Below, piece by piece: positions 1 to 41,749 of a stretch of DNA of 41,749 nucleotides. The translations under genes were made by a program, and so were the position numbers. The notes beneath the pieces were generated by a model. It saw only the letters and a list, made by a program, of their open reading frames with translations, was not told the DNA's origin and did not search any database. The stretch comes from Elusimicrobiota bacterium. Lineage in GTDB: Bacteria > Elusimicrobiota > Elusimicrobia > JACQPE01. Position 1 is the first letter of the stretch; every line of letters starts with the position of its first letter. Location of the stretch: positions 1 through 41,749 of the forward strand of contig JACQWW010000079.1 in assembly GCA_016209025.1 (NCBI GenBank), in the 5' to 3' direction.

Positions 1-95
1 AAGAATGATCCGGCGAGTTACTGGCGGTTGCAAGGTGAAGTCGTCCGTCAAAAGCGGCCGAAATAACCGAAGCGAAAGCGAGTCCGAATAGGGCG
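1..95 (+). repeat. Direct repeat copy 1 of a 95-nt 23S rRNA segment (identical to 262-356)
   Basis: 'aagaatgatccggcgagttactggcggttgcaaggtgaagtcgtccgtcaaaagcggccgaaataaccgaagcgaaagcgagtccgaatagggcg' occurs at 1-95 and again, base for base, at 262-356. Confidence 0.9.
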
Positions 96-99
96 TAAA

Positions 100-238
100 C
101 CGGCTCGCGAACCGCGTTCACGAACCGGAAGTCTGAAGCGCGAAGTGTGAAGTCTAAATATAAAAAAGAATTTTTTTATTTAAGACTTCTAACTTCAGAC
201 TTCAAGCTTCCGGCCGGCGAACGGAGTTCGCGGGCCGG
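100..238 (+). repeat. rRNA insertion element E1 (IVS-like). Its 3' boundary abuts the 3' strand of helix 25
   Basis: GC-rich mini-hairpin 'ccggctcgcgaac cgc gttcacgaaccgg', then a heptamer hairpin 'gaagtct gaagcgc gaagtgt gaagtct' / A+T loop / 'agacttc taacttc agacttc aagcttc', then a second mini-hairpin 'ccggccggcgaac gga gttcgcgggccgg'. Confidence 0.8.
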
Positions 239-261
239 AATGCCTGAGAGCGTGCCTGTTG

Positions 262-356
262 AAGAATGATCCGGCGAGTTACTGGCGGTTGCAAGGTGAA
301 GTCGTCCGTCAAAAGCGGCCGAAATAACCGAAGCGAAAGCGAGTCCGAATAGGGCG
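262..356 (+). repeat. Direct repeat copy 2 of the 95-nt 23S rRNA segment (this copy is collinear with the rest of the 23S)
   Basis: Identical to 1-95. It continues into 'attaagtagccgttagtagacccgaag...', which matches the expected 23S order. Confidence 0.9.
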
Positions 357-748
357 ATTAAGTAGCCGTTAGTAGACCCGAAGCCAGTCGATCTAGCCCT
401 GGACAGGGTGAAGTCCCGCGAAAGCGGGATGGAGGCCCGAAGCGTTATGCGTTGAAAAGCATCTGCATGAGCTGGGGCTAGGAGTGAAAGGCTAATCGAG
501 GCTGGTGATAGCTGGTTCTCCCCGAAATAGTTTTAGGGCTAGCCTGGAAACTTAACCGCAGGGGGTAGAGCACTGGATAGTGTAGGGGGTGCAACCCACC
601 TTCCGAATCTAACCAAACTCCGAATACCTGCGCGCATGTTTCCGGAGTCAGTGCTTGGGGGCAAGCTTCAAGCGCAAAAGGGGAATAGCCCAGACCACCG
701 ATTAAGGTCCCTAAGTGTATTCTAAGTGGCAAAGGATGTGAATTCGCC

Positions 749-786
<38 letters not shown>

Positions 787-873
787 TAAAGAGTGCGTAA
801 CAGCTCACTGGTCAAGCGAGTTTGCGCCAAAAATGACTCGGGGCTAAGAATACCACCGAAATCGTGGCTGATC

Positions 874-1008
874 CGGTCGTGAACCGAGTTCGCGAGCCGG
901 AAGTCTGAAGCGCGAAGTATGAAGTCTAAAAATAACAAAGAATTTTTTTTATTTCAGACTTCTAACTTCAGACTTCAAGCTTCCGATCGTGGACTTCGTT
1001 CACGATCG
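874..1008 (+). repeat. rRNA insertion element E2 (IVS-like) at the tip of helix 45
   Basis: It sits between 'caccgaaatcgtggctgatc' and 'ggtcggggtaggggagcg' (E. coli 'CACCGAAGCUGCGGCAGCGACGC..UUGGGUAGGGGAGCG'). The core 'ccggaagtctgaagcgcgaagtatgaagtct...agacttctaacttcagacttcaagcttcc' is nearly identical to E1 and E3. Confidence 0.85.
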
Positions 1009-1557
1009 GGTCGGGGTAGGGGAGCGTTGTCAAAACACTGAAGGAGTACCGTAAGGAGCTCTGGAGATTTGACAAGTGAGGATGTCGGAATAAGTAGCGA
1101 TAACGTGGGTGAGAATCCCACGCGCCGTAAGCCTAAGGTTTCCTTGAGCAACGTTCGTCGGCTCAGGGTTAGTCGGTCCTAAGCCGAGGCCGAAAGGCGT
1201 AGGTGAAGGGCATCCGGTTAATATTCCGGAACCGCGGCAATTGCGTTATCAGCCAAGGGGGGACGCAGAAGGGTAGATCGGCCAGGTATTGGTTGTCCTG
1301 GTTTAAGGTCGTAGATAGGCCTTGCAGGAAAATCCGCAAGGCTGTTTGACTCGAAAGCCGAACACGACCCCGCCGTAAGGTGGGGGAAGCGATTCAACCA
1401 TGCTGCCCAGAAAATCCTCGTGGCGAGTAGTTGGCGCGTCCGTACCGTAAACCGACACAGGTAGGCTGGTAGAAGATACTAAGGCGCGCGAGCGAACCTC
1501 CGTTAAGGAACTAGGCAAAATAGCCCCGTAACTTCGGAAGAAGGGGTACCTTAAGTA

Positions 1558-1696
1558 CCGGTTCGCGAACCGCGTTCACGAACCGGAAGTCTGAAGCGCG
1601 AAGTATGAAGTCTGAAAATAAAAAAGAATTTTTTTATTTCAGGCTTCTAACTTCAGACTTCAAGCTTCCGGCCAGCGAACGGAGTTCGCGGGCCGG
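1558..1696 (+). repeat. rRNA insertion element E3 (IVS-like) in the helix 63 region (E. coli ~1710-1750 equivalent)
   Basis: It sits between 'cttcggaagaaggggtaccttaagta' and 'gaaaggggtcgcagtgaaagggcttccgcgactgtttaacagaaacacag'. It has the same three-hairpin layout as E1 ('ccggttcgcgaac cgc gttcacgaaccgg' ... 'ccggccagcgaac gga gttcgcgggccgg'). Confidence 0.8.
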
Positions 1697-1851
1697 GAAA
1701 GGGGTCGCAGTGAAAGGGCTTCCGCGACTGTTTAACAGAAACACAGGGCTCTGCTTAAATCACAAGATGATGTATAGGGCCTGACGCTTGCCCGGTGCTG
1801 GAAGGTCACGGGGAGGGGTCATTTCGCCGCAAGGCGGGAGAAGCTCCGAAC

Positions 1852-1916
<65 letters not shown>

Positions 1917-2197
1917 GAGTTCCGACCTGCATGAATAGCGTAACGAAGGAAGCGCTGTCTCGACGGAGGGCTCGGCGAAATTGAGCTGTCAGTGAAGACG
2001 CTGACTACCCGCTGCTAGACGGAAAGACCCCGTGCAGCTTTACTGTATCCTGATATGGGATTACGGTTTAAGATGCGTAGGATAGGTGGGAGGCGATGAA
2101 GCTGGGCTTTTGGGCCCGGCAGAGCCAACGGTGAAATACCGCCCTTCTTGGACTGTGGTTCTAACTTGGACCCGTGAATCCGGGACGAGGACAGTGT

Positions 2198-2264
<67 letters not shown>

Positions 2265-2352
2265 ACGCGAATAGAAATCGCGTGTTGAGCGCAAGGGCAT
2301 AAGGGAGCTTGACAGTGAGCGCGACGGCGCGAACTGGTGCGAAAGCATGGCC

Positions 2353-2388
<36 letters not shown>

Positions 2389-2454
2389 ACAACGGATAAA
2401 AGCTACGCCGGGGATAACAGGCTGATCGGGCCTGAGAGTTCACATCGACGGCCC

Positions 2455-2512
<58 letters not shown>

Positions 2513-2898
2513 CCGGCTGTTCGCCGGTTAAAGTGGTACGTGAGCTGGGTTCAGTACGTCGTGAGACAGTACGGTCCCTATCTGCAGTGGGCGCAGGAAC
2601 CTTGAGGGGAGCCGACCATAGTACGAGAGGACCTGGTTGGACGAACCTCCCGTGTACCAGTTATCCCGCCAGGGGTACAAGCTGGGTAGCGGTGTTCGGA
2701 TCGGATAACCGCTGAAAGCATCTAAGTGGGAAACCGGCCCCAAGATAAAGGTTCCCGTCCTATGTCGAAAGGCATAGGGCCTGAAGGCCACCCGTAGACC
2801 ACGGGTTTGATAGGGCGCTGGTGGAAGCGGAGCAATCCGTGCAGCCAAGCGCTACTAATCGGCCGTGAGGCTTGGCCATATCATTCGATCGTTATTAA

Positions 2899-2980
2899 AA
2901 GTCTGAAGCGCGAAGTCTGAAGTCTGAATAAAAAAATTCATCTTTTTCAGACTTCAAGCTTCAGACTTAAAACTTCAGAA
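2899..2980 (+). repeat. Truncated E-type heptamer hairpin (E4) in the 23S-5S spacer, lacking the GC-rich flanking mini-hairpins
   Basis: 'aagtctgaagcgcgaagtctgaagtctgaataaaaaaattcatctttttcagacttcaagcttcagacttaaaacttcagaa'. Confidence 0.8.
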
Positions 2981-3000
2981 ATTCCCGATGGGAATTTCTG
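2976..3000 (+). other. Perfect 11-bp hairpin just upstream of 5S rRNA (possible processing stem)
   Basis: 'cagaaattccc gat gggaatttctg'; the two arms are exact reverse complements. Confidence 0.6.
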
Positions 3001-3010
3001 GTTAGATTTT

Positions 3011-3126
3011 CCGGTGGTTTTGCCGGCGGAGCAACACCCGTTCCCATTTCGAACACGGAAGTGAAACCCGCCAGGGCCGATGGTACTTGCCGCCGATTCG
3101 CGGCCGGGAGAGTAGGTCGCCGCCGG
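3011..3126 (+). rRNA. rrf: 5S rRNA
   Basis: 'ccggtggttttgccggcggagcaacacccgttcccatttcgaacacggaagtgaaacccgccagggccgatggtacttgcc...gggagagtaggtcgccgccgg'. It has the typical 5S core ('ccc.ttcccatttcgaacacggaagt.aa', 'gggagagtaggtcgc') and paired termini ccggtgg/ccgccgg. Confidence 0.92.
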
Positions 3127-3161
3127 ATTTGATTTGAGAGCGTTTATTAGTAATTTAAAGA

Positions 3162-3950
3162 ATGAAAAAGAGAGAGGTATTTTTTTGTCTTTTGACGACG
3201 CTGATGACGGCAAAACAGGCAAGAACTGAAACAGCCGGCGCTGTTAAAGCCGGCCGGGCCTGGGCATTCCAGGTGGGGTATTCTTTTGCCGAAGAAAAGC
3301 CTGCTTTTGAACTGGAAGCTCCGGTCAGAGTGACGGCGCCTGGAGGGGCGAGCTATTTAAGCTCAGCCTCCGGCGACATCAATCTGGAGGCCGAAGGCGA
3401 ACATCTGACTTTGACCGTTTTTTTTCCGCGCACGGATTATTTCGGCTGGGACATGCAGGCAGGAACATCAAATTACCGGGTTTGGATACCGTCGGGACCG
3501 GCCGCCAATCAGTTGGCGGCCGGCCGCGGCTACAGCGTCGGCGCCGGGCTTAACATTGAAATCGTGCGCAAAACACCCGTCACCCCGCGGGTATACTCGC
3601 GCCTTGCCTGGAAAACGACAGCGACCAGGCCGGATCGCATTTACTTCGGCGGGGAAAACCGCTGGGAGAGCGTTGAAGACCGGATGGATATTTCGAAAGT
3701 TTCCCTGGGTTTCGGGACACAGTCATCCGTGTTCGGCGGACGCGTTGAGCCGGCCGCTGCTTTCGAGGTGTTTGATAAAAGGATAAAGCTGCGCGACCTT
3801 AAAGAGGGTCATGAAGCGGCGGGCGCGCGCCGGGGCTGGCGGTTTTCGACAGGCGCTGCCTGGCGGCTGTCGCCGGTCGAATCGGTCGGCGCCGAATTGT
3901 CGCTTCGCGATGAACAGGGCTGGCGGTTCGCTTTGGAACAGAGGTTTTAA
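3162..3950 (+). CDS. Hypothetical secreted protein, possible outer-membrane beta-barrel
   Basis: 262-aa ORF with an N-terminal signal-like segment 'MKKREVFFCLLTTLMTAKQA', alternating hydrophobic/polar stretches and a C-terminus '...GWRFALEQRF' ending in Phe. Its TAA stop overlaps the rplJ ATG by 1 nt. I recognise no family. Confidence 0.55.
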   Translation: MKKREVFFCLLTTLMTAKQARTETAGAVKAGRAWAFQVGYSFAEEKPAFELEAPVRVTAPGGASYLSSASGDINLEAEGEHLTLTVFFPRTDYFGWDMQAGTSNYRVWIPSGPAANQLAAGRGYSVGAGLNIEIVRKTPVTPRVYSRLAWKTTATRPDRIYFGGENRWESVEDRMDISKVSLGFGTQSSVFGGRVEPAAAFEVFDKRIKLRDLKEGHEAAGARRGWRFSTGAAWRLSPVESVGAELSLRDEQGWRFALEQRF

Positions 3951-4483
3951 TGAATGAACAAGAAAAAAAGCTGGCTTTGGAAGAGCTGGCCGCGGTTTTG
4001 AGCAAATCGCCGATCAGTCTTTTCGCTTCATTCAAAGGGGTGACAACTCCGGAACTTTTTGAAGCGAAGAAAAAAATCAAGAAAGAAAACGCTAAATTCT
4101 GCGTCATTAAGAAATCGCTTTTGGAAAAAGCCTTCCAGAATATCGGCCTTGAAATCAGCGGTGAACAATTTTGGAAAGGCGAGGTGGCCGCCATGACGTG
4201 CTCAAATGGCGACCCGTCCCGCCTGGCCAAACTGCTGGCTCAGTGGGCCGAGCAAAATAAAAATATTGTCATTAAAGGCGGCGTAATATTATCCGGAAAA
4301 AAATGGCTTGACCGCGCCTCGGTCGAGCGGTTGGCCAAGCTCCCCTGCGCCAAGGAGCTTCAGGCCCAGCTGGTCGGCGGTTTGGCCGCTCCCATGGCGC
4401 ATCTGGCCGGCGTTTTAAATGCCACCCTGGTCCGGTTTCTGCTGGTTTTGAAGGCAGTTGAAGCAAACAAAAAAGAATATTGA
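3950..4483 (+). CDS. rplJ: 50S ribosomal protein L10
   Basis: 177 aa directly upstream of rplL, with L10-like length and a C-terminal helix '...AKELQAQLVGGLAAPMAHLAGVLNATLVRFLLVLKAV'. Confidence 0.85.
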   Translation: MNEQEKKLALEELAAVLSKSPISLFASFKGVTTPELFEAKKKIKKENAKFCVIKKSLLEKAFQNIGLEISGEQFWKGEVAAMTCSNGDPSRLAKLLAQWAEQNKNIVIKGGVILSGKKWLDRASVERLAKLPCAKELQAQLVGGLAAPMAHLAGVLNATLVRFLLVLKAVEANKKEY

Positions 4484-4555
4484 ATATGGAATGTTGAATA
4501 TTGGAAGGAAAAAAGAAAATTTTTCCCAATATTCTACATTCAATATTCTATATTC
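4475..4555 (+). repeat. Family A heptamer hairpin A1 (rplJ | rplL gap)
   Basis: 'gaatatt gaatatg gaatgtt gaatatt gg' - loop - 'cc aatattc tacattc aatattc tatattc'. The rplJ TGA stop (4481-4483) lies inside unit 1/2. Confidence 0.9.
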
Positions 4556-4579
4556 TCGCAATTTAAGGAGGTATCTGAA

Positions 4580-4975
4580 ATGCCCGTAGCGACGAAAGAG
4601 GAAATTACCGAGGCCATCTCAAAGCTGACGGTGCTTGATTTGGCGGACTTAGTCAAAATGCTGGAGGACAAATTCGGGGTCAAGGCTGTGGCGGCCGCGG
4701 CGCCGGCCGGCGCCGGACCTGCCGCCGGAGCGCCGGCTTCAGCCGTTCCGGTTGCCGAAGAAAAAACGGAATTCAGCGTGGTCCTGCAATCGGTCGGCGC
4801 CAATAAAATTCCGGTCATCAAGCTGGTCAGGGAAATAACGGGCCTGGGACTCAAGGAATCCAAAGACTTGGTTGAAGGCGCGCCAAAAACCGTCAAAGAA
4901 GGCCTTCCTAAAGCGCAGGCTGAAGAGTTGAGAAAGAAATTGACCGATGCCGGGGCCTCGGCGGAACTGAAATAA
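4580..4975 (+). CDS. rplL: 50S ribosomal protein L7/L12
   Basis: '...[19 protein letters not shown]', an Ala/Pro hinge, then '[67 protein letters not shown]'. SD 'aaggagg' lies upstream. Confidence 0.97.
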
Positions 4976-5006
4976 AAATTTTGCCGAACTTCGTTTGCAA
5001 AATTTT
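4975..5006 (+). repeat. AAAATTTT-stem hairpin F1, immediately after the rplL stop
   Basis: 'aaaattttgc cgaacttcgttt gcaaaatttt' (10-bp perfect stem). No downstream T-tract. Confidence 0.8.
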
Positions 5007-5015
5007 CACAAAAAT

Positions 5016-5058
5016 GTCCGACGGGTCCGACAGGTCTGACATGTCGGACGGGTCTGAC
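5016..5058 (+). repeat. Family B 9-mer array B1, GTCNGACNN x5 (rplL | rpoB gap)
   Basis: 'gtccgacgg gtccgacag gtctgacat gtcggacgg gtctgac'. Confidence 0.9.
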
Positions 5059-5102
5059 GCATTCGCGCTTTCGGGCGCTTTCCGATCTCATGGAGGAATT
5101 TA

Positions 5103-8100
5103 ATGGCCGTTAAAATCAAGCAGATGCTTTTTGAGAAAGCGCCTGTTTATCTCAAAGCTCCCGATCTTCTGGAACTGCAGAAAAATTCCTACGCCAACTT
5201 CCTGCAGAAAGATGTTCCCGGCGAGGCGCGCAAACTTCAGGGGCTTCAAGCCGCCTTTGTGGACCTTTTCCCCATCTCAAACGAGGATGAATCGCTTCTG
5301 CTTGAGTTTATGAATTATTCCGTGGGCGAGTCCCGTTTCTCGGACGCCGGGGAAGCTAAATTTTTCGACAAGTCCTATACGGTTCCCATCAGGGCGAATT
5401 TAAGGCTGATCCACCGCCAGACCTCCGGCAAGGTGAAAGTCATTTCCGAGCAGGAGGTCTTTTTGTGCGACCTGCCTTATATGACCGACGGCGCCTCTTT
5501 CATGATCAACGGCGCCGAGCGGGTCATCGTCAGCCAGCTTCATCGTTCCCCGGGCATTTTCTTCGAAGAAGACGAAGAAAAAAAGGTTTCGCGGTTCGGC
5601 AAGAAGCTTTTTATCGGCCGCGTCATTCCTTACCGGGGCGGCTGGATTGATTTTGAGTTCGATCTCAACAACGTTCTTTTTGCCCGCATTGACAAGCGCC
5701 GGAAGTTTCCTGCCACGGCTCTTTTGCGCGCCTGCGGCCTTGAGACGGACGAAGACATCATCAAGTTTTTTTATACCGTCAAGAATTATCCCATTTCCGC
5801 CGAGCTGCCGGCCGATCAATACGCCGGCCGGATTCTGGCGGCCGACGCCGTTGACTCTGATTCGGGCGAAGTGATTATTGAGGCGGGCCAGCGCCTGGCC
5901 AAGGACGTGCTCGCCAAAATCCAAAAGACCAAAATCAAGGAATTGGCTTTGATCGAATGGGACGAAAAAACGTCCAACGTGACGATTTTAGAGACCCTTA
6001 AAAAAGATCAGCTCAAGTCCCGCAAGGATACCCTCCATTTCCTTTATAAATACATCCGCGGCCAGGAATTCGTCATCCAGCAGCAGGCCGAAGAGTTGAT
6101 GGATAACATGTTTTTCAGCAAAAAATCAAAGCGTTATGACCTGACCCATGTGGGCCGCTACAAGATCATGAAAAAGTTCGGGCTCTTATACGAGTATTTG
6201 GAGTCCCGCAAGCAATGGAGCTTTAAAGCTCCGCCGGCCTCGCGCCGGGAATTGGCGCCCGAAGACATTATCGCCGCGATCATTTACCTGACCTTGTTAA
6301 ACGACGACCGCGAGCGGTGGGAATTTAAAGACCGGACCCTTCTTGTCGGAGTAGATGACATTGATCATCTCGGCAACCGCCGGGTGCGGGCCGTAGGGGA
6401 ACTTTTGGAAAATCAATTCCGCCTGGCTTTGACCCAGATGTCGAGAGTCATCAGGGAGCGCATGGTCCAAGCCCAGGAAAAAAGCGAACTGACCCCCCGC
6501 CAGCTCATCAACGCCTCTGTTTTGAACGGAATCTTAAGGAACTTTTTCGGAAGCTCCCAGCTTTCTCAATTCATGGACCAGATCAATCCCTTGGCGGAGC
6601 TGACCCACAAGCGCCGGCTTTCCGCCTTGGGCCCCGGCGGGCTTCAGAGAAAGCACGCCGGCTTCGAGGTCCGCGACGTGCACCATACCCACTACGGCCG
6701 CATCTGCCCCATCGAAACGCCGGAGGGTCCCAATATCGGCCTTATCACTTCCTTGGCGTTTTATGCCAGGGTCAACGAACTTGGTTTGATCGAGACGCCT
6801 TACCGCAAGGTGGAGAAAGGCCGGGCCACCGGCGAAGTCATCTATTTGACGGCCGACGAGGAAGACGAGGCTGTCATCGCCCAAGCCAACACCATGGTTG
6901 ATGAGAAGGGCAATTTGCTCGGGGACCTGGCATCGTGCCGTTATCGCGGCGATTTTCCCATGGCGGAACCAAAAAATGTCCAATATATGGATATTTCACC
7001 GACCCAGGTTTTTTCGGTGTCAACCGCTCTTTTGCCCTTTTTGGAACACGACGACGCCAACCGCGCCCTTATGGGATCGAACATGCAGCGCCAGGGTGTG
7101 CCGCTGCTTGACCCGGAAAATCCTTTGGTGGCGACCGGCGTTGAGACCAACATCGCCAAGGATTCTCAGGCGGCAATTGTGGCCAAGCGCGCCGGCCGCG
7201 CGGTTTATGTGGACGGCGAACAGATCATCATCCATACCGATGACGCCAAATCGCCGCTTGATGTCTATAAGTTCACGAAATACGAACGGTCCAACCAGGA
7301 TACGGCCGTTGATTACCATCCCATCGTGGCCCACGGCGACCGGGTGGCTTCGGGCGATCCGATCGCCGACGGTCAGTCAACAGCCAAAGGCCAGCTGGCC
7401 TTGGGCAAGAATGTTCTGGTCGCCTTTATGCCCTGGGAGGGTTATAATTTCGAAGACGCTATTTTGGTTTCGGAGCGCCTGGTCAGAGACGACGTTTTCA
7501 AATCCTTTCATATTCAGGAGTTCGAGGTCGAGGCCAGAGAAACCAAGCTCGGCCCGGAGGAGATAACCAGGGACATCCCCAATGTTTCCGCCGAAGCCCT
7601 GGCCCATCTTGATGAGCAGGGCATCGCCGTCGTGGGCACCGAGGTCAGCCATGGGGATATTCTGGTCGGCCGGGTCATTCCCAGGGGCGAAGAGCATTTG
7701 ACGCCCGAGGAGAAGCTCTTGCGCGTGATTTTCGGCAAGAAGGCGGAGGATGTCCAGGACGCCTCCCTGAGAGTTCCGCCGGGCGTGGCCGGCAAGGTCA
7801 TCAAGGTTCAGGTTTTCGTCAGAAAGGAAATCCTCGCCGCCAAGGAAAAGGAGCGATGGAGGCGCGATCTCGACGACCGGGTTCAGGAGGATTTGAAGTT
7901 TATCGAGTCTTTCAAAGACTCGTCCCTTAAGGAACTTGAGGAAAAGAAGAAACAAGGCGCGGTTTCCTCCGAGCAATACCGCCAGGAAAAGCAAGCCGTT
8001 GAGCTTGTGGCCGACAAAAGCAAGCAGGACATTCATGGTTATCGCGACCGGGAACGCGAGAGAATCAAGGCGGGCGACGAGGTGGCGGTCACCGTCAACC

Positions 8101-8876
8101 GCGTCGTCAAGGTATATGTGGCGGCCACCAGGCCTTTGCGCGTCGGCGATAAAGTGGCCGGCCGTCACGGCAATAAGGGCGTTATTTCCAAGATTTTGCC
8201 CATAGAGGATATGCCGAGGCTGCCCGACGGCACGCCGGTGGACATGGTGCTTTCACCCCTTTCCGTGCCGTCGCGCATGAACGTGGGCCAGCTTTTGGAG
8301 ACGATGTTCGGCTGGGCCGCTAAAATGTTCGATGTTCAAATGGTGACGCCGGTTTTTAACGGGGCCATGGAAACCGAGGTCAGGGAGAAGGTTAAAGAGG
8401 CGCGCGAAATGATGATGAAAAAGGGCGTGCCCGAGAAATATCTCCCCGGCGAGGACATGCGTATTACTCTCTATGACGGGCGGACCGGCCAGCCCTTCCT
8501 TGAAAAAATCACCATCGGCTATATGTACGTCATGAAGCTCATTCATGTGGTCGAGGATAAGATCCATGCCAGAAGCACCGGACCATATTCGCTTATCACC
8601 AGGCAGCCTTTGGGCGGCAAGGCCCTTTTCGGGGGCCAGCGTTTGGGCGAGATGGAGGTATGGGCCTTGGAGGCTTATGGAGCGAGTCACACCCTTCAGG
8701 AATTTTTGACGATCAAATCCGCGCATGAGTCTTTCAAAGTCCTGGTGCGCGAACTCCAGGGTTTGGGGCTCGGCGTCGAACTGCTGAGATTAGGCGAGCT
8801 TGAGCCGCAGAAGCCCCCCAAGGCCTCGGATGGCGGCGCTTTGAAAACCAAAGAAAAGGAAGAGGTGAAAAGCTGA
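5103..8876 (+). CDS. rpoB: DNA-directed RNA polymerase beta subunit (apparently lacking a conserved ~23-aa C-terminal segment, see findings)
   Basis: Motifs '[32 protein letters not shown]', '[19 protein letters not shown]', 'NMQRQGVPL', '[13 protein letters not shown]', '[18 protein letters not shown]'. Confidence 0.96.
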   Translation: [1257 protein letters not shown]

Positions 8877-11800
8877 TGGCGCAAACAACGACCAGGCTTG
8901 AAGAAACGACCAGGGAGCTTCTTTTTTCCGCCCGCAAAAAGAAAAAGAAGGCCGGTGATTTTTTCAATTTCATGGATTTTGACGCTATCCGCCTGACCGT
9001 GGCAAGCCCCGATCGCATTAAAAGCTGGTCTTATGGGGAGGTTCGAAAGCCGGAAACCATCAATTACCGGACCTTAAAGCCCGAGCGCGACGGACTTTTT
9101 TGCGAGCGGATTTTCGGCCCGTCGCGCGATTATGAATGCGCCTGCGGCAAATATAAATGGGTGAAATTCAGGGGCATCGTCTGCGACCGCTGCGGCGTGG
9201 AAGTGACTGAGGCCAAGGTCAGGCGCGAGCGCATGGGCCACATTGACCTGGTCGTTCCGGTCGCCCACATTTGGTTTTTAAGAAAGCCGCCATCGCGCAT
9301 CGCCATCGCCCTTGACATGAAGCTGGGCGACCTCATGCGCACCGTTTATTACAAGGAAGACGGCTATCTTGTCCTGGAAAACTTGGAGCAGAACGGCAAG
9401 GTTGTTTTCCGGCGCGGCGATATCATTGATATAGATGAATATCAAAAAGCCAAGGCCGAGTTTGGCGGGCGTTTCAAATGCTCGATCGGCGGCGGCGCGG
9501 TCCAGGACATGCTCGCGGGCCTTGAATTGAAAGAAGAAACCCAGCTCGTGAGAAAGAAGCTTCAAAAGCTCGAGGCCGAAGGCGAGAGAAACCGGCTTAT
9601 CAAGAGGCTCAGAATCCTGGAAGGGTTTTTGCATTCAGAGAGCCGTCCCGAGTGGATGATGCTGACCACCCTGCCGGTTATTCCGCCGGATTTAAGGCCT
9701 CTGGTGCCCTTGGAAGGCGGGCGTTTCGCCACCAGCGATTTAAACGACCTTTATAGAAAAATCATCAACCGCAACAACCGCTTAAAGCACATCGAGCAAT
9801 TGCGCGCCCCGGAAGTCATGATTCACAATGAAAAACGCCTGCTTCAGGATTCGGTGGACGCCTTGATTGAAAACGGCGCCGGCTGGAAGGTGTCTTTGGG
9901 CCCGGGCAACCGGCCTTTAAAATCCCTCTCCGACATCATCAAGGGCAAAGAAGGGCGTTTCCGCCAAAATTTACTGGGCAAACGCGTTGATTATTCGGGC
10001 CGGTCCGTTGTCGTGGTCGGCCCCAAGCTCAAGCTCCATCAATGCGGCCTTCCTAAAGAGATGGCTTTGGAGCTTTTCAAGCCTTTTTTACTGGGCGAGC
10101 TCATCAAGCGCCACAGCGTCACGCTTAAGGCCGCCAGGAAAATGCTGGAAAAGGCCACGGCCGAAGTCTGGGATATCCTGGCTGATCTGACCAAAGATCA
10201 TTTGGTGCTTTTAAACAGAGCGCCGACTCTTCACCGGCTTTCCATTCAGGCTTTTGAGCCGGTTTTAGTCGAGGGTAAAGCCATCCAGCTTCATCCTTTA
10301 ACCTGCCCCGCCTTCAACGCGGACTTTGACGGAGATCAGATGGCGGTTCACGTTCCGCTTTCCTATGAATCTTTAATGGAAGCGAGGCTTCTAATGCTCT
10401 CCTCCCGCAATATTTTTTCTCCGGCCTCAGGCCGGCCAATCGCCCAGCCCAGCCAGGACGTTATTTTAGGGCTTTGCTATCTGACCAAGCCGAAGGCGGG
10501 AGTCATGGGCGAGGGCAGATGCTATTCGTCCGTGGATGAAGTGATCGCCGCTTTTCAGCGGGGGTTCACTTTGCCCAACGCCAAAATAAAAATCATGGGT
10601 TTCAATAAACTTGACGAAGAGCAGCTGGCGCTGGAACAAAAAATGGATCCGAAGCTGTGGAAAGACTGGACCACGGTCGGCCGCGCTATTTTCAACGCGG
10701 TAATTCCCAAGGAGATGGGTTACGTCAACCAAACGATTGATAAAAAGACGCTGGGCGGCATTATCTTGGAGTGTTACCGGACTTTGGGGCATTATCGGAC
10801 CGTCCAGCTTTTGGATGAGGCAAAAAATCTCGGATACCGTTATTCGACTTATTACGGGGTGAGCATTTCCATTTCGGACATGCTGGTGCCGAAAGTCAAA
10901 AAGGAGATCGTGCGCCGGGCTCAGGACAAGGTCAAGGAAATCGAGCGCCAATCCAAAGCCGGAGCCATCACCGAAATGGAGCGCTATAACAAAGTAGTGG
11001 ACATCTGGACCCACGCCACCGATCAAGTGGCGGACAACATGTTCGCCGAGATGCAATCGCGGGAAAAGATGTCGCCCCAGGAGACAGGTTCGCTTTTCAA
11101 TTCGATTTTCATCATGGCTGATTCCGGAGCCCGCGGTTCGCGGGCCCAGGTCCGCCAGTTGGGCGGTATGCGCGGCCTTATGGCTAAGCCGCAAAAAAAG
11201 ATCATGGGCCAGTACGGGGAAATCATCGAAACGCCGGTCATTTCCAATTTCAGGGAAGGGCTCTCTGTTTTGGAGTATTTTATTTCCACGCACGGCGGCC
11301 GCAAAGGCTTGGCCGACACCGCCTTAAAGACGGCCGACGCCGGGTATTTGACGAGGCGGCTGGTGGACGTCACCCATGACGTGGTGGTGGTGGAAGAAGA
11401 TTGCGGCACGATAAACGGCATCAGGATTGCGCCCCTTTATTCCGGGGAAGAAGTCATCGAATCGCTGGAGGAAAGAATCGCGGGCCGCGTCGTTCTGGAA
11501 GACGTCCGTCTTGCCGGCGAAGGCGTCTCGCGGTTGCGGGGCCAGACAAGCAAAGAAAAAGAAGAAAAGGAAAAAATTTTGGCCAAGGCCGGCGAACTTA
11601 TTGATTGGGCCAAGGCAAGGGCGATAGCCAAGTCCGACGTTCCGTTCGTGAGGGTTCGCTCGACTTTGACCTGCGAGGCAAAATACGGCGTTTGCGCGAA
11701 GTGCTTCGGCCTTTCTTTAGCCACCGGCCAAATGGTCGAGGCCGGCGAAGCGGTCGGCATCATCGCGGCCCAGTCCATCGGCGAGCCGGGAACCCAGCTT

Positions 11801-13099
11801 ACCCTAAGGACCTTCCATATCGGCGGCACCGCGGCCCGGGTTGTTTCCAAATCACAGGCTGTTTCAGCCGCCGCCGGAACGGTTGTTTTTAAGAATATCG
11901 AGCTGCTGAAAAGAAAAAGCGGCGAGGTTTTGGTCCATTCGAGAAACAGCGAGATCGCTGTTTTCGATCCGGAAACGAAAACCGAAAAAGAAAGCCACCG
12001 CGTCCCTCATGGGGCCCGCCTCAAAGTCAAAAATTCGGAGAAGGCGCCGGCCGGAACGCTTTTGGCCGAGTGGGATCCTTACGCCCTGCCCATTATGTCG
12101 AAAGTGGAAGGCCAAGTCCGCTATGAAGATATCGAGGAAGGCATCACGACTCATGAGGAGAAAAACAAAATTACCGGACTGACCGAGCGGCGCATTATCG
12201 AACATCGCGAACAAAGAAAACGGCCGAGAATCATCGTGGCGGATCACAAGGGCAAGGAACTTGACGCCTATACCCTGCCGGTGGACACCATCATCGTGAC
12301 GGCCGACGGCGAGCCGGTCGGGCCGGGCGATATTCTGGCAAAAATTCCCCTTGAAGTAAGCATCACCCGCGACATCACCGGGGGGCTGCCCCGCGTTTCC
12401 GAGCTTTTTGAGGCGAGAAGGCCGAAAAATTCAACCGTCATTTCGGAGATTGACGGCGTGGTTTCTTTGGGCACCACGGCCAAGGGCGGCCAGAAAGTGA
12501 TCGTCAGAAACGAGGAAACCGACGTTGTCTGCGAATACAGCATTCCTCAGGGCAAACACCTTATGGTTTACGAAGGAGACCGCGTCGGGGTCGGCGAGGC
12601 TTTGACCGACGGCCCTATCAATCCCCACGATATCCTGAGGGTCAAGGGCCTCAAGGAATGCCAGGAATATCTTGTCTGCGCCATTCAGGAGGTTTACCGG
12701 CTCCAAGGCGTGATGGTCAACGACAAGCATATCGAGCTTATCGTGCGCGAGATGCTGGAAAACGTGCGAATAACCAAAGCCGGCGCAACGCATCTATTGG
12801 TGGGCGAAATCGTCAATCGTTTTGAATTTGAAGAGGAAAACGAGCAGGCGATCAAGGCCAAAAGGGAGCCGGCCGAAGCCCAGGTGGTGCTTTTGGGCAT
12901 CACTAAAGCGGCGCTTTCGTCGAGAAGCTTTATTTCCGCGGCCAGCTTTCAGGAAACAACCAGGGTTTTGACCGACGCGGCCGTCAGCGGCAAGTTGGAT
13001 TTCCTGCGGGGACTCAAAGAAAACGTCATTATCGGGCGTTTGATTCCGGCCGGCACGGGCCTCGCCGCCAGACAGCAGGCAGCGCTGGAGCACAAATGA
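8876..13099 (+). CDS. rpoC: DNA-directed RNA polymerase beta' subunit
   Basis: Zn finger 'CACGKY...CDRCGVEV', catalytic '[14 protein letters not shown]', '[18 protein letters not shown]', '[19 protein letters not shown]'. The ATG overlaps the rpoB TGA. Confidence 0.97.
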
Positions 13100-13121
13100 A
13101 AATTTTACCAGGTAAAATTTT
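13099..13121 (+). repeat. AAAATTTT-stem hairpin F2, overlapping the rpoC stop
   Basis: 'tg aaaattttacc a ggtaaaatttt' (11-bp perfect stem, 1-nt centre). Confidence 0.8.
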
Positions 13122-13188
13122 CGTTAGTTGTTTGTCGTTAGTTGTTTGTCGTTTTGCGATTAACAACCAACGACCGACGACCAACGAA
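13122..13188 (+). repeat. Heptamer hairpin D (rpoC | rpsL gap)
   Basis: 5' arm 'cgttagt tgtttgt cgttagt tgtttgt cgttttg', 3' arm 'aacaac caacgac cgacgac caacgaa'. By eye, 20 of 25 positions are Watson-Crick and 2 more are G.U. Confidence 0.8.
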
Positions 13189-13221
13189 TCACGCGCCGAC
13201 GAGCGCCGCGAGGAGGCGTAG

Positions 13222-13647
13222 ATGCCGACCACCAGCCAACTTTTAAGAATTTTCCGCAGTAAGCGCGCCTACCGTTCCAAGTCGCCGGCTCTGCGCGAAT
13301 GTCCTCAGCGCCGCGGGGTTTGCCTGCGTGTTTACACCACCACGCCGAAAAAACCGAACTCCGCTCTGCGCAAGGTGGCCCGCGTCAAGCTGACCTCCGG
13401 CATAGAGGTGACGGCCTATATCCCGGGCATCGGCCACAATCTTCAGGAACACTCGATCGTCTTGGTGCGCGGCGGCCGGGTAAAAGATCTTCCTGGGGTG
13501 CGCTATCATATCATCCGGGGCGTTTTCGACTGCAGCGGCGTCGATGGCCGCCGGCAGGGCCGCTCCAAATACGGGGCCAAGCAGCCCAAGGAAACGGCAG
13601 CCGGCAAAACGGCCGCGGCGCCGGCCGGGGCAGGAGCTACAAAGTGA
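13222..13647 (+). CDS. rpsL: 30S ribosomal protein S12 (with an Ala-rich C-terminal tail)
   Basis: 'MPTTSQLLR...[70 protein letters not shown]'. Confidence 0.97.
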
Positions 13648-13723
13648 ATATTGAATATGGAATATTGAATATTGGGAAGAATAAAAAATTTCTCCAATAT
13701 TCTACATTCAACATTCTACATTC
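13646..13723 (+). repeat. Family A heptamer hairpin A2 (rpsL | rpsG gap)
   Basis: 'gaatattgaatatggaatattgaatattggg' - loop - 'ctccaatattctacattcaacattctacattc'. It begins on the last 2 nt (13646-13647) of the rpsL TGA (13645-13647). Confidence 0.9.
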
Positions 13724-13743
13724 ACCCCTTTCTTGGAGGTTTT

Positions 13744-14214
13744 ATGCCTAGACGATCCATAGAACGCCGTCCCCCGCCTCAATCGGACGTGCGGTTTTCC
13801 AGCCAACTGGTAAGCCGCCTGATCGGAAAACTGAATTTTACCGGCAAAAAAAACAAGGTCACGCGGATCGTTTACGAGGCGATGGATTTGATCAAGTCCA
13901 AAACCGGCGAGGATCCGGCTGTTGTTTTATCGCGGGGGGTTGAGAACTGCCGTCCTCTGCTTGAAACCAAGCCCCGCCAAGTCGGCGGCGCCACCTATCA
14001 AGTTCCCATCGAGGTGGATTCTTACCGGGGAGAGACGCTCGCCATGCGCTGGATTATTGACTATGCCCGCGCGAGAAAAGGCCAGCCCATGGCCATAAAA
14101 ATAGCCGAAGAAATCATTCAGGCGTCGAGAAAGGAAGGCACGGCTTTTAAAAAACGCGAGGAAATGCATAAAATGGCCGAATCGAACAGGGCGTTCGCCC
14201 ATTACCGATGGTGA
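13744..14214 (+). CDS. rpsG: 30S ribosomal protein S7
   Basis: 'MPRRSIERR...', 'VGGATYQVPIEV', 'KKREEMHKMAESNRAFAHYRW'. I chose the ATG at 13744 after SD 'ggagg'. The longer track ORF (13672) runs through a repeat element. Confidence 0.93.
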   Translation: MPRRSIERRPPPQSDVRFSSQLVSRLIGKLNFTGKKNKVTRIVYEAMDLIKSKTGEDPAVVLSRGVENCRPLLETKPRQVGGATYQVPIEVDSYRGETLAMRWIIDYARARKGQPMAIKIAEEIIQASRKEGTAFKKREEMHKMAESNRAFAHYRW

Positions 14215-14220
14215 AAGAAT

Positions 14221-14306
14221 GACGCGGCGACGGGGAGACGCGGTGACGCGGGGAAAGTTTGGTTTTGGATTTTTTAATCTCCGCGTCCCCGCGTCCCCGT
14301 GTCTCC
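14221..14306 (+). repeat. Octamer hairpin C (rpsG | fusA gap)
   Basis: 5' arm 'gacgcggc gacgggga gacgcggt gacgcggg g', loop 'aaagtttggttttggattttttaat', 3' arm 'ctccgcgtcc ccgcgtcc ccgtgtct cc'. The arms are largely complementary. Confidence 0.85.
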
Positions 14307-14321
14307 GAGTCAGGAGCATCG

Positions 14322-16406
14322 GTGGCTAGACAATTCCCTCTCGAAAAAGTCCGCAATATCGGCATTATCGCCCACATTGACGCCGGCAAAACAACGACCA
14401 CGGAGCGCGTTCTTTTTTATACGGGACGCATCCATAAAATCGGCGAAGTTCATGAAGGAACGACCACCACGGACTGGATGCCGCAGGAGAGGGAGCGCGG
14501 CATCACCATCACCTCAGCCGCGACTTATGTGACATGGAAGGATTGTCATCTCAACATTATTGACACTCCCGGCCATGTGGATTTTACGGCCGAAGTGGAA
14601 CGAAGCTTGAGGGTGCTTGACGGCGCCATCATTGTTTTTGACGGGGTGCAGGGCGTCGAGCCCCAATCGGAGACGGTGTTCAGGCAGGCCGACAAATACA
14701 ATGTTCCCCGGCTTTGCTTTATCAACAAAATGGATAGAATCGGGGCCGATTTTTATATGTCGGTAAAATCCATCAAGGATCGCCTGGGGGCCAATTGCTC
14801 GCCCGTGTCCCTGCCGATCGGCGCCGAAGAAAATTTTCGCGGCATCATTGATTTGATCGCCATGAAAGCGGTTTATTGGGACGACAAGGAAGGCGCCAAA
14901 TATCATGCCGAGGAGATCCCCTCGGACCTTGTTGATTCAGCGAAAAAATGGCGTGATGGTCTGCTCGAAAAAGTGTCGGAATTCGATGATGCCTTGCTGT
15001 CGAAATATATCGAGGGCAAAGCCGTCGAGGAAAGCGAAATCAAGGCGGCCGTCAGGAAAGGGACGCTGACGGGAAATTTTTTTCCGGTTTTTGCCGGAGC
15101 CGCCTATAAAAACAAAGGCGTTCAGCCGCTTTTGGACGGGGTCTGCGATTTTCTGCCGAATCCCTCGGATATTCCGCCGACCAAAGGCAAGGATCCCGAT
15201 ACCGACCGGGAGATTGTGCGCAAAATTGACGATCAAGAGCCTTTCTGCGCTCTCATCTTCAAGATTCAGACGGATCCATATGTCGGGAAGCTTTCGTATT
15301 TCAGAGTCTATAGCGGCGAACTGACAACGGGTATGATGGTCTACAATACGCGCCGCAGCACGACCGAGCGCATCGGCCGGCTTTTAAGGATGCACGCCCA
15401 GCATCGCGAGGAAATCAAAGAAGTCCGAACCGGCGATATCGCGGCGACCGTGGCCATGAGAAATGCGTCAACGGGCGATACGATTTGCCTTGAAAACAGT
15501 CCCATAGTGCTTGAAGAAATCAAGTTCCCAGACACGGTCATATCGGTGGCCATCGAGCCCAAAACCAAAGCGGACGAAGAAAAGCTCGGCGTTGCTTTGA
15601 TGCGGCTGGCCGAAGAGGACCCGACCTTTCGGGTTAAACGCGATCAGGAAACGGCCCAGACGATCATTTCAGGAATGGGCGAGCTTCATCTTGAAATTTT
15701 GGTTGACCGCATGAAGCGGGAATTCAGCGTTCTGGCCAATATCGGCAAGCCCATGGTGGCTTACAAGGAGACGATTAAAAAGAAGGTTCAGCAGGAAGGC
15801 AAGTATATCCGCCAAACCGGGGGCCGCGGGCAGTATGGTCATGTCTTTTTGGAAATCGAGCCGCGCGAGCGCGGCGCAGGACTTCTTTTTGAGAGCAAGA
15901 TTTTCGGCGGCGTGGTCCCGCGGGAATACGTGCCCGCGGTTGAGAAAGGCGTCAAGGAAGCCGTGGATGAGGGGGCTCTGGCCGGATACCCCATCGTTGA
16001 TCTGCATGTAACCCTGGTGGACGGTTCCTACCATGAAGTGGATTCGTCGGAAATAGCTTTTAAAATCGCTTCAGCCATGGCTTTGAGGGCTGGCTGCAAG
16101 AACGCCAACCCGGTGCTTTTGGAGCCCATTATGAAATTCGAGGTGTCTACGCCCGAAGATTACATGGGCGACGTCATTGGGGATTTGAATTCGCGCCGGG
16201 CCAAGGTGCTCGACATGCAGACCCGCGGGAATGCTAAAATAATACGCGGCACTGTGCCTCTTGCCGAAATGTTCGGCTACGCCACGACAGTGCGCAGCCT
16301 TTCCCAAGGCCGGGCGTCGTTTAATTTGGAGCCGTCTCACTATGAAGAGGTTCCCCGCCCGATCCAGGAAGCTATTGTTGCCAAAGCGGCCGGGGATAAA
16401 AGATAA
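14322..16406 (+). CDS. fusA: Elongation factor G
   Basis: '[26 protein letters not shown]', '[25 protein letters not shown]', 'INKMDR'. GTG at 14322 lies 5 nt after 'aggag'. The upstream part of the track ORF lies in a repeat. Confidence 0.95.
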
Positions 16407-16425
16407 GTCCGACAGGTCGGACAGG
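16407..16425 (+). repeat. Family B 9-mer array B2, 2 units (fusA | tuf gap)
   Basis: 'gtccgacag gtcggacag g', immediately after the fusA TAA. Confidence 0.7.
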
Positions 16426-16444
16426 TTAAAGGAGGAAAAACAAA

Positions 16445-17641
16445 ATGGCAAAAGGAAAGTTTGAGCGGACGAAACCACATGTCAATGTGGGCACTATCGG
16501 ACACGTTGATCACGGGAAGACTCTGCTTACATCCGCGATCACCAAGGTGCTGGCAAAGAAAGGATTTTCACAGGCCAAGGAATACGCCGACATCGCCAAG
16601 GGCGGCGTAGTGCGCGACGCTTCGAAGATTTTGACCGTGGCGGTTGCCCATGTGGAATATGAGACTCAAAATCGCCATTATGCCCATATTGACTGTCCCG
16701 GGCACGCCGACTACATTAAAAACATGATCACCGGCGCGGCTCAGATGGACGGCGCCATTTTAGTGGTGAGCGCCCCCGACGGCCCAATGCCGCAGACAAG
16801 AGAGCACGTGCTTTTGGCCCGGCAGGTCAATGTGCCCCATATCGTCGTTTTTTTGAACAAATGCGATCTTGTCGACGACAAAGAGCTTCTTGATTTGGTG
16901 GAAATGGAGGTTCGTGATCTTTTGAAAAAATATGAGTTCCCAAGCGAAAAGATCACCATCATCCGCGGCAGCGCCATGAAAGCCCTGGCCGGCGACACGG
17001 GCGAGCTCGGAGAGCCCGCTATTTGGAAGCTTGTGGAGGCTTTGGACGCGAGCATCCCCGAGCCCAAGCGCGACGTGGACAAGCCGTTTTTGATGGCGGT
17101 TGAGGATGTTTTTTCGATCACGGGCCGCGGCACGGTCGCCACGGGCCGGGTCGAACGCGGCAAGGTCAAGATCGGAGACACTCTGGAGATCGTGGGAATC
17201 CAGGAGACGAAAAAGACCGTGGCCACCGGCGTCGAGATGTTTCAAAAGACGCTTGACGAAGCCATTGCCGGCGACAATATCGGGGTGCTTTTGCGCGGCA
17301 TCGAGAAAGACGGCGTGGAGCGGGGGCAGGTTTTGGCGGCCCCGGGTTCCATTACCCCGCACAAGGTTTTCAAGGGACAGATCTATGTCTTGAACAAGGA
17401 CGAAGGCGGCCGTCATACGCCGTTTTTTAAAGGCTACCGGCCGCAGTTCTATTTCAGGACAACCGACGTGACCGGCGAGGTCGAGCTTCCTGCCTCGGTC
17501 GAGATGATCATGCCCGGCGACAATATAGAGATCACTGGGCGGCTTATTTCGCTTATCGCCATGGAGAAAGGCGTACGCTTCGCCATCAGAGAGGGCGGCA
17601 AAACAGTCGGCGCCGGAGTGGTGTCGGATATCATCGAATGA
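16445..17641 (+). CDS. tuf: Elongation factor Tu
   Basis: '[17 protein letters not shown]', '[28 protein letters not shown]', 'NKCDLV'. SD 'aaggagg' lies upstream. Confidence 0.98.
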
Positions 17642-17645
17642 AGCT

Positions 17646-17729
17646 GGAATATAGAATGTGGAATATAGAATATTGGAGCAAGAAAGACCTCTTTGTTTTC
17701 CTACATTCAACATTCAATATTCAATATTC
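17646..17729 (+). repeat. Family A heptamer hairpin A3 (tuf | rpsJ gap)
   Basis: 'ggaatatagaatgtggaatatagaatattgg' - loop - 'cctacattcaacattcaatattcaatattc'. Confidence 0.9.
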
Positions 17730-17740
17730 TGAGTAATTCT

Positions 17741-18112
17741 ATGACAGCGAAGGAAGGCAAAGAAAAATCGTCGGCTGCGGAAGCGGCCGCCAAAGCCGTT
17801 TTACCGTCGGAGCAGCACATCCGCATCAGGCTGCGCTGTTACGATCACAAGATGCTCGATGAGTCGGTTGAAAAAATTGTGGCGACGGTGCGGCGCACCG
17901 GCGGGGTGATCATAGGGCCCGTTCTTTTGCCCACCAAGCGCAAGCTTTACACGGTGCTGCGTTCCCCTCATGCGGACAAAAAATCAAGGGAACAGTTCGA
18001 GTTGCGCATTCATAAACGGCTGATTGATCTTAAAGAGCCGACGCCGAGAACGATCGACGAATTGATGAAACTTGATCTGCCGCCCGGCGTGGACGTGGAA
18101 ATCAAACTATGA
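17741..18112 (+). CDS. rpsJ: 30S ribosomal protein S10 (with a short N-terminal extension)
   Basis: '[71 protein letters not shown]'. The ATG at 17741 is the first start after repeat A3. Confidence 0.92.
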
Positions 18113-18134
18113 AAATTTTACCCGGTAAAATTTT
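18112..18134 (+). repeat. AAAATTTT-stem hairpin F3, overlapping the rpsJ stop
   Basis: 'tg aaaattttacc c ggtaaaatttt', nearly identical to F2. Confidence 0.8.
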
Positions 18135-18150
18135 CAGGTGCGCAAGAACA

Positions 18151-18192
18151 TCTGACCCGTCAGACATGTCTGACTCGTCTGACAAGTCTGAC
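18151..18192 (+). repeat. Family B 9-mer array B3, 5 units (rpsJ | rplC gap)
   Basis: 'tctgac ccgtcagac atgtctgac tcgtctgac aagtctgac'. Confidence 0.9.
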
Positions 18193-18229
18193 GCGCGTGC
18201 GTTTAATTTTTTGCGAAGCGAGGAATTCC

Positions 18230-18982
18230 ATGGCTGAAGAAGCGCAGCAAACAGCGATTCCTCGGCCAACCCCGAAGCTTAAGGCCATTCTTGCCAAGAA
18301 AATCGGCATGACCCAGGTATTTGATGATCGCGGCTTGGCGCACGGCGCCACCGAGCTGGCGGCCGGGCCGTGCCATGTCGCAGCCGTCAAGACGAAGGAT
18401 AACGACGGCTATACGGCTTTGACTTTGGGTTTTGACGGCATTGATGAAAAATCCGCGGGTAAACCTCTGTCAGGAATGTTCAAAAAGTCCGGCATTCCAC
18501 CCGTTTCCTTGTTGAAAGAAGTGCGGCTTAGCGGCATCGAGGGCTGGCAGCCCGGGCAAACGGTACAGCTCGATGGAATGTTTGCGCCGGGCGATTATAT
18601 TGATGTCTGCGGCGTTTCCAAAGGCAAAGGTTTTGCCGGCGGCGTAAAGCGATGGGGTTTCCACGGCGGACCAAAAACCCATGGCCAATCCGACCGTCAT
18701 CGGGCGCCCGGTTCTTTAGCGGCGCGGCGTTCCCTGGGCCGGGTCATGCCTGGAAAAAAGATGGCCGGGCATATGGGCGCCCGTAATATCGTTGTTCAAA
18801 AATTGGAAGTTTTAAAGGTTGACGGCGTCAACAACCGGCTTTTTATCAAAGGCGCCGTGCCCGGGGCGCCGGGCAATTATGTTTTGGTCAAAGAAACCGT
18901 CAAACGCAGAAAGCACCGCATAGAGGCTGCGCCGTCTCTCAAGGCATCGAAGAAAAGGAAGGCCGCTCCGGCTAAAAAATGA
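18230..18982 (+). CDS. rplC: 50S ribosomal protein L3
   Basis: 'ILAKKIGMTQVF', 'GVSKGKGFAGGVKRWGFHGGPKTHGQSDRHRAPGS'. ATG lies 6 nt after 'cgaagcgagg'. Confidence 0.93.
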   Translation: MAEEAQQTAIPRPTPKLKAILAKKIGMTQVFDDRGLAHGATELAAGPCHVAAVKTKDNDGYTALTLGFDGIDEKSAGKPLSGMFKKSGIPPVSLLKEVRLSGIEGWQPGQTVQLDGMFAPGDYIDVCGVSKGKGFAGGVKRWGFHGGPKTHGQSDRHRAPGSLAARRSLGRVMPGKKMAGHMGARNIVVQKLEVLKVDGVNNRLFIKGAVPGAPGNYVLVKETVKRRKHRIEAAPSLKASKKRKAAPAKK

Positions 18983-19003
18983 CGATAAACAAGAAGCAGG
19001 AAA

Positions 19004-19558
19004 ATGGAACTTGATATTCTCGATCTAAAAACAGGCGAGCCGAGCGGGCAAAAGGCGGTTGTGCCTGAAGGGCTGGCCGCGGTCAAGGTCAACATCGCTT
19101 TAATACATGAAACGGTTACGGCTTACGCAAATAATTGGCGGCGCGGGACACATTCGACTTTGACGCGCAGTGAAGTGCAAGGCGGCGGTAAAAAGCCGTG
19201 GAAGCAAAAGCATACGGGCCGGGCGCGCTCCGGTTCAAACCGGTCGCCGCTTTGGAGAAAAGGCGGCATTATTTTTGGGCCCAAACCGAGAGATTACAGC
19301 GTCTATCCGAGCCGGGCAAAGCGCCGGCTTTCTTTTGTCCAAGCCGTGGCCTGCCGCCTTGCCGCCGGCGCCGTCCTCCAGCTCCTTCTAGTATCGGCTT
19401 TAAACAAGGAATTTCTCCGGGCCTCGCGCAATCTTGAAGCCTTAAGCGTGCGGTCTTGCGAGACGATTTGCGCCGGAGATATTCTGGCGGCAAAAACCAT
19501 CTTGGCAACCGACAAGGCTTGGGCCCGGATGACCGAAGGACGGTTCAATGTCAACTAG
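19004..19558 (+). CDS. rplD: 50S ribosomal protein L4 (short: 184 aa)
   Basis: '[40 protein letters not shown]'. Confidence 0.9.
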
Positions 19559-19838
19559 CTACGGCTGGCCGCTGTCCGTGCCTCTGATCACGGAGAAAAG
19601 CACCGCCCAAAAAGAGGATTTTCATCAATACGCTTTTGTCGTGGCCAAAGATGCCTCGAAGGGGCAGATTGCTCGTGCCGTGGAGGCCGTATTCAAGGTG
19701 CCGGTTGTTCGTGTCAGGACGCTTGCGGTGCGCGGCAAGATGCGGCGTCTTGGCCGCAATCAGGGCCGGCTGGAAGACTGGAAAAAGGCCATTGTCACCA
19801 TTGCGGCGGACAAAAAAATAGATTTTGAGAAAACATGA
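19548..19838 (+). CDS. rplW: 50S ribosomal protein L23
   Basis: 96 aa between rplD and rplB: 'PLITEKST...[31 protein letters not shown]...WKKAIVT'. Confidence 0.92.
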
Positions 19839-19844
19839 CAAATT

Positions 19845-20720
19845 ATGCCCGTTAAATCATTTAATCCGTATACTCCCAGCCGGCGCTTCATTCAAGTGGC
19901 TGATTTTTCGGAACTTTCCAACGTTCCTCCCGAAAAATCCCTTGTCGTCGGTCTGAGGAAAAAGGCCGGACGTAATAACACGGGTCAGGTTATGGTGCGC
20001 CATCGAGGCGGCGGCGCCAGGCAGGCTTATCGGGTTATTGATTTCAAGCGCCGCGATTTTTGGGGCGTGCCGGCCAAAGTGGCCACGATAGAATATGATC
20101 CAAACCGCAACGCCCGAATCGCCAAGCTTCATTATGCCAACGGCGCCAAAAGATACATTCTGCATCCGGCAGGCATCCGGCTCGAAGATATTCTCCATAA
20201 CGGACCAGATGCTCCCATTAGACCCGGCAACGCCCTGCCCTTGGAATACATTCCCGAAGGAACCTACGTTCATGCCATTGAACTTCAAGCCGGCCGCGGC
20301 GCCGCGATGGCGCGCTCGGCTGGTTCGCAGGCGCAGGTGATGGCCAAGGAAGGACTTTATGTGACGCTCAGACTTCCGTCCGGAGAAACTCGGATCGTGC
20401 CCAAAAAATGCATGGCTACCGTCGGCCAAGTCGGAAACATCGAAGCCAACACGATTACGATCGGCAATGCCGGGCGCAACCGCCATCTTGGTTGGCGGCC
20501 TTATGTGCGCGGCACGGCCATGAATGCGGTTGACCATCCATTGGGCGGCGGCCGCGGAAAATCAAAAGGTCATAATCATCCTCGCAGTCCCTGGAACCAA
20601 AAGTCTAAGGGTCTTAAGACGAGATCGAAAAAAGTTTGGGATTGGATGATTCTTCAGGATCGCCGGAAAACGAAAACTTTGGCGGCGCAGCAGCTGGCCG
20701 GGGGGGTGCAGGGTGGCTAG
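19845..20720 (+). CDS. rplB: 50S ribosomal protein L2
   Basis: '[16 protein letters not shown]', '[15 protein letters not shown]', '[21 protein letters not shown]'. Confidence 0.97.
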
Positions 20721-21000
20721 ATCTTCCAAAAAAGGGCCTTTTATTGACTGGAAACTTCTTGAGAAGGTGAAGGCCTTGGTCAAATCGGGAGAAAAACGGA
20801 GCATCAAGACATGGTCGCGGACATGTTCGATCGTTCCTGATTTTGTCGGTCTTACTTTTCTGGTGCATAACGGACGCAAATTTCTTCCCGTCTATGTTAC
20901 CGAACAGATGGTGGGCCACAAATTAGGCGAGTTTTCCTTTACCCGGTTTTTTAGAGGCCACGGAGAAGCGCATACGAAAGAGGCGGCGGAGAAAACATAA
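20713..21000 (+). CDS. rpsS: 30S ribosomal protein S19
   Basis: '[11 protein letters not shown]', '[48 protein letters not shown]'. Confidence 0.96.
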
Positions 21001-21344
21001 TGGCTGAGGCTGTCGCTATCGCCCGTTTTGCCAGGCATTCGCCGAGAAAGGTGGGACAAGTCCTGCCCTTAATCAGGAGAAAAAACGCCGAAAAGGCGCT
21101 TACCACACTGGAGTTTATGCCCAGGCGGGCCGGGATATTTGTTTACCAGACCTTGAAATCAGCTGTTCATAACTTAGGCGGCAAACTGGGTAAAAAGATC
21201 GAGCCGAAGGAGGCATGGATAAAGAGCTGTTCCGTCGGCCCGGGCCCGCATTTGAAAAGGATCAGAGCCGGCAGTATGGGCCGCGCCATGCCTTATAAAC
21301 ACAAAACATGTCATTTAACGATTATTGTGACGGACGTTCCATGA
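21000..21344 (+). CDS. rplV: 50S ribosomal protein L22
   Basis: 114 aa, 'ARHSPRKVGQVLPLIRRKNAEKALTTLEF...AGSMGRAMPYKHKTCHLTIIV', in the expected position. Confidence 0.93.
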   Translation: MAEAVAIARFARHSPRKVGQVLPLIRRKNAEKALTTLEFMPRRAGIFVYQTLKSAVHNLGGKLGKKIEPKEAWIKSCSVGPGPHLKRIRAGSMGRAMPYKHKTCHLTIIVTDVP

Positions 21345-21369
21345 ATTGCGGCCAGAGGGTGGAATTTTA

Positions 21370-22164
21370 GTGGGCCAAAAAGTTCATCCTAATGCCACGC
21401 GCCTCGGTTATATTCATGATTGGGATTCGCGGTGGTTTCCTTTAAAGGACGCTCCCCGGCTGATTGCCGAAGACGCCATGATTCGCCGGTTGGTTACGGA
21501 AAGATTCAAGTTCGCTTCAATCGGAAAAGTCGTCATCGAGCGCGCCGGAAATTTTCTGCGGGTTATTCTGCATACCGCAAGGCCCGGCATGGTCATCGGC
21601 CGGCGCGGCGTGGATATCGAGGGTTTGAAAACCCTGCTTGAGGACAGGACGGGGAGAAAAGTGTTCGTCAACGTGCTGGAAATTAAAAATCCGGATGCCG
21701 ACGCCGCGCTCGTGGCGGAAAGCATCGCTTTTCAATTGGAGCGCCGCGTCAATCACCGGCGCGCCATGAAGCGCGCCATCGAGCGGGCCAAGAGCCTCAG
21801 GGTGCTGGGCATCAAGATCATGTGCAGCGGCCGCTTGGGCGGCGCTGAGATCGCCCGATTCGAATGGCTCAAAGAAGGGCGCGTTCCGACTTCGGTGTTC
21901 AGGGCGGACGTGGACTACGGCACAGCCGAAGCCAAAACGGTCATGGGCAAAGTCGGCATCAAGGTTTGGATTTTTAAAAAGGAATACTTCACCAAAACAA
22001 AAGAGGATTTGATCAACGAAATCAAAAAAACCAAAGCCCAAGAGACGGATATCGCGCAGAAGGAAGAGGCCCCCTTGGCGACCCTGGCCGTGGCAGCCGA
22101 AGAGAAGCCGCCGTCCAGCCAGGCGGTCAAGCCCGAAGATTCCAAAAACGAAGGCAAGGTGTAA
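21370..22164 (+). CDS. rpsC: 30S ribosomal protein S3 (with a Lys/Glu-rich C-terminal tail)
   Basis: 'VGQKVHPNATRLGYIHDWDSRWF', 'GMVIGRRGVDIEGLK', 'GRLGGAEIAR'. The GTG at 21370 gives the canonical N-terminus. Confidence 0.93.
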   Translation: MGQKVHPNATRLGYIHDWDSRWFPLKDAPRLIAEDAMIRRLVTERFKFASIGKVVIERAGNFLRVILHTARPGMVIGRRGVDIEGLKTLLEDRTGRKVFVNVLEIKNPDADAALVAESIAFQLERRVNHRRAMKRAIERAKSLRVLGIKIMCSGRLGGAEIARFEWLKEGRVPTSVFRADVDYGTAEAKTVMGKVGIKVWIFKKEYFTKTKEDLINEIKKTKAQETDIAQKEEAPLATLAVAAEEKPPSSQAVKPEDSKNEGKV

Positions 22165-22167
22165 GAA

Positions 22168-22581
22168 ATGTTGATGCCTAAGCGCGTCAAATACCGGAAA
22201 TCCCATAAACCGGCCTTGAAAGGATACGCTTCCAACGCCAATCGGATCGCTTTTGGCGAATGGGGCTTGAAATCCGTGGGCCGCGGGTATTTGACGGCCA
22301 GGCAGATCGAGGCGGCGCGTCTGGCCATCACCCGTTCCTTGAAAAAAGGGGGGAAGTTCTGGATACGCGTTTTCCCCGACCGCTCGATTACCAGAAAACC
22401 GGCTGAAACCCGCATGGGCAAAGGCAAAGGTGAGCCTTCATACTGGTGCTGCGTCGTCAAGCCGGGCCGGATGTTGTTTGAGATAGAAGGAATTTTAGAG
22501 GACTCGGCCAAAGAAGCTTTAAGGCTGGCCAGCCATAAATTGCCTTTTCCTTCGGTTGTGGTCAAGAGGGAGGCGTTTTGA
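22168..22581 (+). CDS. rplP: 50S ribosomal protein L16
   Basis: '[14 protein letters not shown]', '[17 protein letters not shown]', '[13 protein letters not shown]'. Confidence 0.97.
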
Positions 22582-22597
22582 AAATGGATAAATTTTT

Positions 22598-22852
22598 ATG
22601 AAACGCAAAGAACGGGAGGCCTTGCGCGCCCTTTCCGTGGAAGAGCTCGACAGCGAGCTTGTTAAAAGAAGCAAAGAGCTTTTTGAGCTTGAATTTCATA
22701 AAGCGCTGCGTCAGGCCAAAAATCCCCTGCGTGAGCGTTTTTTGCGGCGGGAAAAAGCCGCGATCTTGACTTGGCTCGGCCAAAAACGCCAAAACGCCGG
22801 ACGCGTCCCGGCGGATAACGGCGATGTCAAGCCGGCGATAGCGGCGCAATGA
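22598..22852 (+). CDS. rpmC: 50S ribosomal protein L29
   Basis: 84 aa, '[25 protein letters not shown]', in the expected position between rplP and rpsQ. Confidence 0.9.
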
Positions 22853-23163
22853 ACATGGTCAATCAAATGAGTGCTAAAGTTTCGGCAATGGCCGGCGGGC
22901 AGCGCAAAAAGCGCACGGGAAAGGTGATTTCGGACAAGATGAACAAAACCCGGGTTGTTGAAGTGGTGATTTCGCTGCGGCACCATTTATATGAAAAGGT
23001 GATGCGGCATAAAAAACATTACTATGCGCACGACGAAAATAACGAATCAAAATTGGGCGATCGCGTCTTGATCGCCGAGACGAGACCGCTTTCGAAACTC
23101 AAGCGCTGGCGTGTCGTTAAAATTTTAGTCAAAGCCGGCCGCGCCGGGCCAAGCGAAACATAA
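22849..23163 (+). CDS. rpsQ: 30S ribosomal protein S17
   Basis: '[20 protein letters not shown]', '[37 protein letters not shown]'. The exact start (22849 vs 22855) is uncertain. Confidence 0.9.
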
Positions 23164-23164
23164 A

Positions 23165-23533
23165 ATGGTTCAGCTTCGTTCGATGCTTCAGGTGGCGGAT
23201 AATACGGGCGCCAGGAAATTGATGGTATTTCATGTCGCCGGAGGCTCGCAAAGGCGCTACGCCTCTTTAGGCGATATCGTCGTCGGCTCCGTCAAGGCAG
23301 CCGCGCCCGATGCAGCCGTGAAAAAGGGCGAGGTCGTCAAGGCTGTTGTCGTGCGCGTCAGCCATGCCTGCCGGCGTCCCGACGGCAGCCGCGTGCGCTT
23401 TGATGATAATGCCGGCTGCCTTATTGACGATGCCGGCAATCCGAGAGGGACCAGGGTTTTCGGGCCGGTGGCCCGCGAACTGCGCGATAAAAATTTTTTA
23501 AAAATCATTTCTCTCGCTCCTGAGGTGGTATGA
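23165..23533 (+). CDS. rplN: 50S ribosomal protein L14
   Basis: '[24 protein letters not shown]', '[30 protein letters not shown]'. Confidence 0.97.
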
Positions 23534-23538
23534 AGGCT

Positions 23539-23622
23539 GGAATATAGAATGTTGAATATTGAATATAGGAACACAGGCGGTCTTTTTTCTTCCCTATATT
23601 CCATATTCCATATTCCATATTC
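23539..23622 (+). repeat. Family A heptamer hairpin A4 (rplN | rplX gap)
   Basis: 'ggaatatagaatgttgaatattgaatatagg' - loop - 'cctatattccatattccatattccatattc'. Confidence 0.9.
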
Positions 23623-23643
23623 TCGGCAACACGAGGCATTCCA

Positions 23644-23958
23644 ATGGCTTTAGGCATTAAAAAGAAGGATACGGTGGCGGTGCTTTCCGGCGAGGATAAG
23701 GGTAAGCGCGGTGAAGTGGTCAGGATTTTTCCGGATAAAGGCCGGGCCGTCGTTGCCAAGATCAATCTTGTCAAAAAACACGTGCGCCCGACTCGCGAAA
23801 AGAAGGGCGGCATCGAAACAATCGAGGCGCCGATCGCCCTGTCAAAGCTTCAGCTGATTTGCCCGAAATGCAGTCAGCCTATAAGGCCGAAAATGCAATT
23901 TTTAGCCGACGGCACAGGCATGCGGGTTTGCCGCAAATGCGGAGAGCAAATCCTGTGA
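23644..23958 (+). CDS. rplX: 50S ribosomal protein L24 (KOW domain plus a C-terminal CxxC...CxxC segment)
   Basis: 'IKKKDTVAVLSGEDKGKRGEVVRIF', 'INLVKKHVRP', C-terminus 'CPKCSQPI...VCRKCGEQIL'. Confidence 0.93.
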   Translation: MALGIKKKDTVAVLSGEDKGKRGEVVRIFPDKGRAVVAKINLVKKHVRPTREKKGGIETIEAPIALSKLQLICPKCSQPIRPKMQFLADGTGMRVCRKCGEQIL

Positions 23959-23974
23959 AAATTTTGCCAAGAAC

Positions 23975-24017
23975 GTCCGACCCGTCAGACCTGTCCGACA
24001 TGTCAGACATGTCGGAT
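23975..24017 (+). repeat. Family B 9-mer array B4, 5 units (rplX | rplE gap)
   Basis: 'gtccgaccc gtcagacct gtccgacat gtcagacat gtcggat'. It contains the hairpin 'ccgacatg tcaga catgtcgg'. Confidence 0.9.
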
Positions 24018-24036
24018 GAGCGGAGCGAGGCGTAAG

Positions 24037-24639
24037 GTGGCTGAAAAAACCCACGAAAAACCGACGACCGCGGTTCCCAAGGACTATATCCCGCGGCTCA
24101 AGGCCCTTTATAAAGCGGTGGCAGTCGAGGAAATTAAAAAGAGGTTCAACTTGAGCAATCCGTGGCAGGCGCCGAGGCTTCAGAAAATCGTCATCAATAT
24201 GGGCGTAGGCCAGGGCAAGGAAGACGTGAAATATTTTGACCAGATCAAGGAAGACCTTGCCCAGCTTGCCGGCCAGGCGCCGGCTGTCCGCCGGGCCAAA
24301 AAATCCATTGCCGGATTTAAAATCCGCCAGGGCCAGCCGATCGGCCTTACGGTGACGCTTCGGGGCAGCCGCATGTGGGAGTTTTTAGACCGCATGACCA
24401 CCATCGCCTTGGCCCGCATCAGGGATTTCCGGGGACTCGATCCGCGGGCTTTTGACAAGCAAGCCAATTATAATCTCGGCATCCGCGAGCACCATATTTT
24501 CCCGGAAGTCAATCTTGAACGTTCACCCCGGGCTCACGGCATGAATATCACCATCGTCACTTCAAGCAAAGACTGGGCCCAAGTTCAGGCAACGCTTGAA
24601 CTTTTAGGATTGCCGTTCAGAAAGGCAGGCAAAAAATGA
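24037..24639 (+). CDS. rplE: 50S ribosomal protein L5
   Basis: '[13 protein letters not shown]', '[33 protein letters not shown]', '[14 protein letters not shown]'. I chose the GTG at 24037 because it lies 6 nt after 'cggagcgagg' (a recurring SD module). The alternative ATG at 24016 lies inside repeat B4. Confidence 0.9.
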
Positions 24640-24661
24640 AAATTTTTCGGGAGGAATTTTA

Positions 24662-24847
24662 GTGGCCACAACCGCTTGGGTGGTAAAATCAAAAAGGAAA
24701 CCGAAATTCGCTGTTCGCGCCAGAAACCGCTGCTTATTGTGCGGCAGGCCGCGGGCCATTTATCGGGATTTCGGTCTGTGCCGCATTTGCTTCCGCCGAT
24801 TGGCGCATCGGGGGGAGATCCCCGGGGTCAAAAAGGCAAGCTGGTAA
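24662..24847 (+). CDS. rpsN: 30S ribosomal protein S14, short zinc-binding type
   Basis: 61 aa, '[39 protein letters not shown]' (CxxC...CxxC), GTG start after 'gggagg'. Confidence 0.95.
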
Positions 24848-24855
24848 CTCAAAGG

Positions 24856-24971
24856 GAGAATGTTGAATGTTGAATATAGAATATAGAATGAAAAAAACGA
24901 GAGATAAAAGCCATTTTTGCATTTTGTGTTTCCGTTTCCGTCCTACATTCTACATTCCATATTCTACATTC
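24856..24971 (+). repeat. Family A heptamer hairpin A5, long-loop variant (rpsN | rpsH gap)
   Basis: 'gagaatgttgaatgttgaatatagaatatagaatg' - ~50 nt - 'cctacattctacattccatattctacattc'. The 5' flank 'caaagggagaatgttgaatgttgaat' is shared with A6. Confidence 0.88.
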
Positions 24972-24983
24972 GAGGTCTAAAAA

Positions 24984-25373
24984 ATGGATCCCATAAGCGA
25001 TATGCTTACGCGCATGAGGAATGCCTTGAAAGCCAAAAAAGAGATTGTTGAAATTCCACACTCGCGTATAAAAAGGGAGATTGCCCGGATTTTGCGGGAA
25101 GAGGGCTATATCTCGAATTTTAGAGTATTCGAGGACGGAAAGGCGGGCATACTTAAAATACTTTTGCGTTATACGAAAGAAAAAGAACCGGCGATTTTTA
25201 AGATTGAGCGGGTTTCCAGGCCTTCCTGCCGGGTATATTGCAATTGGAGGGGCATGGGGGGTGTCCGGCAAGACATGGCAACCATGATTCTTTCTACGCC
25301 GAAAGGCGTCGTGACGGCGCGCCAAGCCAAGGACTTAAAGATCGGCGGTGAGGTTCTGTTGAAGGTATGGTAA
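24984..25373 (+). CDS. rpsH: 30S ribosomal protein S8
   Basis: 'MDPISDMLTRMRNA', 'ILSTPKGVVTARQAKDLKIGGEVLLKVW'. Confidence 0.96.
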   Translation: MDPISDMLTRMRNALKAKKEIVEIPHSRIKREIARILREEGYISNFRVFEDGKAGILKILLRYTKEKEPAIFKIERVSRPSCRVYCNWRGMGGVRQDMATMILSTPKGVVTARQAKDLKIGGEVLLKVW

Positions 25374-25379
25374 CAAAGG

Positions 25380-25489
25380 GAGAATGTTGAATGTTGAATG
25401 TTGAATATAGGATGAAAACAACGAGGGAGGAAAGCCGTTTTTGTATTTTTCATTCCTGTCCTACATTCTACATTCCATATTCTACATTC
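25380..25489 (+). repeat. Family A heptamer hairpin A6, long-loop variant (rpsH | rplF gap)
   Basis: 'gagaatgttgaatgttgaatgttgaatatagg' - ~45 nt - 'cctacattctacattccatattctacattc'. Confidence 0.88.
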
Positions 25490-25500
25490 GAGGTATTCCA

Positions 25501-26106
25501 ATGAGCCGTTTGGGTAAAAAACCCGTTATTTTACCTTCGGGCGTCGAGGCGCTCATTAATGCCGAAGCCCGCCTTATCGGGATGAAGGGGCCCAAGGGCG
25601 CGCTTGAGTGGAAATACCCCGGCGGCATAAACGTTCAGAAAATCCAGGACGCTTCCGGGGTCAGGCTGCGCATCGAACCTCAAAAATTACCCCAGGCGGC
25701 AAAAGAAATTGACCGCAGGATCAAGGCGGCTTGGGGACTGGCGCGTTCCCGCATCGAGGCCATGGTTCATGGGGTGGCGCAGGGTTTTTCCAAAACCCTT
25801 GAAATTCACGGCGTCGGATTCAAAGTTAAACAAGAAGGCCGGCAGCTGGTTTTTTCATTGGGCTCGACTCATCCGATCGTCTATCAAATGCCGGCCGGCA
25901 TAAACGCCGGCATTGACTCCAAGCAGACGCAGCTGATTATTTCCGGCTGCGATAAGGAACTGGTCGGTTCGGCGGCAAGCGCCCTGCATGCCCTGAAGCC
26001 TCCGGAGCCTTATCAAGGCAAGGGCGTCAGATATTCAGGTGAATACATAATCCGCAAGGCCGGTAAAACAGCGGCGGCGGCCGGCGCCGGAGCAACCAAG
26101 AAATGA
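25501..26106 (+). CDS. rplF: 50S ribosomal protein L6
   Basis: '[16 protein letters not shown]', '[10 protein letters not shown]', '[23 protein letters not shown]'. The ATG at 25501 is the first start after repeat A6. Confidence 0.94.
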
Positions 26107-26122
26107 AAATAGAGGTGAAAGG

Positions 26123-26476
26123 GTGAAACGAGATCGCAGGTTGGCGCGAAAGATGCGGGTGGCCAAGAAGATTCGCGGCACTCAATCGCGGCCGCGCTTG
26201 TCCGTCGTTTTGACCTTAAAGCACACTTATGCGCAGATGATTGACGACGACGCGGGACATACTTTGGCGTCGGCTTCTTCGTTGTCTGGCGAGCTTTCGG
26301 GCGCTTTGAAGCATGGCGACAATGTGGCGGCGGCGGTGGTGGTGGGCCAAATACTTGCCAAAAAAGCCTTGTCGGCCGGCATTAAAACAGTTGTTTTCGA
26401 CCGGGGGCGGCGCCGTTTCCATGGACGCGTCCGGGCTTTGGCAGAGGCAGTGCGGCAGGGAGGGCTCAATTTTTAA
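26123..26476 (+). CDS. rplR: 50S ribosomal protein L18
   Basis: '[20 protein letters not shown]', '[28 protein letters not shown]'. Confidence 0.95.
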
Positions 26477-26499
26477 TTTCAAACGAAGCGAGGTTTAAG

Positions 26500-27099
26500 G
26501 TGGCAGAAAAAGACGAGCAGCTTGCAATGACGCCGGAAGTCGCCGCGAACGGCGAGCCGGAGTTGGAGAAATTAGATTTGGAAAAAGAGGAGATACCAGC
26601 GCCGGTTGAGCCGGCCGCCGCGGCCAACATCGTTTTAAAAGAAACGGTGGTGGCGATCAACCGCGTCACTAAAGTCGTCACCGGGGGGAAACGCATGGCT
26701 TTCACCTCCTTGCTTGTCGTCGGCGACGGCTGCGGGCAGGTCGGCATCGGCAAGGGCAAGGCGCGGGACGTTCAAATGGCGATAATCAAAGCGGCGTATC
26801 AGGCCAAGAAACACCTGCATAAAGTGTCGCTGGTTGATACGACTATTCCCCATTCTATCGTCGGGATCTTCGGGGCGGCCCGCGTTCTTCTTCGGCCGGC
26901 GGCCCCGGGCACCGGGGTCATCGCCGGCGGGCCGGTTCGAGCCGTTCTTGAGGCTTGCGGCGTTAAAGATATTTTGACGAAAAGTCTTGGAACATCCAAC
27001 GTATATAACGTCGTTTACGCCACCTTGGACGGCTTGAAGCGCCTGGATACAAAAGAAAGCGTCGCAAAACGCCGGGGAAAAAAATCGGAAGAAATATGA
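26500..27099 (+). CDS. rpsE: 30S ribosomal protein S5 (with an acidic N-terminal extension)
   Basis: '[39 protein letters not shown]', '[35 protein letters not shown]'. GTG lies 6 nt after 'cgaagcgagg'. Confidence 0.95.
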
Positions 27100-27569
27100 C
27101 CTCTAAGCCGCCTCCAGTCGTCAACCTTTCCAATTTGCGGCCGGCCAAAGGTTCCCGGCACCGCCGCAAGCTCCTGGGCCGCGGCGAAGGGTCCGGCCAC
27201 GGGCAAACGGCGACGCGCGGCATGAAGGGCCAGGGATCGCGTTCCGGAGATACCAGAATGATGGGTTTTGAGGGCGGGCAGATGCCGCTTCTCAGACGCG
27301 TGCCCAAGCGCGGCTTTAACAATGCGGTTTTTCGCCGGTCATGGGCCGTCGTCAATTTGGAGACCATTGAAAAAAATTTTCAATCGGGCGACACGGTTGA
27401 TCCGGTTCGTCTGCGTCAGCGCGGCATTCTTCGCCCCGGCGGCGCTGCGGTGAAGATTCTGGCTCAAGGACGGCTGACTAAAAATCTGGCCGTGGAGGCG
27501 CACGCCGCCAGCCGGCAAGCTCAAGAGGCGATCATCAAAGCCGGCGGCACTTTGAAAATTCTTAAATAA
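27096..27569 (+). CDS. rplO: 50S ribosomal protein L15
   Basis: '[41 protein letters not shown]', '[17 protein letters not shown]'. It overlaps the rpsE stop, so there is no room for rpmD. Confidence 0.95.
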
Positions 27570-28909
27570 TGGACCAAATCGTCAATCTTTTTAAAATTCC
27601 GGATTTACGGCGCCGTCTGCTTTTTAGCGCCGGAGCCCTGGCGGTTTACCGTATCGGCGCCGCCATTCCTTTGCCCGGCATCAATACCGAGGCTCTGCGC
27701 GTGCTTTTCGAGCAGCACCGCGGTTCTTTTTTGGGTTTTTTGGACATTTTTTCCGGAGGGGCGTTGTCCAAGTTTTCCATTTTAACGCTGGGCACCATTC
27801 CTTATATCAACTCCTCGATCATCATGAGCCTGCTTCAAGGCGCCCATGTCATCCCCTGGCTTGAAAGGATTTCGCGCGAAGGAGAGACCGGGCGCAAGAG
27901 AATCCAGCAGATCACCAGATACCTGACCGTCTGCCTGGCTTTGTTTCAATCGTTCGCCATTGCCATCGGATTTTCCAGCACTCAGGGGCCGGGCAGCGCG
28001 CCTATTATCATGAATGCGACCATGGGTTTTTACCTGATGACGGCCTTAACCTGGACGGCCGGAGCCATTTTTGTCATGTGGATGGGCGAGCAGATTACGG
28101 AATTCGGGATCGGCAACGGCATTTCCCTGATCATTTTTACCGGCATCATCGCCCGTTTCCCGGCCGCGGTCAGCGATGTCGTGCGTTTGGTGCGGGTGGA
28201 GGAGTTGTCGCTTTTGCTGGCGCTTATCCTAATCGCTCTTGTCGTCGTTGTCTGCGGTCTTGTCGTCTGGGTCGAAACCGCCCAGCGCCAGATTCCCGTT
28301 CAATACGCCAAAAGAATGGTCGGCCGAAAGATGATGGGCGGAGCCAGCACTTATTTGCCGATCAAGCTCGATCCCAGCGGCGTGGTGGCCGTTATTTTTG
28401 CGTCAGCCGTGATTCAGGCGCCCATGTTTTTGAGCCAGCTCGCCCCGAATTCCGCGGTCTCGGGATTTATCCAAAAGGTTTTTGGGGGGTTTGACACGGG
28501 CCAGCCGTTATTTGCAATGCTCTTTGGCGGGCTGATCATCTTTTTTTGTTACTTTTATAATTCCATCGCCATCAATCCCCAGGATCTGGCCGAGAACCTG
28601 AAAAAGTGGGGAGGTTTTATCCCGGGAATACGGCCGGGAAAGGCCACGGCCGAATACATCGAATGGATCGTTGAGCATCTGACGCTTTTCGGGGCGCTCT
28701 TTGTGGTCGCGATCGCGGTTTTGCCGGATTGCCTGCGCCGTTTTTTTACCGCTCCGTTTTTTTTCGGGAGCACCTCGCTTTTGATCGTGGTCGGCGTGGC
28801 TTTGGATACCATCGGACAATTAGAAGCGCATCTCTTGATGCGCCATTACGAAGGTTTCATGAAGCAGGGCCGTATCAAAGGCCGCTGGTTCAACGTGGGG
28901 CAATCATGA
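27569..28909 (+). CDS. secY: Preprotein translocase subunit SecY
   Basis: 446 aa polytopic protein, 'LRRRLLFSAGALAVYRIGAAIPLPGIN', 'GGALSKFSILTLGTIPYINSSIIMSLL', 'GRKRIQQITRYLTV', 'ENLKKWGGFIPGIRPGKATAEYI'. Confidence 0.96.
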   Translation: MDQIVNLFKIPDLRRRLLFSAGALAVYRIGAAIPLPGINTEALRVLFEQHRGSFLGFLDIFSGGALSKFSILTLGTIPYINSSIIMSLLQGAHVIPWLERISREGETGRKRIQQITRYLTVCLALFQSFAIAIGFSSTQGPGSAPIIMNATMGFYLMTALTWTAGAIFVMWMGEQITEFGIGNGISLIIFTGIIARFPAAVSDVVRLVRVEELSLLLALILIALVVVVCGLVVWVETAQRQIPVQYAKRMVGRKMMGGASTYLPIKLDPSGVVAVIFASAVIQAPMFLSQLAPNSAVSGFIQKVFGGFDTGQPLFAMLFGGLIIFFCYFYNSIAINPQDLAENLKKWGGFIPGIRPGKATAEYIEWIVEHLTLFGALFVVAIAVLPDCLRRFFTAPFFFGSTSLLIVVGVALDTIGQLEAHLLMRHYEGFMKQGRIKGRWFNVGQS

Positions 28910-28931
28910 TAATGAAAAAAGAGGAGGCGTC

Positions 28932-29579
28932 ATGAGAATTATTTTATTAGGCGCGCCGGGTTCGGGTAAAGGCACCCAGGCCGTGCGGCTTGCCGGGCGC
29001 TTTAAAATTCCTCACGTATCCACCGGGGACATTTTTCGAGATGAGATCGCCCGGCAGACGCCGCTCGGCCTTGAGGTCCAGGAATGCATCTCATCGGGAC
29101 GTTTGGTTTCGGATAATTTGACGTTGAGCGTCATTTTCAAGCGTCTGGAGCGGCCCGATTGCGCGGACGGTTTCCTTCTGGATGGTTTTCCCAGGACCAC
29201 GGCGCAGGCCGAGGGCTTGAGCGCCTATTTGGATAAAAAGTCGCTGAAGCTTGACCGGGTTTTTTATCTGGATGTTCCGGAAGAGGTTTTGGTCAACCGG
29301 CTTTCAGCCAGGCGGTCTTGCCCCGGCTGTCAGGCTGTTTATAATTTAGTCTCCAATGCGCCTAAAACCGCTTCGGTCTGCGATCGCTGCGGCGGCAAGC
29401 TGGTCGGCCGGGCCGACGACGAGCCCAACACCGTTAGAAAGCGCCTGATGGTTTATCAGGAGCTGACCGCCCCCCTTATCGCTTATTATAAAACCGCCGC
29501 CTCTTTTTCCGGCATTGACGCGTCGCGCTCAGTGGATGAGATAGTGGAGCAGATTTCAGCCGCCTTGGAGGAAAAGTGA
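28932..29579 (+). CDS. adk: Adenylate kinase (with zinc-type lid)
   Basis: 'MRIILLGAPGSGKGTQA', 'GFLLDGFPRT', lid 'CPGCQAVYN...CDRCGGKLVGRADD'. Confidence 0.96.
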   Translation: MRIILLGAPGSGKGTQAVRLAGRFKIPHVSTGDIFRDEIARQTPLGLEVQECISSGRLVSDNLTLSVIFKRLERPDCADGFLLDGFPRTTAQAEGLSAYLDKKSLKLDRVFYLDVPEEVLVNRLSARRSCPGCQAVYNLVSNAPKTASVCDRCGGKLVGRADDEPNTVRKRLMVYQELTAPLIAYYKTAASFSGIDASRSVDEIVEQISAALEEK

Positions 29580-30364
29580 GCCGGACCGCTGCGCCGGTCA
29601 TCAATGTCAAAAGTAAGCGGGAAATCGCCAAAATCCGGCAGGCGTGCCGCATTGCCGCGGCGACTTTGGCCGAACTGGTCAAGATCGTCAAGCCGGGCGT
29701 GAGCACCGCCATGATTGACGAAGCGGCCCAGGATTTTCTAAGCCGTTATCCGGGCGCGCGCGCGGCTTTTTACGGCTATCGCGGTTTTCCTGGGCATGTC
29801 TGCGTTTCGATCAATGCCGAGGTTGTTCACGGAGTTCCGCGAAAGAACCGAATAGTGCGCGAGGGGGACCTGGTCAGCCTCGATTGGGGCGTAAGCTATG
29901 ACGGGTTTTTCGGAGACTGCGCCGCCACTGCGGCCGCCGGCCGAATCAGCGAATCAGCCGAGCGCCTCGTGGCTCTGACCAGACAGTGCCTTGACAGGGC
30001 CATAAATGTCGTCAAGCCGGGGGCGGCGGTGGGCGATATCGGCCATGCCATTCAAAGCCATGCCCAATCAAACGGCGCCAATGTCATCAGGGATTATGTG
30101 GGACATGGAATCGGCCGCAGCCTTCATGAAGAGCCGGCCATTCCCAATTGGGGAGAGCCGGGCAAAGGGGCCAGGCTCATAGCCGGCATGACGATCGCCG
30201 TCGAGCCGATGGTGACGCTGGGCAGCGGCGCCGTTCAAACGGACGGCGACGGATGGACCGCGAAAACCAAAGACAACGCCCTGACGGCTCATTTTGAGCA
30301 CACTCTTTTGGTCACGGATGAGGCGGCGGAGATTTTAACGCTTAACGGACACTTAAATGACTAA
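29576..30364 (+). CDS. map: Methionine aminopeptidase type I
   Basis: '[12 protein letters not shown]', '[20 protein letters not shown]', '[15 protein letters not shown]', 'MTIAVEPM', '[10 protein letters not shown]'. Confidence 0.95.
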
Positions 30365-30575
30365 AGAGGAGAAAATTATTTTGGAAGGGGTCGTAACGGA
30401 AGCTTTGCCCAACGCCATGTTCCGGGTTAACGTGGGCAATAATCGCATCTGCCTGGCGCATGTTTCCGGTAAAATGCGCATGCATTTTGTGCGGATTTTG
30501 CCTGGAGACAAAGTGCGCGTCGAGCTTTCTCCCTATGATTTGACGCGCGGCCGCATCACCTATAGATTGGAATGA
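30357..30575 (+). CDS. infA: Translation initiation factor IF-1
   Basis: '[64 protein letters not shown]'. Confidence 0.97.
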
Positions 30576-30604
30576 GGAAAATTTTACGATGTGCTCATCG
30601 AATA

Positions 30605-30637
30605 TCCGACCCGTCAGACCTGTCAGACATGTCCGAC
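30605..30637 (+). repeat. Family B 9-mer array B5, 4 units (infA | rpmJ gap)
   Basis: 'tccgaccc gtcagacct gtcagacat gtccgac'. Confidence 0.9.
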
Positions 30638-30656
30638 GATCGAAGCGAGGTGTAAT

Positions 30657-30770
30657 GTGAAGGTTCGCAGTTCGATCAAGCCGATTTGCCAGAAATGCAA
30701 GGTGATTCGGCGCCACGGAGTCGTAAGGATAATTTGCAAAAATCCAAGGCACAATCAGAGGCAAGGATGA
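30657..30770 (+). CDS. rpmJ: 50S ribosomal protein L36
   Basis: Hand translation from the GTG at 30657 gives '[37 protein letters not shown]'. It is absent from the ORF track (below the size cutoff). GTG lies 6 nt after 'cgaagcgagg'. Confidence 0.92.
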
Positions 30771-30774
30771 AAGC

Positions 30775-30859
30775 GAGAATGTGGAATGTTGAATATGGAA
30801 TATTGGGGAGGAATGACTTTCTATTTCTTCCAGCATTCAACATTCAATATTCAATATTC
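30775..30859 (+). repeat. Family A heptamer hairpin A7 (rpmJ | rpsM gap)
   Basis: 'gagaatgtggaatgttgaatatggaatattgggg' - loop - 'ccagcattcaacattcaatattcaatattc'. Confidence 0.9.
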
Positions 30860-30890
30860 ACGTTCATGAATTTTGTCAATGGAGGTTTAA

Positions 30891-31316
30891 ATGGCTAGAG
30901 TAGCCGGCGTTGACTTGGCCGCTCATAAACGGGTGGATGCGGCTTTGATCCGTATCTACGGGATCGGACCGAACAATGTCCGCGTTATTTTAAAAAACGC
31001 CCAAATACCCGGCGAGACCCGCGTTAAAAATTTGAACGAAGCCCAATTGGCGGCTCTTAACGCGGTTATCGCCAAAGATTTTCGCGTTGAGGGCGAATTG
31101 CGCCGGGATATTGAAGCCGATATCCGCCGCTATATTGAAATCGGATGCTATCACGGCCAGCGTCACCGCCGCAATCTGCCGGTCCGCGGGCAGAGAACGC
31201 GCACTAATGCCCGCACCAGGCGCGGTTCAAGGCGGACGGTGGGAGCCGTCAAGCCGGGCATCAAAGAGGCGCCTGCCCAGCCGGCTGCTTCCAAACAACC
31301 GGCCAAGAAGCCATGA
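30891..31316 (+). CDS. rpsM: 30S ribosomal protein S13
   Basis: 'MARVAGVDL', 'IYGIGPNN', 'IEIGCYHGQRHRRNLPVRGQRTRTNARTRRG'. Confidence 0.96.
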   Translation: MARVAGVDLAAHKRVDAALIRIYGIGPNNVRVILKNAQIPGETRVKNLNEAQLAALNAVIAKDFRVEGELRRDIEADIRRYIEIGCYHGQRHRRNLPVRGQRTRTNARTRRGSRRTVGAVKPGIKEAPAQPAASKQPAKKP

Positions 31317-31339
31317 AAATTTTACAGTGAGGTGCTTTA

Positions 31340-31750
31340 ATGGCAACTGAGAGAAAACCTGAATCAGGACCTTCAAGACGCCAAGACAGGCGCAAGTTCG
31401 GCGCTATCGAGCAGGCCAGGGCCTATATTCATTCGTCGTTCAACAATACGATCGTGACATTCACCGATGAGCGGGGGCAGGTGTTGATTTGGGCGAGCGC
31501 CGGCCTATGCGGTTTTAAAGGGACAAAAAAAGGCACGCCTTATGCCGCCCAAATTGCCGCCGAGCGGGTGGCCAAACGGGCTTTGGAAATCGGCGTGCGC
31601 AGCGTTTCGGTTTTTGTCAGGGGGCCGGGGCCGGGCAGGGAAGTCGCCATCCGCACGCTTCACGCGGCGGGGCTGAGAATTTTATCCATCAAGGATATCA
31701 CACCATTGCCCCACAACGGCTGCCGGCCGCCCAAAGCGAGAAGAGTATGA
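31340..31750 (+). CDS. rpsK: 30S ribosomal protein S11
   Basis: '[28 protein letters not shown]', '[17 protein letters not shown]', '[21 protein letters not shown]'. Confidence 0.97.
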
Positions 31751-31762
31751 ACGAGGTGTTTT

Positions 31763-32398
31763 ATGTCTAATCTTCACGCGCCGGTTTGCCGGCGCTGCCG
31801 CAGAGAAGGCGCGAAGCTTTTTCTTAAGGGTGAAAAATGTTTCATTAAATGCGTTGTCGAAAAGAGGCCTTTTGCGCCGGGCCGGGCCGGCAAGTCAAGA
31901 ACACGCAAAAAAACGACGGATTACGGCATTCGCCTGCGGGAAAAGCAAAAGCTTAAAAAAATGCTGGGAATCAATGAAGCTAAAATGAAGCTTTATTATG
32001 AAAGAGCCCAGCGGATGCCCGGCAGAACCGGCGAGAATCTTTTAAAACTCGTGGAGATGAGGCTCGACAACGTTGCACGGCGCCTTGGGCTGGCCACCAG
32101 TCCCAGGTTTGCCAGGCAGTTGGTCGGCCACGGCCATGTTTTAATCGGCGGCAGGCGCATAACGGTTCCTTCCTATGAGGTCAAGCCTGGAGACATTCTG
32201 GAGCTTAAAGGCTTGAAGAATAATTTTTTTGTGGATCTTTCCCGGCAGAATTTCGAGCGCCGCGGCGGCGTTTTGCCGGGCTGGCTCAACTGGGACAGCG
32301 CTTCGCAGAAAGGCCGGGTTTTGCGTCTGCCGGAAAAAGGCGAGCTTTCTTTTCCGATTAATGATCAATATATCGTGGAGTTTTATACCCGAAGATAG
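31763..32398 (+). CDS. rpsD: 30S ribosomal protein S4
   Basis: 'CRRCRREGAKLFLKGEKC', 'YGIRLREKQKLKKM', 'LEMRLDNVARRLGLATSPRFARQLVGHGHVLIGGRRITVPSYEVKPGD'. Confidence 0.96.
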   Translation: MSNLHAPVCRRCRREGAKLFLKGEKCFIKCVVEKRPFAPGRAGKSRTRKKTTDYGIRLREKQKLKKMLGINEAKMKLYYERAQRMPGRTGENLLKLVEMRLDNVARRLGLATSPRFARQLVGHGHVLIGGRRITVPSYEVKPGDILELKGLKNNFFVDLSRQNFERRGGVLPGWLNWDSASQKGRVLRLPEKGELSFPINDQYIVEFYTRR

Positions 32399-32403
32399 CA
32401 AGA

Positions 32404-32516
32404 GAGAATGTCGAATGTGGAATATGGAATATGGGGTGAAAAAAAGAAAAAAAAGAAAATGCGAGGGCCGCTTTTATTCTTTTCGTCCAATATTCTACAT
32501 TCCATATTCTATATTC
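32404..32516 (+). repeat. Family A heptamer hairpin A8, long-loop variant (rpsD | rpoA gap)
   Basis: 'gagaatgtcgaatgtggaatatggaatatgggg' - ~45 nt A-rich loop - 'ccaatattctacattccatattctatattc'. Confidence 0.88.
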
Positions 32517-32541
32517 GAGTTTTAAGAGGAGGAATGAAAAC

Positions 32542-33597
32542 ATGACTGAGGCGCCGGTTCAAATGAGCAAGGAATTAATTTTTCCAACAAGAGTGAATTT
32601 TGACAAAGAGAAGCTGACCGACAATTATGGGCGTTTTACCGTCGAGCCTTTGGAACGAGGCTGGGGCTACACGATCGGCAATTCTTTGCGCCGCATTTTG
32701 CTTTCAAGCCTTGACGGCGTCGCCGTGACCGCGGTCAAGATCGCCGGGGTCCGCCACGAGTTTACGGCCTTAAAGGGCGTCAAAGAGGACGTGCTGCATA
32801 TTTTGCTTAATTTTAAGAAGCTCAGGCTCAAGCTTTTTTCCGATGGGCCGGAAATTCTTTATCTCCAAGCTGAAAAAAGCGGCGAGGTCAAGGCTTCGCA
32901 GATCAGGCAGACGCCTAACGTGGAGATTTTAAGCAAAGAATTGGCGATCGCTACGCTTGAGCCGGGCGCCAAACTGGATATCGAAATCGAAATATCACGG
33001 GGCCGCGGATACCTGCCGAGAGAGAGCAATCAACGCGAAGGCCGCGCCGCGGGATTCATCGCCGTTGATGCCTTGTTTTCACCGGTAGTCAAAGTCAATT
33101 ACGATGTCGAGCACGCCCGCGTCGGCCACATTACCGATTACGATAAGCTCCTTATTGACGTCTGGACGGACAGCTCGGTGACGCCGCCCGAAGCGGTCAT
33201 CAAAAGCCTCAAGATCCTTTCGGGCCTGGCCGGGACCCTGCTTGGGGCGTTGTCCGACGGCGGCAAGAAAAACAGCCCGGCCGCGGCTCCCGCGGCGGAC
33301 GAGGAGACGGCTCTTCATGATGTGACGGAAGAAATCGGCAAGACCAAGACATCGGATTATTCCCAGGCTTTAAGGGACCCCAAAATCCAGGAGACCTTGA
33401 ATCAGCCGATTGAAGCGCTGGAACTGGTCCCCCGGACCCTTAATTGCCTGAAAGTCGCCCACATCAAGATCATACGTGAATTAGTCCGCAAAACGGATGA
33501 AGAGCTTTTGGCGTATAAGAATTTCGGAGAGAAATCCTTGAACGAAGTCAAGGAAAGACTCAAAGAGCTGGGCTTAAATATCGGAATGAAAGCATGA
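32542..33597 (+). CDS. rpoA: DNA-directed RNA polymerase alpha subunit
   Basis: 'GRFTVEPLERGWGYTIGNSLRRILLSSLDGVAVTAVKI', C-terminal domain 'IEALELVPRTLNCLKVAHIKIIRELVRKTDEELLAYKNFGEKSLNEVKERL'. Confidence 0.96.
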   Translation: MTEAPVQMSKELIFPTRVNFDKEKLTDNYGRFTVEPLERGWGYTIGNSLRRILLSSLDGVAVTAVKIAGVRHEFTALKGVKEDVLHILLNFKKLRLKLFSDGPEILYLQAEKSGEVKASQIRQTPNVEILSKELAIATLEPGAKLDIEIEISRGRGYLPRESNQREGRAAGFIAVDALFSPVVKVNYDVEHARVGHITDYDKLLIDVWTDSSVTPPEAVIKSLKILSGLAGTLLGALSDGGKKNSPAAAPAADEETALHDVTEEIGKTKTSDYSQALRDPKIQETLNQPIEALELVPRTLNCLKVAHIKIIRELVRKTDEELLAYKNFGEKSLNEVKERLKELGLNIGMKA

Positions 33598-33956
33598 TTA
33601 AAACTTATGCGCGGCGCAAGCTCGGGGTCCGGCCGGCTCATCGCAAGATGATGATGAGACAGCTGGCTGTCAGCCTCATTCATCATGAAAAGATCACGAC
33701 GACCGGCGCCCGGGCCAAGGAGCTCAAGGTTTACGCCGAGAGAATGATTTCACGGCTGACCAGGCTCAAAGATCCCCTGCGGCAGGCCCGGCAAGCCGCC
33801 CGGTGGCTCGCCCCGAACGGCTTGGATGTGTCAAAAAAGCTTCGTGAGACAATCGTACCCCGCTACCGCGGCAAAACCGGCGGCTACTTAAGAATCACGG
33901 CCCTGCCGCCGCGCCGCTCGGACCGCGCCTGTTTGAGCCGGGTGGAACTGGTGTGA
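33594..33956 (+). CDS. rplQ: 50S ribosomal protein L17
   Basis: 'RKLGVRPAHRKMMMRQLAVSLIHHEKITTTGARAKELKVYAERMI', 'GGYLRI'. The ATG overlaps the rpoA TGA (ATGA). Confidence 0.94.
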   Translation: MIKTYARRKLGVRPAHRKMMMRQLAVSLIHHEKITTTGARAKELKVYAERMISRLTRLKDPLRQARQAARWLAPNGLDVSKKLRETIVPRYRGKTGGYLRITALPPRRSDRACLSRVELV

Positions 33957-33968
33957 AAATTTTTCAGG

Positions 33969-34971
<1,003 letters not shown>

Positions 34972-34973
34972 AA

Positions 34974-35015
34974 TCAGACGGGTCGGACAGGTCCGACATG
35001 TCGGACCTGTCCGAT
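34974..35015 (+). repeat. Family B 9-mer array B7, 5 units (mreB | mreC gap)
   Basis: 'tcagacgg gtcggacag gtccgacat gtcggacct gtccgat'. Confidence 0.9.
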
Positions 35016-35022
35016 AAAGGAA

Positions 35023-35877
35023 ATGAAAAAAGATTTTTATTTAGCCTTAGGGCTGACTGTTTTTTTGATGATCCTGGCCGGCTCAAGCCTGGCTGGACGC
35101 CTTGCCGCCTGGCGGGCCGTGGCCTGGTATCTGGTCAATCCGGCGCCGACAGCCATGGCCCAAGCCCAGCGGCACGCTTATCATCTTGGCGAAAGCTGGG
35201 AAAAACTTTTTGAGGCAAGGCGTTATCTGGACACCCTTGAAAAAATTCAAGCCGGACGCGATTTGGAAAATTTGCGCCAATCGCTGGCGATAGAGGAGGA
35301 TTCGCGCCGCCGGACAATCGAGGCCGAAAGCCAAAAAACCGTGGCCGGCTCCCTGGCGGATAAATGGCAGACGCAGGTCGTCGAGATCGTCTATCGCGGC
35401 ATTGGCGAAAGCGACTGGGTTTCCCAGGCCTGCGTTTCAAAACAGCCGGCTGCGTTTAAGTTTTACGCGCCGGCTCTCCAATTTTACCGGCCCAGGGGGG
35501 AATTTATTTTAGCCGGCCGCTTGAGACCCGAGCCGGCCGGGCAATTTTTTTACCAATGCTTTGAATTGGTCACGAGTCCGCGCCATGCGGCGGCCGTCAT
35601 TCTGGCGACGACCGGCGAAGCGGCTTTGCTCGCCGGCTTGGGCAGGCCGGACCGCCTGCGCCTGAGCTACCTTCCTTTGGATTCAAAGGCCGCTGTCGGC
35701 GAGCGCGTTATGACTTCGGCGGCAAGTTCGGTGTATCCGCCCGGCCTGGCCGTCGGCGAGATCGTCGAGATCGAACCGCTTAGATCCTCGCAATTGTTTA
35801 AAACGGCCTATGTCCGGCCTTATCTTGACTTGGCGCGCCTGGAGCGCCTGGTTGTGTTAAAACCTGAGGAATTTTAG
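35023..35877 (+). CDS. mreC: Rod-shape protein MreC
   Basis: 284 aa with an N-terminal TM segment, a coiled region, C-terminal 'GERVMTSAASSVYPPGLAVGEIVEI' and 'VRPYLDLARLERLVVL', located between mreB and mreD. Confidence 0.85.
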   Translation: MKKDFYLALGLTVFLMILAGSSLAGRLAAWRAVAWYLVNPAPTAMAQAQRHAYHLGESWEKLFEARRYLDTLEKIQAGRDLENLRQSLAIEEDSRRRTIEAESQKTVAGSLADKWQTQVVEIVYRGIGESDWVSQACVSKQPAAFKFYAPALQFYRPRGEFILAGRLRPEPAGQFFYQCFELVTSPRHAAAVILATTGEAALLAGLGRPDRLRLSYLPLDSKAAVGERVMTSAASSVYPPGLAVGEIVEIEPLRSSQLFKTAYVRPYLDLARLERLVVLKPEEF

Positions 35878-36395
35878 TGCTGCGCTTAATTGGCCTGGCT
35901 TTCGCCGTCGTTATTCTGGAGGTTTTTTATAATCTGGCGGGCGGCCGGATGGTTTTTTATTTTTCACCGCTTTTAGCGCTTCAGTCGGTCGTTTTTATCG
36001 GCATGCTCCTGGGTCCCATGGCCGGGCTTGGCTGGGGTTTGGCGGCCGGCCTTCTTGAGGATCTTTGTTTGGTTACGCAAAGCGGCGCCTTCGGCCTGAC
36101 GCCCATCGTTTATCTTTGGATCGGCTGGCTCAGCGGCCGGCTTATGTGCGGCCGCGTCGATACCGCCAGCTGGGCCGTCAGGATGATCGCCACCGGCGCG
36201 GGATGGCTTTCCGGGATCGGCCTGGGGGCGCTTTTAAGCGCGATTTACGCCGGACCCTTGCCGGTGCTTTCGCGTCCTTATTTATTGAGCGGGGCCGTCA
36301 CCCTGGCCGTTCAAATGATGCTGGCGCCCGGGGTCGGAGCCGTCCTGGTGAAAATTCTTCAACCGCGAGGAAAGTTCGATGGCTACACTTTCTGA
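35877..36395 (+). CDS. mreD: Rod-shape protein MreD (polytopic membrane protein)
   Basis: 172-aa hydrophobic ORF between mreC and mrdA. GTG overlaps the mreC stop. Assignment rests mainly on position. Confidence 0.7.
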   Translation: MLRLIGLAFAVVILEVFYNLAGGRMVFYFSPLLALQSVVFIGMLLGPMAGLGWGLAAGLLEDLCLVTQSGAFGLTPIVYLWIGWLSGRLMCGRVDTASWAVRMIATGAGWLSGIGLGALLSAIYAGPLPVLSRPYLLSGAVTLAVQMMLAPGVGAVLVKILQPRGKFDGYTF

Positions 36396-38193
36396 GAAAG
36401 CCGCCTGGCTGAGGCTGCTTATGTTTTCGTTTTTCGCGGTTTTCGGCCTGCGTCTTTTTTTTCTTCAGGTCGTTTTCGGCCGCCATTACCGCCTTCTGGC
36501 CGAAAGAAACCGTTTTCAGATTTTTTACCGCCAAGCGCCGCGCGGAACCATTCTGGACCGGACCGGTTATCCCTTGGCATCCAATATCGGCGTTTTCAAC
36601 CTGTATTTCAACCCTAATTTCTTGGTGGAGGATGCCGAAGACCGGGTCAGGGTTATTTCCGGAATTTTAAATTTAAAGCTCGACGACTTGCGGCGCGCCG
36701 TCAAGACGGCCAGAGTCGGCCGCAAAACCAGCCTGGCGGCAAGGCAGATTTCCCCGGAAGCGGCCTTTCGTTTTTTTGAGAAGCAGGAGTCTTATCCCGA
36801 ATTTTTTCTGACCTCGGAGTCTTTGAGGTATTATCCTTTAGGGGAAGCCTTTGCCCATGTCGTCGGTTATTTGTCGCGCATACGTTCAAGGGTAGAGTTC
36901 GAAAAACTCAAAGATCAAGGCTACCGCTATGATTCATGGCTGGGAGGCTATGGTTTGGAGAAGCTTTTCGAGCAGCACTTGCGCGGCTGTGACGGGGCCG
37001 TTTTGATCGAGGTTGACGTTCATGGCCGGCCTCTGTCGCAAAGCCGTCCGGCGCAGGAGGCGAGCGGGGAAAAGCGAAGCCAGGCCGGCGTCTCCCTTGT
37101 TGAGGATTCCTATCCCGGCAATGACATGGAATTGACGATTGATCATCGTTTGATTATGGCGGCCCACCAAGCGCTCAAAGCTTCGTCTTCGGGCGCCGGT
37201 TCGGTGGTGGCCCTTGATCCGCGCAGCGGGGCAGTGCGCGCCTTGGTTTCCACTCCCGGCTTCGACCCCAACGGCTATATCCGCCTTACCCTGGAGAAAC
37301 CCGAAGTGCTTTTGCGCGCGGAATTTCCCAGGGCCCTGACCGGTCTTTATCCGCCCGGCAGCGTATTTAAAGTCATCACCGCGATCGCGGCCCTGGAAAA
37401 GGGGCTTGATCCGGCAAGGCGTTTCCGCTGCATGGGCAAATTCGCGCTTCCGGGCCGGACCTTTAAGTGTTGGAAGGAAGAAGGGCATGGGTCCCTCGAC
37501 TTCATCGAAGGAATTCGCAACTCATGCGATGTTTATTTCTATAACGCAGGGCTTTTTGCGGGCGGCGAAGCCATCAGTTCCTGGGCGCTCAAGTTTTCAT
37601 TGGGGCGTTCCATAACGGTCAAAGAATTTCCAGAGTGGTCCAAAAAGGGCTTTATTCCGACGCCCCGATGGAAGGAGGAGAAAAAAAAGGACATCTGGCG
37701 TCCGGGCGATACGCTGAATTTAGCCATCGGCCAGGGCGAGGTTCTGACGTCGCCCCTTCAGCTGGCCGCACTTTTCGCCATGCTGGCTGGCCGCGGCCGG
37801 CTGGCCCAGCCTTATATCATCGAGGCTTTGAAAAATCCGTCGGGCGGGGTTTTTTGGAGGAACAAACCCGTCCTGGCCGATGATTTTAAAATTCCGGCGG
37901 TTTCGGATAAGACATGGCAGCTACTCGAGGCGGGGCTGCGTTCCGTCGTCGTCGAGGGGACGGGCCGCGGGGCCAATATCGCCGGCTACGATATTTACGG
38001 CAAGACCGGCACGGCGCAGAATCCCCTGGGCAAAGATCACGCTCTTTTCGCCTGCTACCTTAAGGATGCGTCCGGCACGCCGCGCCTGGCCGTAAGCGTC
38101 GTGGTTGACAACGGGGGCCAGGGCTCCGTTGCCGCGGTGCCGGTTGCCAGGCGGGTGCTCGAAGAGTTCATTAAAGAGGAATTCGGTGGCTAA
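36379..38193 (+). CDS. mrdA: Penicillin-binding protein 2 (elongasome transpeptidase)
   Basis: N-terminal TM segment, 'RGTILDRTGYPLA', SxxK 'PPGSVFKVITA', 'RNSCDVYF', 'YGKTGTAQ'. Confidence 0.9.
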   Translation: MATLSEKAAWLRLLMFSFFAVFGLRLFFLQVVFGRHYRLLAERNRFQIFYRQAPRGTILDRTGYPLASNIGVFNLYFNPNFLVEDAEDRVRVISGILNLKLDDLRRAVKTARVGRKTSLAARQISPEAAFRFFEKQESYPEFFLTSESLRYYPLGEAFAHVVGYLSRIRSRVEFEKLKDQGYRYDSWLGGYGLEKLFEQHLRGCDGAVLIEVDVHGRPLSQSRPAQEASGEKRSQAGVSLVEDSYPGNDMELTIDHRLIMAAHQALKASSSGAGSVVALDPRSGAVRALVSTPGFDPNGYIRLTLEKPEVLLRAEFPRALTGLYPPGSVFKVITAIAALEKGLDPARRFRCMGKFALPGRTFKCWKEEGHGSLDFIEGIRNSCDVYFYNAGLFAGGEAISSWALKFSLGRSITVKEFPEWSKKGFIPTPRWKEEKKKDIWRPGDTLNLAIGQGEVLTSPLQLAALFAMLAGRGRLAQPYIIEALKNPSGGVFWRNKPVLADDFKIPAVSDKTWQLLEAGLRSVVVEGTGRGANIAGYDIYGKTGTAQNPLGKDHALFACYLKDASGTPRLAVSVVVDNGGQGSVAAVPVARRVLEEFIKEEFGG

Positions 38194-39494
38194 ATCCAAG
38201 GAATTTATCAGCCCGATTTTAGTCGGCCGCCTTGAAGAGGGACGCCCTTCTTTGCGCTATCAGTTCTTCGGCCTTGACGTGATGCTTGCGGCGATCTGCG
38301 CGCTTTTGCTTGGAATCGGGGCCATAGTGGTCTACACTTCGCTTTACGGCTCAACGGCTTTTGAAAGTCTATGGATGCGGCATTTGACGGCCCTGGGCAT
38401 CGCCGGCCTGGTTTGTCTGGTCATGTTTTTTTTGCCCCAATCGGCCGTGGCGGAAGCCGGCGGCCTTATTTACGGTTTTTCCATTCTGCTTTTAATCATG
38501 GTGCTTTTTTTCGGCAAGGTTATTCATGGCTCAAAATCCTGGTTTTCTATGGGGCCTTTTCAATTCCAACCCAGTGAATTCGCCAAATTCGCCGTCATTA
38601 TATATATGTCCAGCGTGACGGTGCGCGGCCGGGAAAAAGACCCCCTGCTTTCCTGGGGCTGCCGGTTTCGGGTGATCGGCCTGGCCGCCTTGGCCCTGGT
38701 CCTAGTGCTGTCCCAGCACGATGTTTCAGGCGCGATCAGCTTTTGTTTTATTGCCCTGACCTACGCCTGGCTGCTGGAGATGTTCTCAGGCCGGTTTATC
38801 GGGGCCATGGCTGTTTTTGGGATTTTGAGTTTTTTAAGCCTTCTTTGCCACATCACCGCCGGCTTGAATTTGAAAGATTCGGCGGCCCTGTCCGCTTTTT
38901 TGATTCGTTGGGGATTCGGGCCCGGCGCCGCCTTTGCCAAAGGACTTCTGTGGGCCGGCGCCATGCTGGCCTTAAGCGCAGCCCTTTACCGGCTTTTAAA
39001 AGGGCTTTTCGTCCTTTCTCCAAAAACATCGTGGCTTTGGACTCTTGCCATCGCCGCTATTCTGATCGGGTCAAACGGGGCCGGATATTTGGGCTGGAAA
39101 GCGCTCAAAGGCTATCAAAAAAACAGATTGGTCAGTTTTGTCTTTCCCCGCGCCGATCCGCTCGGCTCCGGATATAATGTGACTCAGTCAAAAATCACCG
39201 TCGGTTCCGGCGGTTTTATCGGCAGGGGCATTCTTCTCGGCAGTCAGGCAAGCCTGGGTTTTTTGCCGGAAAGGCATACTGATTTCGCTTTCGCCGCCCT
39301 GGGTTGTGGCTTTGGGACTTTTCGGCTTGTGGTTCGGCGAGGTGGCCGTCAACATTGCCTGCGTGCTGGGCCTTTTTCCGGTTTTAGGCATCGGCCTGCC
39401 CTTTATTTCTTACGGAGGATCAAGGCTGGTGATCAATGGAATGGAGATCGGACTGCTTTTGGCGATTTCAAGGGAGTTCTATGTGTACCGATAA
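38186..39494 (+). pseudogene. rodA: SEDS-family RodA, frame broken near 39300 by loss of about 36 codons (or an assembly error)
   Basis: The frame from GTG 38186 reads '...FQPSEFAKFAVIIY...GYNVTQSKITVGSGGFIGRG...LPERHTDFAFAAL' and then becomes non-homologous. The +1 frame (track ORF 39306-39494) holds the conserved C-terminus '...VAVNIACVLGLFPVLGIGLPFISYGGSRLV...'. The segment expected between them (E. coli 'AEELGLVG...RAQTTFGRVMAGG') is missing. Confidence 0.7.
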
Positions 39495-40908
39495 AAAAGT
39501 TGAAATCATTCTTGAAAAAGCGGCGGCCCTTTCCATGCGGCCTTCTCAGTATGCCGGCTGGGAAATCGGTTCAACGGCAGAGAAAACCGGGGAAGCGGCC
39601 AGGCGCATCGCCCTGGTGTGCCCTCGGCCATATGAAAAAGCCATGCAGGATGATTGCTTGCTCGATCTTTACGGCGGTCTGGCCGCCTGCTGTAGCGTAT
39701 GCCCGGAAAGAATTTTTTTACCCGGCCAGGATTACTTGGAAAAACTCGCTTTTTTCGGGGAAACCAGAAAATGGTTTTCCCTTGAAAGCAAGGCGCCTTT
39801 GGAGTTTTTTGACGATTTTATCCTTTTTCCGGGCGCCGGGGCCGACGGCGATCTTGGCCGCCCCGCTTCGCAGCCCCATTCCGGAGGTCTGGGACGTTTG
39901 GAGTCCCAGAGGGACGTGACGAGCTTCGGGGACGGATCTACGGCCGGGGGCCTTGGCCGCCGGCTTGAGCAGGCGGTTCGCGATTTGTGCCGGGATTCTC
40001 AAAAGCGGCTATGGGAAGCGGCTCTAATCAATCAAGGCGCCGGACAAAGCGGCGCTTCGGATATCATGGGCCGGCTGGGCTTGGAGGCCGGGACCGGGAA
40101 TCTTCCCCTTATCGCCTATCACAGCTGGGAAAGGACGTTTGCGGCAGCCGGTCCGGCGCAAGACGCCGGCGGCCGGCGGATTTACGCCGGGACGGCAAGA
40201 CGAACCGCTTCTTTGCGGGCACGGCTTGTGCGCCACGGCTGGTCGCGTTTCGTCTCCCACCTGGAACAGATTCAGATTTTTAAAAACGCCGTTTTGCTGG
40301 CCGGCCTGCCGGCGGCGCGAAGCCGGACGAAGAAGCCGAGGCTGAAAATGAGCTTTGGGCCGGCGGTCGGAGTCGGCTGGGAATCAAGCTCGGAATTTTT
40401 CGATATCATGCTCGAAGAGCCGGTCCAAATTGAGACTTTCAGCGAACGGCTGAAATCCTGCCTGCCGCTTGGCTATGAGCTTGGCTGGGTGGGCCGCATT
40501 CCGGTTTATTTTCCCAGTCTCGAAGAAAGCGCCAACCGGGCTGATTTTTGGATTGAGGAAAAATATGAGCCCGGAGGGGTTGATTGGCAAAGGCTTTTTG
40601 AATGGTTTCGCCGCCTTTCCCAGGAAGGCCGCGAGCCGCTGATCGTTAAAAAGGAAAAACCGGGGAAAAAAATAGACCTCATCAATGTCGCCGAAATCGT
40701 CGCCGCCGTCTCCCTGGGAATTTCGCAAAGCGGCGGCAATGTCGGGGTCAAGCTGTCTTTGCGCTATGGGCCTAAAAAAAATTTGAAGCCTGAAAAGATT
40801 TTGGAAATCAGTCTGGGATTGACGCCGGAGTTCATTGAGACCCGGTTGAGGATTTGCCGGACGGCTTTGGCCCTGGAGTCCCGCGACGGCAGACTTAGGT
40901 ATCTTTAG
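39481..40908 (+). CDS. Radical-SAM-linked protein (DUF2344/TIGR03936-like C-terminal domain) fused to a degenerate N-terminal fragment. No radical-SAM core is present
   Basis: C-terminal half 'SRFVSHLEQIQIFKNAVLLAGLPAARSRTKKPRLKMSFGPAVGVGWESSSEFFDIMLEE' resembles the DUF2344 pattern (RF[IL]SHLDL..RA.RRAGLP..YS.GF.P.PK[IM]SF..AL..G..S..E). The N-terminal ~130 aa resemble the start of the partner rSAM family ('RPSQYAGWEIG', 'CPRPYEKAM', 'FSLESKAPLEFFD'). The ATG at 39481 follows 'agggag'. Confidence 0.5.
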   Translation: MCTDKKVEIILEKAAALSMRPSQYAGWEIGSTAEKTGEAARRIALVCPRPYEKAMQDDCLLDLYGGLAACCSVCPERIFLPGQDYLEKLAFFGETRKWFSLESKAPLEFFDDFILFPGAGADGDLGRPASQPHSGGLGRLESQRDVTSFGDGSTAGGLGRRLEQAVRDLCRDSQKRLWEAALINQGAGQSGASDIMGRLGLEAGTGNLPLIAYHSWERTFAAAGPAQDAGGRRIYAGTARRTASLRARLVRHGWSRFVSHLEQIQIFKNAVLLAGLPAARSRTKKPRLKMSFGPAVGVGWESSSEFFDIMLEEPVQIETFSERLKSCLPLGYELGWVGRIPVYFPSLEESANRADFWIEEKYEPGGVDWQRLFEWFRRLSQEGREPLIVKKEKPGKKIDLINVAEIVAAVSLGISQSGGNVGVKLSLRYGPKKNLKPEKILEISLGLTPEFIETRLRICRTALALESRDGRLRYL

Positions 40909-40941
40909 TCGGACATGTCCGACGGGTCGGACAAGTCTGAC
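40908..40941 (+). repeat. Family B 9-mer array B8, 4 units (DUF2344-like gene | RNase E/G gap)
   Basis: 'gtcggacat gtccgacgg gtcggacaa gtctgac'. The first g is the last base of the upstream TAG stop. Confidence 0.9.
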
Positions 40942-40958
40942 GAGAAAAGGGGAATTTT

Positions 40959-41749
40959 ATGCCTAAAATTGAAATCATCGCCAATTGCGGGCCGGAAGAA
41001 ACGCGCATCGCCCTGGTGGAAAACGGGCGGCTGGCTGAATTTTTTTGGGAAAGGAAGGGCGCGGCCAGCCAATTTCTTGTCGGCAATATTTATTGCGGCA
41101 AAGTGGCGAACGTCCTGCCGGGAATGGACGCCGCTTTTGTCGACATCGGTCATGAAAAAAACGCCTATCTTTACATTACCGACGTCAAAGCGGCCGACCG
41201 GGGAAAGACGATTGATCAGATTTTGCAGAAGGATCAACAGGTCATGGCGCAGGTAATCAAAGAAACGATCGGAACCAAGGGCATGAAAATCACCATGAAC
41301 ATCAATCTGCCCGGGCGGTATTTCGTTTTGACGCCGTTCCAGCGGCAGATGCATTTCTCCAGGCAGCTTGCCGATTCCCGCGACGAGCAGCGTTTGATTG
41401 ATTTTGTCGGCGCTCTTTTGCCGGCCAACATGGGCTGTATCGTGCGCACCGAGGCCGAGGGCGCTTCGCATGAAGAACTCAAGCAGGAAGCCCGCTACCT
41501 TTTAAAAATCTGGGAAGGCATTCATAAAAAATTCGAGCATTCGAACGGCCCGCGCCTGCTTTATAAGGAGCTGGATTTGGCGCATTCGGCGGCGCGCGAC
41601 ATGCTCAACCATGATGTTTCCGTTTTTTTAGTGGACCATCCTGATGTTTTCCGGGACCTGGAGAATTTTATCGACGAGGTCGCTCTTCATGTAAAAAACA
41701 GGCTTGTCCTGTTTAATGAACGTCCGCCGATTTTCAGCGCCTTCGGCAT
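40959..41749 (+). CDS. Ribonuclease E/G family protein (Rne/Rng/CafA), 3' end beyond the window
   Basis: Hand translation from the ATG at 40959 gives 'MPKIEIIANCGPEETRIALVENGRLAEFFWERKGAASQFLVGNIYCGKVANVLPGMDAAFVDIGHEKNAYLYITDV...GTKGMKITMNINLPGRYFVLTP...GCIVRTEAEGAS' (S1 domain plus RNase E/G catalytic-domain start). The frame is open to the window end, so it is missing from the ORF track. Confidence 0.88.
   Translation, partial: MPKIEIIANCGPEETRIALVENGRLAEFFWERKGAASQFLVGNIYCGKVANVLPGMDAAFVDIGHEKNAYLYITDVKAADRGKTIDQILQKDQQVMAQVIKETIGTKGMKITMNINLPGRYFVLTPFQRQMHFSRQLADSRDEQRLIDFVGALLPANMGCIVRTEAEGASHEELKQEARYLLKIWEGIHKKFEHSNGPRLLYKELDLAHSAARDMLNHDVSVFLVDHPDVFRDLENFIDEVALHVKNRLVLFNERPPIFSAFG

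What the first reader, a model, noticed from the sequence alone, without database searches (positions are those of the whole stretch)
4475..40941. At least 18 intercistronic gaps hold hairpin elements built from tandem 7-9 nt units: one architecture, several unrelated sequence families
Seen in sequence: every gap longer than about 35 nt between rplJ and the RNase E/G gene holds such an element.
- Junctions occupied: rplJ|rplL, rplL|rpoB, rpoC|rpsL, rpsL|rpsG, rpsG|fusA, fusA|tuf, tuf|rpsJ, rpsJ|rplC, rplN|rplX, rplX|rplE, rpsN|rpsH, rpsH|rplF, infA|rpmJ, rpmJ|rpsM, rpsD|rpoA, rplQ|mreB, mreB|mreC and DUF2344|rne/rng.
- Each element is 2-5 tandem copies of a short unit. In four of the five families a loop and the complementary units follow; family B is a single array that folds on its own near-palindromic units.
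- The unit differs between families: GAATRTN (family A, 8 copies), GTCNGACNN (family B, 8 copies), GACGSGGN (C), YGTTWGT (D) and GAAGNNN (the rRNA elements E1-E4).
- All copies have the same orientation relative to transcription. Tightly coupled or overlapping gene pairs have none.

Inference: a conserved architecture with non-conserved sequence points to a generative mechanism (slippage plus template switching, or a mobile hairpin family that diversifies) or to selection for a structural role. Possible roles include intercistronic punctuation for RNase III or RNase E/G processing, 3' protection of upstream cistrons, or decoupling of translation. I do not recognise this as a described repeat class. 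The nearest analogies are enterobacterial REP/BIME elements and cyanobacterial heptameric STRR repeats.
Basis: partly seen in the sequence, partly recalled or inferred. Interest (0 to 1): 0.85.

Follow-up and report, generated by a model that had tools for sequence, protein, structure and literature searches.

The report
Tandem-unit hairpin repeats filling operon gaps
Every sizeable gap between genes in this Elusimicrobia ribosomal super-operon, plus several sites in and beside its 23S rRNA gene, holds a hairpin or array built from 7-9-base tandem units; the pattern is real and closely resembles the cyanobacterial STRR repeats, but its function is still unproven.

Summary
All 18 gaps of 35 nt or more between rplJ and the RNase E/G gene hold an array of period 7-9. 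Families A, C, D and E fold into 28-35-bp stems broken by a mismatch at every unit (z -3.7 to -7.2). An independent assembly carries two of the elements unchanged.

The window is a whole contig of an Elusimicrobia MAG. Relatives carry the same architecture with different units, often at the same junctions. The nearest relative has essentially none.

The unit cores are not unique to this genome. GAATRT and GTCNGAC arrays occur in many phyla and metagenomes, including a cyanobacterium. This is therefore a variant of the described STRR-type heptamer repeats, not a new class.

What is new here:
- every large gap is occupied;
- whole cassettes have been copied between junctions;
- the same kind of cassette sits at 23S helix tips, like intervening sequences;
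- the variable bases are not tuned for pairing.

Best reading: repeats made by slippage and cassette copying that persist where an insertion is tolerated. Once transcribed they act as imperfect stem-loops. A selected role in RNA processing remains possible but unshown.

The parts
99..241 (+). E1 cassette (GAAGNNN heptads plus an outer GC stem). Its position in 23S is uncertain because the contig start looks chimeric.
   Evidence: 95% identical to E3 over 140 nt; folds at -40 kcal/mol; flanks read.
873..985 (+). E2 cassette inserted at the tip of 23S helix 45, the classic site of intervening sequences.
   Evidence: cmscan alignment shows the insert at model position ~1218; 91-92% identical to E1 and E3.
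1553..1698 (+). E3 cassette: 146 nt replace 16 model positions at a 23S hairpin tip in the helix 63 region.
   Evidence: cmscan alignment; fold at -49.9 kcal/mol.
2899..2976 (+). E4 hairpin in the 23S-5S spacer.
   Evidence: 81-83% identical to E1-E3; fold.
4474..4556 (+). A1, rplJ|rplL: 4+4 GAATRTN heptads. The rplJ stop codon lies inside the 5' arm.
   Evidence: (z -7.2).
4974..5008 (+). AAAATTTT inverted repeat just after the rplL stop, upstream of B1.
5016..5058 (+). B1, rplL|rpoB: five GTCNGAC(NN) units.
   Evidence: (z -2.2).
13098..13121 (+). TGAAAATTTTACC-AGG-TAAAATTTTC hairpin that starts in the rpoC stop codon.
13120..13188 (+). D, rpoC|rpsL: (CGTTAGT TGTTTGT) units with a complementary 3' arm.
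   Evidence: z -5.9.
13644..13725 (+). A2, rpsL|rpsG. The rpsL TGA stop is formed by the first unit.
   Evidence: (z -4.9).
14220..14312 (+). C, rpsG|fusA: four GACGSGGN octamers, a loop, then the complementary units.
   Evidence: z -5.7.
16407..16422 (+). B2, fusA|tuf: two units.
   Evidence: z -3.3.
17643..17734 (+). A3, tuf|rpsJ.
   Evidence: (z -3.7).
18111..18136 (+). AAAATTTT hairpin at the rpsJ stop, upstream of B3.
18151..18192 (+). B3, rpsJ|rplC: five units.
   Evidence: z -2.9.
23536..23627 (+). A4, rplN|rplX.
   Evidence: (z -5.2).
23975..24015 (+). B4, rplX|rplE: array that runs up to the start codon.
   Evidence: z -1.3.
24857..24978 (+). A5, rpsN|rpsH. Near-duplicate of A6, loop and flanks included.
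   Evidence: (z -4.1).
25382..25489 (+). A6, rpsH|rplF.
   Evidence: (z -4.7).
30605..30637 (+). B5, infA|rpmJ.
   Evidence: z -2.3.
30774..30868 (+). A7, rpmJ|rpsM.
   Evidence: z -5.2.
32406..32518 (+). A8, rpsD|rpoA.
   Evidence: z -5.6.
33969..34002 (+). B6, rplQ|mreB.
   Evidence: z -1.9.
34982..35015 (+). B7, mreB|mreC. The only B copy whose variable bases are complementary; it forms a 16-bp perfect stem.
   Evidence: z -5.7; p = 0.002.
40908..40941 (+). B8, DUF2344|RNase E/G.
   Evidence: (z -4.2).

Best explanation
These are STRR-type short tandem repeat elements, most of them arranged as two inverted arrays.

How they arise (inferred):
- A 7-9-nt unit is multiplied by replication slippage, often two units at a time.
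- The second arm is made or corrected by fold-back template switching.
- Finished cassettes of roughly 90-145 nt (the A and E families) are then copied to other sites.

Where they survive (shown):
- in the slot between a stop codon and the next ribosome-binding site;
- at surface helix tips of 23S rRNA and in the 23S-5S spacer.

What they do (inferred): all of them lie in transcribed DNA, so they appear in RNA as stems of about 30 bp with a mismatch at each unit boundary. Their effect is that of any long imperfect stem-loop. In rRNA they would be an expansion or an excisable intervening sequence. In the polycistronic mRNA they could be a target for double-strand-specific cleavage or a block to 3' exonucleases. 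I read these effects as by-products that are tolerated or occasionally co-opted, not as the reason the elements exist.
For: - Whole cassettes are copied. A5 and A6 share arms, loop and flanks, and the A copies fall into subfamilies by their flanks. E1-E3 are 91-95% identical across 113-140 nt at three different sites.
- All eight A copies have exactly 4+4 units. That fits copying of one founder, not independent slippage at each site.
- Double-unit periods (14 or 18 nt) score better than single periods in many arms. That fits growth by tandem duplication.
- Turnover among relatives, ranked by S7 identity: the 85% relative has no such elements at the same junctions or in its 23S-5S spacer (one weak TRF hit). 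Relatives at 67-76% carry other units (GGGTCAAAA, GAGTGCT, AGTTCYA, GTCCAAA, GTGAATAAR, ACGCGAAT), partly at the same junctions.
- In L130 one unit family occupies both the 23S-5S spacer and the rpsG|fusA gap.
- There is no sign of selection on pairing. In family A the R:Y position gives 13 Watson-Crick, 8 G-U and 11 A-C oppositions out of 32. Twenty of the 24 internal N:N oppositions are mismatches.
- Shuffling only the variable bases gives equal or better hairpins in 8 of 8 A copies and 7 of 8 B copies.
- Sense and antisense strands fold equally well: 16 of 28 elements favour the sense strand, mean difference -0.8 kcal/mol.
- The same unit cores occur as plain direct arrays in many phyla, in a distant lineage (L232, MreB 48% identical) and in a cyanobacterium next to a G-rich heptamer array.
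- E2 and E3 sit at hairpin tips of 23S. I identify these as helix 45 and the helix 63 region from my knowledge of E. coli 23S; the IVS papers name helix 45 as a standard site.
Against: - The same junctions are occupied again and again by unrelated families. rpsG|fusA holds a tandem-unit element in 5 of the 7 genomes compared. This could mean selection for a hairpin there and not merely tolerance.
- 39 of the 40 core columns of family A are invariant across the eight copies while two positions per unit vary freely. Neutral decay does not predict that. It suggests sequence-specific recognition, or shuffling among a few founder unit variants.
- Arm length stays near 28-36 nt whatever the unit length.
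- No transposase or other mobilising gene is seen, and no target-site duplication. Only this one contig of the genome was available.
Confidence: 0.5

Rival explanations
1. Selected RNA punctuation. The hairpins are maintained because RNase III (or RNase E/G together with 3' exonucleases) cuts or stops at them. This would divide a ~38-kb rRNA/r-protein/rpoBC/mre transcript into segments with their own half-lives and translation, as in phage T7 early mRNAs or REP-stabilised E. coli mRNAs. The same signal would excise the inserts from 23S.
For: - All 18 large gaps are occupied.
- Stems of about 30 bp are long enough for double-strand-specific cleavage.
- Cassettes of the same architecture sit at a known intervening-sequence site and in the 23S-5S spacer.
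- L130 uses one family in both rRNA and mRNA spacers.
- Junctions are reoccupied by different families in relatives.
- Mismatches look preserved and not removed. That would fit tuned, not perfect, double-stranded RNA.
- They are not intrinsic terminators.
Against: - The nearest relative manages without any.
- There is no covariation and no sense-strand G-U preference.
- Single-arm arrays (L125, most of family B) occupy the same slots with z near 0.
- No transcript data are available.
Confidence: 0.27
2. Arrays of binding sites for an RNA-binding protein that controls translation initiation of the next cistron. Candidates are ribosomal protein S1, a cold-shock-domain protein with its seven-nucleotide footprint, or a CsrA-like factor. 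The hairpin would compete with the protein-coated single-stranded form.
For: - Core positions are conserved as sequence and not as pairs.
- The arrays end 0-25 nt before start codons. In relatives they often run up to an ATG with no Shine-Dalgarno sequence.
- Beggiatoaceae TAACTGA repeats lie upstream of fusA, L3 and S4, and the same proposal was made for them.
- Most arrays in metagenomes are single-stranded-type direct repeats.
Against: - Five unrelated unit families with periods of 7, 8 and 9 nt in one operon would need several binding specificities.
- Units change completely between close relatives.
- In the window, most downstream genes have an ordinary GGAGG-like site after the element.
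Confidence: 0.13
3. A DNA-level role. The arrays or cruciforms would bind a nucleoid protein, gyrase or a hairpin-specific tyrosine transposase (as with REP/RAYT), or affect replication and recombination. The RNA would be irrelevant.
For: - Both strands are equivalent in folding energy.
- The GAATRT-first arrangement is preferred 17 to 2 regardless of strand.
- The size and the inverted-doublet form recall REPINs (abstracts).
- CTAC occurs repeatedly in the 3' arms of family A.
Against: - Periods of 7, 8 and 9 bp do not match the helical repeat of DNA.
- No RAYT or IS200-like gene lies in the window (ORF list; the Pfam scan covered ten ORFs).
- No conserved GTAG lies at the 5' end of the elements.
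- Every copy seen is inside transcribed DNA.
Confidence: 0.08
4. An assembly or synthetic artefact.
For: The contig start is odd: bases 1-95 duplicate bases 262-356 and run into an E cassette.
Against: - An independent assembly is identical over 2 kb that includes two elements.
- Copies differ from one another at the variable positions.
- The same architecture is present in six other assemblies from different projects.
Confidence: 0.01

Closest known systems
Cyanobacterial STRR (short tandemly repeated repetitive) heptamer sequences, including the hupS-hupL intercistronic hairpins and the STRR insertions in RNase P RNA
   Same: - Tandem units of about 7 nt, with several families per genome.
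- Intergenic and intercistronic location.
- Ability to form hairpins between cistrons (PMC2670836).
- Insertion into a helix of a structural RNA gene (Vioque 1997, seen only as a reference title).
- A GAATGTT array identical to the family A unit lies next to a G-rich heptamer array in the cyanobacterium Kovacikia.
- Function unknown. Transcript stability and translational coupling have been proposed.
   Different: - The phylum is Elusimicrobia.
- Units of 8 and 9 nt occur as well.
- Nearly all copies here are inverted pairs with a fixed 4+4 unit count.
- Every large gap of a ribosomal super-operon is occupied.
- Cassettes lie inside 23S rRNA.
Xanthomonas GGGAATC heptamer repeats (Rehm et al. 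2015, PMC4692102)
   Same: - Intergenic heptamer arrays.
- 70-75 cases per genome of two convergent arrays that can form stem-loops.
- Mostly transcribed.
- Length varies between related species.
   Different: - G-rich, quadruplex-forming unit.
- Positions are mostly conserved between the two species compared, whereas here positions and units turn over.
- Not reported in rRNA.
Beggiatoaceae TAACTGA direct repeats (MacGregor 2015, PMC4679880)
   Same: - Heptamer arrays inside r-protein operons, upstream of fusA, L3 and S4.
- Close to start codons, which often lack a Shine-Dalgarno site.
- Patchy distribution across phyla.
- The D-like CAACTGA/CAACNNN units of L232 resemble TAACTGA.
   Different: - Almost all are direct repeats (one indirect repeat in 170 sets).
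- One dominant unit per genome.
REP/BIME elements and REPIN doublets mobilised by RAYT transposases
   Same: - Short intergenic palindromic repeats, often as inverted doublets forming a hairpin of about 100 nt.
- High copy number, with within-genome spread.
- Known effects on mRNA stability (abstracts, and my own knowledge).
   Different: - REP arms are not tandem repeats.
- REPs carry a conserved GTAG and depend on a RAYT gene. Neither was found here.
- REP families persist for long periods within a lineage.
23S rRNA intervening sequences (helix 25 and helix 45) removed by RNase III
   Same: E2 is an extended stem-loop inserted at the helix 45 tip. E3 is the same at another variable helix tip (PMC4990558 and PMC2801512 abstracts).
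   Different: - The inserts are built from tandem heptads.
- One cassette family is used at three or four sites, including the 23S-5S spacer.
- Excision has not been tested.

Membership tests
STRR-type intergenic short tandem repeats | Head-to-tail copies of a unit of about 7 nt | tested here: met
   TRF periods of 7 (A, D, E), 8 (C) and 9 (B), at 2-5 copies per arm.
STRR-type intergenic short tandem repeats | Strong restriction to non-coding DNA, with several unit families in one genome | tested here: met
   30 arrays in 1.9 kb of intergenic DNA against 8 in 36.7 kb of coding DNA; five families.
STRR-type intergenic short tandem repeats | Occurrence in heterocystous cyanobacteria with the canonical units (CCCCAGT, TTGGTCA, CAACAGT) | tested here: not met
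   The organism is an Elusimicrobia MAG and the units differ. However, GAATGTT arrays do occur in a cyanobacterium.
REP / REPIN | Imperfect palindrome, commonly as an inverted doublet of about 100 nt | tested here: met
   Hairpins of 80-125 nt.
REP / REPIN | Conserved GTAG tetranucleotide at the 5' end of each REP | tested here: not met
   No GTAG in the 5' arms of family A. CTAC appears in the 3' arms only as a by-product of ...TTC-T-ACATTC unit junctions.
REP / REPIN | A cognate RAYT (IS200/IS605-like) gene in the genome | not testable with these tools
   Only this contig of the genome is available. No such ORF is evident in the window (the Pfam scan covered only ten ORFs).
MITE (Correia, ERIC, RUP and similar) | Terminal inverted repeats flanked by a target-site duplication | tested here: not met
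   No repeated flanking bases are seen in the eight aligned A copies.
23S rRNA intervening sequence | Extra stem-loop inserted at the tip of helix 25 or helix 45 | tested here: met
   E2 lies at model position ~1218, in the hairpin I identify as helix 45. E3 lies at a second variable tip. E1 is uncertain.
23S rRNA intervening sequence | Excision by RNase III, giving a fragmented 23S rRNA | not testable with these tools
   This needs RNA data.
Intrinsic (Rho-independent) terminator | GC-rich stem followed by a run of U | tested here: not met
   No + strand terminator-like site coincides with an element, apart from a weak one at the tail of B3.
Any curated RNA family (Rfam 15) | Match at the gathering score | tested here: not met
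   Only the 23S and 5S rRNA matches were found in the window.

The most novel reading that the evidence does not exclude
In this Elusimicrobia clade, a dedicated and still unknown mechanism keeps writing fresh tandem-unit hairpins into transcribed spacers. The cell reads them as universal RNA punctuation. The same class of signal would be cut out of 23S rRNA as an intervening sequence and would segment a giant rRNA/r-protein/RNA-polymerase/cell-shape transcript. The unit sequence would be free to drift because only the architecture is read: about 30 bp with periodic mismatches. The cross-phylum recurrence of the GAATRT, GTCNGAC and CAACNNN cores would then point to a shared reader or writer protein.
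Probability: 0.12. Interest if true: 0.85.

Novelty: new variant of a known kind. Interest (0 to 1): 0.55.

Why it matters
Heptamer-type tandem repeats have been noted in cyanobacteria, Xanthomonas and giant sulfur bacteria for decades without an accepted function or origin. This locus is an unusually clean natural experiment:
- every large gap of an essential super-operon is occupied;
- related genomes range from none to many, with different units;
- the same architecture is used inside rRNA.

That makes two open questions directly testable with metatranscriptomes or simple reporter and RNase assays:
- Are such repeats selfish, or are they RNA-processing signals?
- Where do 23S intervening sequences come from?

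There is also a practical point. These repeats break assemblies. The contig start here is probably chimeric, and Logan contigs end inside the elements.

Tried and rejected
- G-U versus A-C asymmetry and sense versus antisense folding, as a test for RNA-level selection: no asymmetry.
- Covariation in the four E copies: too few sequences, with one compensatory pair.
- Shuffling only the variable bases: the hairpins are not optimised, except B7.
- Intrinsic-terminator and promoter scans: nothing coincides with the elements.
- Rfam: no family matches.
- Strain-level polymorphism in unit number: the duplicate contigs of relatives are identical, or differ only at the contig ends.
- Homologues of the ORF between 5S and rplJ, wanted in order to reach the relatives' rRNA operons: none found. 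L10 homologues gave only the nearest relative.
- Phage and plasmid collections: no match for the E3 cassette among phages. The A6 cassette gave only a 27-nt cyanobacterial heptamer match among plasmids.
- Literal unit strings in the literature: no paper found.
- A target-site duplication or a conserved insertion target for family A: none seen.

Full report
**What the window is**

The 41,749-nt window is an entire contig of an NCBI MAG labelled Elusimicrobia bacterium. Its S7 protein matches a database entry at 100% on a contig of exactly this length. The contig carries, in order:
- a 23S rRNA gene that lacks its 5' part, and a 5S gene;
- an orphan ORF;
- one co-directional series of genes: rplJ-rplL-rpoB-rpoC-rpsL-rpsG-fusA-tuf, the S10, spc and alpha operons, rplQ, mreB-mreC-mreD, PBP2, a RodA-like ORF, a DUF2344 ORF and the start of an RNase E/G gene.

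**Checking the observation**

Reading the gaps shows the described elements directly. Tandem Repeats Finder reports an array of period 7-10, or its double, in 18 of 18 gaps of at least 35 nt. It finds 30 arrays in 1.9 kb of intergenic DNA and 8 in 36.7 kb of coding DNA. The unit GAATRT is about 40 times denser in gaps than in genes, and GTCNGAC about 120 times denser. The family counts given in the finding are right: A 8, B 8, C 1, D 1, E 4.

Families A, C and D fold into long hairpins with z-scores of -3.7 to -7.2. The dot-bracket pattern is strikingly regular: six pairs, then one unpaired base on each side. Family B is weaker, at z -1.3 to -5.7.

An independent Logan assembly of run SRR12113406 is identical over 2,039 nt, including B1 and half of A1. 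The elements are therefore in the reads. The verdict is confirmed. One reservation concerns the claim of a common orientation. It has little content, because each element is a quasi-palindrome whose reverse complement has the same layout. Sense and antisense strands also fold equally well: 16 of 28 elements favour the sense strand, with a mean difference of -0.8 kcal/mol.

**Anatomy of family A**

- All eight copies have exactly four heptads per arm.
- In the alignment, 39 of the 40 core columns (G, A, A, T, -, T and their complements) are invariant. The fifth position (R in the 5' arm, Y in the 3' arm) and the seventh (N) vary.
- The R:Y position does not covary. In register it gives 13 Watson-Crick, 8 G-U and 11 A-C oppositions out of 32, no better than random pairing of the observed bases.
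- Of the 24 internal N:N oppositions, 20 are mismatches.
- Re-dealing only these variable bases within each arm gives hairpins as good as or better than the real one in all eight copies. The fraction of shuffles folding at least as well is 0.76-1.0. The periodic mismatches are therefore not being removed, and may even be kept.
- Flanks and loops sort the copies into subfamilies: A1/A2, A3/A4 and A5/A6/A8 with A7. A5 and A6 are near-duplicates of a ~120-nt cassette. Whole cassettes have been copied between junctions.

**Anatomy of family B**

Each unit, GTC-N-GAC, is itself a palindrome, and that is where the foldability comes from. When only the three variable bases per unit are shuffled, just B7 (mreB|mreC, a perfect 16-bp stem) is significantly better than chance (p = 0.002). 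The other seven copies are not. B is best described as a direct array of palindromic units.

**The rRNA copies**

E1-E3 are 91-95% identical cassettes of 113-146 nt, each with an outer GC-rich stem.
- The covariance-model alignment places E2 at the tip of the hairpin at model position ~1218. From the E. coli sequence I identify this as helix 45, the standard site of 23S intervening sequences (the abstracts of PMC4990558 and PMC2801512 name helices 25 and 45 and RNase III).
- E3 replaces 16 model positions with 146 nt at a second variable tip, in the helix 63 region.
- E4 lies in the 23S-5S spacer.
- E1's site is uncertain. Bases 1-95 of the contig are an exact copy of 262-356 and run straight into the cassette, so the contig start is probably chimeric.

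**Relatives**

Loci were fetched through S7 homologues.
- The closest relative (85% S7 identity, GCA_016180815.1) has compact gaps and no such elements at the same junctions or in its 23S-5S spacer. TRF flags one weak array in one of its four large gaps.
- Relatives at 67-76% identity carry the same architecture with other units, several with z of -4 to -9:
  - GGGTCAAAA / GGTTCAAAA, mostly single-arm, in L125;
  - GAGTGCT / GAGTACC with CACTCAG in L127;
  - AGTTCYA, GTCCAAA and a GAATATA element in L129;
  - GTGAATAAR in L130;
  - ACGCGAAT-type units in L131.
- The rpsG|fusA gap holds a tandem-unit element in five of the seven genomes, with a different unit in each.
- In L130 the same unit family fills the 23S-5S spacer and the rpsG|fusA gap.
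- In L129 one 3' arm mixes TTTGGAC and TTGGAAC units. This shows unit variants arising and spreading in place.

The architecture is thus a property of the clade. Its sequence and positions are not conserved, and the load per genome runs from none to all gaps.

**Beyond the clade**

- A scan of species-representative genomes for three GTCNGAC units at 9-nt spacing hit the 120-locus limit, with arrays of up to 31 units. My estimate of the number expected by chance is about 10-20 sites. The hits are concentrated in Verrucomicrobiota, Lentisphaerota, Planctomycetota and Bacteroidales, with some in Armatimonadota, Acidobacteriota and others. Some of them, for example in Streptomyces, are probably coding repeats.
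- A metagenome scan for four GAATRTN units also hit its limit. Seventeen of the 120 loci have at least three complementary cores within 200 nt. The partner lies downstream 17 times and upstream twice.
- Locus L232 comes from a distant organism (MreB 48% and PBP2 27% identical). It has a GAATAT hairpin between frr and an M50 protease gene, another array before mreB, and a (CAACNNN)9 hairpin between mreC and mreD. That last element is D-like, but with the arms in the opposite order.
- A 27-nt exact match to family A lies in the cyanobacterium Kovacikia minuta, directly beside a GGGGAGT heptamer array.

**Comparison with the literature**

- Cyanobacterial STRR sequences are 7-bp tandem repeats that form hairpins between hupS and hupL and elsewhere. 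Their function is unknown; transcript stability and translational coupling have been suggested (PMC2670836).
- STRRs also sit inside the RNase P RNA gene (Vioque 1997, seen only as a cited title).
- Xanthomonas has GGGAATC heptamer arrays, with 70-75 convergent pairs per genome able to form stem-loops (PMC4692102).
- Beggiatoaceae have TAACTGA repeats inside r-protein operons, upstream of fusA, L3 and S4. These usually lack a Shine-Dalgarno site, and S1, Csp or CsrA have been proposed as binders (PMC4679880).
- Nostoc heptamer repeats near start codons affect reporter expression (bioRxiv 10.1101/2022.06.06.494920).

The finding is therefore a member of a described but unexplained kind, not a new class. 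It fails the defining tests for REP/REPIN (no 5' GTAG; RAYT not testable), for MITEs (no target-site duplication), for intrinsic terminators and for every Rfam family.

**How it most likely works**

Shown:
- The elements are tandem-unit arrays, usually inverted pairs.
- Cassettes have been copied.
- Units and positions turn over quickly.
- They lie only in slots where an insertion does not destroy a gene or the ribosome.
- Their variable bases are not tuned for pairing on either strand.

Inferred:
- They grow by slippage. The double-unit periods fit this.
- The second arm comes from fold-back template switching.
- Cassettes spread by an unknown copy mechanism or by gene conversion.
- In RNA they behave as imperfect stems of about 30 bp.

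I put 0.5 on the reading that they are essentially self-propagating or neutral repeats whose RNA effects are secondary. I put 0.27 on selected processing and stability punctuation. The points in its favour are reoccupation of the same junctions, constant arm length, rRNA use at processing sites and preserved mismatches. I put 0.13 on protein-binding arrays that control translation, because the cores are conserved in sequence and lie close to start codons. The remainder goes to DNA-level roles or an artefact.

The invariance of the core positions is the main loose end. It fits sequence-specific recognition. It also fits out-of-register conversion among a few founder unit variants in a young family.

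**Verdict**

The feature is a new variant of a known kind, and interest is moderate to high (0.55). This locus, together with its graded series of relatives, is a good system for finally testing what STRR-like repeats do and where 23S intervening sequences come from.

Noticed in passing
window 1-356: Bases 1-95 are an exact copy of 262-356 (23S), followed by an E cassette. 23S model positions 15-565 are missing. The contig start is probably a repeat-induced chimera, or it reflects two rRNA operon variants.
   Followed up: partly
window 34020-34971: mreB is split into two ORFs in different frames. One matches Pfam MreB profile positions 1-37, the other 63-325, so about 25 profile positions are missing. 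This is an internal deletion with a frameshift, or an assembly error.
   Followed up: partly
window 38105-40908: The ORF with a RodA/FtsW domain (only in residues 62-246 of 604) overlaps the DUF2344 ORF (domain only in residues 260-452 of 490) by about 480 nt in another frame. The gene boundaries or frames here are doubtful.
   Followed up: no
window 13097, 18110, 23956, 24637, 31314, 33954 (+ strand); also 4999, 18127, 27373 (- strand): TGAAAATTTT occurs 9 times against 0.67 expected. Six + strand copies begin exactly at a TGA stop codon. Some form GAAAATTTTAC...GTAAAATTTTC hairpins. The motif precedes B and D elements but never A, and it also follows stop codons in relatives L122, L125 and L127.
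   Followed up: partly
window 18214, 26484, 30641, 34004: The exact motif CGAAGCGAGG occurs four times, always 8-15 nt before a start codon (rplC, rpsE, rpmJ, mreB). It may be an extended ribosome-binding motif. A similar motif lies before rpsC in L127.
   Followed up: no
window 3162-3950: An ORF of 262 aa with a signal-peptide-like N-terminus lies between 5S rRNA and rplJ. It has no Pfam match and no homologue other than itself in the protein database. Relatives have an ORF of similar size at the same place.
   Followed up: partly
L130 14374-17590; L131 9420-9605: Unusual gene orders in relatives: L3-S19-L2-L4-L23-L22 in L130, and an S14 gene between rpoC and rpsL in L131.
   Followed up: no
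L252 415-445; L241: The 23S-5S spacer of the element-free relative contains GTCATTCTGAGCGAAGCGAAGAATC. The same motif appears in an unrelated metagenome contig, so it may be another widespread small repeat.
   Followed up: no
L232 2174-2277, 5079-5116, 6942-7055: A distant organism (MreB 48% identical) carries GAATAT and CAACNNN tandem-unit hairpins in successive gaps of an frr / M50 protease / tRNA synthetase / mreBCD cluster. The CAACNNN family has its arms in the opposite order to the window's family D.
   Followed up: partly
L132-L251 (metagenome loci): Where a GAATRTN array has an inverted partner, the partner lies downstream 17 times and upstream twice. This is a strand-independent preference for the arrangement with GAATRT first.
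   Followed up: no
L071 745-1550; L009; L030 (Lentisphaerae MAG SIG83): GTCTGAC arrays sit inside a longer repeat with conserved ~45-nt flanks that recurs every 170-350 nt. This looks like a different, larger repeat family built around the same unit.
   Followed up: no

Follow-up and report, generated by a model that had tools for sequence, protein, structure and literature searches.

Heptamer-built hairpins at ribosomal-protein gene junctions of an Elusimicrobiota bacterium and the mini-ORFs that may relay ribosomes across them

Introduction

How can hairpins of about 100 nt settle between the genes of ribosomal-protein operons and be tolerated there? Few parts of a bacterial genome are as constrained as these operons, and in Escherichia coli the autoregulation of ribosomal proteins is passed along from one gene to the next through translational coupling. 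In the lineage considered here, at least 12 junctions have been filled by such hairpins within a short evolutionary distance. The window analyzed is the whole of contig JACQWW010000079.1 (41,749 nt) of assembly GCA_016209025.1, from an Elusimicrobiota bacterium. An earlier note on this DNA described eight copies of one hairpin family, family A, each following the stop codon of a ribosomal-protein or tuf gene, and proposed that a ribosome terminating at that stop would unwind the base of the hairpin and thereby expose the downstream ribosome-binding site. The sequence evidence suggests a route of tolerance in which each insert brings a reading frame that would hand the ribosome on to the next gene.

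Anatomy and position of family A

Family A comprises eight elements of about 80-115 nt, all on the forward strand, each built from four GAATRTN units, a loop of about 20-60 nt, and four NAYATTC units. Each arm can be regarded as a short array of four heptamers, with the two arrays facing each other. An exact scan places four successive GAATRT units at 4475, 13646, 17647, 23540, 24858, 25382, 30777, and 32406, and four AYATTC units at 4529, 13697, 17703, 23596, 24945, 25463, and 32490; the 3' arm of A7 has three exact AYATTC units from 30840 and the variant AGCATTC as its innermost unit. When up to three mismatches are allowed, all 31 matches to the four-unit pattern in the window fall within the eight loci, with 0.00 expected by chance (100 shuffles), and the window holds no further copy. 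The loci had been correctly recognized earlier, although the coordinates were 0-2 nt off in places because flank bases were included. A Logan contig assembled independently matches this sequence at 100% identity as far as the first arm of A2, where it breaks off, so family A is not an assembly artefact.

There is one element per junction, and all eight lie between co-directional ribosomal-protein, tuf, or rpoA genes; the scan and the flanking genes, confirmed by Pfam, bear out the original description. A1 (4475..4555) separates rplJ and rplL (L10 and L12) and has 4+4 units around an A/T-rich loop, A2 (13646..13723) separates rpsL and rpsG (S12 and S7), A3 (17647..17729) tuf and rpsJ (EF-Tu and S10), and A4 (23540..23622) rplN and rplX (L14 and L24). 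A5 (24858..24971), between rpsN and rpsH (S14 and S8), has a fifth, degenerate 5' unit, GAATGAA, and its 3' arm is the same as that of A6 (25382..25489), between rpsH and rplF (S8 and L6). A7 (30777..30859) separates rpmJ and rpsM (L36 and S13), and A8 (32406..32516) separates rpsD and rpoA (S4 and RpoA). The long-loop subfamily of A5, A6, and A8, already noticed before, measures 114, 108, and 111 nt, respectively, and has a common 5' flank, (c)aaagggaga or caagagaga, to which the aagcgaga of A7 also belongs.

The upstream stop lies 0-10 nt from the element. That the stop codon is embedded in or abuts the first units is true of A1, where the rplJ TGA (4481-4483) is inside units 1 and 2, and of A2, where the rpsL TGA (13645-13647) overlaps unit 1, but A3-A8 have 5-10 nt between the end of the stop and unit 1. 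From A1 to A8, the 3' arm ends 24, 20, 11, 21, 12, 11, 31, and 25 nt before the next start, and this range of 11-31 nt agrees with the 10-35 nt first reported.

Because every one of the eight stops lies within 10 nt of the stem base, and given the known footprint of the ribosome on mRNA, it is plausible that a terminating ribosome has to open the outer stem units. That opening of the stem base alone exposes the downstream ribosome-binding site is, however, very unlikely. A comparable opening by the ribosome is described for ERIC elements in Yersinia, where it exposes an RNase E site (PMC2229807), but in family A the Shine-Dalgarno sequences and start codons are 11-31 nt outside the stems and free in the predicted folds, so they are not exposed by it, and the sense-specific open reading frames described below would be left unexplained.

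The location of the hairpins directly after stop codons, and of some hairpins between convergent genes in other taxa, would also suit intrinsic terminators or attenuators, or internal promoters, that tune operon expression. Such a role is highly improbable: between 13100 and 33000 none of 40 terminator-like and none of 25 promoter-like sites falls inside an element, the 3' arms are not followed by a T-run, the stems are A+T-rich, eight such devices within essential operons would be costly, and in other taxa the elements lie between divergent genes (15) as well as between convergent ones (14). Since family A sits inside co-directional, tightly packed operons and has no promoter-like or terminator-like sites within its elements, co-transcription with the flanking genes would be the natural assumption. 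At the gathering score, Rfam identified only 23S and 5S rRNA in the window and no leader or repeat family, and a tRNA scan of the window found none.

Pairing of the arms

The predicted RNA folds are long interrupted stems (z = -2.9 to -5.6), in which the 28-nt arms pair as segments of 6-7 bp with single mismatches between them. Compensatory pairing beyond the symmetry of the repeats, on which the earlier note had staked its reading, was not found among the eight copies: the RNAalifold covariation term is -0.19, and arm complementarity is 22.6/28 within a copy versus 23.1/28 between copies (p = 0.87). A sense-strand folding bias (G-U versus A-C) is likewise absent from 29 Elusimicrobia hairpins (mean -0.6 kcal/mol) and from 43 hairpins of other taxa (-0.9 kcal/mol, p = 0.27). 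The stems of family A are the product of inverted tandem repeats, and their symmetry is probably generated and kept at the DNA level, where slippage with palindrome correction, or copying from a master element, could maintain it. A covariance model of the eight copies, as had been suggested, was discarded; it matches any heptamer hairpin about equally on both strands, including one with the unit GCTGAGT, and so defines no family.

Stems of about 28 interrupted base pairs might alternatively serve RNA processing or stability, as RNase III substrates at which the polycistronic mRNA is cut and protective stem remnants are left. Long stems are predicted for all copies, and the 28-nt arms, with their 6-7-bp segments, would according to these folds supply the two or so turns of double-stranded RNA that an RNase III site requires at a minimum. 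Early intercistronic sites of phage T7 are RNase III substrates. Near-identical heptamer hairpins of the form GAAGTCT/AGACTTC are present on this contig in the loop of 23S helix 45, in a hairpin loop at model positions 1756-1771, by the helix 25 region, and in the 23S-5S spacer, and it is this similarity of hairpins in the 23S rRNA gene to intervening sequences that makes processing plausible. RNase III is known to remove intervening sequences at 23S helices 25 and 45, and the stem of the Coxiella element is 28 bp long (PMC4990558); the enzyme has also been proposed to act on Correia hairpin RNAs (PMC2229807). As the explanation of family A, RNase III processing is nonetheless unlikely on balance, with no folding advantage on the sense strand, no covariation, and close relatives that do without the elements, while a role for the enzyme in addition to the reading frames described below is plausible.

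Distribution of the repeat class

In the closest relative (S7 85% identical), the junctions corresponding to A1-A4 have gaps of 23, 41, 0, and 37 nt, and relatives with S8 65-71% identical have no element at the A5 and A6 junctions. Because these junctions of the closest relatives are short and empty, family A is no conserved regulator of ribosomal proteins. It has been gained recently, at eight junctions of the ribosomal-protein supercluster in this Elusimicrobia lineage. Relatives have hairpins of like build from other units (GCTGAGT, GGTCAAAAG, GTGAATAAA, and AGTCCAA) at other junctions, and assembly GCA_016207685.1 has family A at rplV|rpsC, rplN|rplX, and rpsG|fusA.

Among the matches listed, GAATRT hairpins occur in many phyla and are mostly intergenic. 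Elsewhere only 2 of some 240 GAATRT loci are near ribosomal-protein genes, so the association emphasized at first reflects the content of this contig and does not characterize the repeat class. In 56 co-directional contexts from metagenomes, the elements lie a median of 20.5 nt after the upstream stop and 61 nt before the next start. A 33-nt pattern of the A5/A6/A8 arm had no matches in metagenome contigs, and a search for micro-evolutionary variants found independent assemblies of relatives to be identical. Neither a transposase or other means of spread nor a target-site duplication was identified on the contig; no consistent duplication emerged from comparison with the closest relative, whose junctions do not align between the occupied and the empty state. 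The arms of family A could themselves act as terminal repeats.

Mini-ORFs through the hairpins

One or two mini-ORFs, confined to the sense strand, lead from the upstream stop, or from near it, through the hairpin to the next start. Such bridging ORFs are found in 7/8 copies when only ATG is allowed as a start and in 8/8 with ATG, GTG, or TTG, compared with 0/8 on the antisense strand and 0.6 and 1.7 in shuffles. All of the following are on the forward strand. In A1 the putative relay ORF (4491..4589; ATG, 32 codons) starts 8 nt past the rplJ stop and runs 10 nt into rplL (4580). In A2 (13644..13751; 35 codons) a GTG overlaps the rpsL stop as GTGA and the frame ends 8 nt into rpsG (13744). The A3 frame (17638..17736; 32 codons) has an ATGA overlap with the tuf stop and ends 4 nt before the rpsJ ATG (17741), while that of A7 (30767..30898; 43 codons) has an ATGA overlap with the rpmJ stop and ends 8 nt into rpsM (30891). 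In A8 (32408..32545; 45 codons) the ATG is in unit 1, 10 nt past the rpsD stop and behind AAGAGAGA, and the terminal TGA overlaps the rpoA ATG (32542) as ATGA.

A4, A5, and A6 require a two-step relay. In A4 (23530..23653), ORF 1 (23530-23547; 5 codons) has an ATGA overlap with the rplN stop, and ORF 2 (23549-23653; 34 codons), with its ATG 2 nt past the ORF 1 stop, ends 10 nt into rplX (23644). In A5 (24860..24980), the ATG of ORF 1 (24860-24886) is in unit 1, 13 nt past the rpsN stop and behind AAAGGGAGA, and ORF 2 (24888-24980; 30 codons) has a TAA that ends 3 nt before the rpsH ATG (24984). In A6 (25367..25504), ORF 1 (25367-25390) is followed by ORF 2 (25391-25504; 37 codons), whose TGA overlaps the rplF ATG (25501) as ATGA; an alternative path runs through 25384-25404 and then 25412-25504. 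The distance of 10-16 nt from the stop to the first start in A4, A5, and A8 is looser than the classical overlap. GGAGG or GAGG is retained by 6/8 downstream genes, which makes independent initiation possible there. A split ribosome-binding site that the hairpin bridges was weighed for the relative L124, in which the downstream genes have no Shine-Dalgarno sequence; it is not needed in the window since most downstream genes have their own.

Across 31 hairpin junctions of four genomes, bridging ORFs occur in 18-23, compared with 1-3 on the antisense strand and 1.4-3.8 in shuffles; these junctions represent about seven independent repeat families, and copies of one family, having common ancestry, are not independent events. 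Compared with other frames of the same strand in hairpin gaps, those that have an ATG at the upstream stop are more often open across the gap (19/24 versus 27/69, p = 0.00085), and when open they more often end at the next start (17/19 versus 12/27, p = 0.002). Short gaps without such hairpins show no relay excess (4/11 versus 3.4 expected). Among junctions fetched later, a relay is present in 5/6 tandem-unit hairpins and in 0/5 real gaps without them, a sixth listed gap being rpsL coding sequence and so not counted. The rpsG|fusA junction of the window also has a relay once the fusA start is corrected. Against a general rule, the wider class in other phyla has a relay path in only 10/75 crudely called junctions, versus 2.1 expected. 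ATGA, the A before TGA, was rejected as a hairpin-specific signal, with short junctions being alike (14/20 versus 14/23).

The elements could instead be purely selfish palindromes that act at the DNA level, with no effect on RNA or translation and with mini-ORFs that are inherited accidents of a master copy. The interchangeable arms, the indifference of the covariance model to strand, the rapid gain and loss of elements, and the stop-free frames that cross the gaps of 21 junctions on the sense strand and 20 on the antisense strand are all consistent with this. With stop-free frames about equal on both strands, the relay signal rests on the placement of starts and stops. A selfish origin of this kind is quite unlikely to be the whole account, however, because about seven unrelated unit families have bridging ORFs, which occur across various gap lengths, are always sense, and are tied to the frame with a start at the upstream stop, and because copies arrive at a start differently, by ATGA, by GTGA, by an internal ATG, or in two steps.

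A proposed relay of ribosomes across the hairpins

The reading preferred here, to which an even chance is given, is that family A is a dispersed palindromic heptamer repeat tolerated in operons because its relay mini-ORFs keep translational coupling intact. A mini-ORF would start on or just past the upstream stop, by ATGA or GTGA overlap or by an ATG that lies in a GAATGT unit and follows a purine-rich tract, would be translated across both arms, and would finish at the next start codon or a few nucleotides from it. A ribosome leaving the upstream gene would re-initiate on the mini-ORF, melt the hairpin as it translates, terminate at the next start, and re-initiate there, so that coupling would pass through the element and not be broken by it, as has been proposed for the MIRUs of mycobacteria. 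Coupling between termination and the downstream gene, as first envisaged, has a strong sequence signature, but in another form, that of sense mini-ORFs through the whole hairpin.

A bolder version sees translated hairpin cassettes, mobile modules of stop, tandem-repeat stem, and start that replace whole junctions and turn over fast; this is rather unlikely. Ribosomes would be passed between cistrons through a stem that re-forms behind them, so that ribosomal-protein mRNA stability, by way of RNase III access, and downstream translation would both depend on upstream translation, and the process that builds the hairpins would be a source of intervening sequences in 23S rRNA as well.

If the relay is real, it would provide a testable rule on which repeats can invade operons and a link between intergenic heptamer palindromes and rRNA intervening sequences. 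In practical terms, the elements break short-read assemblies and produce spurious small genes and wrong start calls.

Comparison with known systems

Intergenic heptamer arrays are known from cyanobacteria as STRR. The (GGGAATC)n arrays of Xanthomonas have mostly four units, form 70-75 convergent pairs, and lie a mean of 28 nt from the upstream ORF; about 90% are intergenic in X. campestris and X. citri, and related species do not share their positions (Rehm et al. 2015; PMC4692102). Like family A, they combine a 7-nt unit, about four units per array, and a convergent pair that could form a stem-loop, and they are intergenic and nearer to the upstream ORF end than to the downstream one. The Xanthomonas unit is G-rich and has been studied as a G-quadruplex former, whereas GAATRTN has no G-tract, so family A is the same kind of repeat without being the same family. 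The Xanthomonas arrays also belong to a different phylum, have no reported bridging ORFs, and are described genome-wide, while family A is described in this genome from one contig. Direct TAACTGA heptamer repeats of marine Beggiatoaceae are intergenic as well, including inside ribosomal-protein operons, but they lie just upstream of starts and only one inverted set is reported (PMC4679880); family A is always an inverted pair just after a stop.

REP/BIME, ERIC, and Correia/NEMIS elements resemble family A as short imperfect palindromes that are dispersed and intergenic, and they are co-transcribed with adjoining genes (PMC2229807, PMC2817692). REP/BIME elements go with a RAYT (IS200/IS605-like) transposase and exceed 100 copies per genome. 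Unlike REP, family A has no GTAG head, is 80-115 nt rather than 20-40 nt long, and has arms that are internally repetitive with a 7-nt period, and it differs from MITEs in having no identified terminal repeat with target duplication and no cognate transposase in view. The intervening sequences of 23S rRNA are extended stem-loops that take the place of helix tips (PMC4990558), and the 28-bp stem of the Coxiella element compares with the 28-nt arms of family A. The sister family GAAGTCT of the same contig occupies 23S sites of the intervening-sequence type, although family A is found in mRNA junctions and intervening sequences in rRNA.

A further parallel is the MIRU of mycobacteria (Supply et al. 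1997). According to the passage on MIRUs in PMC12548453, these repeats have an internal ORF coupled to the flanking gene by a -4 nt start/stop overlap, which is thought to minimize the cost of insertion. In that account, as in family A, repeats lie between the cistrons of an operon and an internal ORF ends at the flanking stop or start; such ORFs, abutting or overlapping stop and start, can be predicted in 7-8 of the eight family A copies. As described there, MIRUs are units of 40-100 bp in direct tandem copies, while family A is a heptamer-built hairpin with one element per junction, repetition at the 7-nt scale within the arms, and one or two relay ORFs that cross a long stem; no sequence relation between the two is expected. 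If the relay operates, the MIRU idea would apply in a distant phylum too, and to repeats that are built from heptamers and form hairpins.

Hairpin elements of the ribosomal protein operons

The window is an entire contig (41,749 nt) of an uncultured Elusimicrobia MAG, and its genes, all on the plus strand, follow the order 23S-5S rRNA segment, then rplJL-rpoBC-rpsLG-fusA-tuf-S10-spc-alpha. An exact scan for four GAATRT units with a 7-nt period, a 20-60-nt loop, and four AYATTC units recovers eight sites in the window, which confirms the eight loci of family A (GAATRTN heptamer hairpins, copies A1-A8) claimed in the earlier note, with coordinates that were off by no more than 2 nt; the flanking gene names it assigned also agree with the gene identification (A1 rplJ/rplL, A2 rpsL/rpsG, A3 tuf/rpsJ, A4 rplN/rplX, A5 rpsN/rpsH, A6 rpsH/rplF, A7 rpmJ/rpsM, A8 rpsD/rpoA). 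With three or fewer mismatches allowed, all 31 pattern matches in the window fall within these loci, and 0.00 are expected from shuffles. The 5' end of the copy lies on the stop codon in A1 and A2 and 5-10 nt past it in A3-A8, and the next start codon is found 11-31 nt beyond the 3' end of every copy. In the predicted RNA folds, the stems are long and interrupted, with z from -2.9 to -5.6. An independent Logan contig, which ends in the first arm of A2, is identical to the window; the elements are therefore not assembly artefacts, and the feature is real. The read series SRR12113383-406, from the groundwater samples, consists of DNA. As a separate observation, the place expected for rplK-rplA, from the 5S rRNA to rplJ, is taken by a 262-aa ORF (3162-3950) that has a signal-peptide-like N-terminus and a C-terminal Phe and whose stop overlaps the rplJ start. 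It has no Pfam or NCBIfam match, and two relatives (L251, L253) have a similar unannotated ORF upstream of rplJ.

Family A is not the only hairpin family of the contig. When all gaps were examined with Tandem Repeats Finder and folding, nearly all intergenic gaps of the window longer than about 35 nt proved to be hairpins of tandem short units. Other junctions contain hairpins of a family with a 9-nt period (GTCYGACNN), in which GTCCGAC is the inverted partner of GTCGGAC, at 5016-5062, 16407-16426, 18150-18194, 23974-24016, 30606-30640, 33968-34006, 34977-35016, and 40908-40942; among them are the non-ribosomal junctions rplQ/mreB and mreB/mreC and the one after the DUF2344 gene. At 4976-5010, 13100-13125, 18113-18139, 23959-23975, 30578-30600, and 33955-33970, a small hairpin, GAAAATTTT-(3-15 nt)-AAAATTTTC, directly overlies a stop codon (TGA) or follows one. 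It is common to the window and two relatives (L121 6622-6650; L124, GCA_964357255.1, 9914-9945, 11090-11115, and 16653-16690), often reads ATG AAA ATT TTA, and is usually followed by a second, tandem-unit hairpin.

Complementarity of the stems

By the earlier note's own ground for refutation, the view that the RNA pairing exceeds what repeat symmetry gives is not borne out in family A: hardly any pairs vary, covariation scores -0.19, and the variable R/Y positions of the eight copies combine as A-U, G-C, G-U, and A-C without a compensating pattern. The arms are as complementary within a copy as between copies (22.6/28 vs 23.1/28, permutation p = 0.87). Sense and antisense RNA folding do not differ, either in 29 Elusimicrobia hairpins or in 43 hairpins from other taxa, and a covariance model built from A1-A8 picks up any heptamer hairpin, whichever its strand. 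In the absence of covariation, compensation, or strand bias, the stem thus lacks the marks of pairing selected as RNA. That many unrelated units all occur as inverted pairs argues that complementarity as such is being created or maintained, and the same outcome would be expected from a process at the DNA level. Slippage, palindrome correction, or the copying of whole junction cassettes are candidates for the origin and spread of the stems; left-arm similarity in family A declines with distance along the contig.

Proposed relay ORFs across the hairpins

At these junctions, small sense-strand reading frames (putative relay ORFs) begin at an ATG overlapping or following the upstream stop, cross the hairpin, and end a few nucleotides from the next start, in ATGA, TAATG, or short overlaps. 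With the start required to lie -4 to +15 nt from the upstream stop and the end no more than 12 nt from the next start, a relay ORF is present at 22 of 31 hairpin junctions from four genomes, compared with 2 in the mirrored antisense control and 3.0 in shuffles, counts behind which stand about seven families whose copies are not independent. Tighter limits and ATG only give 18 junctions (antisense 1, shuffles 1.4), while two consecutive ORFs with GTG and TTG allowed give 23 (antisense 3, shuffles 3.8). Family A alone has a relay ORF in 7/8 copies with ATG or 8/8 with any start (antisense 0/8; shuffles 0.6 and 1.7). Stop-free frames as such are equally abundant on the two strands, and these genomes generally have ATGA at gene ends. 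As a same-strand control, the gap is stop-free in 19/24 frames that carry an ATG at the upstream stop vs 27/69 other frames (p = 0.00085), and among these open frames 17/19 vs 12/27 end at the next start (p = 0.002). No excess is seen in short gaps that lack such hairpins (4/11, 3.4 expected). Among junctions fetched after the hypothesis was formed, relay ORFs occur at 5/6 tandem-unit hairpins and at 0/5 real gaps without them, a sixth listed gap being left out as rpsL coding sequence.

Two junctions with other units have the same layout. The rpoC/rpsL hairpin (13121-13190, TCGTTAGTTGTTTG and AACGACC-type 7-mers) is crossed by a 41-codon ORF whose ATG overlaps the rpoC stop (ATGA) and which finishes exactly at the start of rpsL. 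At rpsG/fusA, an 8-mer hairpin of four GACGCGGN and four CCGCGTCC units occupies 14215-14321. The long fusA ORF with a TTG start (14259) probably has the wrong start, and with the start corrected to GTG at about 14322 a 36-codon mini-ORF (ATG 14219) connects the stop of rpsG with the start of fusA.

This sense-specific ORF geometry is not accounted for by a palindrome that acts at the DNA level alone, and roles in ending or starting transcription, as terminators or promoters, are unlikely. The earlier note had proposed that opening of the stem base exposes the downstream ribosome-binding site, a model not supported because the Shine-Dalgarno sequences already lie outside the stems. Its broader idea of coupling is retained with a different mode: the sense-specific mini-ORFs suggest that coupling is probably through translation of the stem. 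A ribosome done with the upstream gene would re-initiate on the mini-ORF, melt the stem while translating it, and finish at the start of the next gene. The purine-rich conserved flank of the long-loop subfamily A5, A6, and A8 (AAAGGGAGA-ATG) would serve the first relay ORF. Autoregulation of ribosomal proteins is established to depend on translational coupling, and the proposed relay would fit this dependence; Baughman and Nomura 1983 and Lindahl et al. 1989 appear among the references of the review PMC12548453. The best-supported reading of the sequences is that family A is a dispersed palindromic heptamer repeat, probably kept in coupling-dependent operons by a relay ORF that it carries or is filtered for.

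Hairpins of the 23S rRNA

The 23S gene and its surroundings contain four GAAGTCT/AGACTTC heptamer hairpins (99-238, 881-1010, 1554-1700, 2899-2979), the first three near-identical to each other (92-95%). Their sites include a helix 45 loop insertion (Rfam model position 1218), the 23S-5S spacer, and a position adjoining the helix 25 region, and one copy takes the place of the hairpin loop at 23S model positions 1756-1771. This sister family resembles intervening sequences and sits at their classic sites; in other bacteria such inserts are excised by RNase III, and the stem of the Coxiella element, at 28 bp, is as long as a family A arm (PMC4990558). By analogy, RNase III processing of the family A hairpins is plausible, and it would be compatible with relay ORFs. 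At its 5' end the contig seems to be collapsed at a repeat, or chimeric there, since bases 1-95 match 262-356 (internal 23S) with 100% identity and domain I (Rfam 23S model positions 14-565) is reduced to just 53 nt.

Gain and loss in relatives

Relatives were found through S8 and S7 homologues. In the closest, GCA_016180815.1 (85% identity in S7), the gaps at the A1-A4 positions measure 23, 41, 0, and 37 nt and TAA stands in place of the window's TGA at five hairpin junctions, and no element was found at the A5 and A6 junctions of two further relatives. Others show the same build with different units (GCTGAGT, GGTCAAAAG, GTGAATAAA, AGTCCAA) at partly different junctions, and GCA_016207685.1 has family A proper at rplV/rpsC, rplN/rplX, and rpsG/fusA. 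Gain and loss are quick, because relatives have empty junctions, other units, and other positions, and the elements are not conserved regulators of individual ribosomal protein genes. The "empty" rplN/rplX junction of the closest relative (L251 19503-19539) contains GAATAATGTTGAATTT, which resembles one or two family A units and could be a seed or remnant of an element. In L124, hairpin cassettes at many junctions (e.g., 5684-5747, 6453-6536, 14222-14288) share both flanks, (C)ATGAAGAAAGG on the 5' side and ATTAATTTTATG on the 3' side, and no Shine-Dalgarno sequence precedes the genes downstream, as though entire junction cassettes, from stop to start, had been copied.

Comparison with known repeats

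Scanning for four GAATRT units in a single genome per species found arrays from many phyla, at least 12-14 of them in hairpin arrangement among the matches listed, and at least 120 loci in metagenome contigs match the hairpin pattern. Hairpins of (GAATGTT)n/(AACATTC)n or (GATATTC)n paired with (GAATATC)n are seen in Acidobacteriota, Planctomycetota, Patescibacteria, Chloroflexota, and Bacteroidota, including Segatella copri (L002, L028, L040/L181, L055, L062, L068, L071, L087, L111/L140/L200/L221, and the metagenome loci, at least about 120), and the first unit often contains the upstream stop codon. Among the metagenome matches listed, crude gene calls place 56 between genes of the same direction, 14 between convergent and 15 between divergent ones, and 11 within called ORFs, and the median distance is 20.5 nt to the upstream stop vs 61 nt to the next start. 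Ribosomal protein clusters adjoin 2 of about 240 loci among the matches listed, L037 within such an operon and L185 directly after map. The relay excess in this wider class is weaker (10/75 vs 2.1, among the matches listed).

According to Mrazek et al. 2007, as cited in PMC4679880, heptamers are the commonest long simple-sequence repeats in bacteria. The wider class agrees with the published description of Xanthomonas GGGAATC arrays, which mostly have four units, form 70-75 convergent pairs, are about 90% intergenic, lie 28 nt from the upstream ORF, and differ in position between species (PMC4692102). The relay idea follows the coupling logic proposed for MIRUs (PMC12548453). The object thus described joins features of paired heptamer arrays and of REP-like repeats to a coupling like that of MIRUs.

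Follow-up and report, generated by a model that had tools for sequence, protein, structure and literature searches.

Intervening sequences (IVS) of 23S rRNA and short intergenic heptamer repeats are the described systems closest to the element examined here. In Coxiella burnetii, the IVS of 23S rRNA helix 45 carries an S23p open reading frame and a terminal stem of about 28 bp that is cut by RNase III (PMC4990558). Heptamer over-representation was noted in 2007, as cited in an account (PMC4692102) of heptamer repeats, among them the convergent GGGAATC pairs of Xanthomonas and the STRR of cyanobacteria. TAACTGA in Beggiatoaceae forms intergenic heptamer direct repeats of 2-6 units located just upstream of start codons (PMC4679880). 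Bacterial heptamer repeats (STRR) have been on record for decades without a mechanism. The DNA analyzed here, a 41,749-nt stretch referred to as the window, is contig C136 of the 2.53-Mb, 276-contig assembly of an Elusimicrobiota bacterium (G000), and harbors hairpins, grouped as family A, in which each arm consists of four tandem GAATRTD heptamers, the arms being inverted and GG/CC closing the loop side. We found that a periodic mismatch at position 7 of the heptamer is a non-random, built-in feature of about 63 such hairpin repeats; this position-7 analysis is the new contribution of the present work.

The first of these hairpins, A1, and its gene junction comprise the following features:

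4475-4502, + strand: 5' arm of A1, four GAATRTN heptamers, with position 7 at 4481 (T), 4488 (G), 4495 (T) and 4502 (T)
4481-4483, + strand: TGA stop codon of the upstream ORF 3950-4483 (rplJ), made at the unit 1/unit 2 junction
4503-4527, + strand: centre of A1, with the stem-extending GG...CC clamp and an inner A6/U6 helix that ends in a small apical loop
4528-4555, + strand: 3' arm of A1, four NAYATTC heptamers; 4528 A pairs with 4502, and 4535 T, 4542 A and 4549 T lie opposite T, G and T
4565-4582, + strand: AAGGAGG ribosome-binding site and ATG of the L7/L12 gene (ORF 4580-4975), starting 10 nt past the A1 hairpin

The 5' arm (4475-4504) reads GAATATT GAATATG GAATGTT GAATATT GG and the 3' arm (4526-4555) reads CC AATATTC TACATTC AATATTC TATATTC. 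The initial annotation had counted 27 of 30 positions as paired, with the non-pairs at position 7 of the three outer heptamers, and this reading is upheld from the sequence: the non-pairs are 4481.4549 (T.T), 4488.4542 (G.A) and 4495.4535 (T.T), and the innermost heptamer is fully paired. For either strand, the minimum free energy structure given by RNAfold is a series of 6-bp helices with 1x1 loops between them, with energies of -31.8 and -33.9 kcal/mol for the two strands (z of about -8.3 and -8.7). The first mismatched base, T4481, also lies within the upstream stop codon, which is supplied by units 1 and 2 (GAA TAT TGA).

Eight family A copies are present in the window, where three-in-tandem matches to GAATRTN number 35, against 0 in 100 shuffles. 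The copies other than A1 are:

13646-13723, + strand: A2 hairpin, 4+4 units, with 2 nt of unit 1 shared with the upstream TGA stop; the position-7 pattern is that of A1
17647-17729, + strand: A3 hairpin, 4+4 units, of opposite element polarity, with A.A, G.A, A.A and T.T at position 7
23540-23622, + strand: family A copy of opposite polarity
24858-24971, + strand: family A copy with a long centre, a close paralogue of the 25382 copy
25382-25489, + strand: family A copy with a long centre, a close paralogue of the 24858 copy
30777-30859, + strand: family A copy, with a hairpin also at the corresponding site of genome G001
32406-32516, + strand: family A copy; the counterpart site in G001 carries a family A arm array at its contig end

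In A2 and A3 we recovered the position-7 mismatches described earlier, together with transitions (A/G) at position 5; the sense strand of A2 folds as 4-bp blocks with 3x3 loops because of three A.C oppositions at position 5. The centres of A1-A3 span 22-27 nt and hold no PF05635 open reading frame. A1 and A2 are not independent examples, since their position-7 pattern (TGTT/ATAT) is common to both and to at least three other copies in the genome (C131, C134:7574 and C271:8736), and they belong to one sub-family. Sub-families defined by the loop were uninformative, with single linkage lumping 52 copies together, because the centres are of low complexity.

Using a tolerant search, we determined the pairing at each unit position for 63 family A hairpins in G000, 53 of which have exactly 4+4 units; period 7 accounts for 326 arrays in this genome, compared with 16-156 at other periods. 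Unit positions 1-4 and 6 are paired in 95-100% of the 63 copies in every unit and the GG/CC clamp in 92-97%, and the columns past the fourth unit fall to a background of 30-49%, so that the stem stops sharply after 28 nt. Position 7 of the outer three units is paired in 22-29% of copies (unpaired in 47, 45 and 49 of 63), that is, below the flanking non-stem columns. In the innermost unit the same position is 75% paired and covaries (24 U-A, 22 A-U), being unpaired in 16 of 63 copies. Position 5, always A or G, is 57-86% paired with no covariation, its Watson-Crick pairing being 50% against an expected 52-55%, and C is avoided at position 7. A random spread of mismatches over unit positions is ruled out, given that in the 63 copies non-pairs fall at positions 7 and 5 only. 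The constraint within the unit is split three ways: five letters are fixed, one position covaries only near the loop and one is non-complementary in the outer units. The helix proposed at the outset, 6-bp segments separated by 1x1 loops with a 7-nt spacing, describes A1 and many other copies well, although position 5 often adds mismatches of its own.

The covariation of the innermost position 7 and the pairing of the GG/CC clamp indicate selection on pairing, and this bears on the possibility that the heptamer is a site for a ribbon-helix-helix-type dimer in double-stranded DNA, the hairpin being irrelevant. The omega repressor of plasmid pSM19035 binds 7-bp heptad arrays, and the 7-bp period of family A, the inverted orientation and the retention of the GAATRTD word on its own strand in both arms, whatever the pairing, would all fit operator arrays of this kind. 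Against them stand the inner covariation and the paired clamp, and also the genomic position of the copies, which avoid divergent (promoter) spacers and sit in operons right after stops: of 49 copies with clean boundaries, 45 have co-directional genes on their two sides, none occupies a divergent spacer, and 36 of those 45 begin -9 to +10 nt from the upstream stop codon. Moreover, no candidate partner protein was identified, and we judge operator arrays to be a very improbable explanation.

The stronger claim that non-complementarity at position 7 is enforced stands only in part. Watson-Crick pairing at the outer position 7 is 20%, compared with 37% when arms are paired at random, and it remains below the values obtained when units are shuffled within oriented arms (30%, p=0.0004) or when the partner arm is taken from another copy at the same unit (26%, p=0.012), all of these p-values overstating independence because the family A copies are related by descent. 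With an independent pair counter, 498 of 500 column shuffles paired at least as well as the real stems. The arms are anti-correlated at position 7, because re-dealt partner bases pair more than is observed. The non-complementarity therefore exceeds the expectation from base composition, but it is largely the inherited consensus of a polar dispersed repeat, the mismatch excess over the family's own position-specific consensus being small (20% pairing versus 26%). As for the length of the duplexes, the longest helix free of interruptions has a mean of 11.3 bp, compared with 14.4 +/- 0.6 bp in shuffles, and uninterrupted runs of at least 14 bp occur in 11% of copies against 39%; the longest unbroken duplex is at most 13 bp in about 90% of copies, and only 2 of 63 stems contain 20 or more uninterrupted base pairs. 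G000 encodes RNase III. The resistance to this enzyme proposed in the initial annotation would be possible for such stems, yet the rRNA intervening sequences, the nearest relatives described, are themselves its substrates (PMC4990558).

The polarity of the element was assessed with a two-orientation mixture model, which reached a log-likelihood of -825 compared with -837 +/- 3.4 for a symmetric null, 1 of 100 null runs attaining the observed value. In the oriented consensus, position 7 from the outer to the inner units reads T, G/T/A, T in one arm and A, T, A in the other arm when this is read as GAATRTN, and the innermost unit has A or T in both arms; viewed on the same strand, the outer units carry T/G in one arm and T/A in the other. 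The consensus mismatches are T.T, G.A and T.T, or A.A, C.U and A.A when the other strand is read. Polarity is unlinked to transcription (28/46) or to GC skew (29/50), and the sense and antisense RNAs fold with equal stability (-27.5 versus -27.0 kcal/mol). Since both orientations occur relative to transcription, some copies present U.U/G.A and others A.A/C.U, and since polarity is transcription-independent and the folds are equally stable, the pattern travels with the element rather than being shaped at each site by the transcript. Strand-specific selection on the RNA was rejected in view of the equal stability of sense and antisense folds and of a polarity tied neither to transcription nor to GC skew. 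With the arms displaced by one unit, position 7 pairs in 52-56% and a 14-nt alternation shows up in one arm; a slipped register was nevertheless rejected, as it sacrifices a whole unit together with the GG/CC clamp, and the minimum-energy folds keep the original register.

These data also allow us to weigh neutral degeneracy, according to which positions 5 and 7 would be unconstrained letters, the arms would drift independently and the periodicity would be automatic. Position 5 behaves in this manner, showing no covariation; among closely similar copies, the variable positions diverge more quickly than the centres do, and allowing for the family consensus removes most of the mismatch excess. 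Drift of this kind does not, however, account for an outer position 7 that pairs below the flanking columns and below every null tried, for the arm-specific T/G versus T/A composition, which persists in two genera, or for the avoidance of C at position 7 and the restriction of position 5 to purines. Overall, we regard it as improbable.

Among 40 related genomes, family A occurs in one, G001, which belongs to another genus of the same family. Its 13 copies repeat the pattern, with position 7 paired in 15-38% of outer units, and its hairpins occupy several gene junctions shared with G000. The centres in G001 resemble those of other G001 copies and not those of their same-site counterparts in G000, which indicates turnover or conversion. 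The rplJ|rplL spacers of three sister genera (G002-G004) are short and lack such a hairpin, and a conserved operon regulator was rejected on account of this absence. Nor is family A a regulator tuned to individual operons. The copy numbers given here are lower bounds, because repeats break short-read assemblies. Family A arms are often found exactly at contig ends of G001 (C22:1-20, C106:4-30, C118:6-25, C28:12097-12126 and the end of C166). Separately, runs of at least four tandem GAATRTN units appear in many phyla among the matches listed (loci L050-L129, public genomes), mostly as homogeneous direct arrays, the taxa including Verrucomicrobiota, Planctomycetota, Bacteroidota, Cyanobacteria, Patescibacteria and Vibrio.

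The origin of these hairpins is illuminated by IVS-type cassettes of the same genome. G000 contains six complete PF05635 (23S_rRNA_IVP) genes, and all six lie between inverted tandem-repeat arms. One of them, at C182:1076-1384 (121.9 bits), is enclosed by family A arms, and it is the only family A-armed cassette found; the arms of the other five are built from the units GAAGTCT, GGTCGTT, GGGGKTT, AAGGGAA and the 8-mer GACGCGGG, all of which also occur in gene-less arrays or hairpins elsewhere in G000. Seven further IVP genes, in genomes G002-G005, have tandem 7- to 9-nt repeats on both sides, mostly as visibly inverted copies of the same unit. Family A hairpins are most likely gene-less, stripped-down miniatures of the IVS-type cassette; in the opposite direction, an IVP gene could have entered an existing hairpin. 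The C182 IVP protein has no match in G001, a genome that is 90% complete; this may reflect an assembly gap.

Several details of the cassettes and of related insertions were also observed. The C182 cassette (1000-1600) has a complete family A hairpin nested within it, immediately behind the gene, and two tandem copies of the 3' arm, and its IVP open reading frame ends in ...RREY* from the repeat-unit sequence GAA TAT TGA, as the rplJ frame ends in ...KKEY* in A1. The frames that hold the IVP domain at C4:19693-19998 and C99:7992-8303 are open for 646 and 464 codons, respectively, and continue across the 3' repeat arm into the coding sequence beyond it; if the frames are genuine, translation would include the arm. 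Hairpins of GAAGTCT units are present in the window at 128-203, 890-986, 1586-1661 and 2899-2975, placed within the 23S rRNA gene (Rfam match 152-2879) or at its end; they resemble IVS-type insertions, with stems that are only about 74-76% complementary. A hairpin of GACGCGG(G)-type units is located at window positions 14229-14311, and this type of unit also brackets the IVP gene at G000 C102:2299-2607.

Taken together, we consider that family A is probably a dispersed, IVS-cassette-derived hairpin repeat whose inherited, polarity-bearing consensus keeps the stem segmented. The position-7 mismatch would be inherited with the element by copying, conversion or unit turnover and not tuned at each locus, and position 7 of the innermost unit covaries so that pairing is kept there. 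The transcribed hairpin is predicted to be stable (about -27 kcal/mol) and yet segmented, and a segmented stem may therefore be tolerated inside operons and may be handled differently from a perfect 28-bp IVS stem by double-strand-specific enzymes or by a binding protein.

A different reading, put forward in the initial annotation, takes the 1x1 loops every 7 nt as a recognition surface maintained by selection and read by a periodic protein. A candidate reader would be the Avd-like four-helix-bundle protein of the C182 cassette, with one subunit or contact per heptamer. It would explain why position-7 partners are anti-correlated while the inner unit covaries, why a second genus (G001) displays the same pattern, why each IVP gene has its own arm repeat, and why at least four other heptamer families of G000 and a cassette of G003 have one non-complementary position per unit. 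The families concerned are GTCGTTW, GAGGGTW, GGGATTA and ACGAATG, and the G003 cassette (GGGGTGA/TGACCCC) has G.G every 7 nt. The mismatch is only partly general across heptamer families, however: several are perfectly paired, among them the GGACGAA family and, at position 7, the (GAATGTT)n/(AACATTC)n hairpins of Thermoanaerobaculia, and the mismatches of GAAGTCT are spread over phases. Position 5 adds irregular mismatches, and no single RNA surface is conserved, because mismatch identity flips with element orientation (U.U/G.A versus A.A/C.U). Periodicity alone is no evidence of design, since any unit-level difference between the arms becomes periodic in a stem of tandem units; what is informative is that position 7 is anti-correlated and that the inner unit differs from the outer ones. 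We think that a recognition surface of this kind is unlikely. An additional case in the window is the GTCGTTW/AACGACC hairpin at 13119-13189, between rpoC and rpsL, which has one non-Watson-Crick position per 7 nt, A.C or T.C on this strand and G.U or G.A on the other, one arm alternating A/T with a 14-nt period.

Family A is also an abundant, imperfect, intergenic palindrome in a genome that encodes ten Y1_Tnp + DnaA_C-like proteins, as would be expected of a REP/REPIN mobilized by a RAYT-type tyrosine transposase, in which the stem mismatches would be recognition features. The repeat found at the flanks of the Y1_Tnp genes is, however, not GAATRTN but another one, GGGGTCAGGTCTT... (456 half-sites), there are no period-7 arrays within 700 nt of them, and family A lacks the GTAG/CGTC head that belongs to the definition of REP (PMC3733652), none being present in the flanks of the 49 cleanly bounded copies. 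We find this mobilization scarcely credible for family A, and a RAYT/REP link was rejected on the basis of the GGGGTCAGGTC-type repeat that flanks the ten Y1_Tnp genes. The RAYT-like genes are ten open reading frames of about 230-365 aa with Y1_Tnp; a Pfam scan of two of them added a weak DnaA_C-like helix-turn-helix. The palindromic repeat at their flanks, caatGGGGTCAGGTCTTCATTTGTCAYTTG...CAAATGAAGACCTGACCCCattg, is very abundant and separate from family A (456 half-sites; e.g., C50:3097-4149 and C4:16137). Together with the Y1_Tnp genes it resembles a classic REPIN/RAYT system that differs from the heptamer hairpins.

Two further candidates were rejected. An internal promoter, read from TTGAAT and TAYATT words alone, is at odds with the two orientations of the element. 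An intrinsic terminator, which calls for a G+C-rich stem and a U-run after it, was discarded given the A+T-rich stems and 3' flanks (tcgcaattta, acccctttct and tgagtaattc) that have no T-run. At the Rfam gathering score, the window matches only LSU rRNA and 5S rRNA, with no match for family A.

The same family A arms that form these operon hairpins also enclose an IVS-type protein gene, and one may speculate, with little confidence, that the mismatches are a selected design of heptamer-armed IVS-type cassettes, setting how the arm helix is read by an Avd-like protein or by RNase III. If so, binding or cutting of the gene-less operon copies would be phased and controlled, and the copies would not be destroyed, and the long-unexplained bacterial heptamer repeats would gain a mechanism. 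If the mismatch is only inherited, it would amount to an ordinary, if well-documented, trait of a selfish repeat.

Compared with the known systems, family A resembles the 23S rRNA IVS (PMC4990558) in its inverted arms, which measure 4x7 nt plus the GG/CC clamp here against a stem of about 28 bp there, and in the small four-helix-bundle (PF05635) gene that lies between the arms of the C182 copy. Unlike that IVS, A1-A3 are gene-less and are located in mRNA spacers and not in rRNA, and the family A stem is built of tandem heptamers with a mismatch every 7 nt, whereas a single mismatch and a single bulge interrupt the Coxiella stem (PMC4990558). The features of heptamer repeats are found across the 63 copies, which are intergenic, over-represented and arranged as convergent stem-loop pairs. 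As in the STRR and Xanthomonas repeats, the tandem 7-nt units are abundant and intergenic, form inverted stem-loop pairs and vary rapidly between relatives; family A differs from them in phylum and in unit, and in its fixed 4+4 units with a GG/CC clamp, and the passages on those repeats in PMC4692102 describe neither a periodic mismatch nor arm polarity. The TAACTGA repeat of Beggiatoaceae places a stop codon in each of the three frames and can itself overlap the one upstream (PMC4679880), and family A is likewise found at stops; only one inverted case of TAACTGA has been reported (PMC4679880), whereas family A is always an inverted pair starting at the stop codon. Finally, family A shares with the REP/BIME/REPIN elements of Proteobacteria the character of high-copy imperfect palindromes that occur mostly in operons just after stops and in both orientations, but its arms are microsatellite-like and are not tied to the RAYT-like genes of the genome.

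What the first reader, a model, noticed from the sequence alone, without database searches (positions are those of the whole stretch)
5016..40941. Family B: tandem 9-nt GTCNGACNN arrays in eight gaps, extending beyond ribosomal genes to the cell-shape cluster
Seen in sequence: arrays of 2-5 units lie at 5016, 16407, 18151, 23975, 30605, 33969, 34974 and 40908.
- The 7-nt core GTC[C/G/T/A]GAC is a near-palindrome (GTCCGAC is the reverse complement of GTCGGAC, and GTCTGAC of GTCAGAC).
- Neighbouring units therefore pair with each other, e.g. 'ccgacatg tcaga catgtcgg' in B4 and 'gtccgac at gtcggac' in B7.
- The 9-nt period is close to one helical turn of DNA and is also exactly three codons. This is why spurious ORFs reading 'SDxSDxSD' appear in the track.

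Inference: the arrays could be iterated operator-like sites for a dimeric DNA-binding protein, or RNA hairpins with alternative registers. Their presence at mreB, mreC and the RNase gene shows the element class is not specific to ribosomal genes.
Basis: partly seen in the sequence, partly recalled or inferred. Interest (0 to 1): 0.75.

Follow-up and report, generated by a model that had tools for sequence, protein, structure and literature searches.

The report
Palindromic nine-base repeats between genes
Eight short runs of a nine-base, self-complementary repeat sit in the spacers between genes of a ribosomal/cell-shape gene cluster of an uncultured Elusimicrobia bacterium; they are real and far from random, they belong to a wider set of repeat-built hairpins in this contig, and what they do is not yet shown.

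Summary
There are eight arrays of GTCNGACNN (2-5 units; 34 units counting edge units), all in intercistronic gaps, against none expected by chance. Core positions 2, 3, 5 and 6 are invariant (34/34). Positions 4 and 9 are essentially random, and no decayed copies exist. The window is a whole contig of an Elusimicrobia MAG. Three relatives share the gene order but lack these arrays.

The arrays are one of several tandem-unit elements here. Every gap longer than 40 nt (19/19) holds exactly one such element, built of heptamers, octamers or nonamers. Similar heptamer hairpins are inserted in the 23S gene at IVS-type sites. Four arrays sit in a shared cassette: stop codon plus AAAATTTT palindrome, then the array, then the GAGCGAAGCGAGG ribosome-binding site.

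All arrays can fold as hairpins. However, the variable positions are not arranged to stabilise them, and there is no sense-strand G·U signature. Similar noncoding arrays occur in PVC bacteria, Bacteroidales and other phyla, mixed with unrelated coding look-alikes.

Best reading: STRR/REP-like intercistronic repeats, transcribed as register-flexible hairpins that punctuate the operon mRNA (confidence 0.45). A protein-binding platform and functionless repeats remain live rivals. I found no published description of this nonamer family; it is moderately interesting.

The parts
5016..5058 (+). Array A1, 5 units (GTCCGACGG GTCCGACAG GTCTGACAT GTCGGACGG GTCTGAC), rplL|rpoB gap. It starts 40 nt after the rplL stop and ends 44 nt before the rpoB ATG.
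   Evidence: the gap folds at -40.1 kcal/mol, z -1.67
16407..16422 (+). Array A2, 2 units (GTCCGACAG GTCGGAC), fusA|tuf gap. It starts directly after the fusA TAA and ends 22 nt before the tuf ATG.
   Evidence: 6-bp hairpin, z -2.91
18150..18192 (+). Array A3, 5 units (first unit ATCTGAC), rpsJ|rplC gap. It is enclosed by a GUGCGC/GCGCGUGC stem and followed by UUUAAUUUUUU.
   Evidence: z -4.10; terminator-like site at 18190-18203
23975..24017 (+). Array A4, 5 units (last unit GTCGGAT), rplX|rplE gap.
   Evidence: 10-bp stem CCGACAUG...CAUGUCGG, z -3.94; 8 of 10 variable positions identical to A5
30604..30637 (+). Array A5, 4 units (first unit ATCCGAC), infA|rpmJ gap.
   Evidence: fold no better than shuffles, z +0.52
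33969..34002 (+). Array A6, 4 units, rplQ|mreB gap. It abuts GCGAAGCGAGG.
   Evidence: z -0.88
34973..35015 (+). Array A7, 5 units (edge units ATCAGAC and GTCCGAT), mreB|mreC gap. It is a near-perfect 15-bp palindrome centred on GACATGTC and ends 7 nt before the mreC ATG.
   Evidence: -29.4 kcal/mol, z -7.19
40908..40941 (+). Array A8, 4 units, DUF2344|rng gap. Its first G is the last base of the TAG stop codon.
   Evidence: z -4.04
18110..18136 (+). Module 1: the stop codon TGA fused to the palindrome TGAAAATTTTACCCGGTAAAATTTTCA. This is the upstream frame of the A3 cassette. A second full copy lies at 13097-13123. A split copy lies at 4973-5008. Half copies (stop + AAAATTTT) lie at 23956, 24637, 30576, 31314 and 33954.
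   Evidence: the same 23-mer occurs in relative L122/L124 and in none of the other loci held
18213..18223 (+). Module 3: GCGAAGCGAGG (a GCGAAGC mini-hairpin plus a GAGG Shine-Dalgarno sequence). This is the downstream frame of the cassette. Other copies lie at 24020, 26483, 30640 and 34003. In the cassette it is preceded by (T)CCGAC, which is one array core.
   Evidence: also in L122 as TTTCCGAGCGAAGCGAGG

Best explanation
Family B is a lineage-specific family of short, dispersed tandem repeats whose 9-nt unit carries an interrupted palindrome (GTC-N-GAC). It resembles STRR and REP elements.

Shown:
- The arrays occupy intercistronic spacers of long co-directional operons.
- They are non-coding.
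- They form one of three or four interchangeable tandem-unit modules that fill every long gap of this contig.
- At least some are paralogous copies of one cassette: stop codon plus AAAATTTT palindrome, array, then the CCGAC-GAGCGAAGCGAGG ribosome-binding site.

Inferred:
- They arose by 9- and 18-nt duplication from the TCCGAC seed of that cassette, and by copying between gaps.
- They are transcribed within the polycistronic mRNA.
- Any unit can pair with any other, so each array forms a moderately stable hairpin with flexible register just upstream of the next ribosome-binding site.
- The likely effect is to punctuate the operon mRNA. The hairpin would act as a barrier to exonucleases or as a processing site, uncoupling the stability and translation of neighbouring cistrons such as rplL, tuf, rpsJ, rplX, rpmJ and mreB.
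- The element is dispensable for the operon as such.
For: - Location: 8/8 arrays lie in gaps between + strand genes, 0-40 nt after a stop codon and 7-44 nt before a start codon.
- Every gap longer than 40 nt (19/19) holds exactly one tandem-unit element, and families A and B never share a gap.
- The heptamer and octamer modules are long hairpins with a mismatch at every 7th or 8th position. They have twice as many G·U pairs on the sense strand (40 against 20).
- The same kind of hairpin sits in the 23S gene in the helix-25 and helix-45 regions, which are classical sites of RNase III-excised IVS (PMC4990558 and PMC2801512 abstracts).
- Relative L122 has the same framing modules around a 9-mer hairpin with a different unit.
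- All arrays fold, and 5 of 8 gaps have z <= -2.9.
- The paralogy of A4 and A5, and the shared flanks, are shown.
- An 18-nt superperiod is seen by TRF, and N(i)=N(i+2) in 9/18 cases, p=0.03.
- In other genomes, noncoding arrays lie mostly in co-directional or convergent gaps.
- Published analogue: cyanobacterial STRR heptamer hairpins between hupS and hupL, proposed to affect transcript stability or translational coupling (PMC2670836).
Against: - There is no direct RNA evidence.
- Family B shows no sense-strand G·U bias (3 against 8).
- The N/NN positions are not arranged to favour pairing. Complementary adjacent centres occur in 9/26 pairs, against 25% expected.
- Three gaps fold no better than shuffles.
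- The strict invariance of six positions, with random N and no decayed copies, looks more like sequence-specific recognition than a structural constraint.
- Three relatives lack the arrays in the same gaps, so any function is not essential.
Confidence: 0.45

Rival explanations
1. The arrays are multi-site binding platforms for a sequence-specific oligomerising protein. One version: each GTC-N-GAC is bound on duplex DNA by a symmetric dimer, as with ribbon-helix-helix repressors on MetJ metboxes or omega heptads. The other version: the GUC/GAC triplets are read on RNA by a ring or filament protein, as TRAP reads GAG/UAG triplets. Either would control the downstream gene.
For: - Six positions are invariant while the centre and spacer are free, and there are no decayed copies.
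- There is no selection for pairing at the free positions.
- The arrays have 2-5 tandem units, like known iterated operators (own knowledge of MetJ and omega).
- In four related metagenome contigs the core columns are invariant, while N/NN and unit number change.
- Noncoding arrays with the same core occur in many phyla.
Against: - All sites are inside operons next to ribosome-binding sites. No sigma-70-like promoter was predicted at any array within the scanned 13-33 kb region.
- The arrays are absent from orthologous gaps of relatives.
- They are interchangeable with hairpins of unrelated sequence.
- They are rare in divergent gaps elsewhere (5 of 46).
- No candidate binding protein is encoded in the window.
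- A palindrome has no obvious meaning for a single-stranded RNA binder.
Confidence: 0.2
2. The arrays are functionless by-products. They are mini-satellites born by slippage or in-register template switching, which the palindromic core promotes. They are tolerated only where nine-base insertions do no harm, namely intergenic spacers and protein loops.
For: - They are lineage-specific and missing in relatives.
- Unit number and N/NN content differ between related contigs that have about 90% identical flanks.
- An 18-nt superperiod is present.
- Family B arrays lie in gaps next to those holding other short tandem-repeat families here; in some other genomes nonamer arrays abut heptamer arrays directly.
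- Some matches elsewhere sit in frame inside proteins.
- The variable positions show no structural optimisation.
Against: - Neutral decay should hit core positions as often as N positions. Yet 0 internal core changes are seen against near-random N, and no decayed arrays exist.
- There is exactly one element per long gap, and arrays are never stacked.
- The framing modules are conserved with a relative whose MreC is only 46% identical.
Confidence: 0.25
3. The arrays encode short leader peptides (MSDxSD...). These would start at the ATG created by GAC-ATG-TCN, and their termination would be coupled to initiation of the downstream gene.
For: - Six arrays contain such an ATG.
- In four of them the short ORF ends at or next to the downstream start: TAATG at rpoB, ATGGCTGA at rplC, TAA-G-GTG at rplE and TAA-T-GTG at rpmJ.
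- The AT spacer is enriched (7/26 against 1/16 expected, p=8e-4).
Against: - No Shine-Dalgarno sequence lies upstream of these ATGs.
- A TAA 1-4 nt before the start codon is common in this contig whether or not an array is present.
- Two arrays have no ATG, and in two others the ORF runs hundreds of nt out of frame into the next gene.
- The constraint is on nucleotides (always GAC, and x codons always end in G), not on amino acids.
- AT is not enriched in arrays of other genomes (6/146).
Confidence: 0.05
4. The arrays are an assembly artefact, i.e. collapsed or chimeric low-complexity sequence in a short-read MAG.
For: The contig start is an assembly tip: bases 1-95 are identical to 262-356, next to a repeated 23S insert.
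Against: - Each array is at most 43 nt, which is shorter than a read, and each has a unique N/NN pattern and unique flanks.
- The flanking genes are intact.
- A comparable 9-mer hairpin cassette in relative L122 is identical in an independent Logan assembly.
- Similar arrays occur in isolate genomes such as Prevotella ihumii.
Confidence: 0.02

Closest known systems
STRR (short tandemly repeated repetitive) sequences of filamentous cyanobacteria
   Same: Both are short units repeated in tandem in intergenic DNA. Both are able to form hairpins between genes of one operon (hupS-hupL). Function is unknown, with proposed roles in transcript stability or translational coupling (PMC2670836). Family A of this window (heptamers) is very close to this description.
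   Different: STRR units are 7 nt and are not themselves palindromic. Family B has a 9-nt unit with an invariant interrupted palindrome and free positions. The phylum is different (Elusimicrobia). Similar nonamer arrays are seen in many phyla.
REP / BIME / REPIN elements (with RAYT transposases)
   Same: Both are short imperfect palindromes, in many copies, confined to extragenic space and often between genes of an operon. Both are transcribed and hairpin-forming. The copies are related by descent (PMC3116915, PMC3337134; REP as an mRNA stabiliser from own knowledge).
   Different: A REP is a single palindrome of about 20-40 nt with a genome-specific sequence, and REPINs are doublets with a spacer. 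Family B is a contiguous tandem array of 2-5 units with variable N. No RAYT gene could be looked for. The same core occurs across phyla.
Iterated operators of ribbon-helix-helix repressors (MetJ metboxes AGACGTCT x2-5; omega-protein heptads)
   Same: Both are tandem 7-8-bp units in 2-10 copies, each a (pseudo)palindrome read by one dimer. Metbox arrays also alternate GAC and GTC triplets (own knowledge).
   Different: The period here is 9, not 7 or 8. The arrays are not at promoters but inside operons next to ribosome-binding sites. No regulator is known.
Correia/NEMIS and ERIC elements (MITE-like intercistronic hairpins)
   Same: These are insertions between co-transcribed genes whose RNA hairpins are cut by RNase III or RNase E and change mRNA stability (own knowledge).
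   Different: Those are 100-150-bp elements with terminal inverted repeats and target-site duplications. They are not tandem arrays of a nonamer.
23S rRNA intervening sequences (IVS) at helices 25 and 45
   Same: The heptamer-built hairpins of this contig occur both in mRNA gaps and in the 23S gene at IVS-type sites. This ties the tandem-unit hairpin class to RNase III-type processing (PMC4990558, PMC2801512).
   Different: No family B nonamer array is found in the rRNA. The link to family B is by analogy of position only.

Membership tests
STRR-type intergenic tandem repeats | Short unit repeated head to tail in non-coding DNA | tested here: met
   2-5 units of 9 nt in 8 gaps. The unit is 9 nt rather than the usual 7.
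STRR-type intergenic tandem repeats | Can form a hairpin between genes of one transcription unit | tested here: met
   All 8 arrays fold, and all lie between co-directional genes.
STRR-type intergenic tandem repeats | Occurs in heterocystous or filamentous cyanobacteria | tested here: not met
   The source names the organism an Elusimicrobia bacterium.
REP / REPIN | Imperfect palindrome confined to extragenic space, in multiple related copies | tested here: met
   8 copies in 41.7 kb, none in coding sequence. A4 and A5 share 8 of 10 variable positions.
REP / REPIN | Two inverted REPs separated by a spacer (REPIN doublet) | tested here: not met
   The arrays are contiguous tandem units without a spacer.
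REP / REPIN | Cognate RAYT (Y1 transposase) gene in the genome | not testable with these tools
RHH-type iterated operator (MetJ / omega) | Tandem (pseudo)palindromic units with fixed contact bases and free spacer bases | tested here: met
   Positions 2, 3, 5 and 6 are invariant, while positions 4 and 9 carry 0.05 bits. The period is 9 rather than 7-8.
RHH-type iterated operator (MetJ / omega) | Overlaps or adjoins a promoter | tested here: not met
   No sigma-70-like site at any array within 13000-32999. All arrays are intra-operonic. The scan is crude, and the promoter type of the phylum is unknown.
RHH-type iterated operator (MetJ / omega) | Cognate repressor that binds the repeat | not testable with these tools
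   No candidate is encoded in the window.
Intrinsic terminator | G+C-rich hairpin followed directly by a U tract | tested here: not met
   Only the A3 gap has a terminator-like tail (18190-18203). A2, A7 and A8 run straight into the RBS.
Known cis-regulatory RNAs (ribosomal-protein leaders and others, Rfam 15) | Match to a curated covariance model | tested here: not met
   The gathering scan finds only 23S and 5S. The E<=1 scan finds nothing at any array.
Coding nonamer repeats (collagen Gly-Pro-Thr, Ser-Asp-x linkers) | The array lies inside, and in frame with, a long ORF | tested here: not met
   In the window each array lies between a stop codon and the next start codon. Such coding look-alikes do make up part of the database hits.
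CRISPR | Repeats of 23-50 nt separated by unique spacers of similar length | tested here: not met
   Units are 7 nt plus a 2-nt spacer.

The most novel reading that the evidence does not exclude
The invariant GTC/GAC triplets with free centre and spacer mark a binding platform for an unidentified oligomerising protein. This could be RHH-like on DNA, or a TRAP-like reader of G(U/A)C triplets on RNA. The protein would be shared by Elusimicrobia, PVC bacteria, Bacteroidales and other phyla. The arrays would then form a previously unrecognised system that sets the relative expression of neighbouring cistrons in core operons (RNA polymerase, EF-Tu, ribosomal proteins, MreB/MreC, RNase G).
Probability: 0.15. 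Interest if true: 0.85.

Novelty: new variant of a known kind. Interest (0 to 1): 0.55.

Why it matters
Ribosomal-protein operons are normally among the most compact and conserved stretches of a bacterial genome. Here every long spacer is long because it carries a repeat-built palindrome, and half of these are the nonamer arrays.

If the arrays act on the mRNA, they would show how a little-studied phylum tunes the stoichiometry of ribosome, RNA polymerase and cell-shape proteins after transcription. They would also supply compact natural insulator hairpins.

If instead the fixed GTC/GAC triplets are read by a protein, the cross-phylum occurrence would point to an undescribed regulator.

Even if they are junk, the pattern needs a mechanism. 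An invariant core with random centre and spacer, and no decayed copies, is not what simple slippage predicts.

Tried and rejected
- **Known RNA families:** Rfam at gathering and at E<=1 found nothing at the arrays. There were only chance miRNA-like hits on the heptamer hairpins.
- **Promoters and terminators:** the consensus scan gave no promoter at the arrays and only one terminator-like tail, at A3.
- **Coding repeat:** rejected for the window. I showed that many database matches are collagen-like GPT or SDx linkers, so cross-phylum counts must be read with care.
- **Sense-strand RNA signature:** comparing the two strands gave no asymmetry for family B.
- **Selection for pairing:** a permutation test was negative.
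- **Orthologous comparison:** three relatives (MreC 50, 46 and 42% identical) lack the arrays, so no covariation analysis was possible.
- **Looking up the window's own infA and MreC** to get the record or neighbouring contigs: not on record.
- **Transposon-footprint and 9-bp target-duplication models:** considered and rejected. They predict identical spacers or identical neighbouring units, whereas 0/26 neighbours are identical.
- **Restriction-site avoidance:** TCNGA outside the arrays is near expectation (134 against 160).
- **Literature:** a search for GTCNGAC found only GntR/FadR-type operator strings.

Full report
**Observation.** The pattern GTCNGACNNGTCNGAC occurs 21 times (overlapping) in the window, against 0.00 in 100 dinucleotide-preserving shuffles. 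Tandem Repeats Finder recovers period 9 at all eight sites and period 18 at three of them. Allowing two mismatches adds only degenerate edge units (ATCTGAC, ATCCGAC, ATCAGAC, GTCGGAT, GTCCGAT) and one chance-level site in rplB. That gives 27 matches against 0.82 expected. So there are no decayed arrays.

Read in register, there are 34 units. Positions 2, 3, 5 and 6 are invariant. Positions 1 and 7 deviate only at array edges. Positions 4 and 9 carry 0.05 bits and position 8 carries 0.31 bits. None of the 26 adjacent unit pairs is identical.

**Context.** The window is an entire 41,749-nt contig that its source names 'Elusimicrobia bacterium'. The gene order is as follows:
- a partial 23S gene and 5S;
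- an unknown signal-peptide ORF;
- rplJ-rplL, rpoB-rpoC, rpsL-rpsG-fusA-tuf;
- the S10, spc and alpha clusters;
- mreB-mreC-mreD-PBP2-rodA-DUF2344-RNase E/G.

All are on the + strand. The arrays lie in the gaps rplL|rpoB, fusA|tuf, rpsJ|rplC, rplX|rplE, infA|rpmJ, rplQ|mreB, mreB|mreC and DUF2344|rng. They start 0-40 nt after the upstream stop codon; in A8 the stop codon overlaps the first unit. They end 7-44 nt before the next start codon.

**A larger system.** I printed every gap. Every gap longer than 40 nt (19 of 19) contains exactly one element built of short tandem units:
- eight contain the nonamer arrays;
- eight contain hairpins whose arms are about four GAATRTN heptamers;
- one contains TCGTTAG/TTGTTTG heptamers (rpoC|rpsL);
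- one contains GACGCGGN octamers (rpsG|fusA);
- one contains AAGTCTG heptamers (23S|5S).

The two main families never share a gap.

The heptamer and octamer hairpins fold as 6-bp or 7-bp helices separated by a single mismatch at every unit boundary. They carry 40 G·U pairs on the sense strand against 20 on the antisense strand.

Copies of the AAGTCTG-type hairpin (85-140 nt) are also inserted in the 23S gene. One lies at about model position 565 and one at about 1218, the helix-25 and helix-45 regions. There is a third site as well. Those two helices are the classical positions of intervening sequences removed by RNase III (abstracts of PMC4990558 and PMC2801512).

**Cassette structure.** Four arrays (A3-A6), and partly A1, sit in a common frame:
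- the stop codon is fused to AAAATTTT, which at 13097 and 18110 is the full palindrome TGAAAATTTTACCnnGGTAAAATTTTCA;
- then comes the array;
- then comes (T)CCGAC-GAGCGAAGCGAGG, then a few bases and the start codon.

A4 and A5 agree at 8 of 10 variable positions (p=7e-4 before correction) and in both flanks, so they are paralogous copies. The downstream frame itself begins with one array core (TCCGAC).

In relative L122 the same two frames enclose a hairpin made of a different 9-mer (GGTTCAAGA / TCTTGAACC), and the frame reads TTTCCGAGCGAAGCGAGG. Both frame motifs occur in L122/L124. The AAAATTTT palindrome occurs in no other locus held, and GCGAAGCGAGG in only two others. This suggests that the arrays expanded from a seed in a clade-specific ribosome-binding-site cassette. 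Arrays A2, A7 and A8 have no such frame.

**Relatives.** The closest MreC proteins in the protein collection are only 50, 46 and 42% identical. Their contigs keep the gene order rplQ-mreB-mreC-mreD-PBP2-rodA-DUF2344-rng. However, they have no GTCNGAC array in any gap and only one isolated heptamer each.
- The closest one (L121) has short, plain gaps; infA|rpmJ is 5 nt there against 80 nt here.
- L122 and L125 carry other tandem-unit hairpins in other gaps.

The arrays are therefore insertions specific to this lineage and are not needed for the operon to work. No covariation analysis was possible. The L122 cassette is identical in an independent Logan assembly. That argues against an assembly artefact for this class of sequence.

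**Hairpins or recognition sites?** Every array folds. Gap z-scores are -1.67, -2.91, -4.10, -3.94, +0.52, -0.88, -7.19 and -4.04. A7 is a near-perfect 15-bp palindrome. Three further tests speak against the hairpin being the selected feature:
- The antisense strand folds about as well. Family B has 3 G·U pairs on the sense strand against 8 on the antisense strand.
- I permuted the N and NN positions within each array, keeping the cores. The natural arrangement is no more stable than the permutations. Mean z is -0.3 to -0.5 in the window. For 42 noncoding mixed-N arrays from other genomes it is -0.14 (p=0.39).
- Adjacent units have complementary centres in 9 of 26 cases, against 25% expected.

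So the folding capacity is a property of the invariant triplets alone. That pattern of fixed half-sites with free centre and spacer is what sequence-specific recognition by a symmetric dimer would give.

Several points count against an operator:
- All arrays are inside operons beside ribosome-binding sites.
- The promoter scan finds nothing at them.
- They are interchangeable with hairpins of unrelated sequence.
- Relatives lack them.

**Other genomes.** By the record titles, 42 are PVC bacteria (Verrucomicrobia, Lentisphaerae, Kiritimatiellae, Planctomycetes). A further 25 are Bacteroidales and 16 are Actinomycetota. The rest are spread over Armatimonadota, Acidobacteriota, Hydrogenedentota, Nitrospirota, deltaproteobacterial groups and others. 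Only one is labelled Pseudomonadota and one Clostridia.

The hits are heterogeneous:
- Some are homogeneous repeats in long ORFs.
- Some are collagen-like Gly-Pro-Thr repeats, seen clearly in viral contigs.
- Some are Ser-Asp-x segments. These include five Verrucomicrobia proteins with the array at the same point between DLTGLPP and YGERWARHWLD.
- Many are genuine noncoding mixed-N arrays.

With a crude gene caller, which wrongly of the 8 window arrays coding, 77 arrays were coding. Of the rest, 28 lay between co-directional genes, 13 between convergent genes and 5 between divergent genes.

In Prevotella ihumii an eight-unit array forms the tip of a hairpin whose base is a 23-bp inverted repeat of unique sequence.

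A metagenome scan for AAAATTTT followed by three units gave 28 loci. Four of them share about 90% identical flanks. In these, GTCNGACNN units run directly into CTCNGAGNN units. Across the four, the core columns are invariant while N, NN and the number of units differ. The general unit is thus [G/C]TCNGA[C/G]NN. Arrays at one locus turn over by whole units while the cores persist. Spacer use differs from the window: AA/TT is commonest and AT is rare there, whereas AT makes up 7 of 26 spacers here.

**Short ORFs.** The spacer AT creates GAC-ATG-TCN, so six arrays carry an ATG that opens an MSD... reading frame. In four of them the frame ends at or beside the next start codon: TAATG at rpoB, ATGGCTGA at rplC, TAA-G-GTG at rplE and TAA-T-GTG at rpmJ. 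I rate this as probably coincidental, for three reasons:
- There is no Shine-Dalgarno sequence before these ATGs.
- A TAA just before the start codon is common in this contig with or without an array.
- The constraint is on nucleotides, not on residues.

**Conclusion.** The arrays are real and strongly non-random. They are non-coding, intercistronic and lineage-specific, and they belong to a family of tandem-unit palindromes. The nearest published counterpart is the cyanobacterial STRR hairpin between co-transcribed genes (PMC2670836). In genomic behaviour the nearest is REP/REPIN elements (PMC3116915).

My best-supported reading (confidence 0.45) is that they are transcribed and act, if at all, as register-flexible hairpins that punctuate the operon mRNA.

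Two observations are not explained by simple slippage or by a purely structural role: the invariance of the core with random free positions, and the lack of decayed copies. They are the main reason to keep a protein-binding platform (0.20) and a core-driven but functionless repeat (0.25) as serious rivals.

I found no description of a GTCNGACNN nonamer family, in the literature search or in Rfam.

Noticed in passing
window 4484-4560, 13648-13730, 17642-17735, 23534-23630, 24850-24975, 25376-25495, 30771-30865, 32402-32522: Eight hairpins whose arms are about four GAATRTN heptamers. They fold as 6 bp plus one mismatch at every 7th position, and have twice as many G·U pairs on the sense strand as on the antisense strand. 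With the nonamer arrays and three other tandem-unit hairpins, they fill every gap longer than 40 nt (19/19), one element per gap.
   Followed up: partly
window 99-238, 871-1010, 1557-1696 and 2895-2985: Hairpins of 85-140 nt built of GAAGTCT-type heptamers are inserted in the 23S gene at about Rfam model positions 565 and 1218 (helix-25 and helix-45 regions) and at a third site. A related copy lies in the 23S-5S spacer. They look like intervening sequences, which would imply a fragmented 23S rRNA.
   Followed up: partly
window 1-95 and 262-356: The first 95 bases of the contig are 100% identical to 262-356 (a 23S segment). The contig start is therefore probably an assembly tip caused by the repeated 23S inserts, and the 5' third of the 23S gene is missing.
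   Followed up: yes
window 13097-13123, 18110-18136, 4973-5008; half copies at 23956, 24637, 30576, 31314, 33954; L122 3337-3359: The stop codon is fused to AAAATTTT after nine genes. In three gaps this is a full palindrome (TGAAAATTTTACCnnGGTAAAATTTTCA). The same 23-mer occurs in a relative whose MreC is only 46% identical. Its function is unknown; it could be an A/U-rich RNase E/G site or an S1-binding site.
   Followed up: partly
window 18213, 24020, 26483, 30640, 34003; L122 3468: A conserved ribosome-binding cassette, GAGCGAAGCGAGG, contains the GCGAAGC mini-hairpin motif. It is usually followed by a TAA 1-4 nt before the start codon. In the rpsJ|rplC gap the GAGG is predicted to pair with a U run through G·U pairs.
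   Followed up: partly
window 34020-34175 and 34147-34971: mreB is split into a 51-codon N-terminal ORF and a 274-codon ORF that matches the MreB profile from position 63 onward. This is either a frameshift with a small deletion or a sequencing error.
   Followed up: partly
window 3162-3950: A 262-codon ORF lies between 5S rRNA and rplJ, where rplK-rplA would be expected. It has a signal-peptide-like N-terminus, ends in Phe, and has no Pfam match. It may be an outer-membrane beta-barrel protein.
   Followed up: partly
window 38105-39919 and 39436-40908: The rodA ORF and the DUF2344 ORF overlap by about 480 nt. Start-codon choice or a frameshift needs checking.
   Followed up: no
window 14218-14315: An octamer hairpin, (GACGCGGN)4 ... 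(CCGCGTCN)4, lies in the rpsG|fusA gap and runs into the longest fusA ORF. The true fusA start is therefore probably downstream of 14311.
   Followed up: no
window 5014-5103, 18166-18237, 24000-24035, 30629-30655: Short ORFs (MSDGSD..., 8-29 codons) start in the arrays and stop at or next to the start codons of rpoB, rplC, rplE and rpmJ.
   Followed up: yes
L128 416-523, L146 639-717, L148 173-278, L151 517-590: Four metagenome contigs share flanks. In them, GTCNGACNN units continue directly into CTCNGAGNN units. Cores are invariant across the four, while N, NN and unit number differ.
   Followed up: partly
L014, L015, L018, L057, L060: Five Verrucomicrobia proteins of one family (DLTGLPP ... 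YGERWARHWLD) carry an in-frame SDxSDx array at the same position. The x residues make no obvious protein sense (W, M, K, L, E, T, P).
   Followed up: partly
L091 2720-2840 and L023 1060-1160 (Prevotella ihumii): Arrays are embedded in a repeated element with conserved flanks. In L091 a 23-bp inverted repeat closes an eight-unit array, and the central positions would pair as G·U on one strand only.
   Followed up: no
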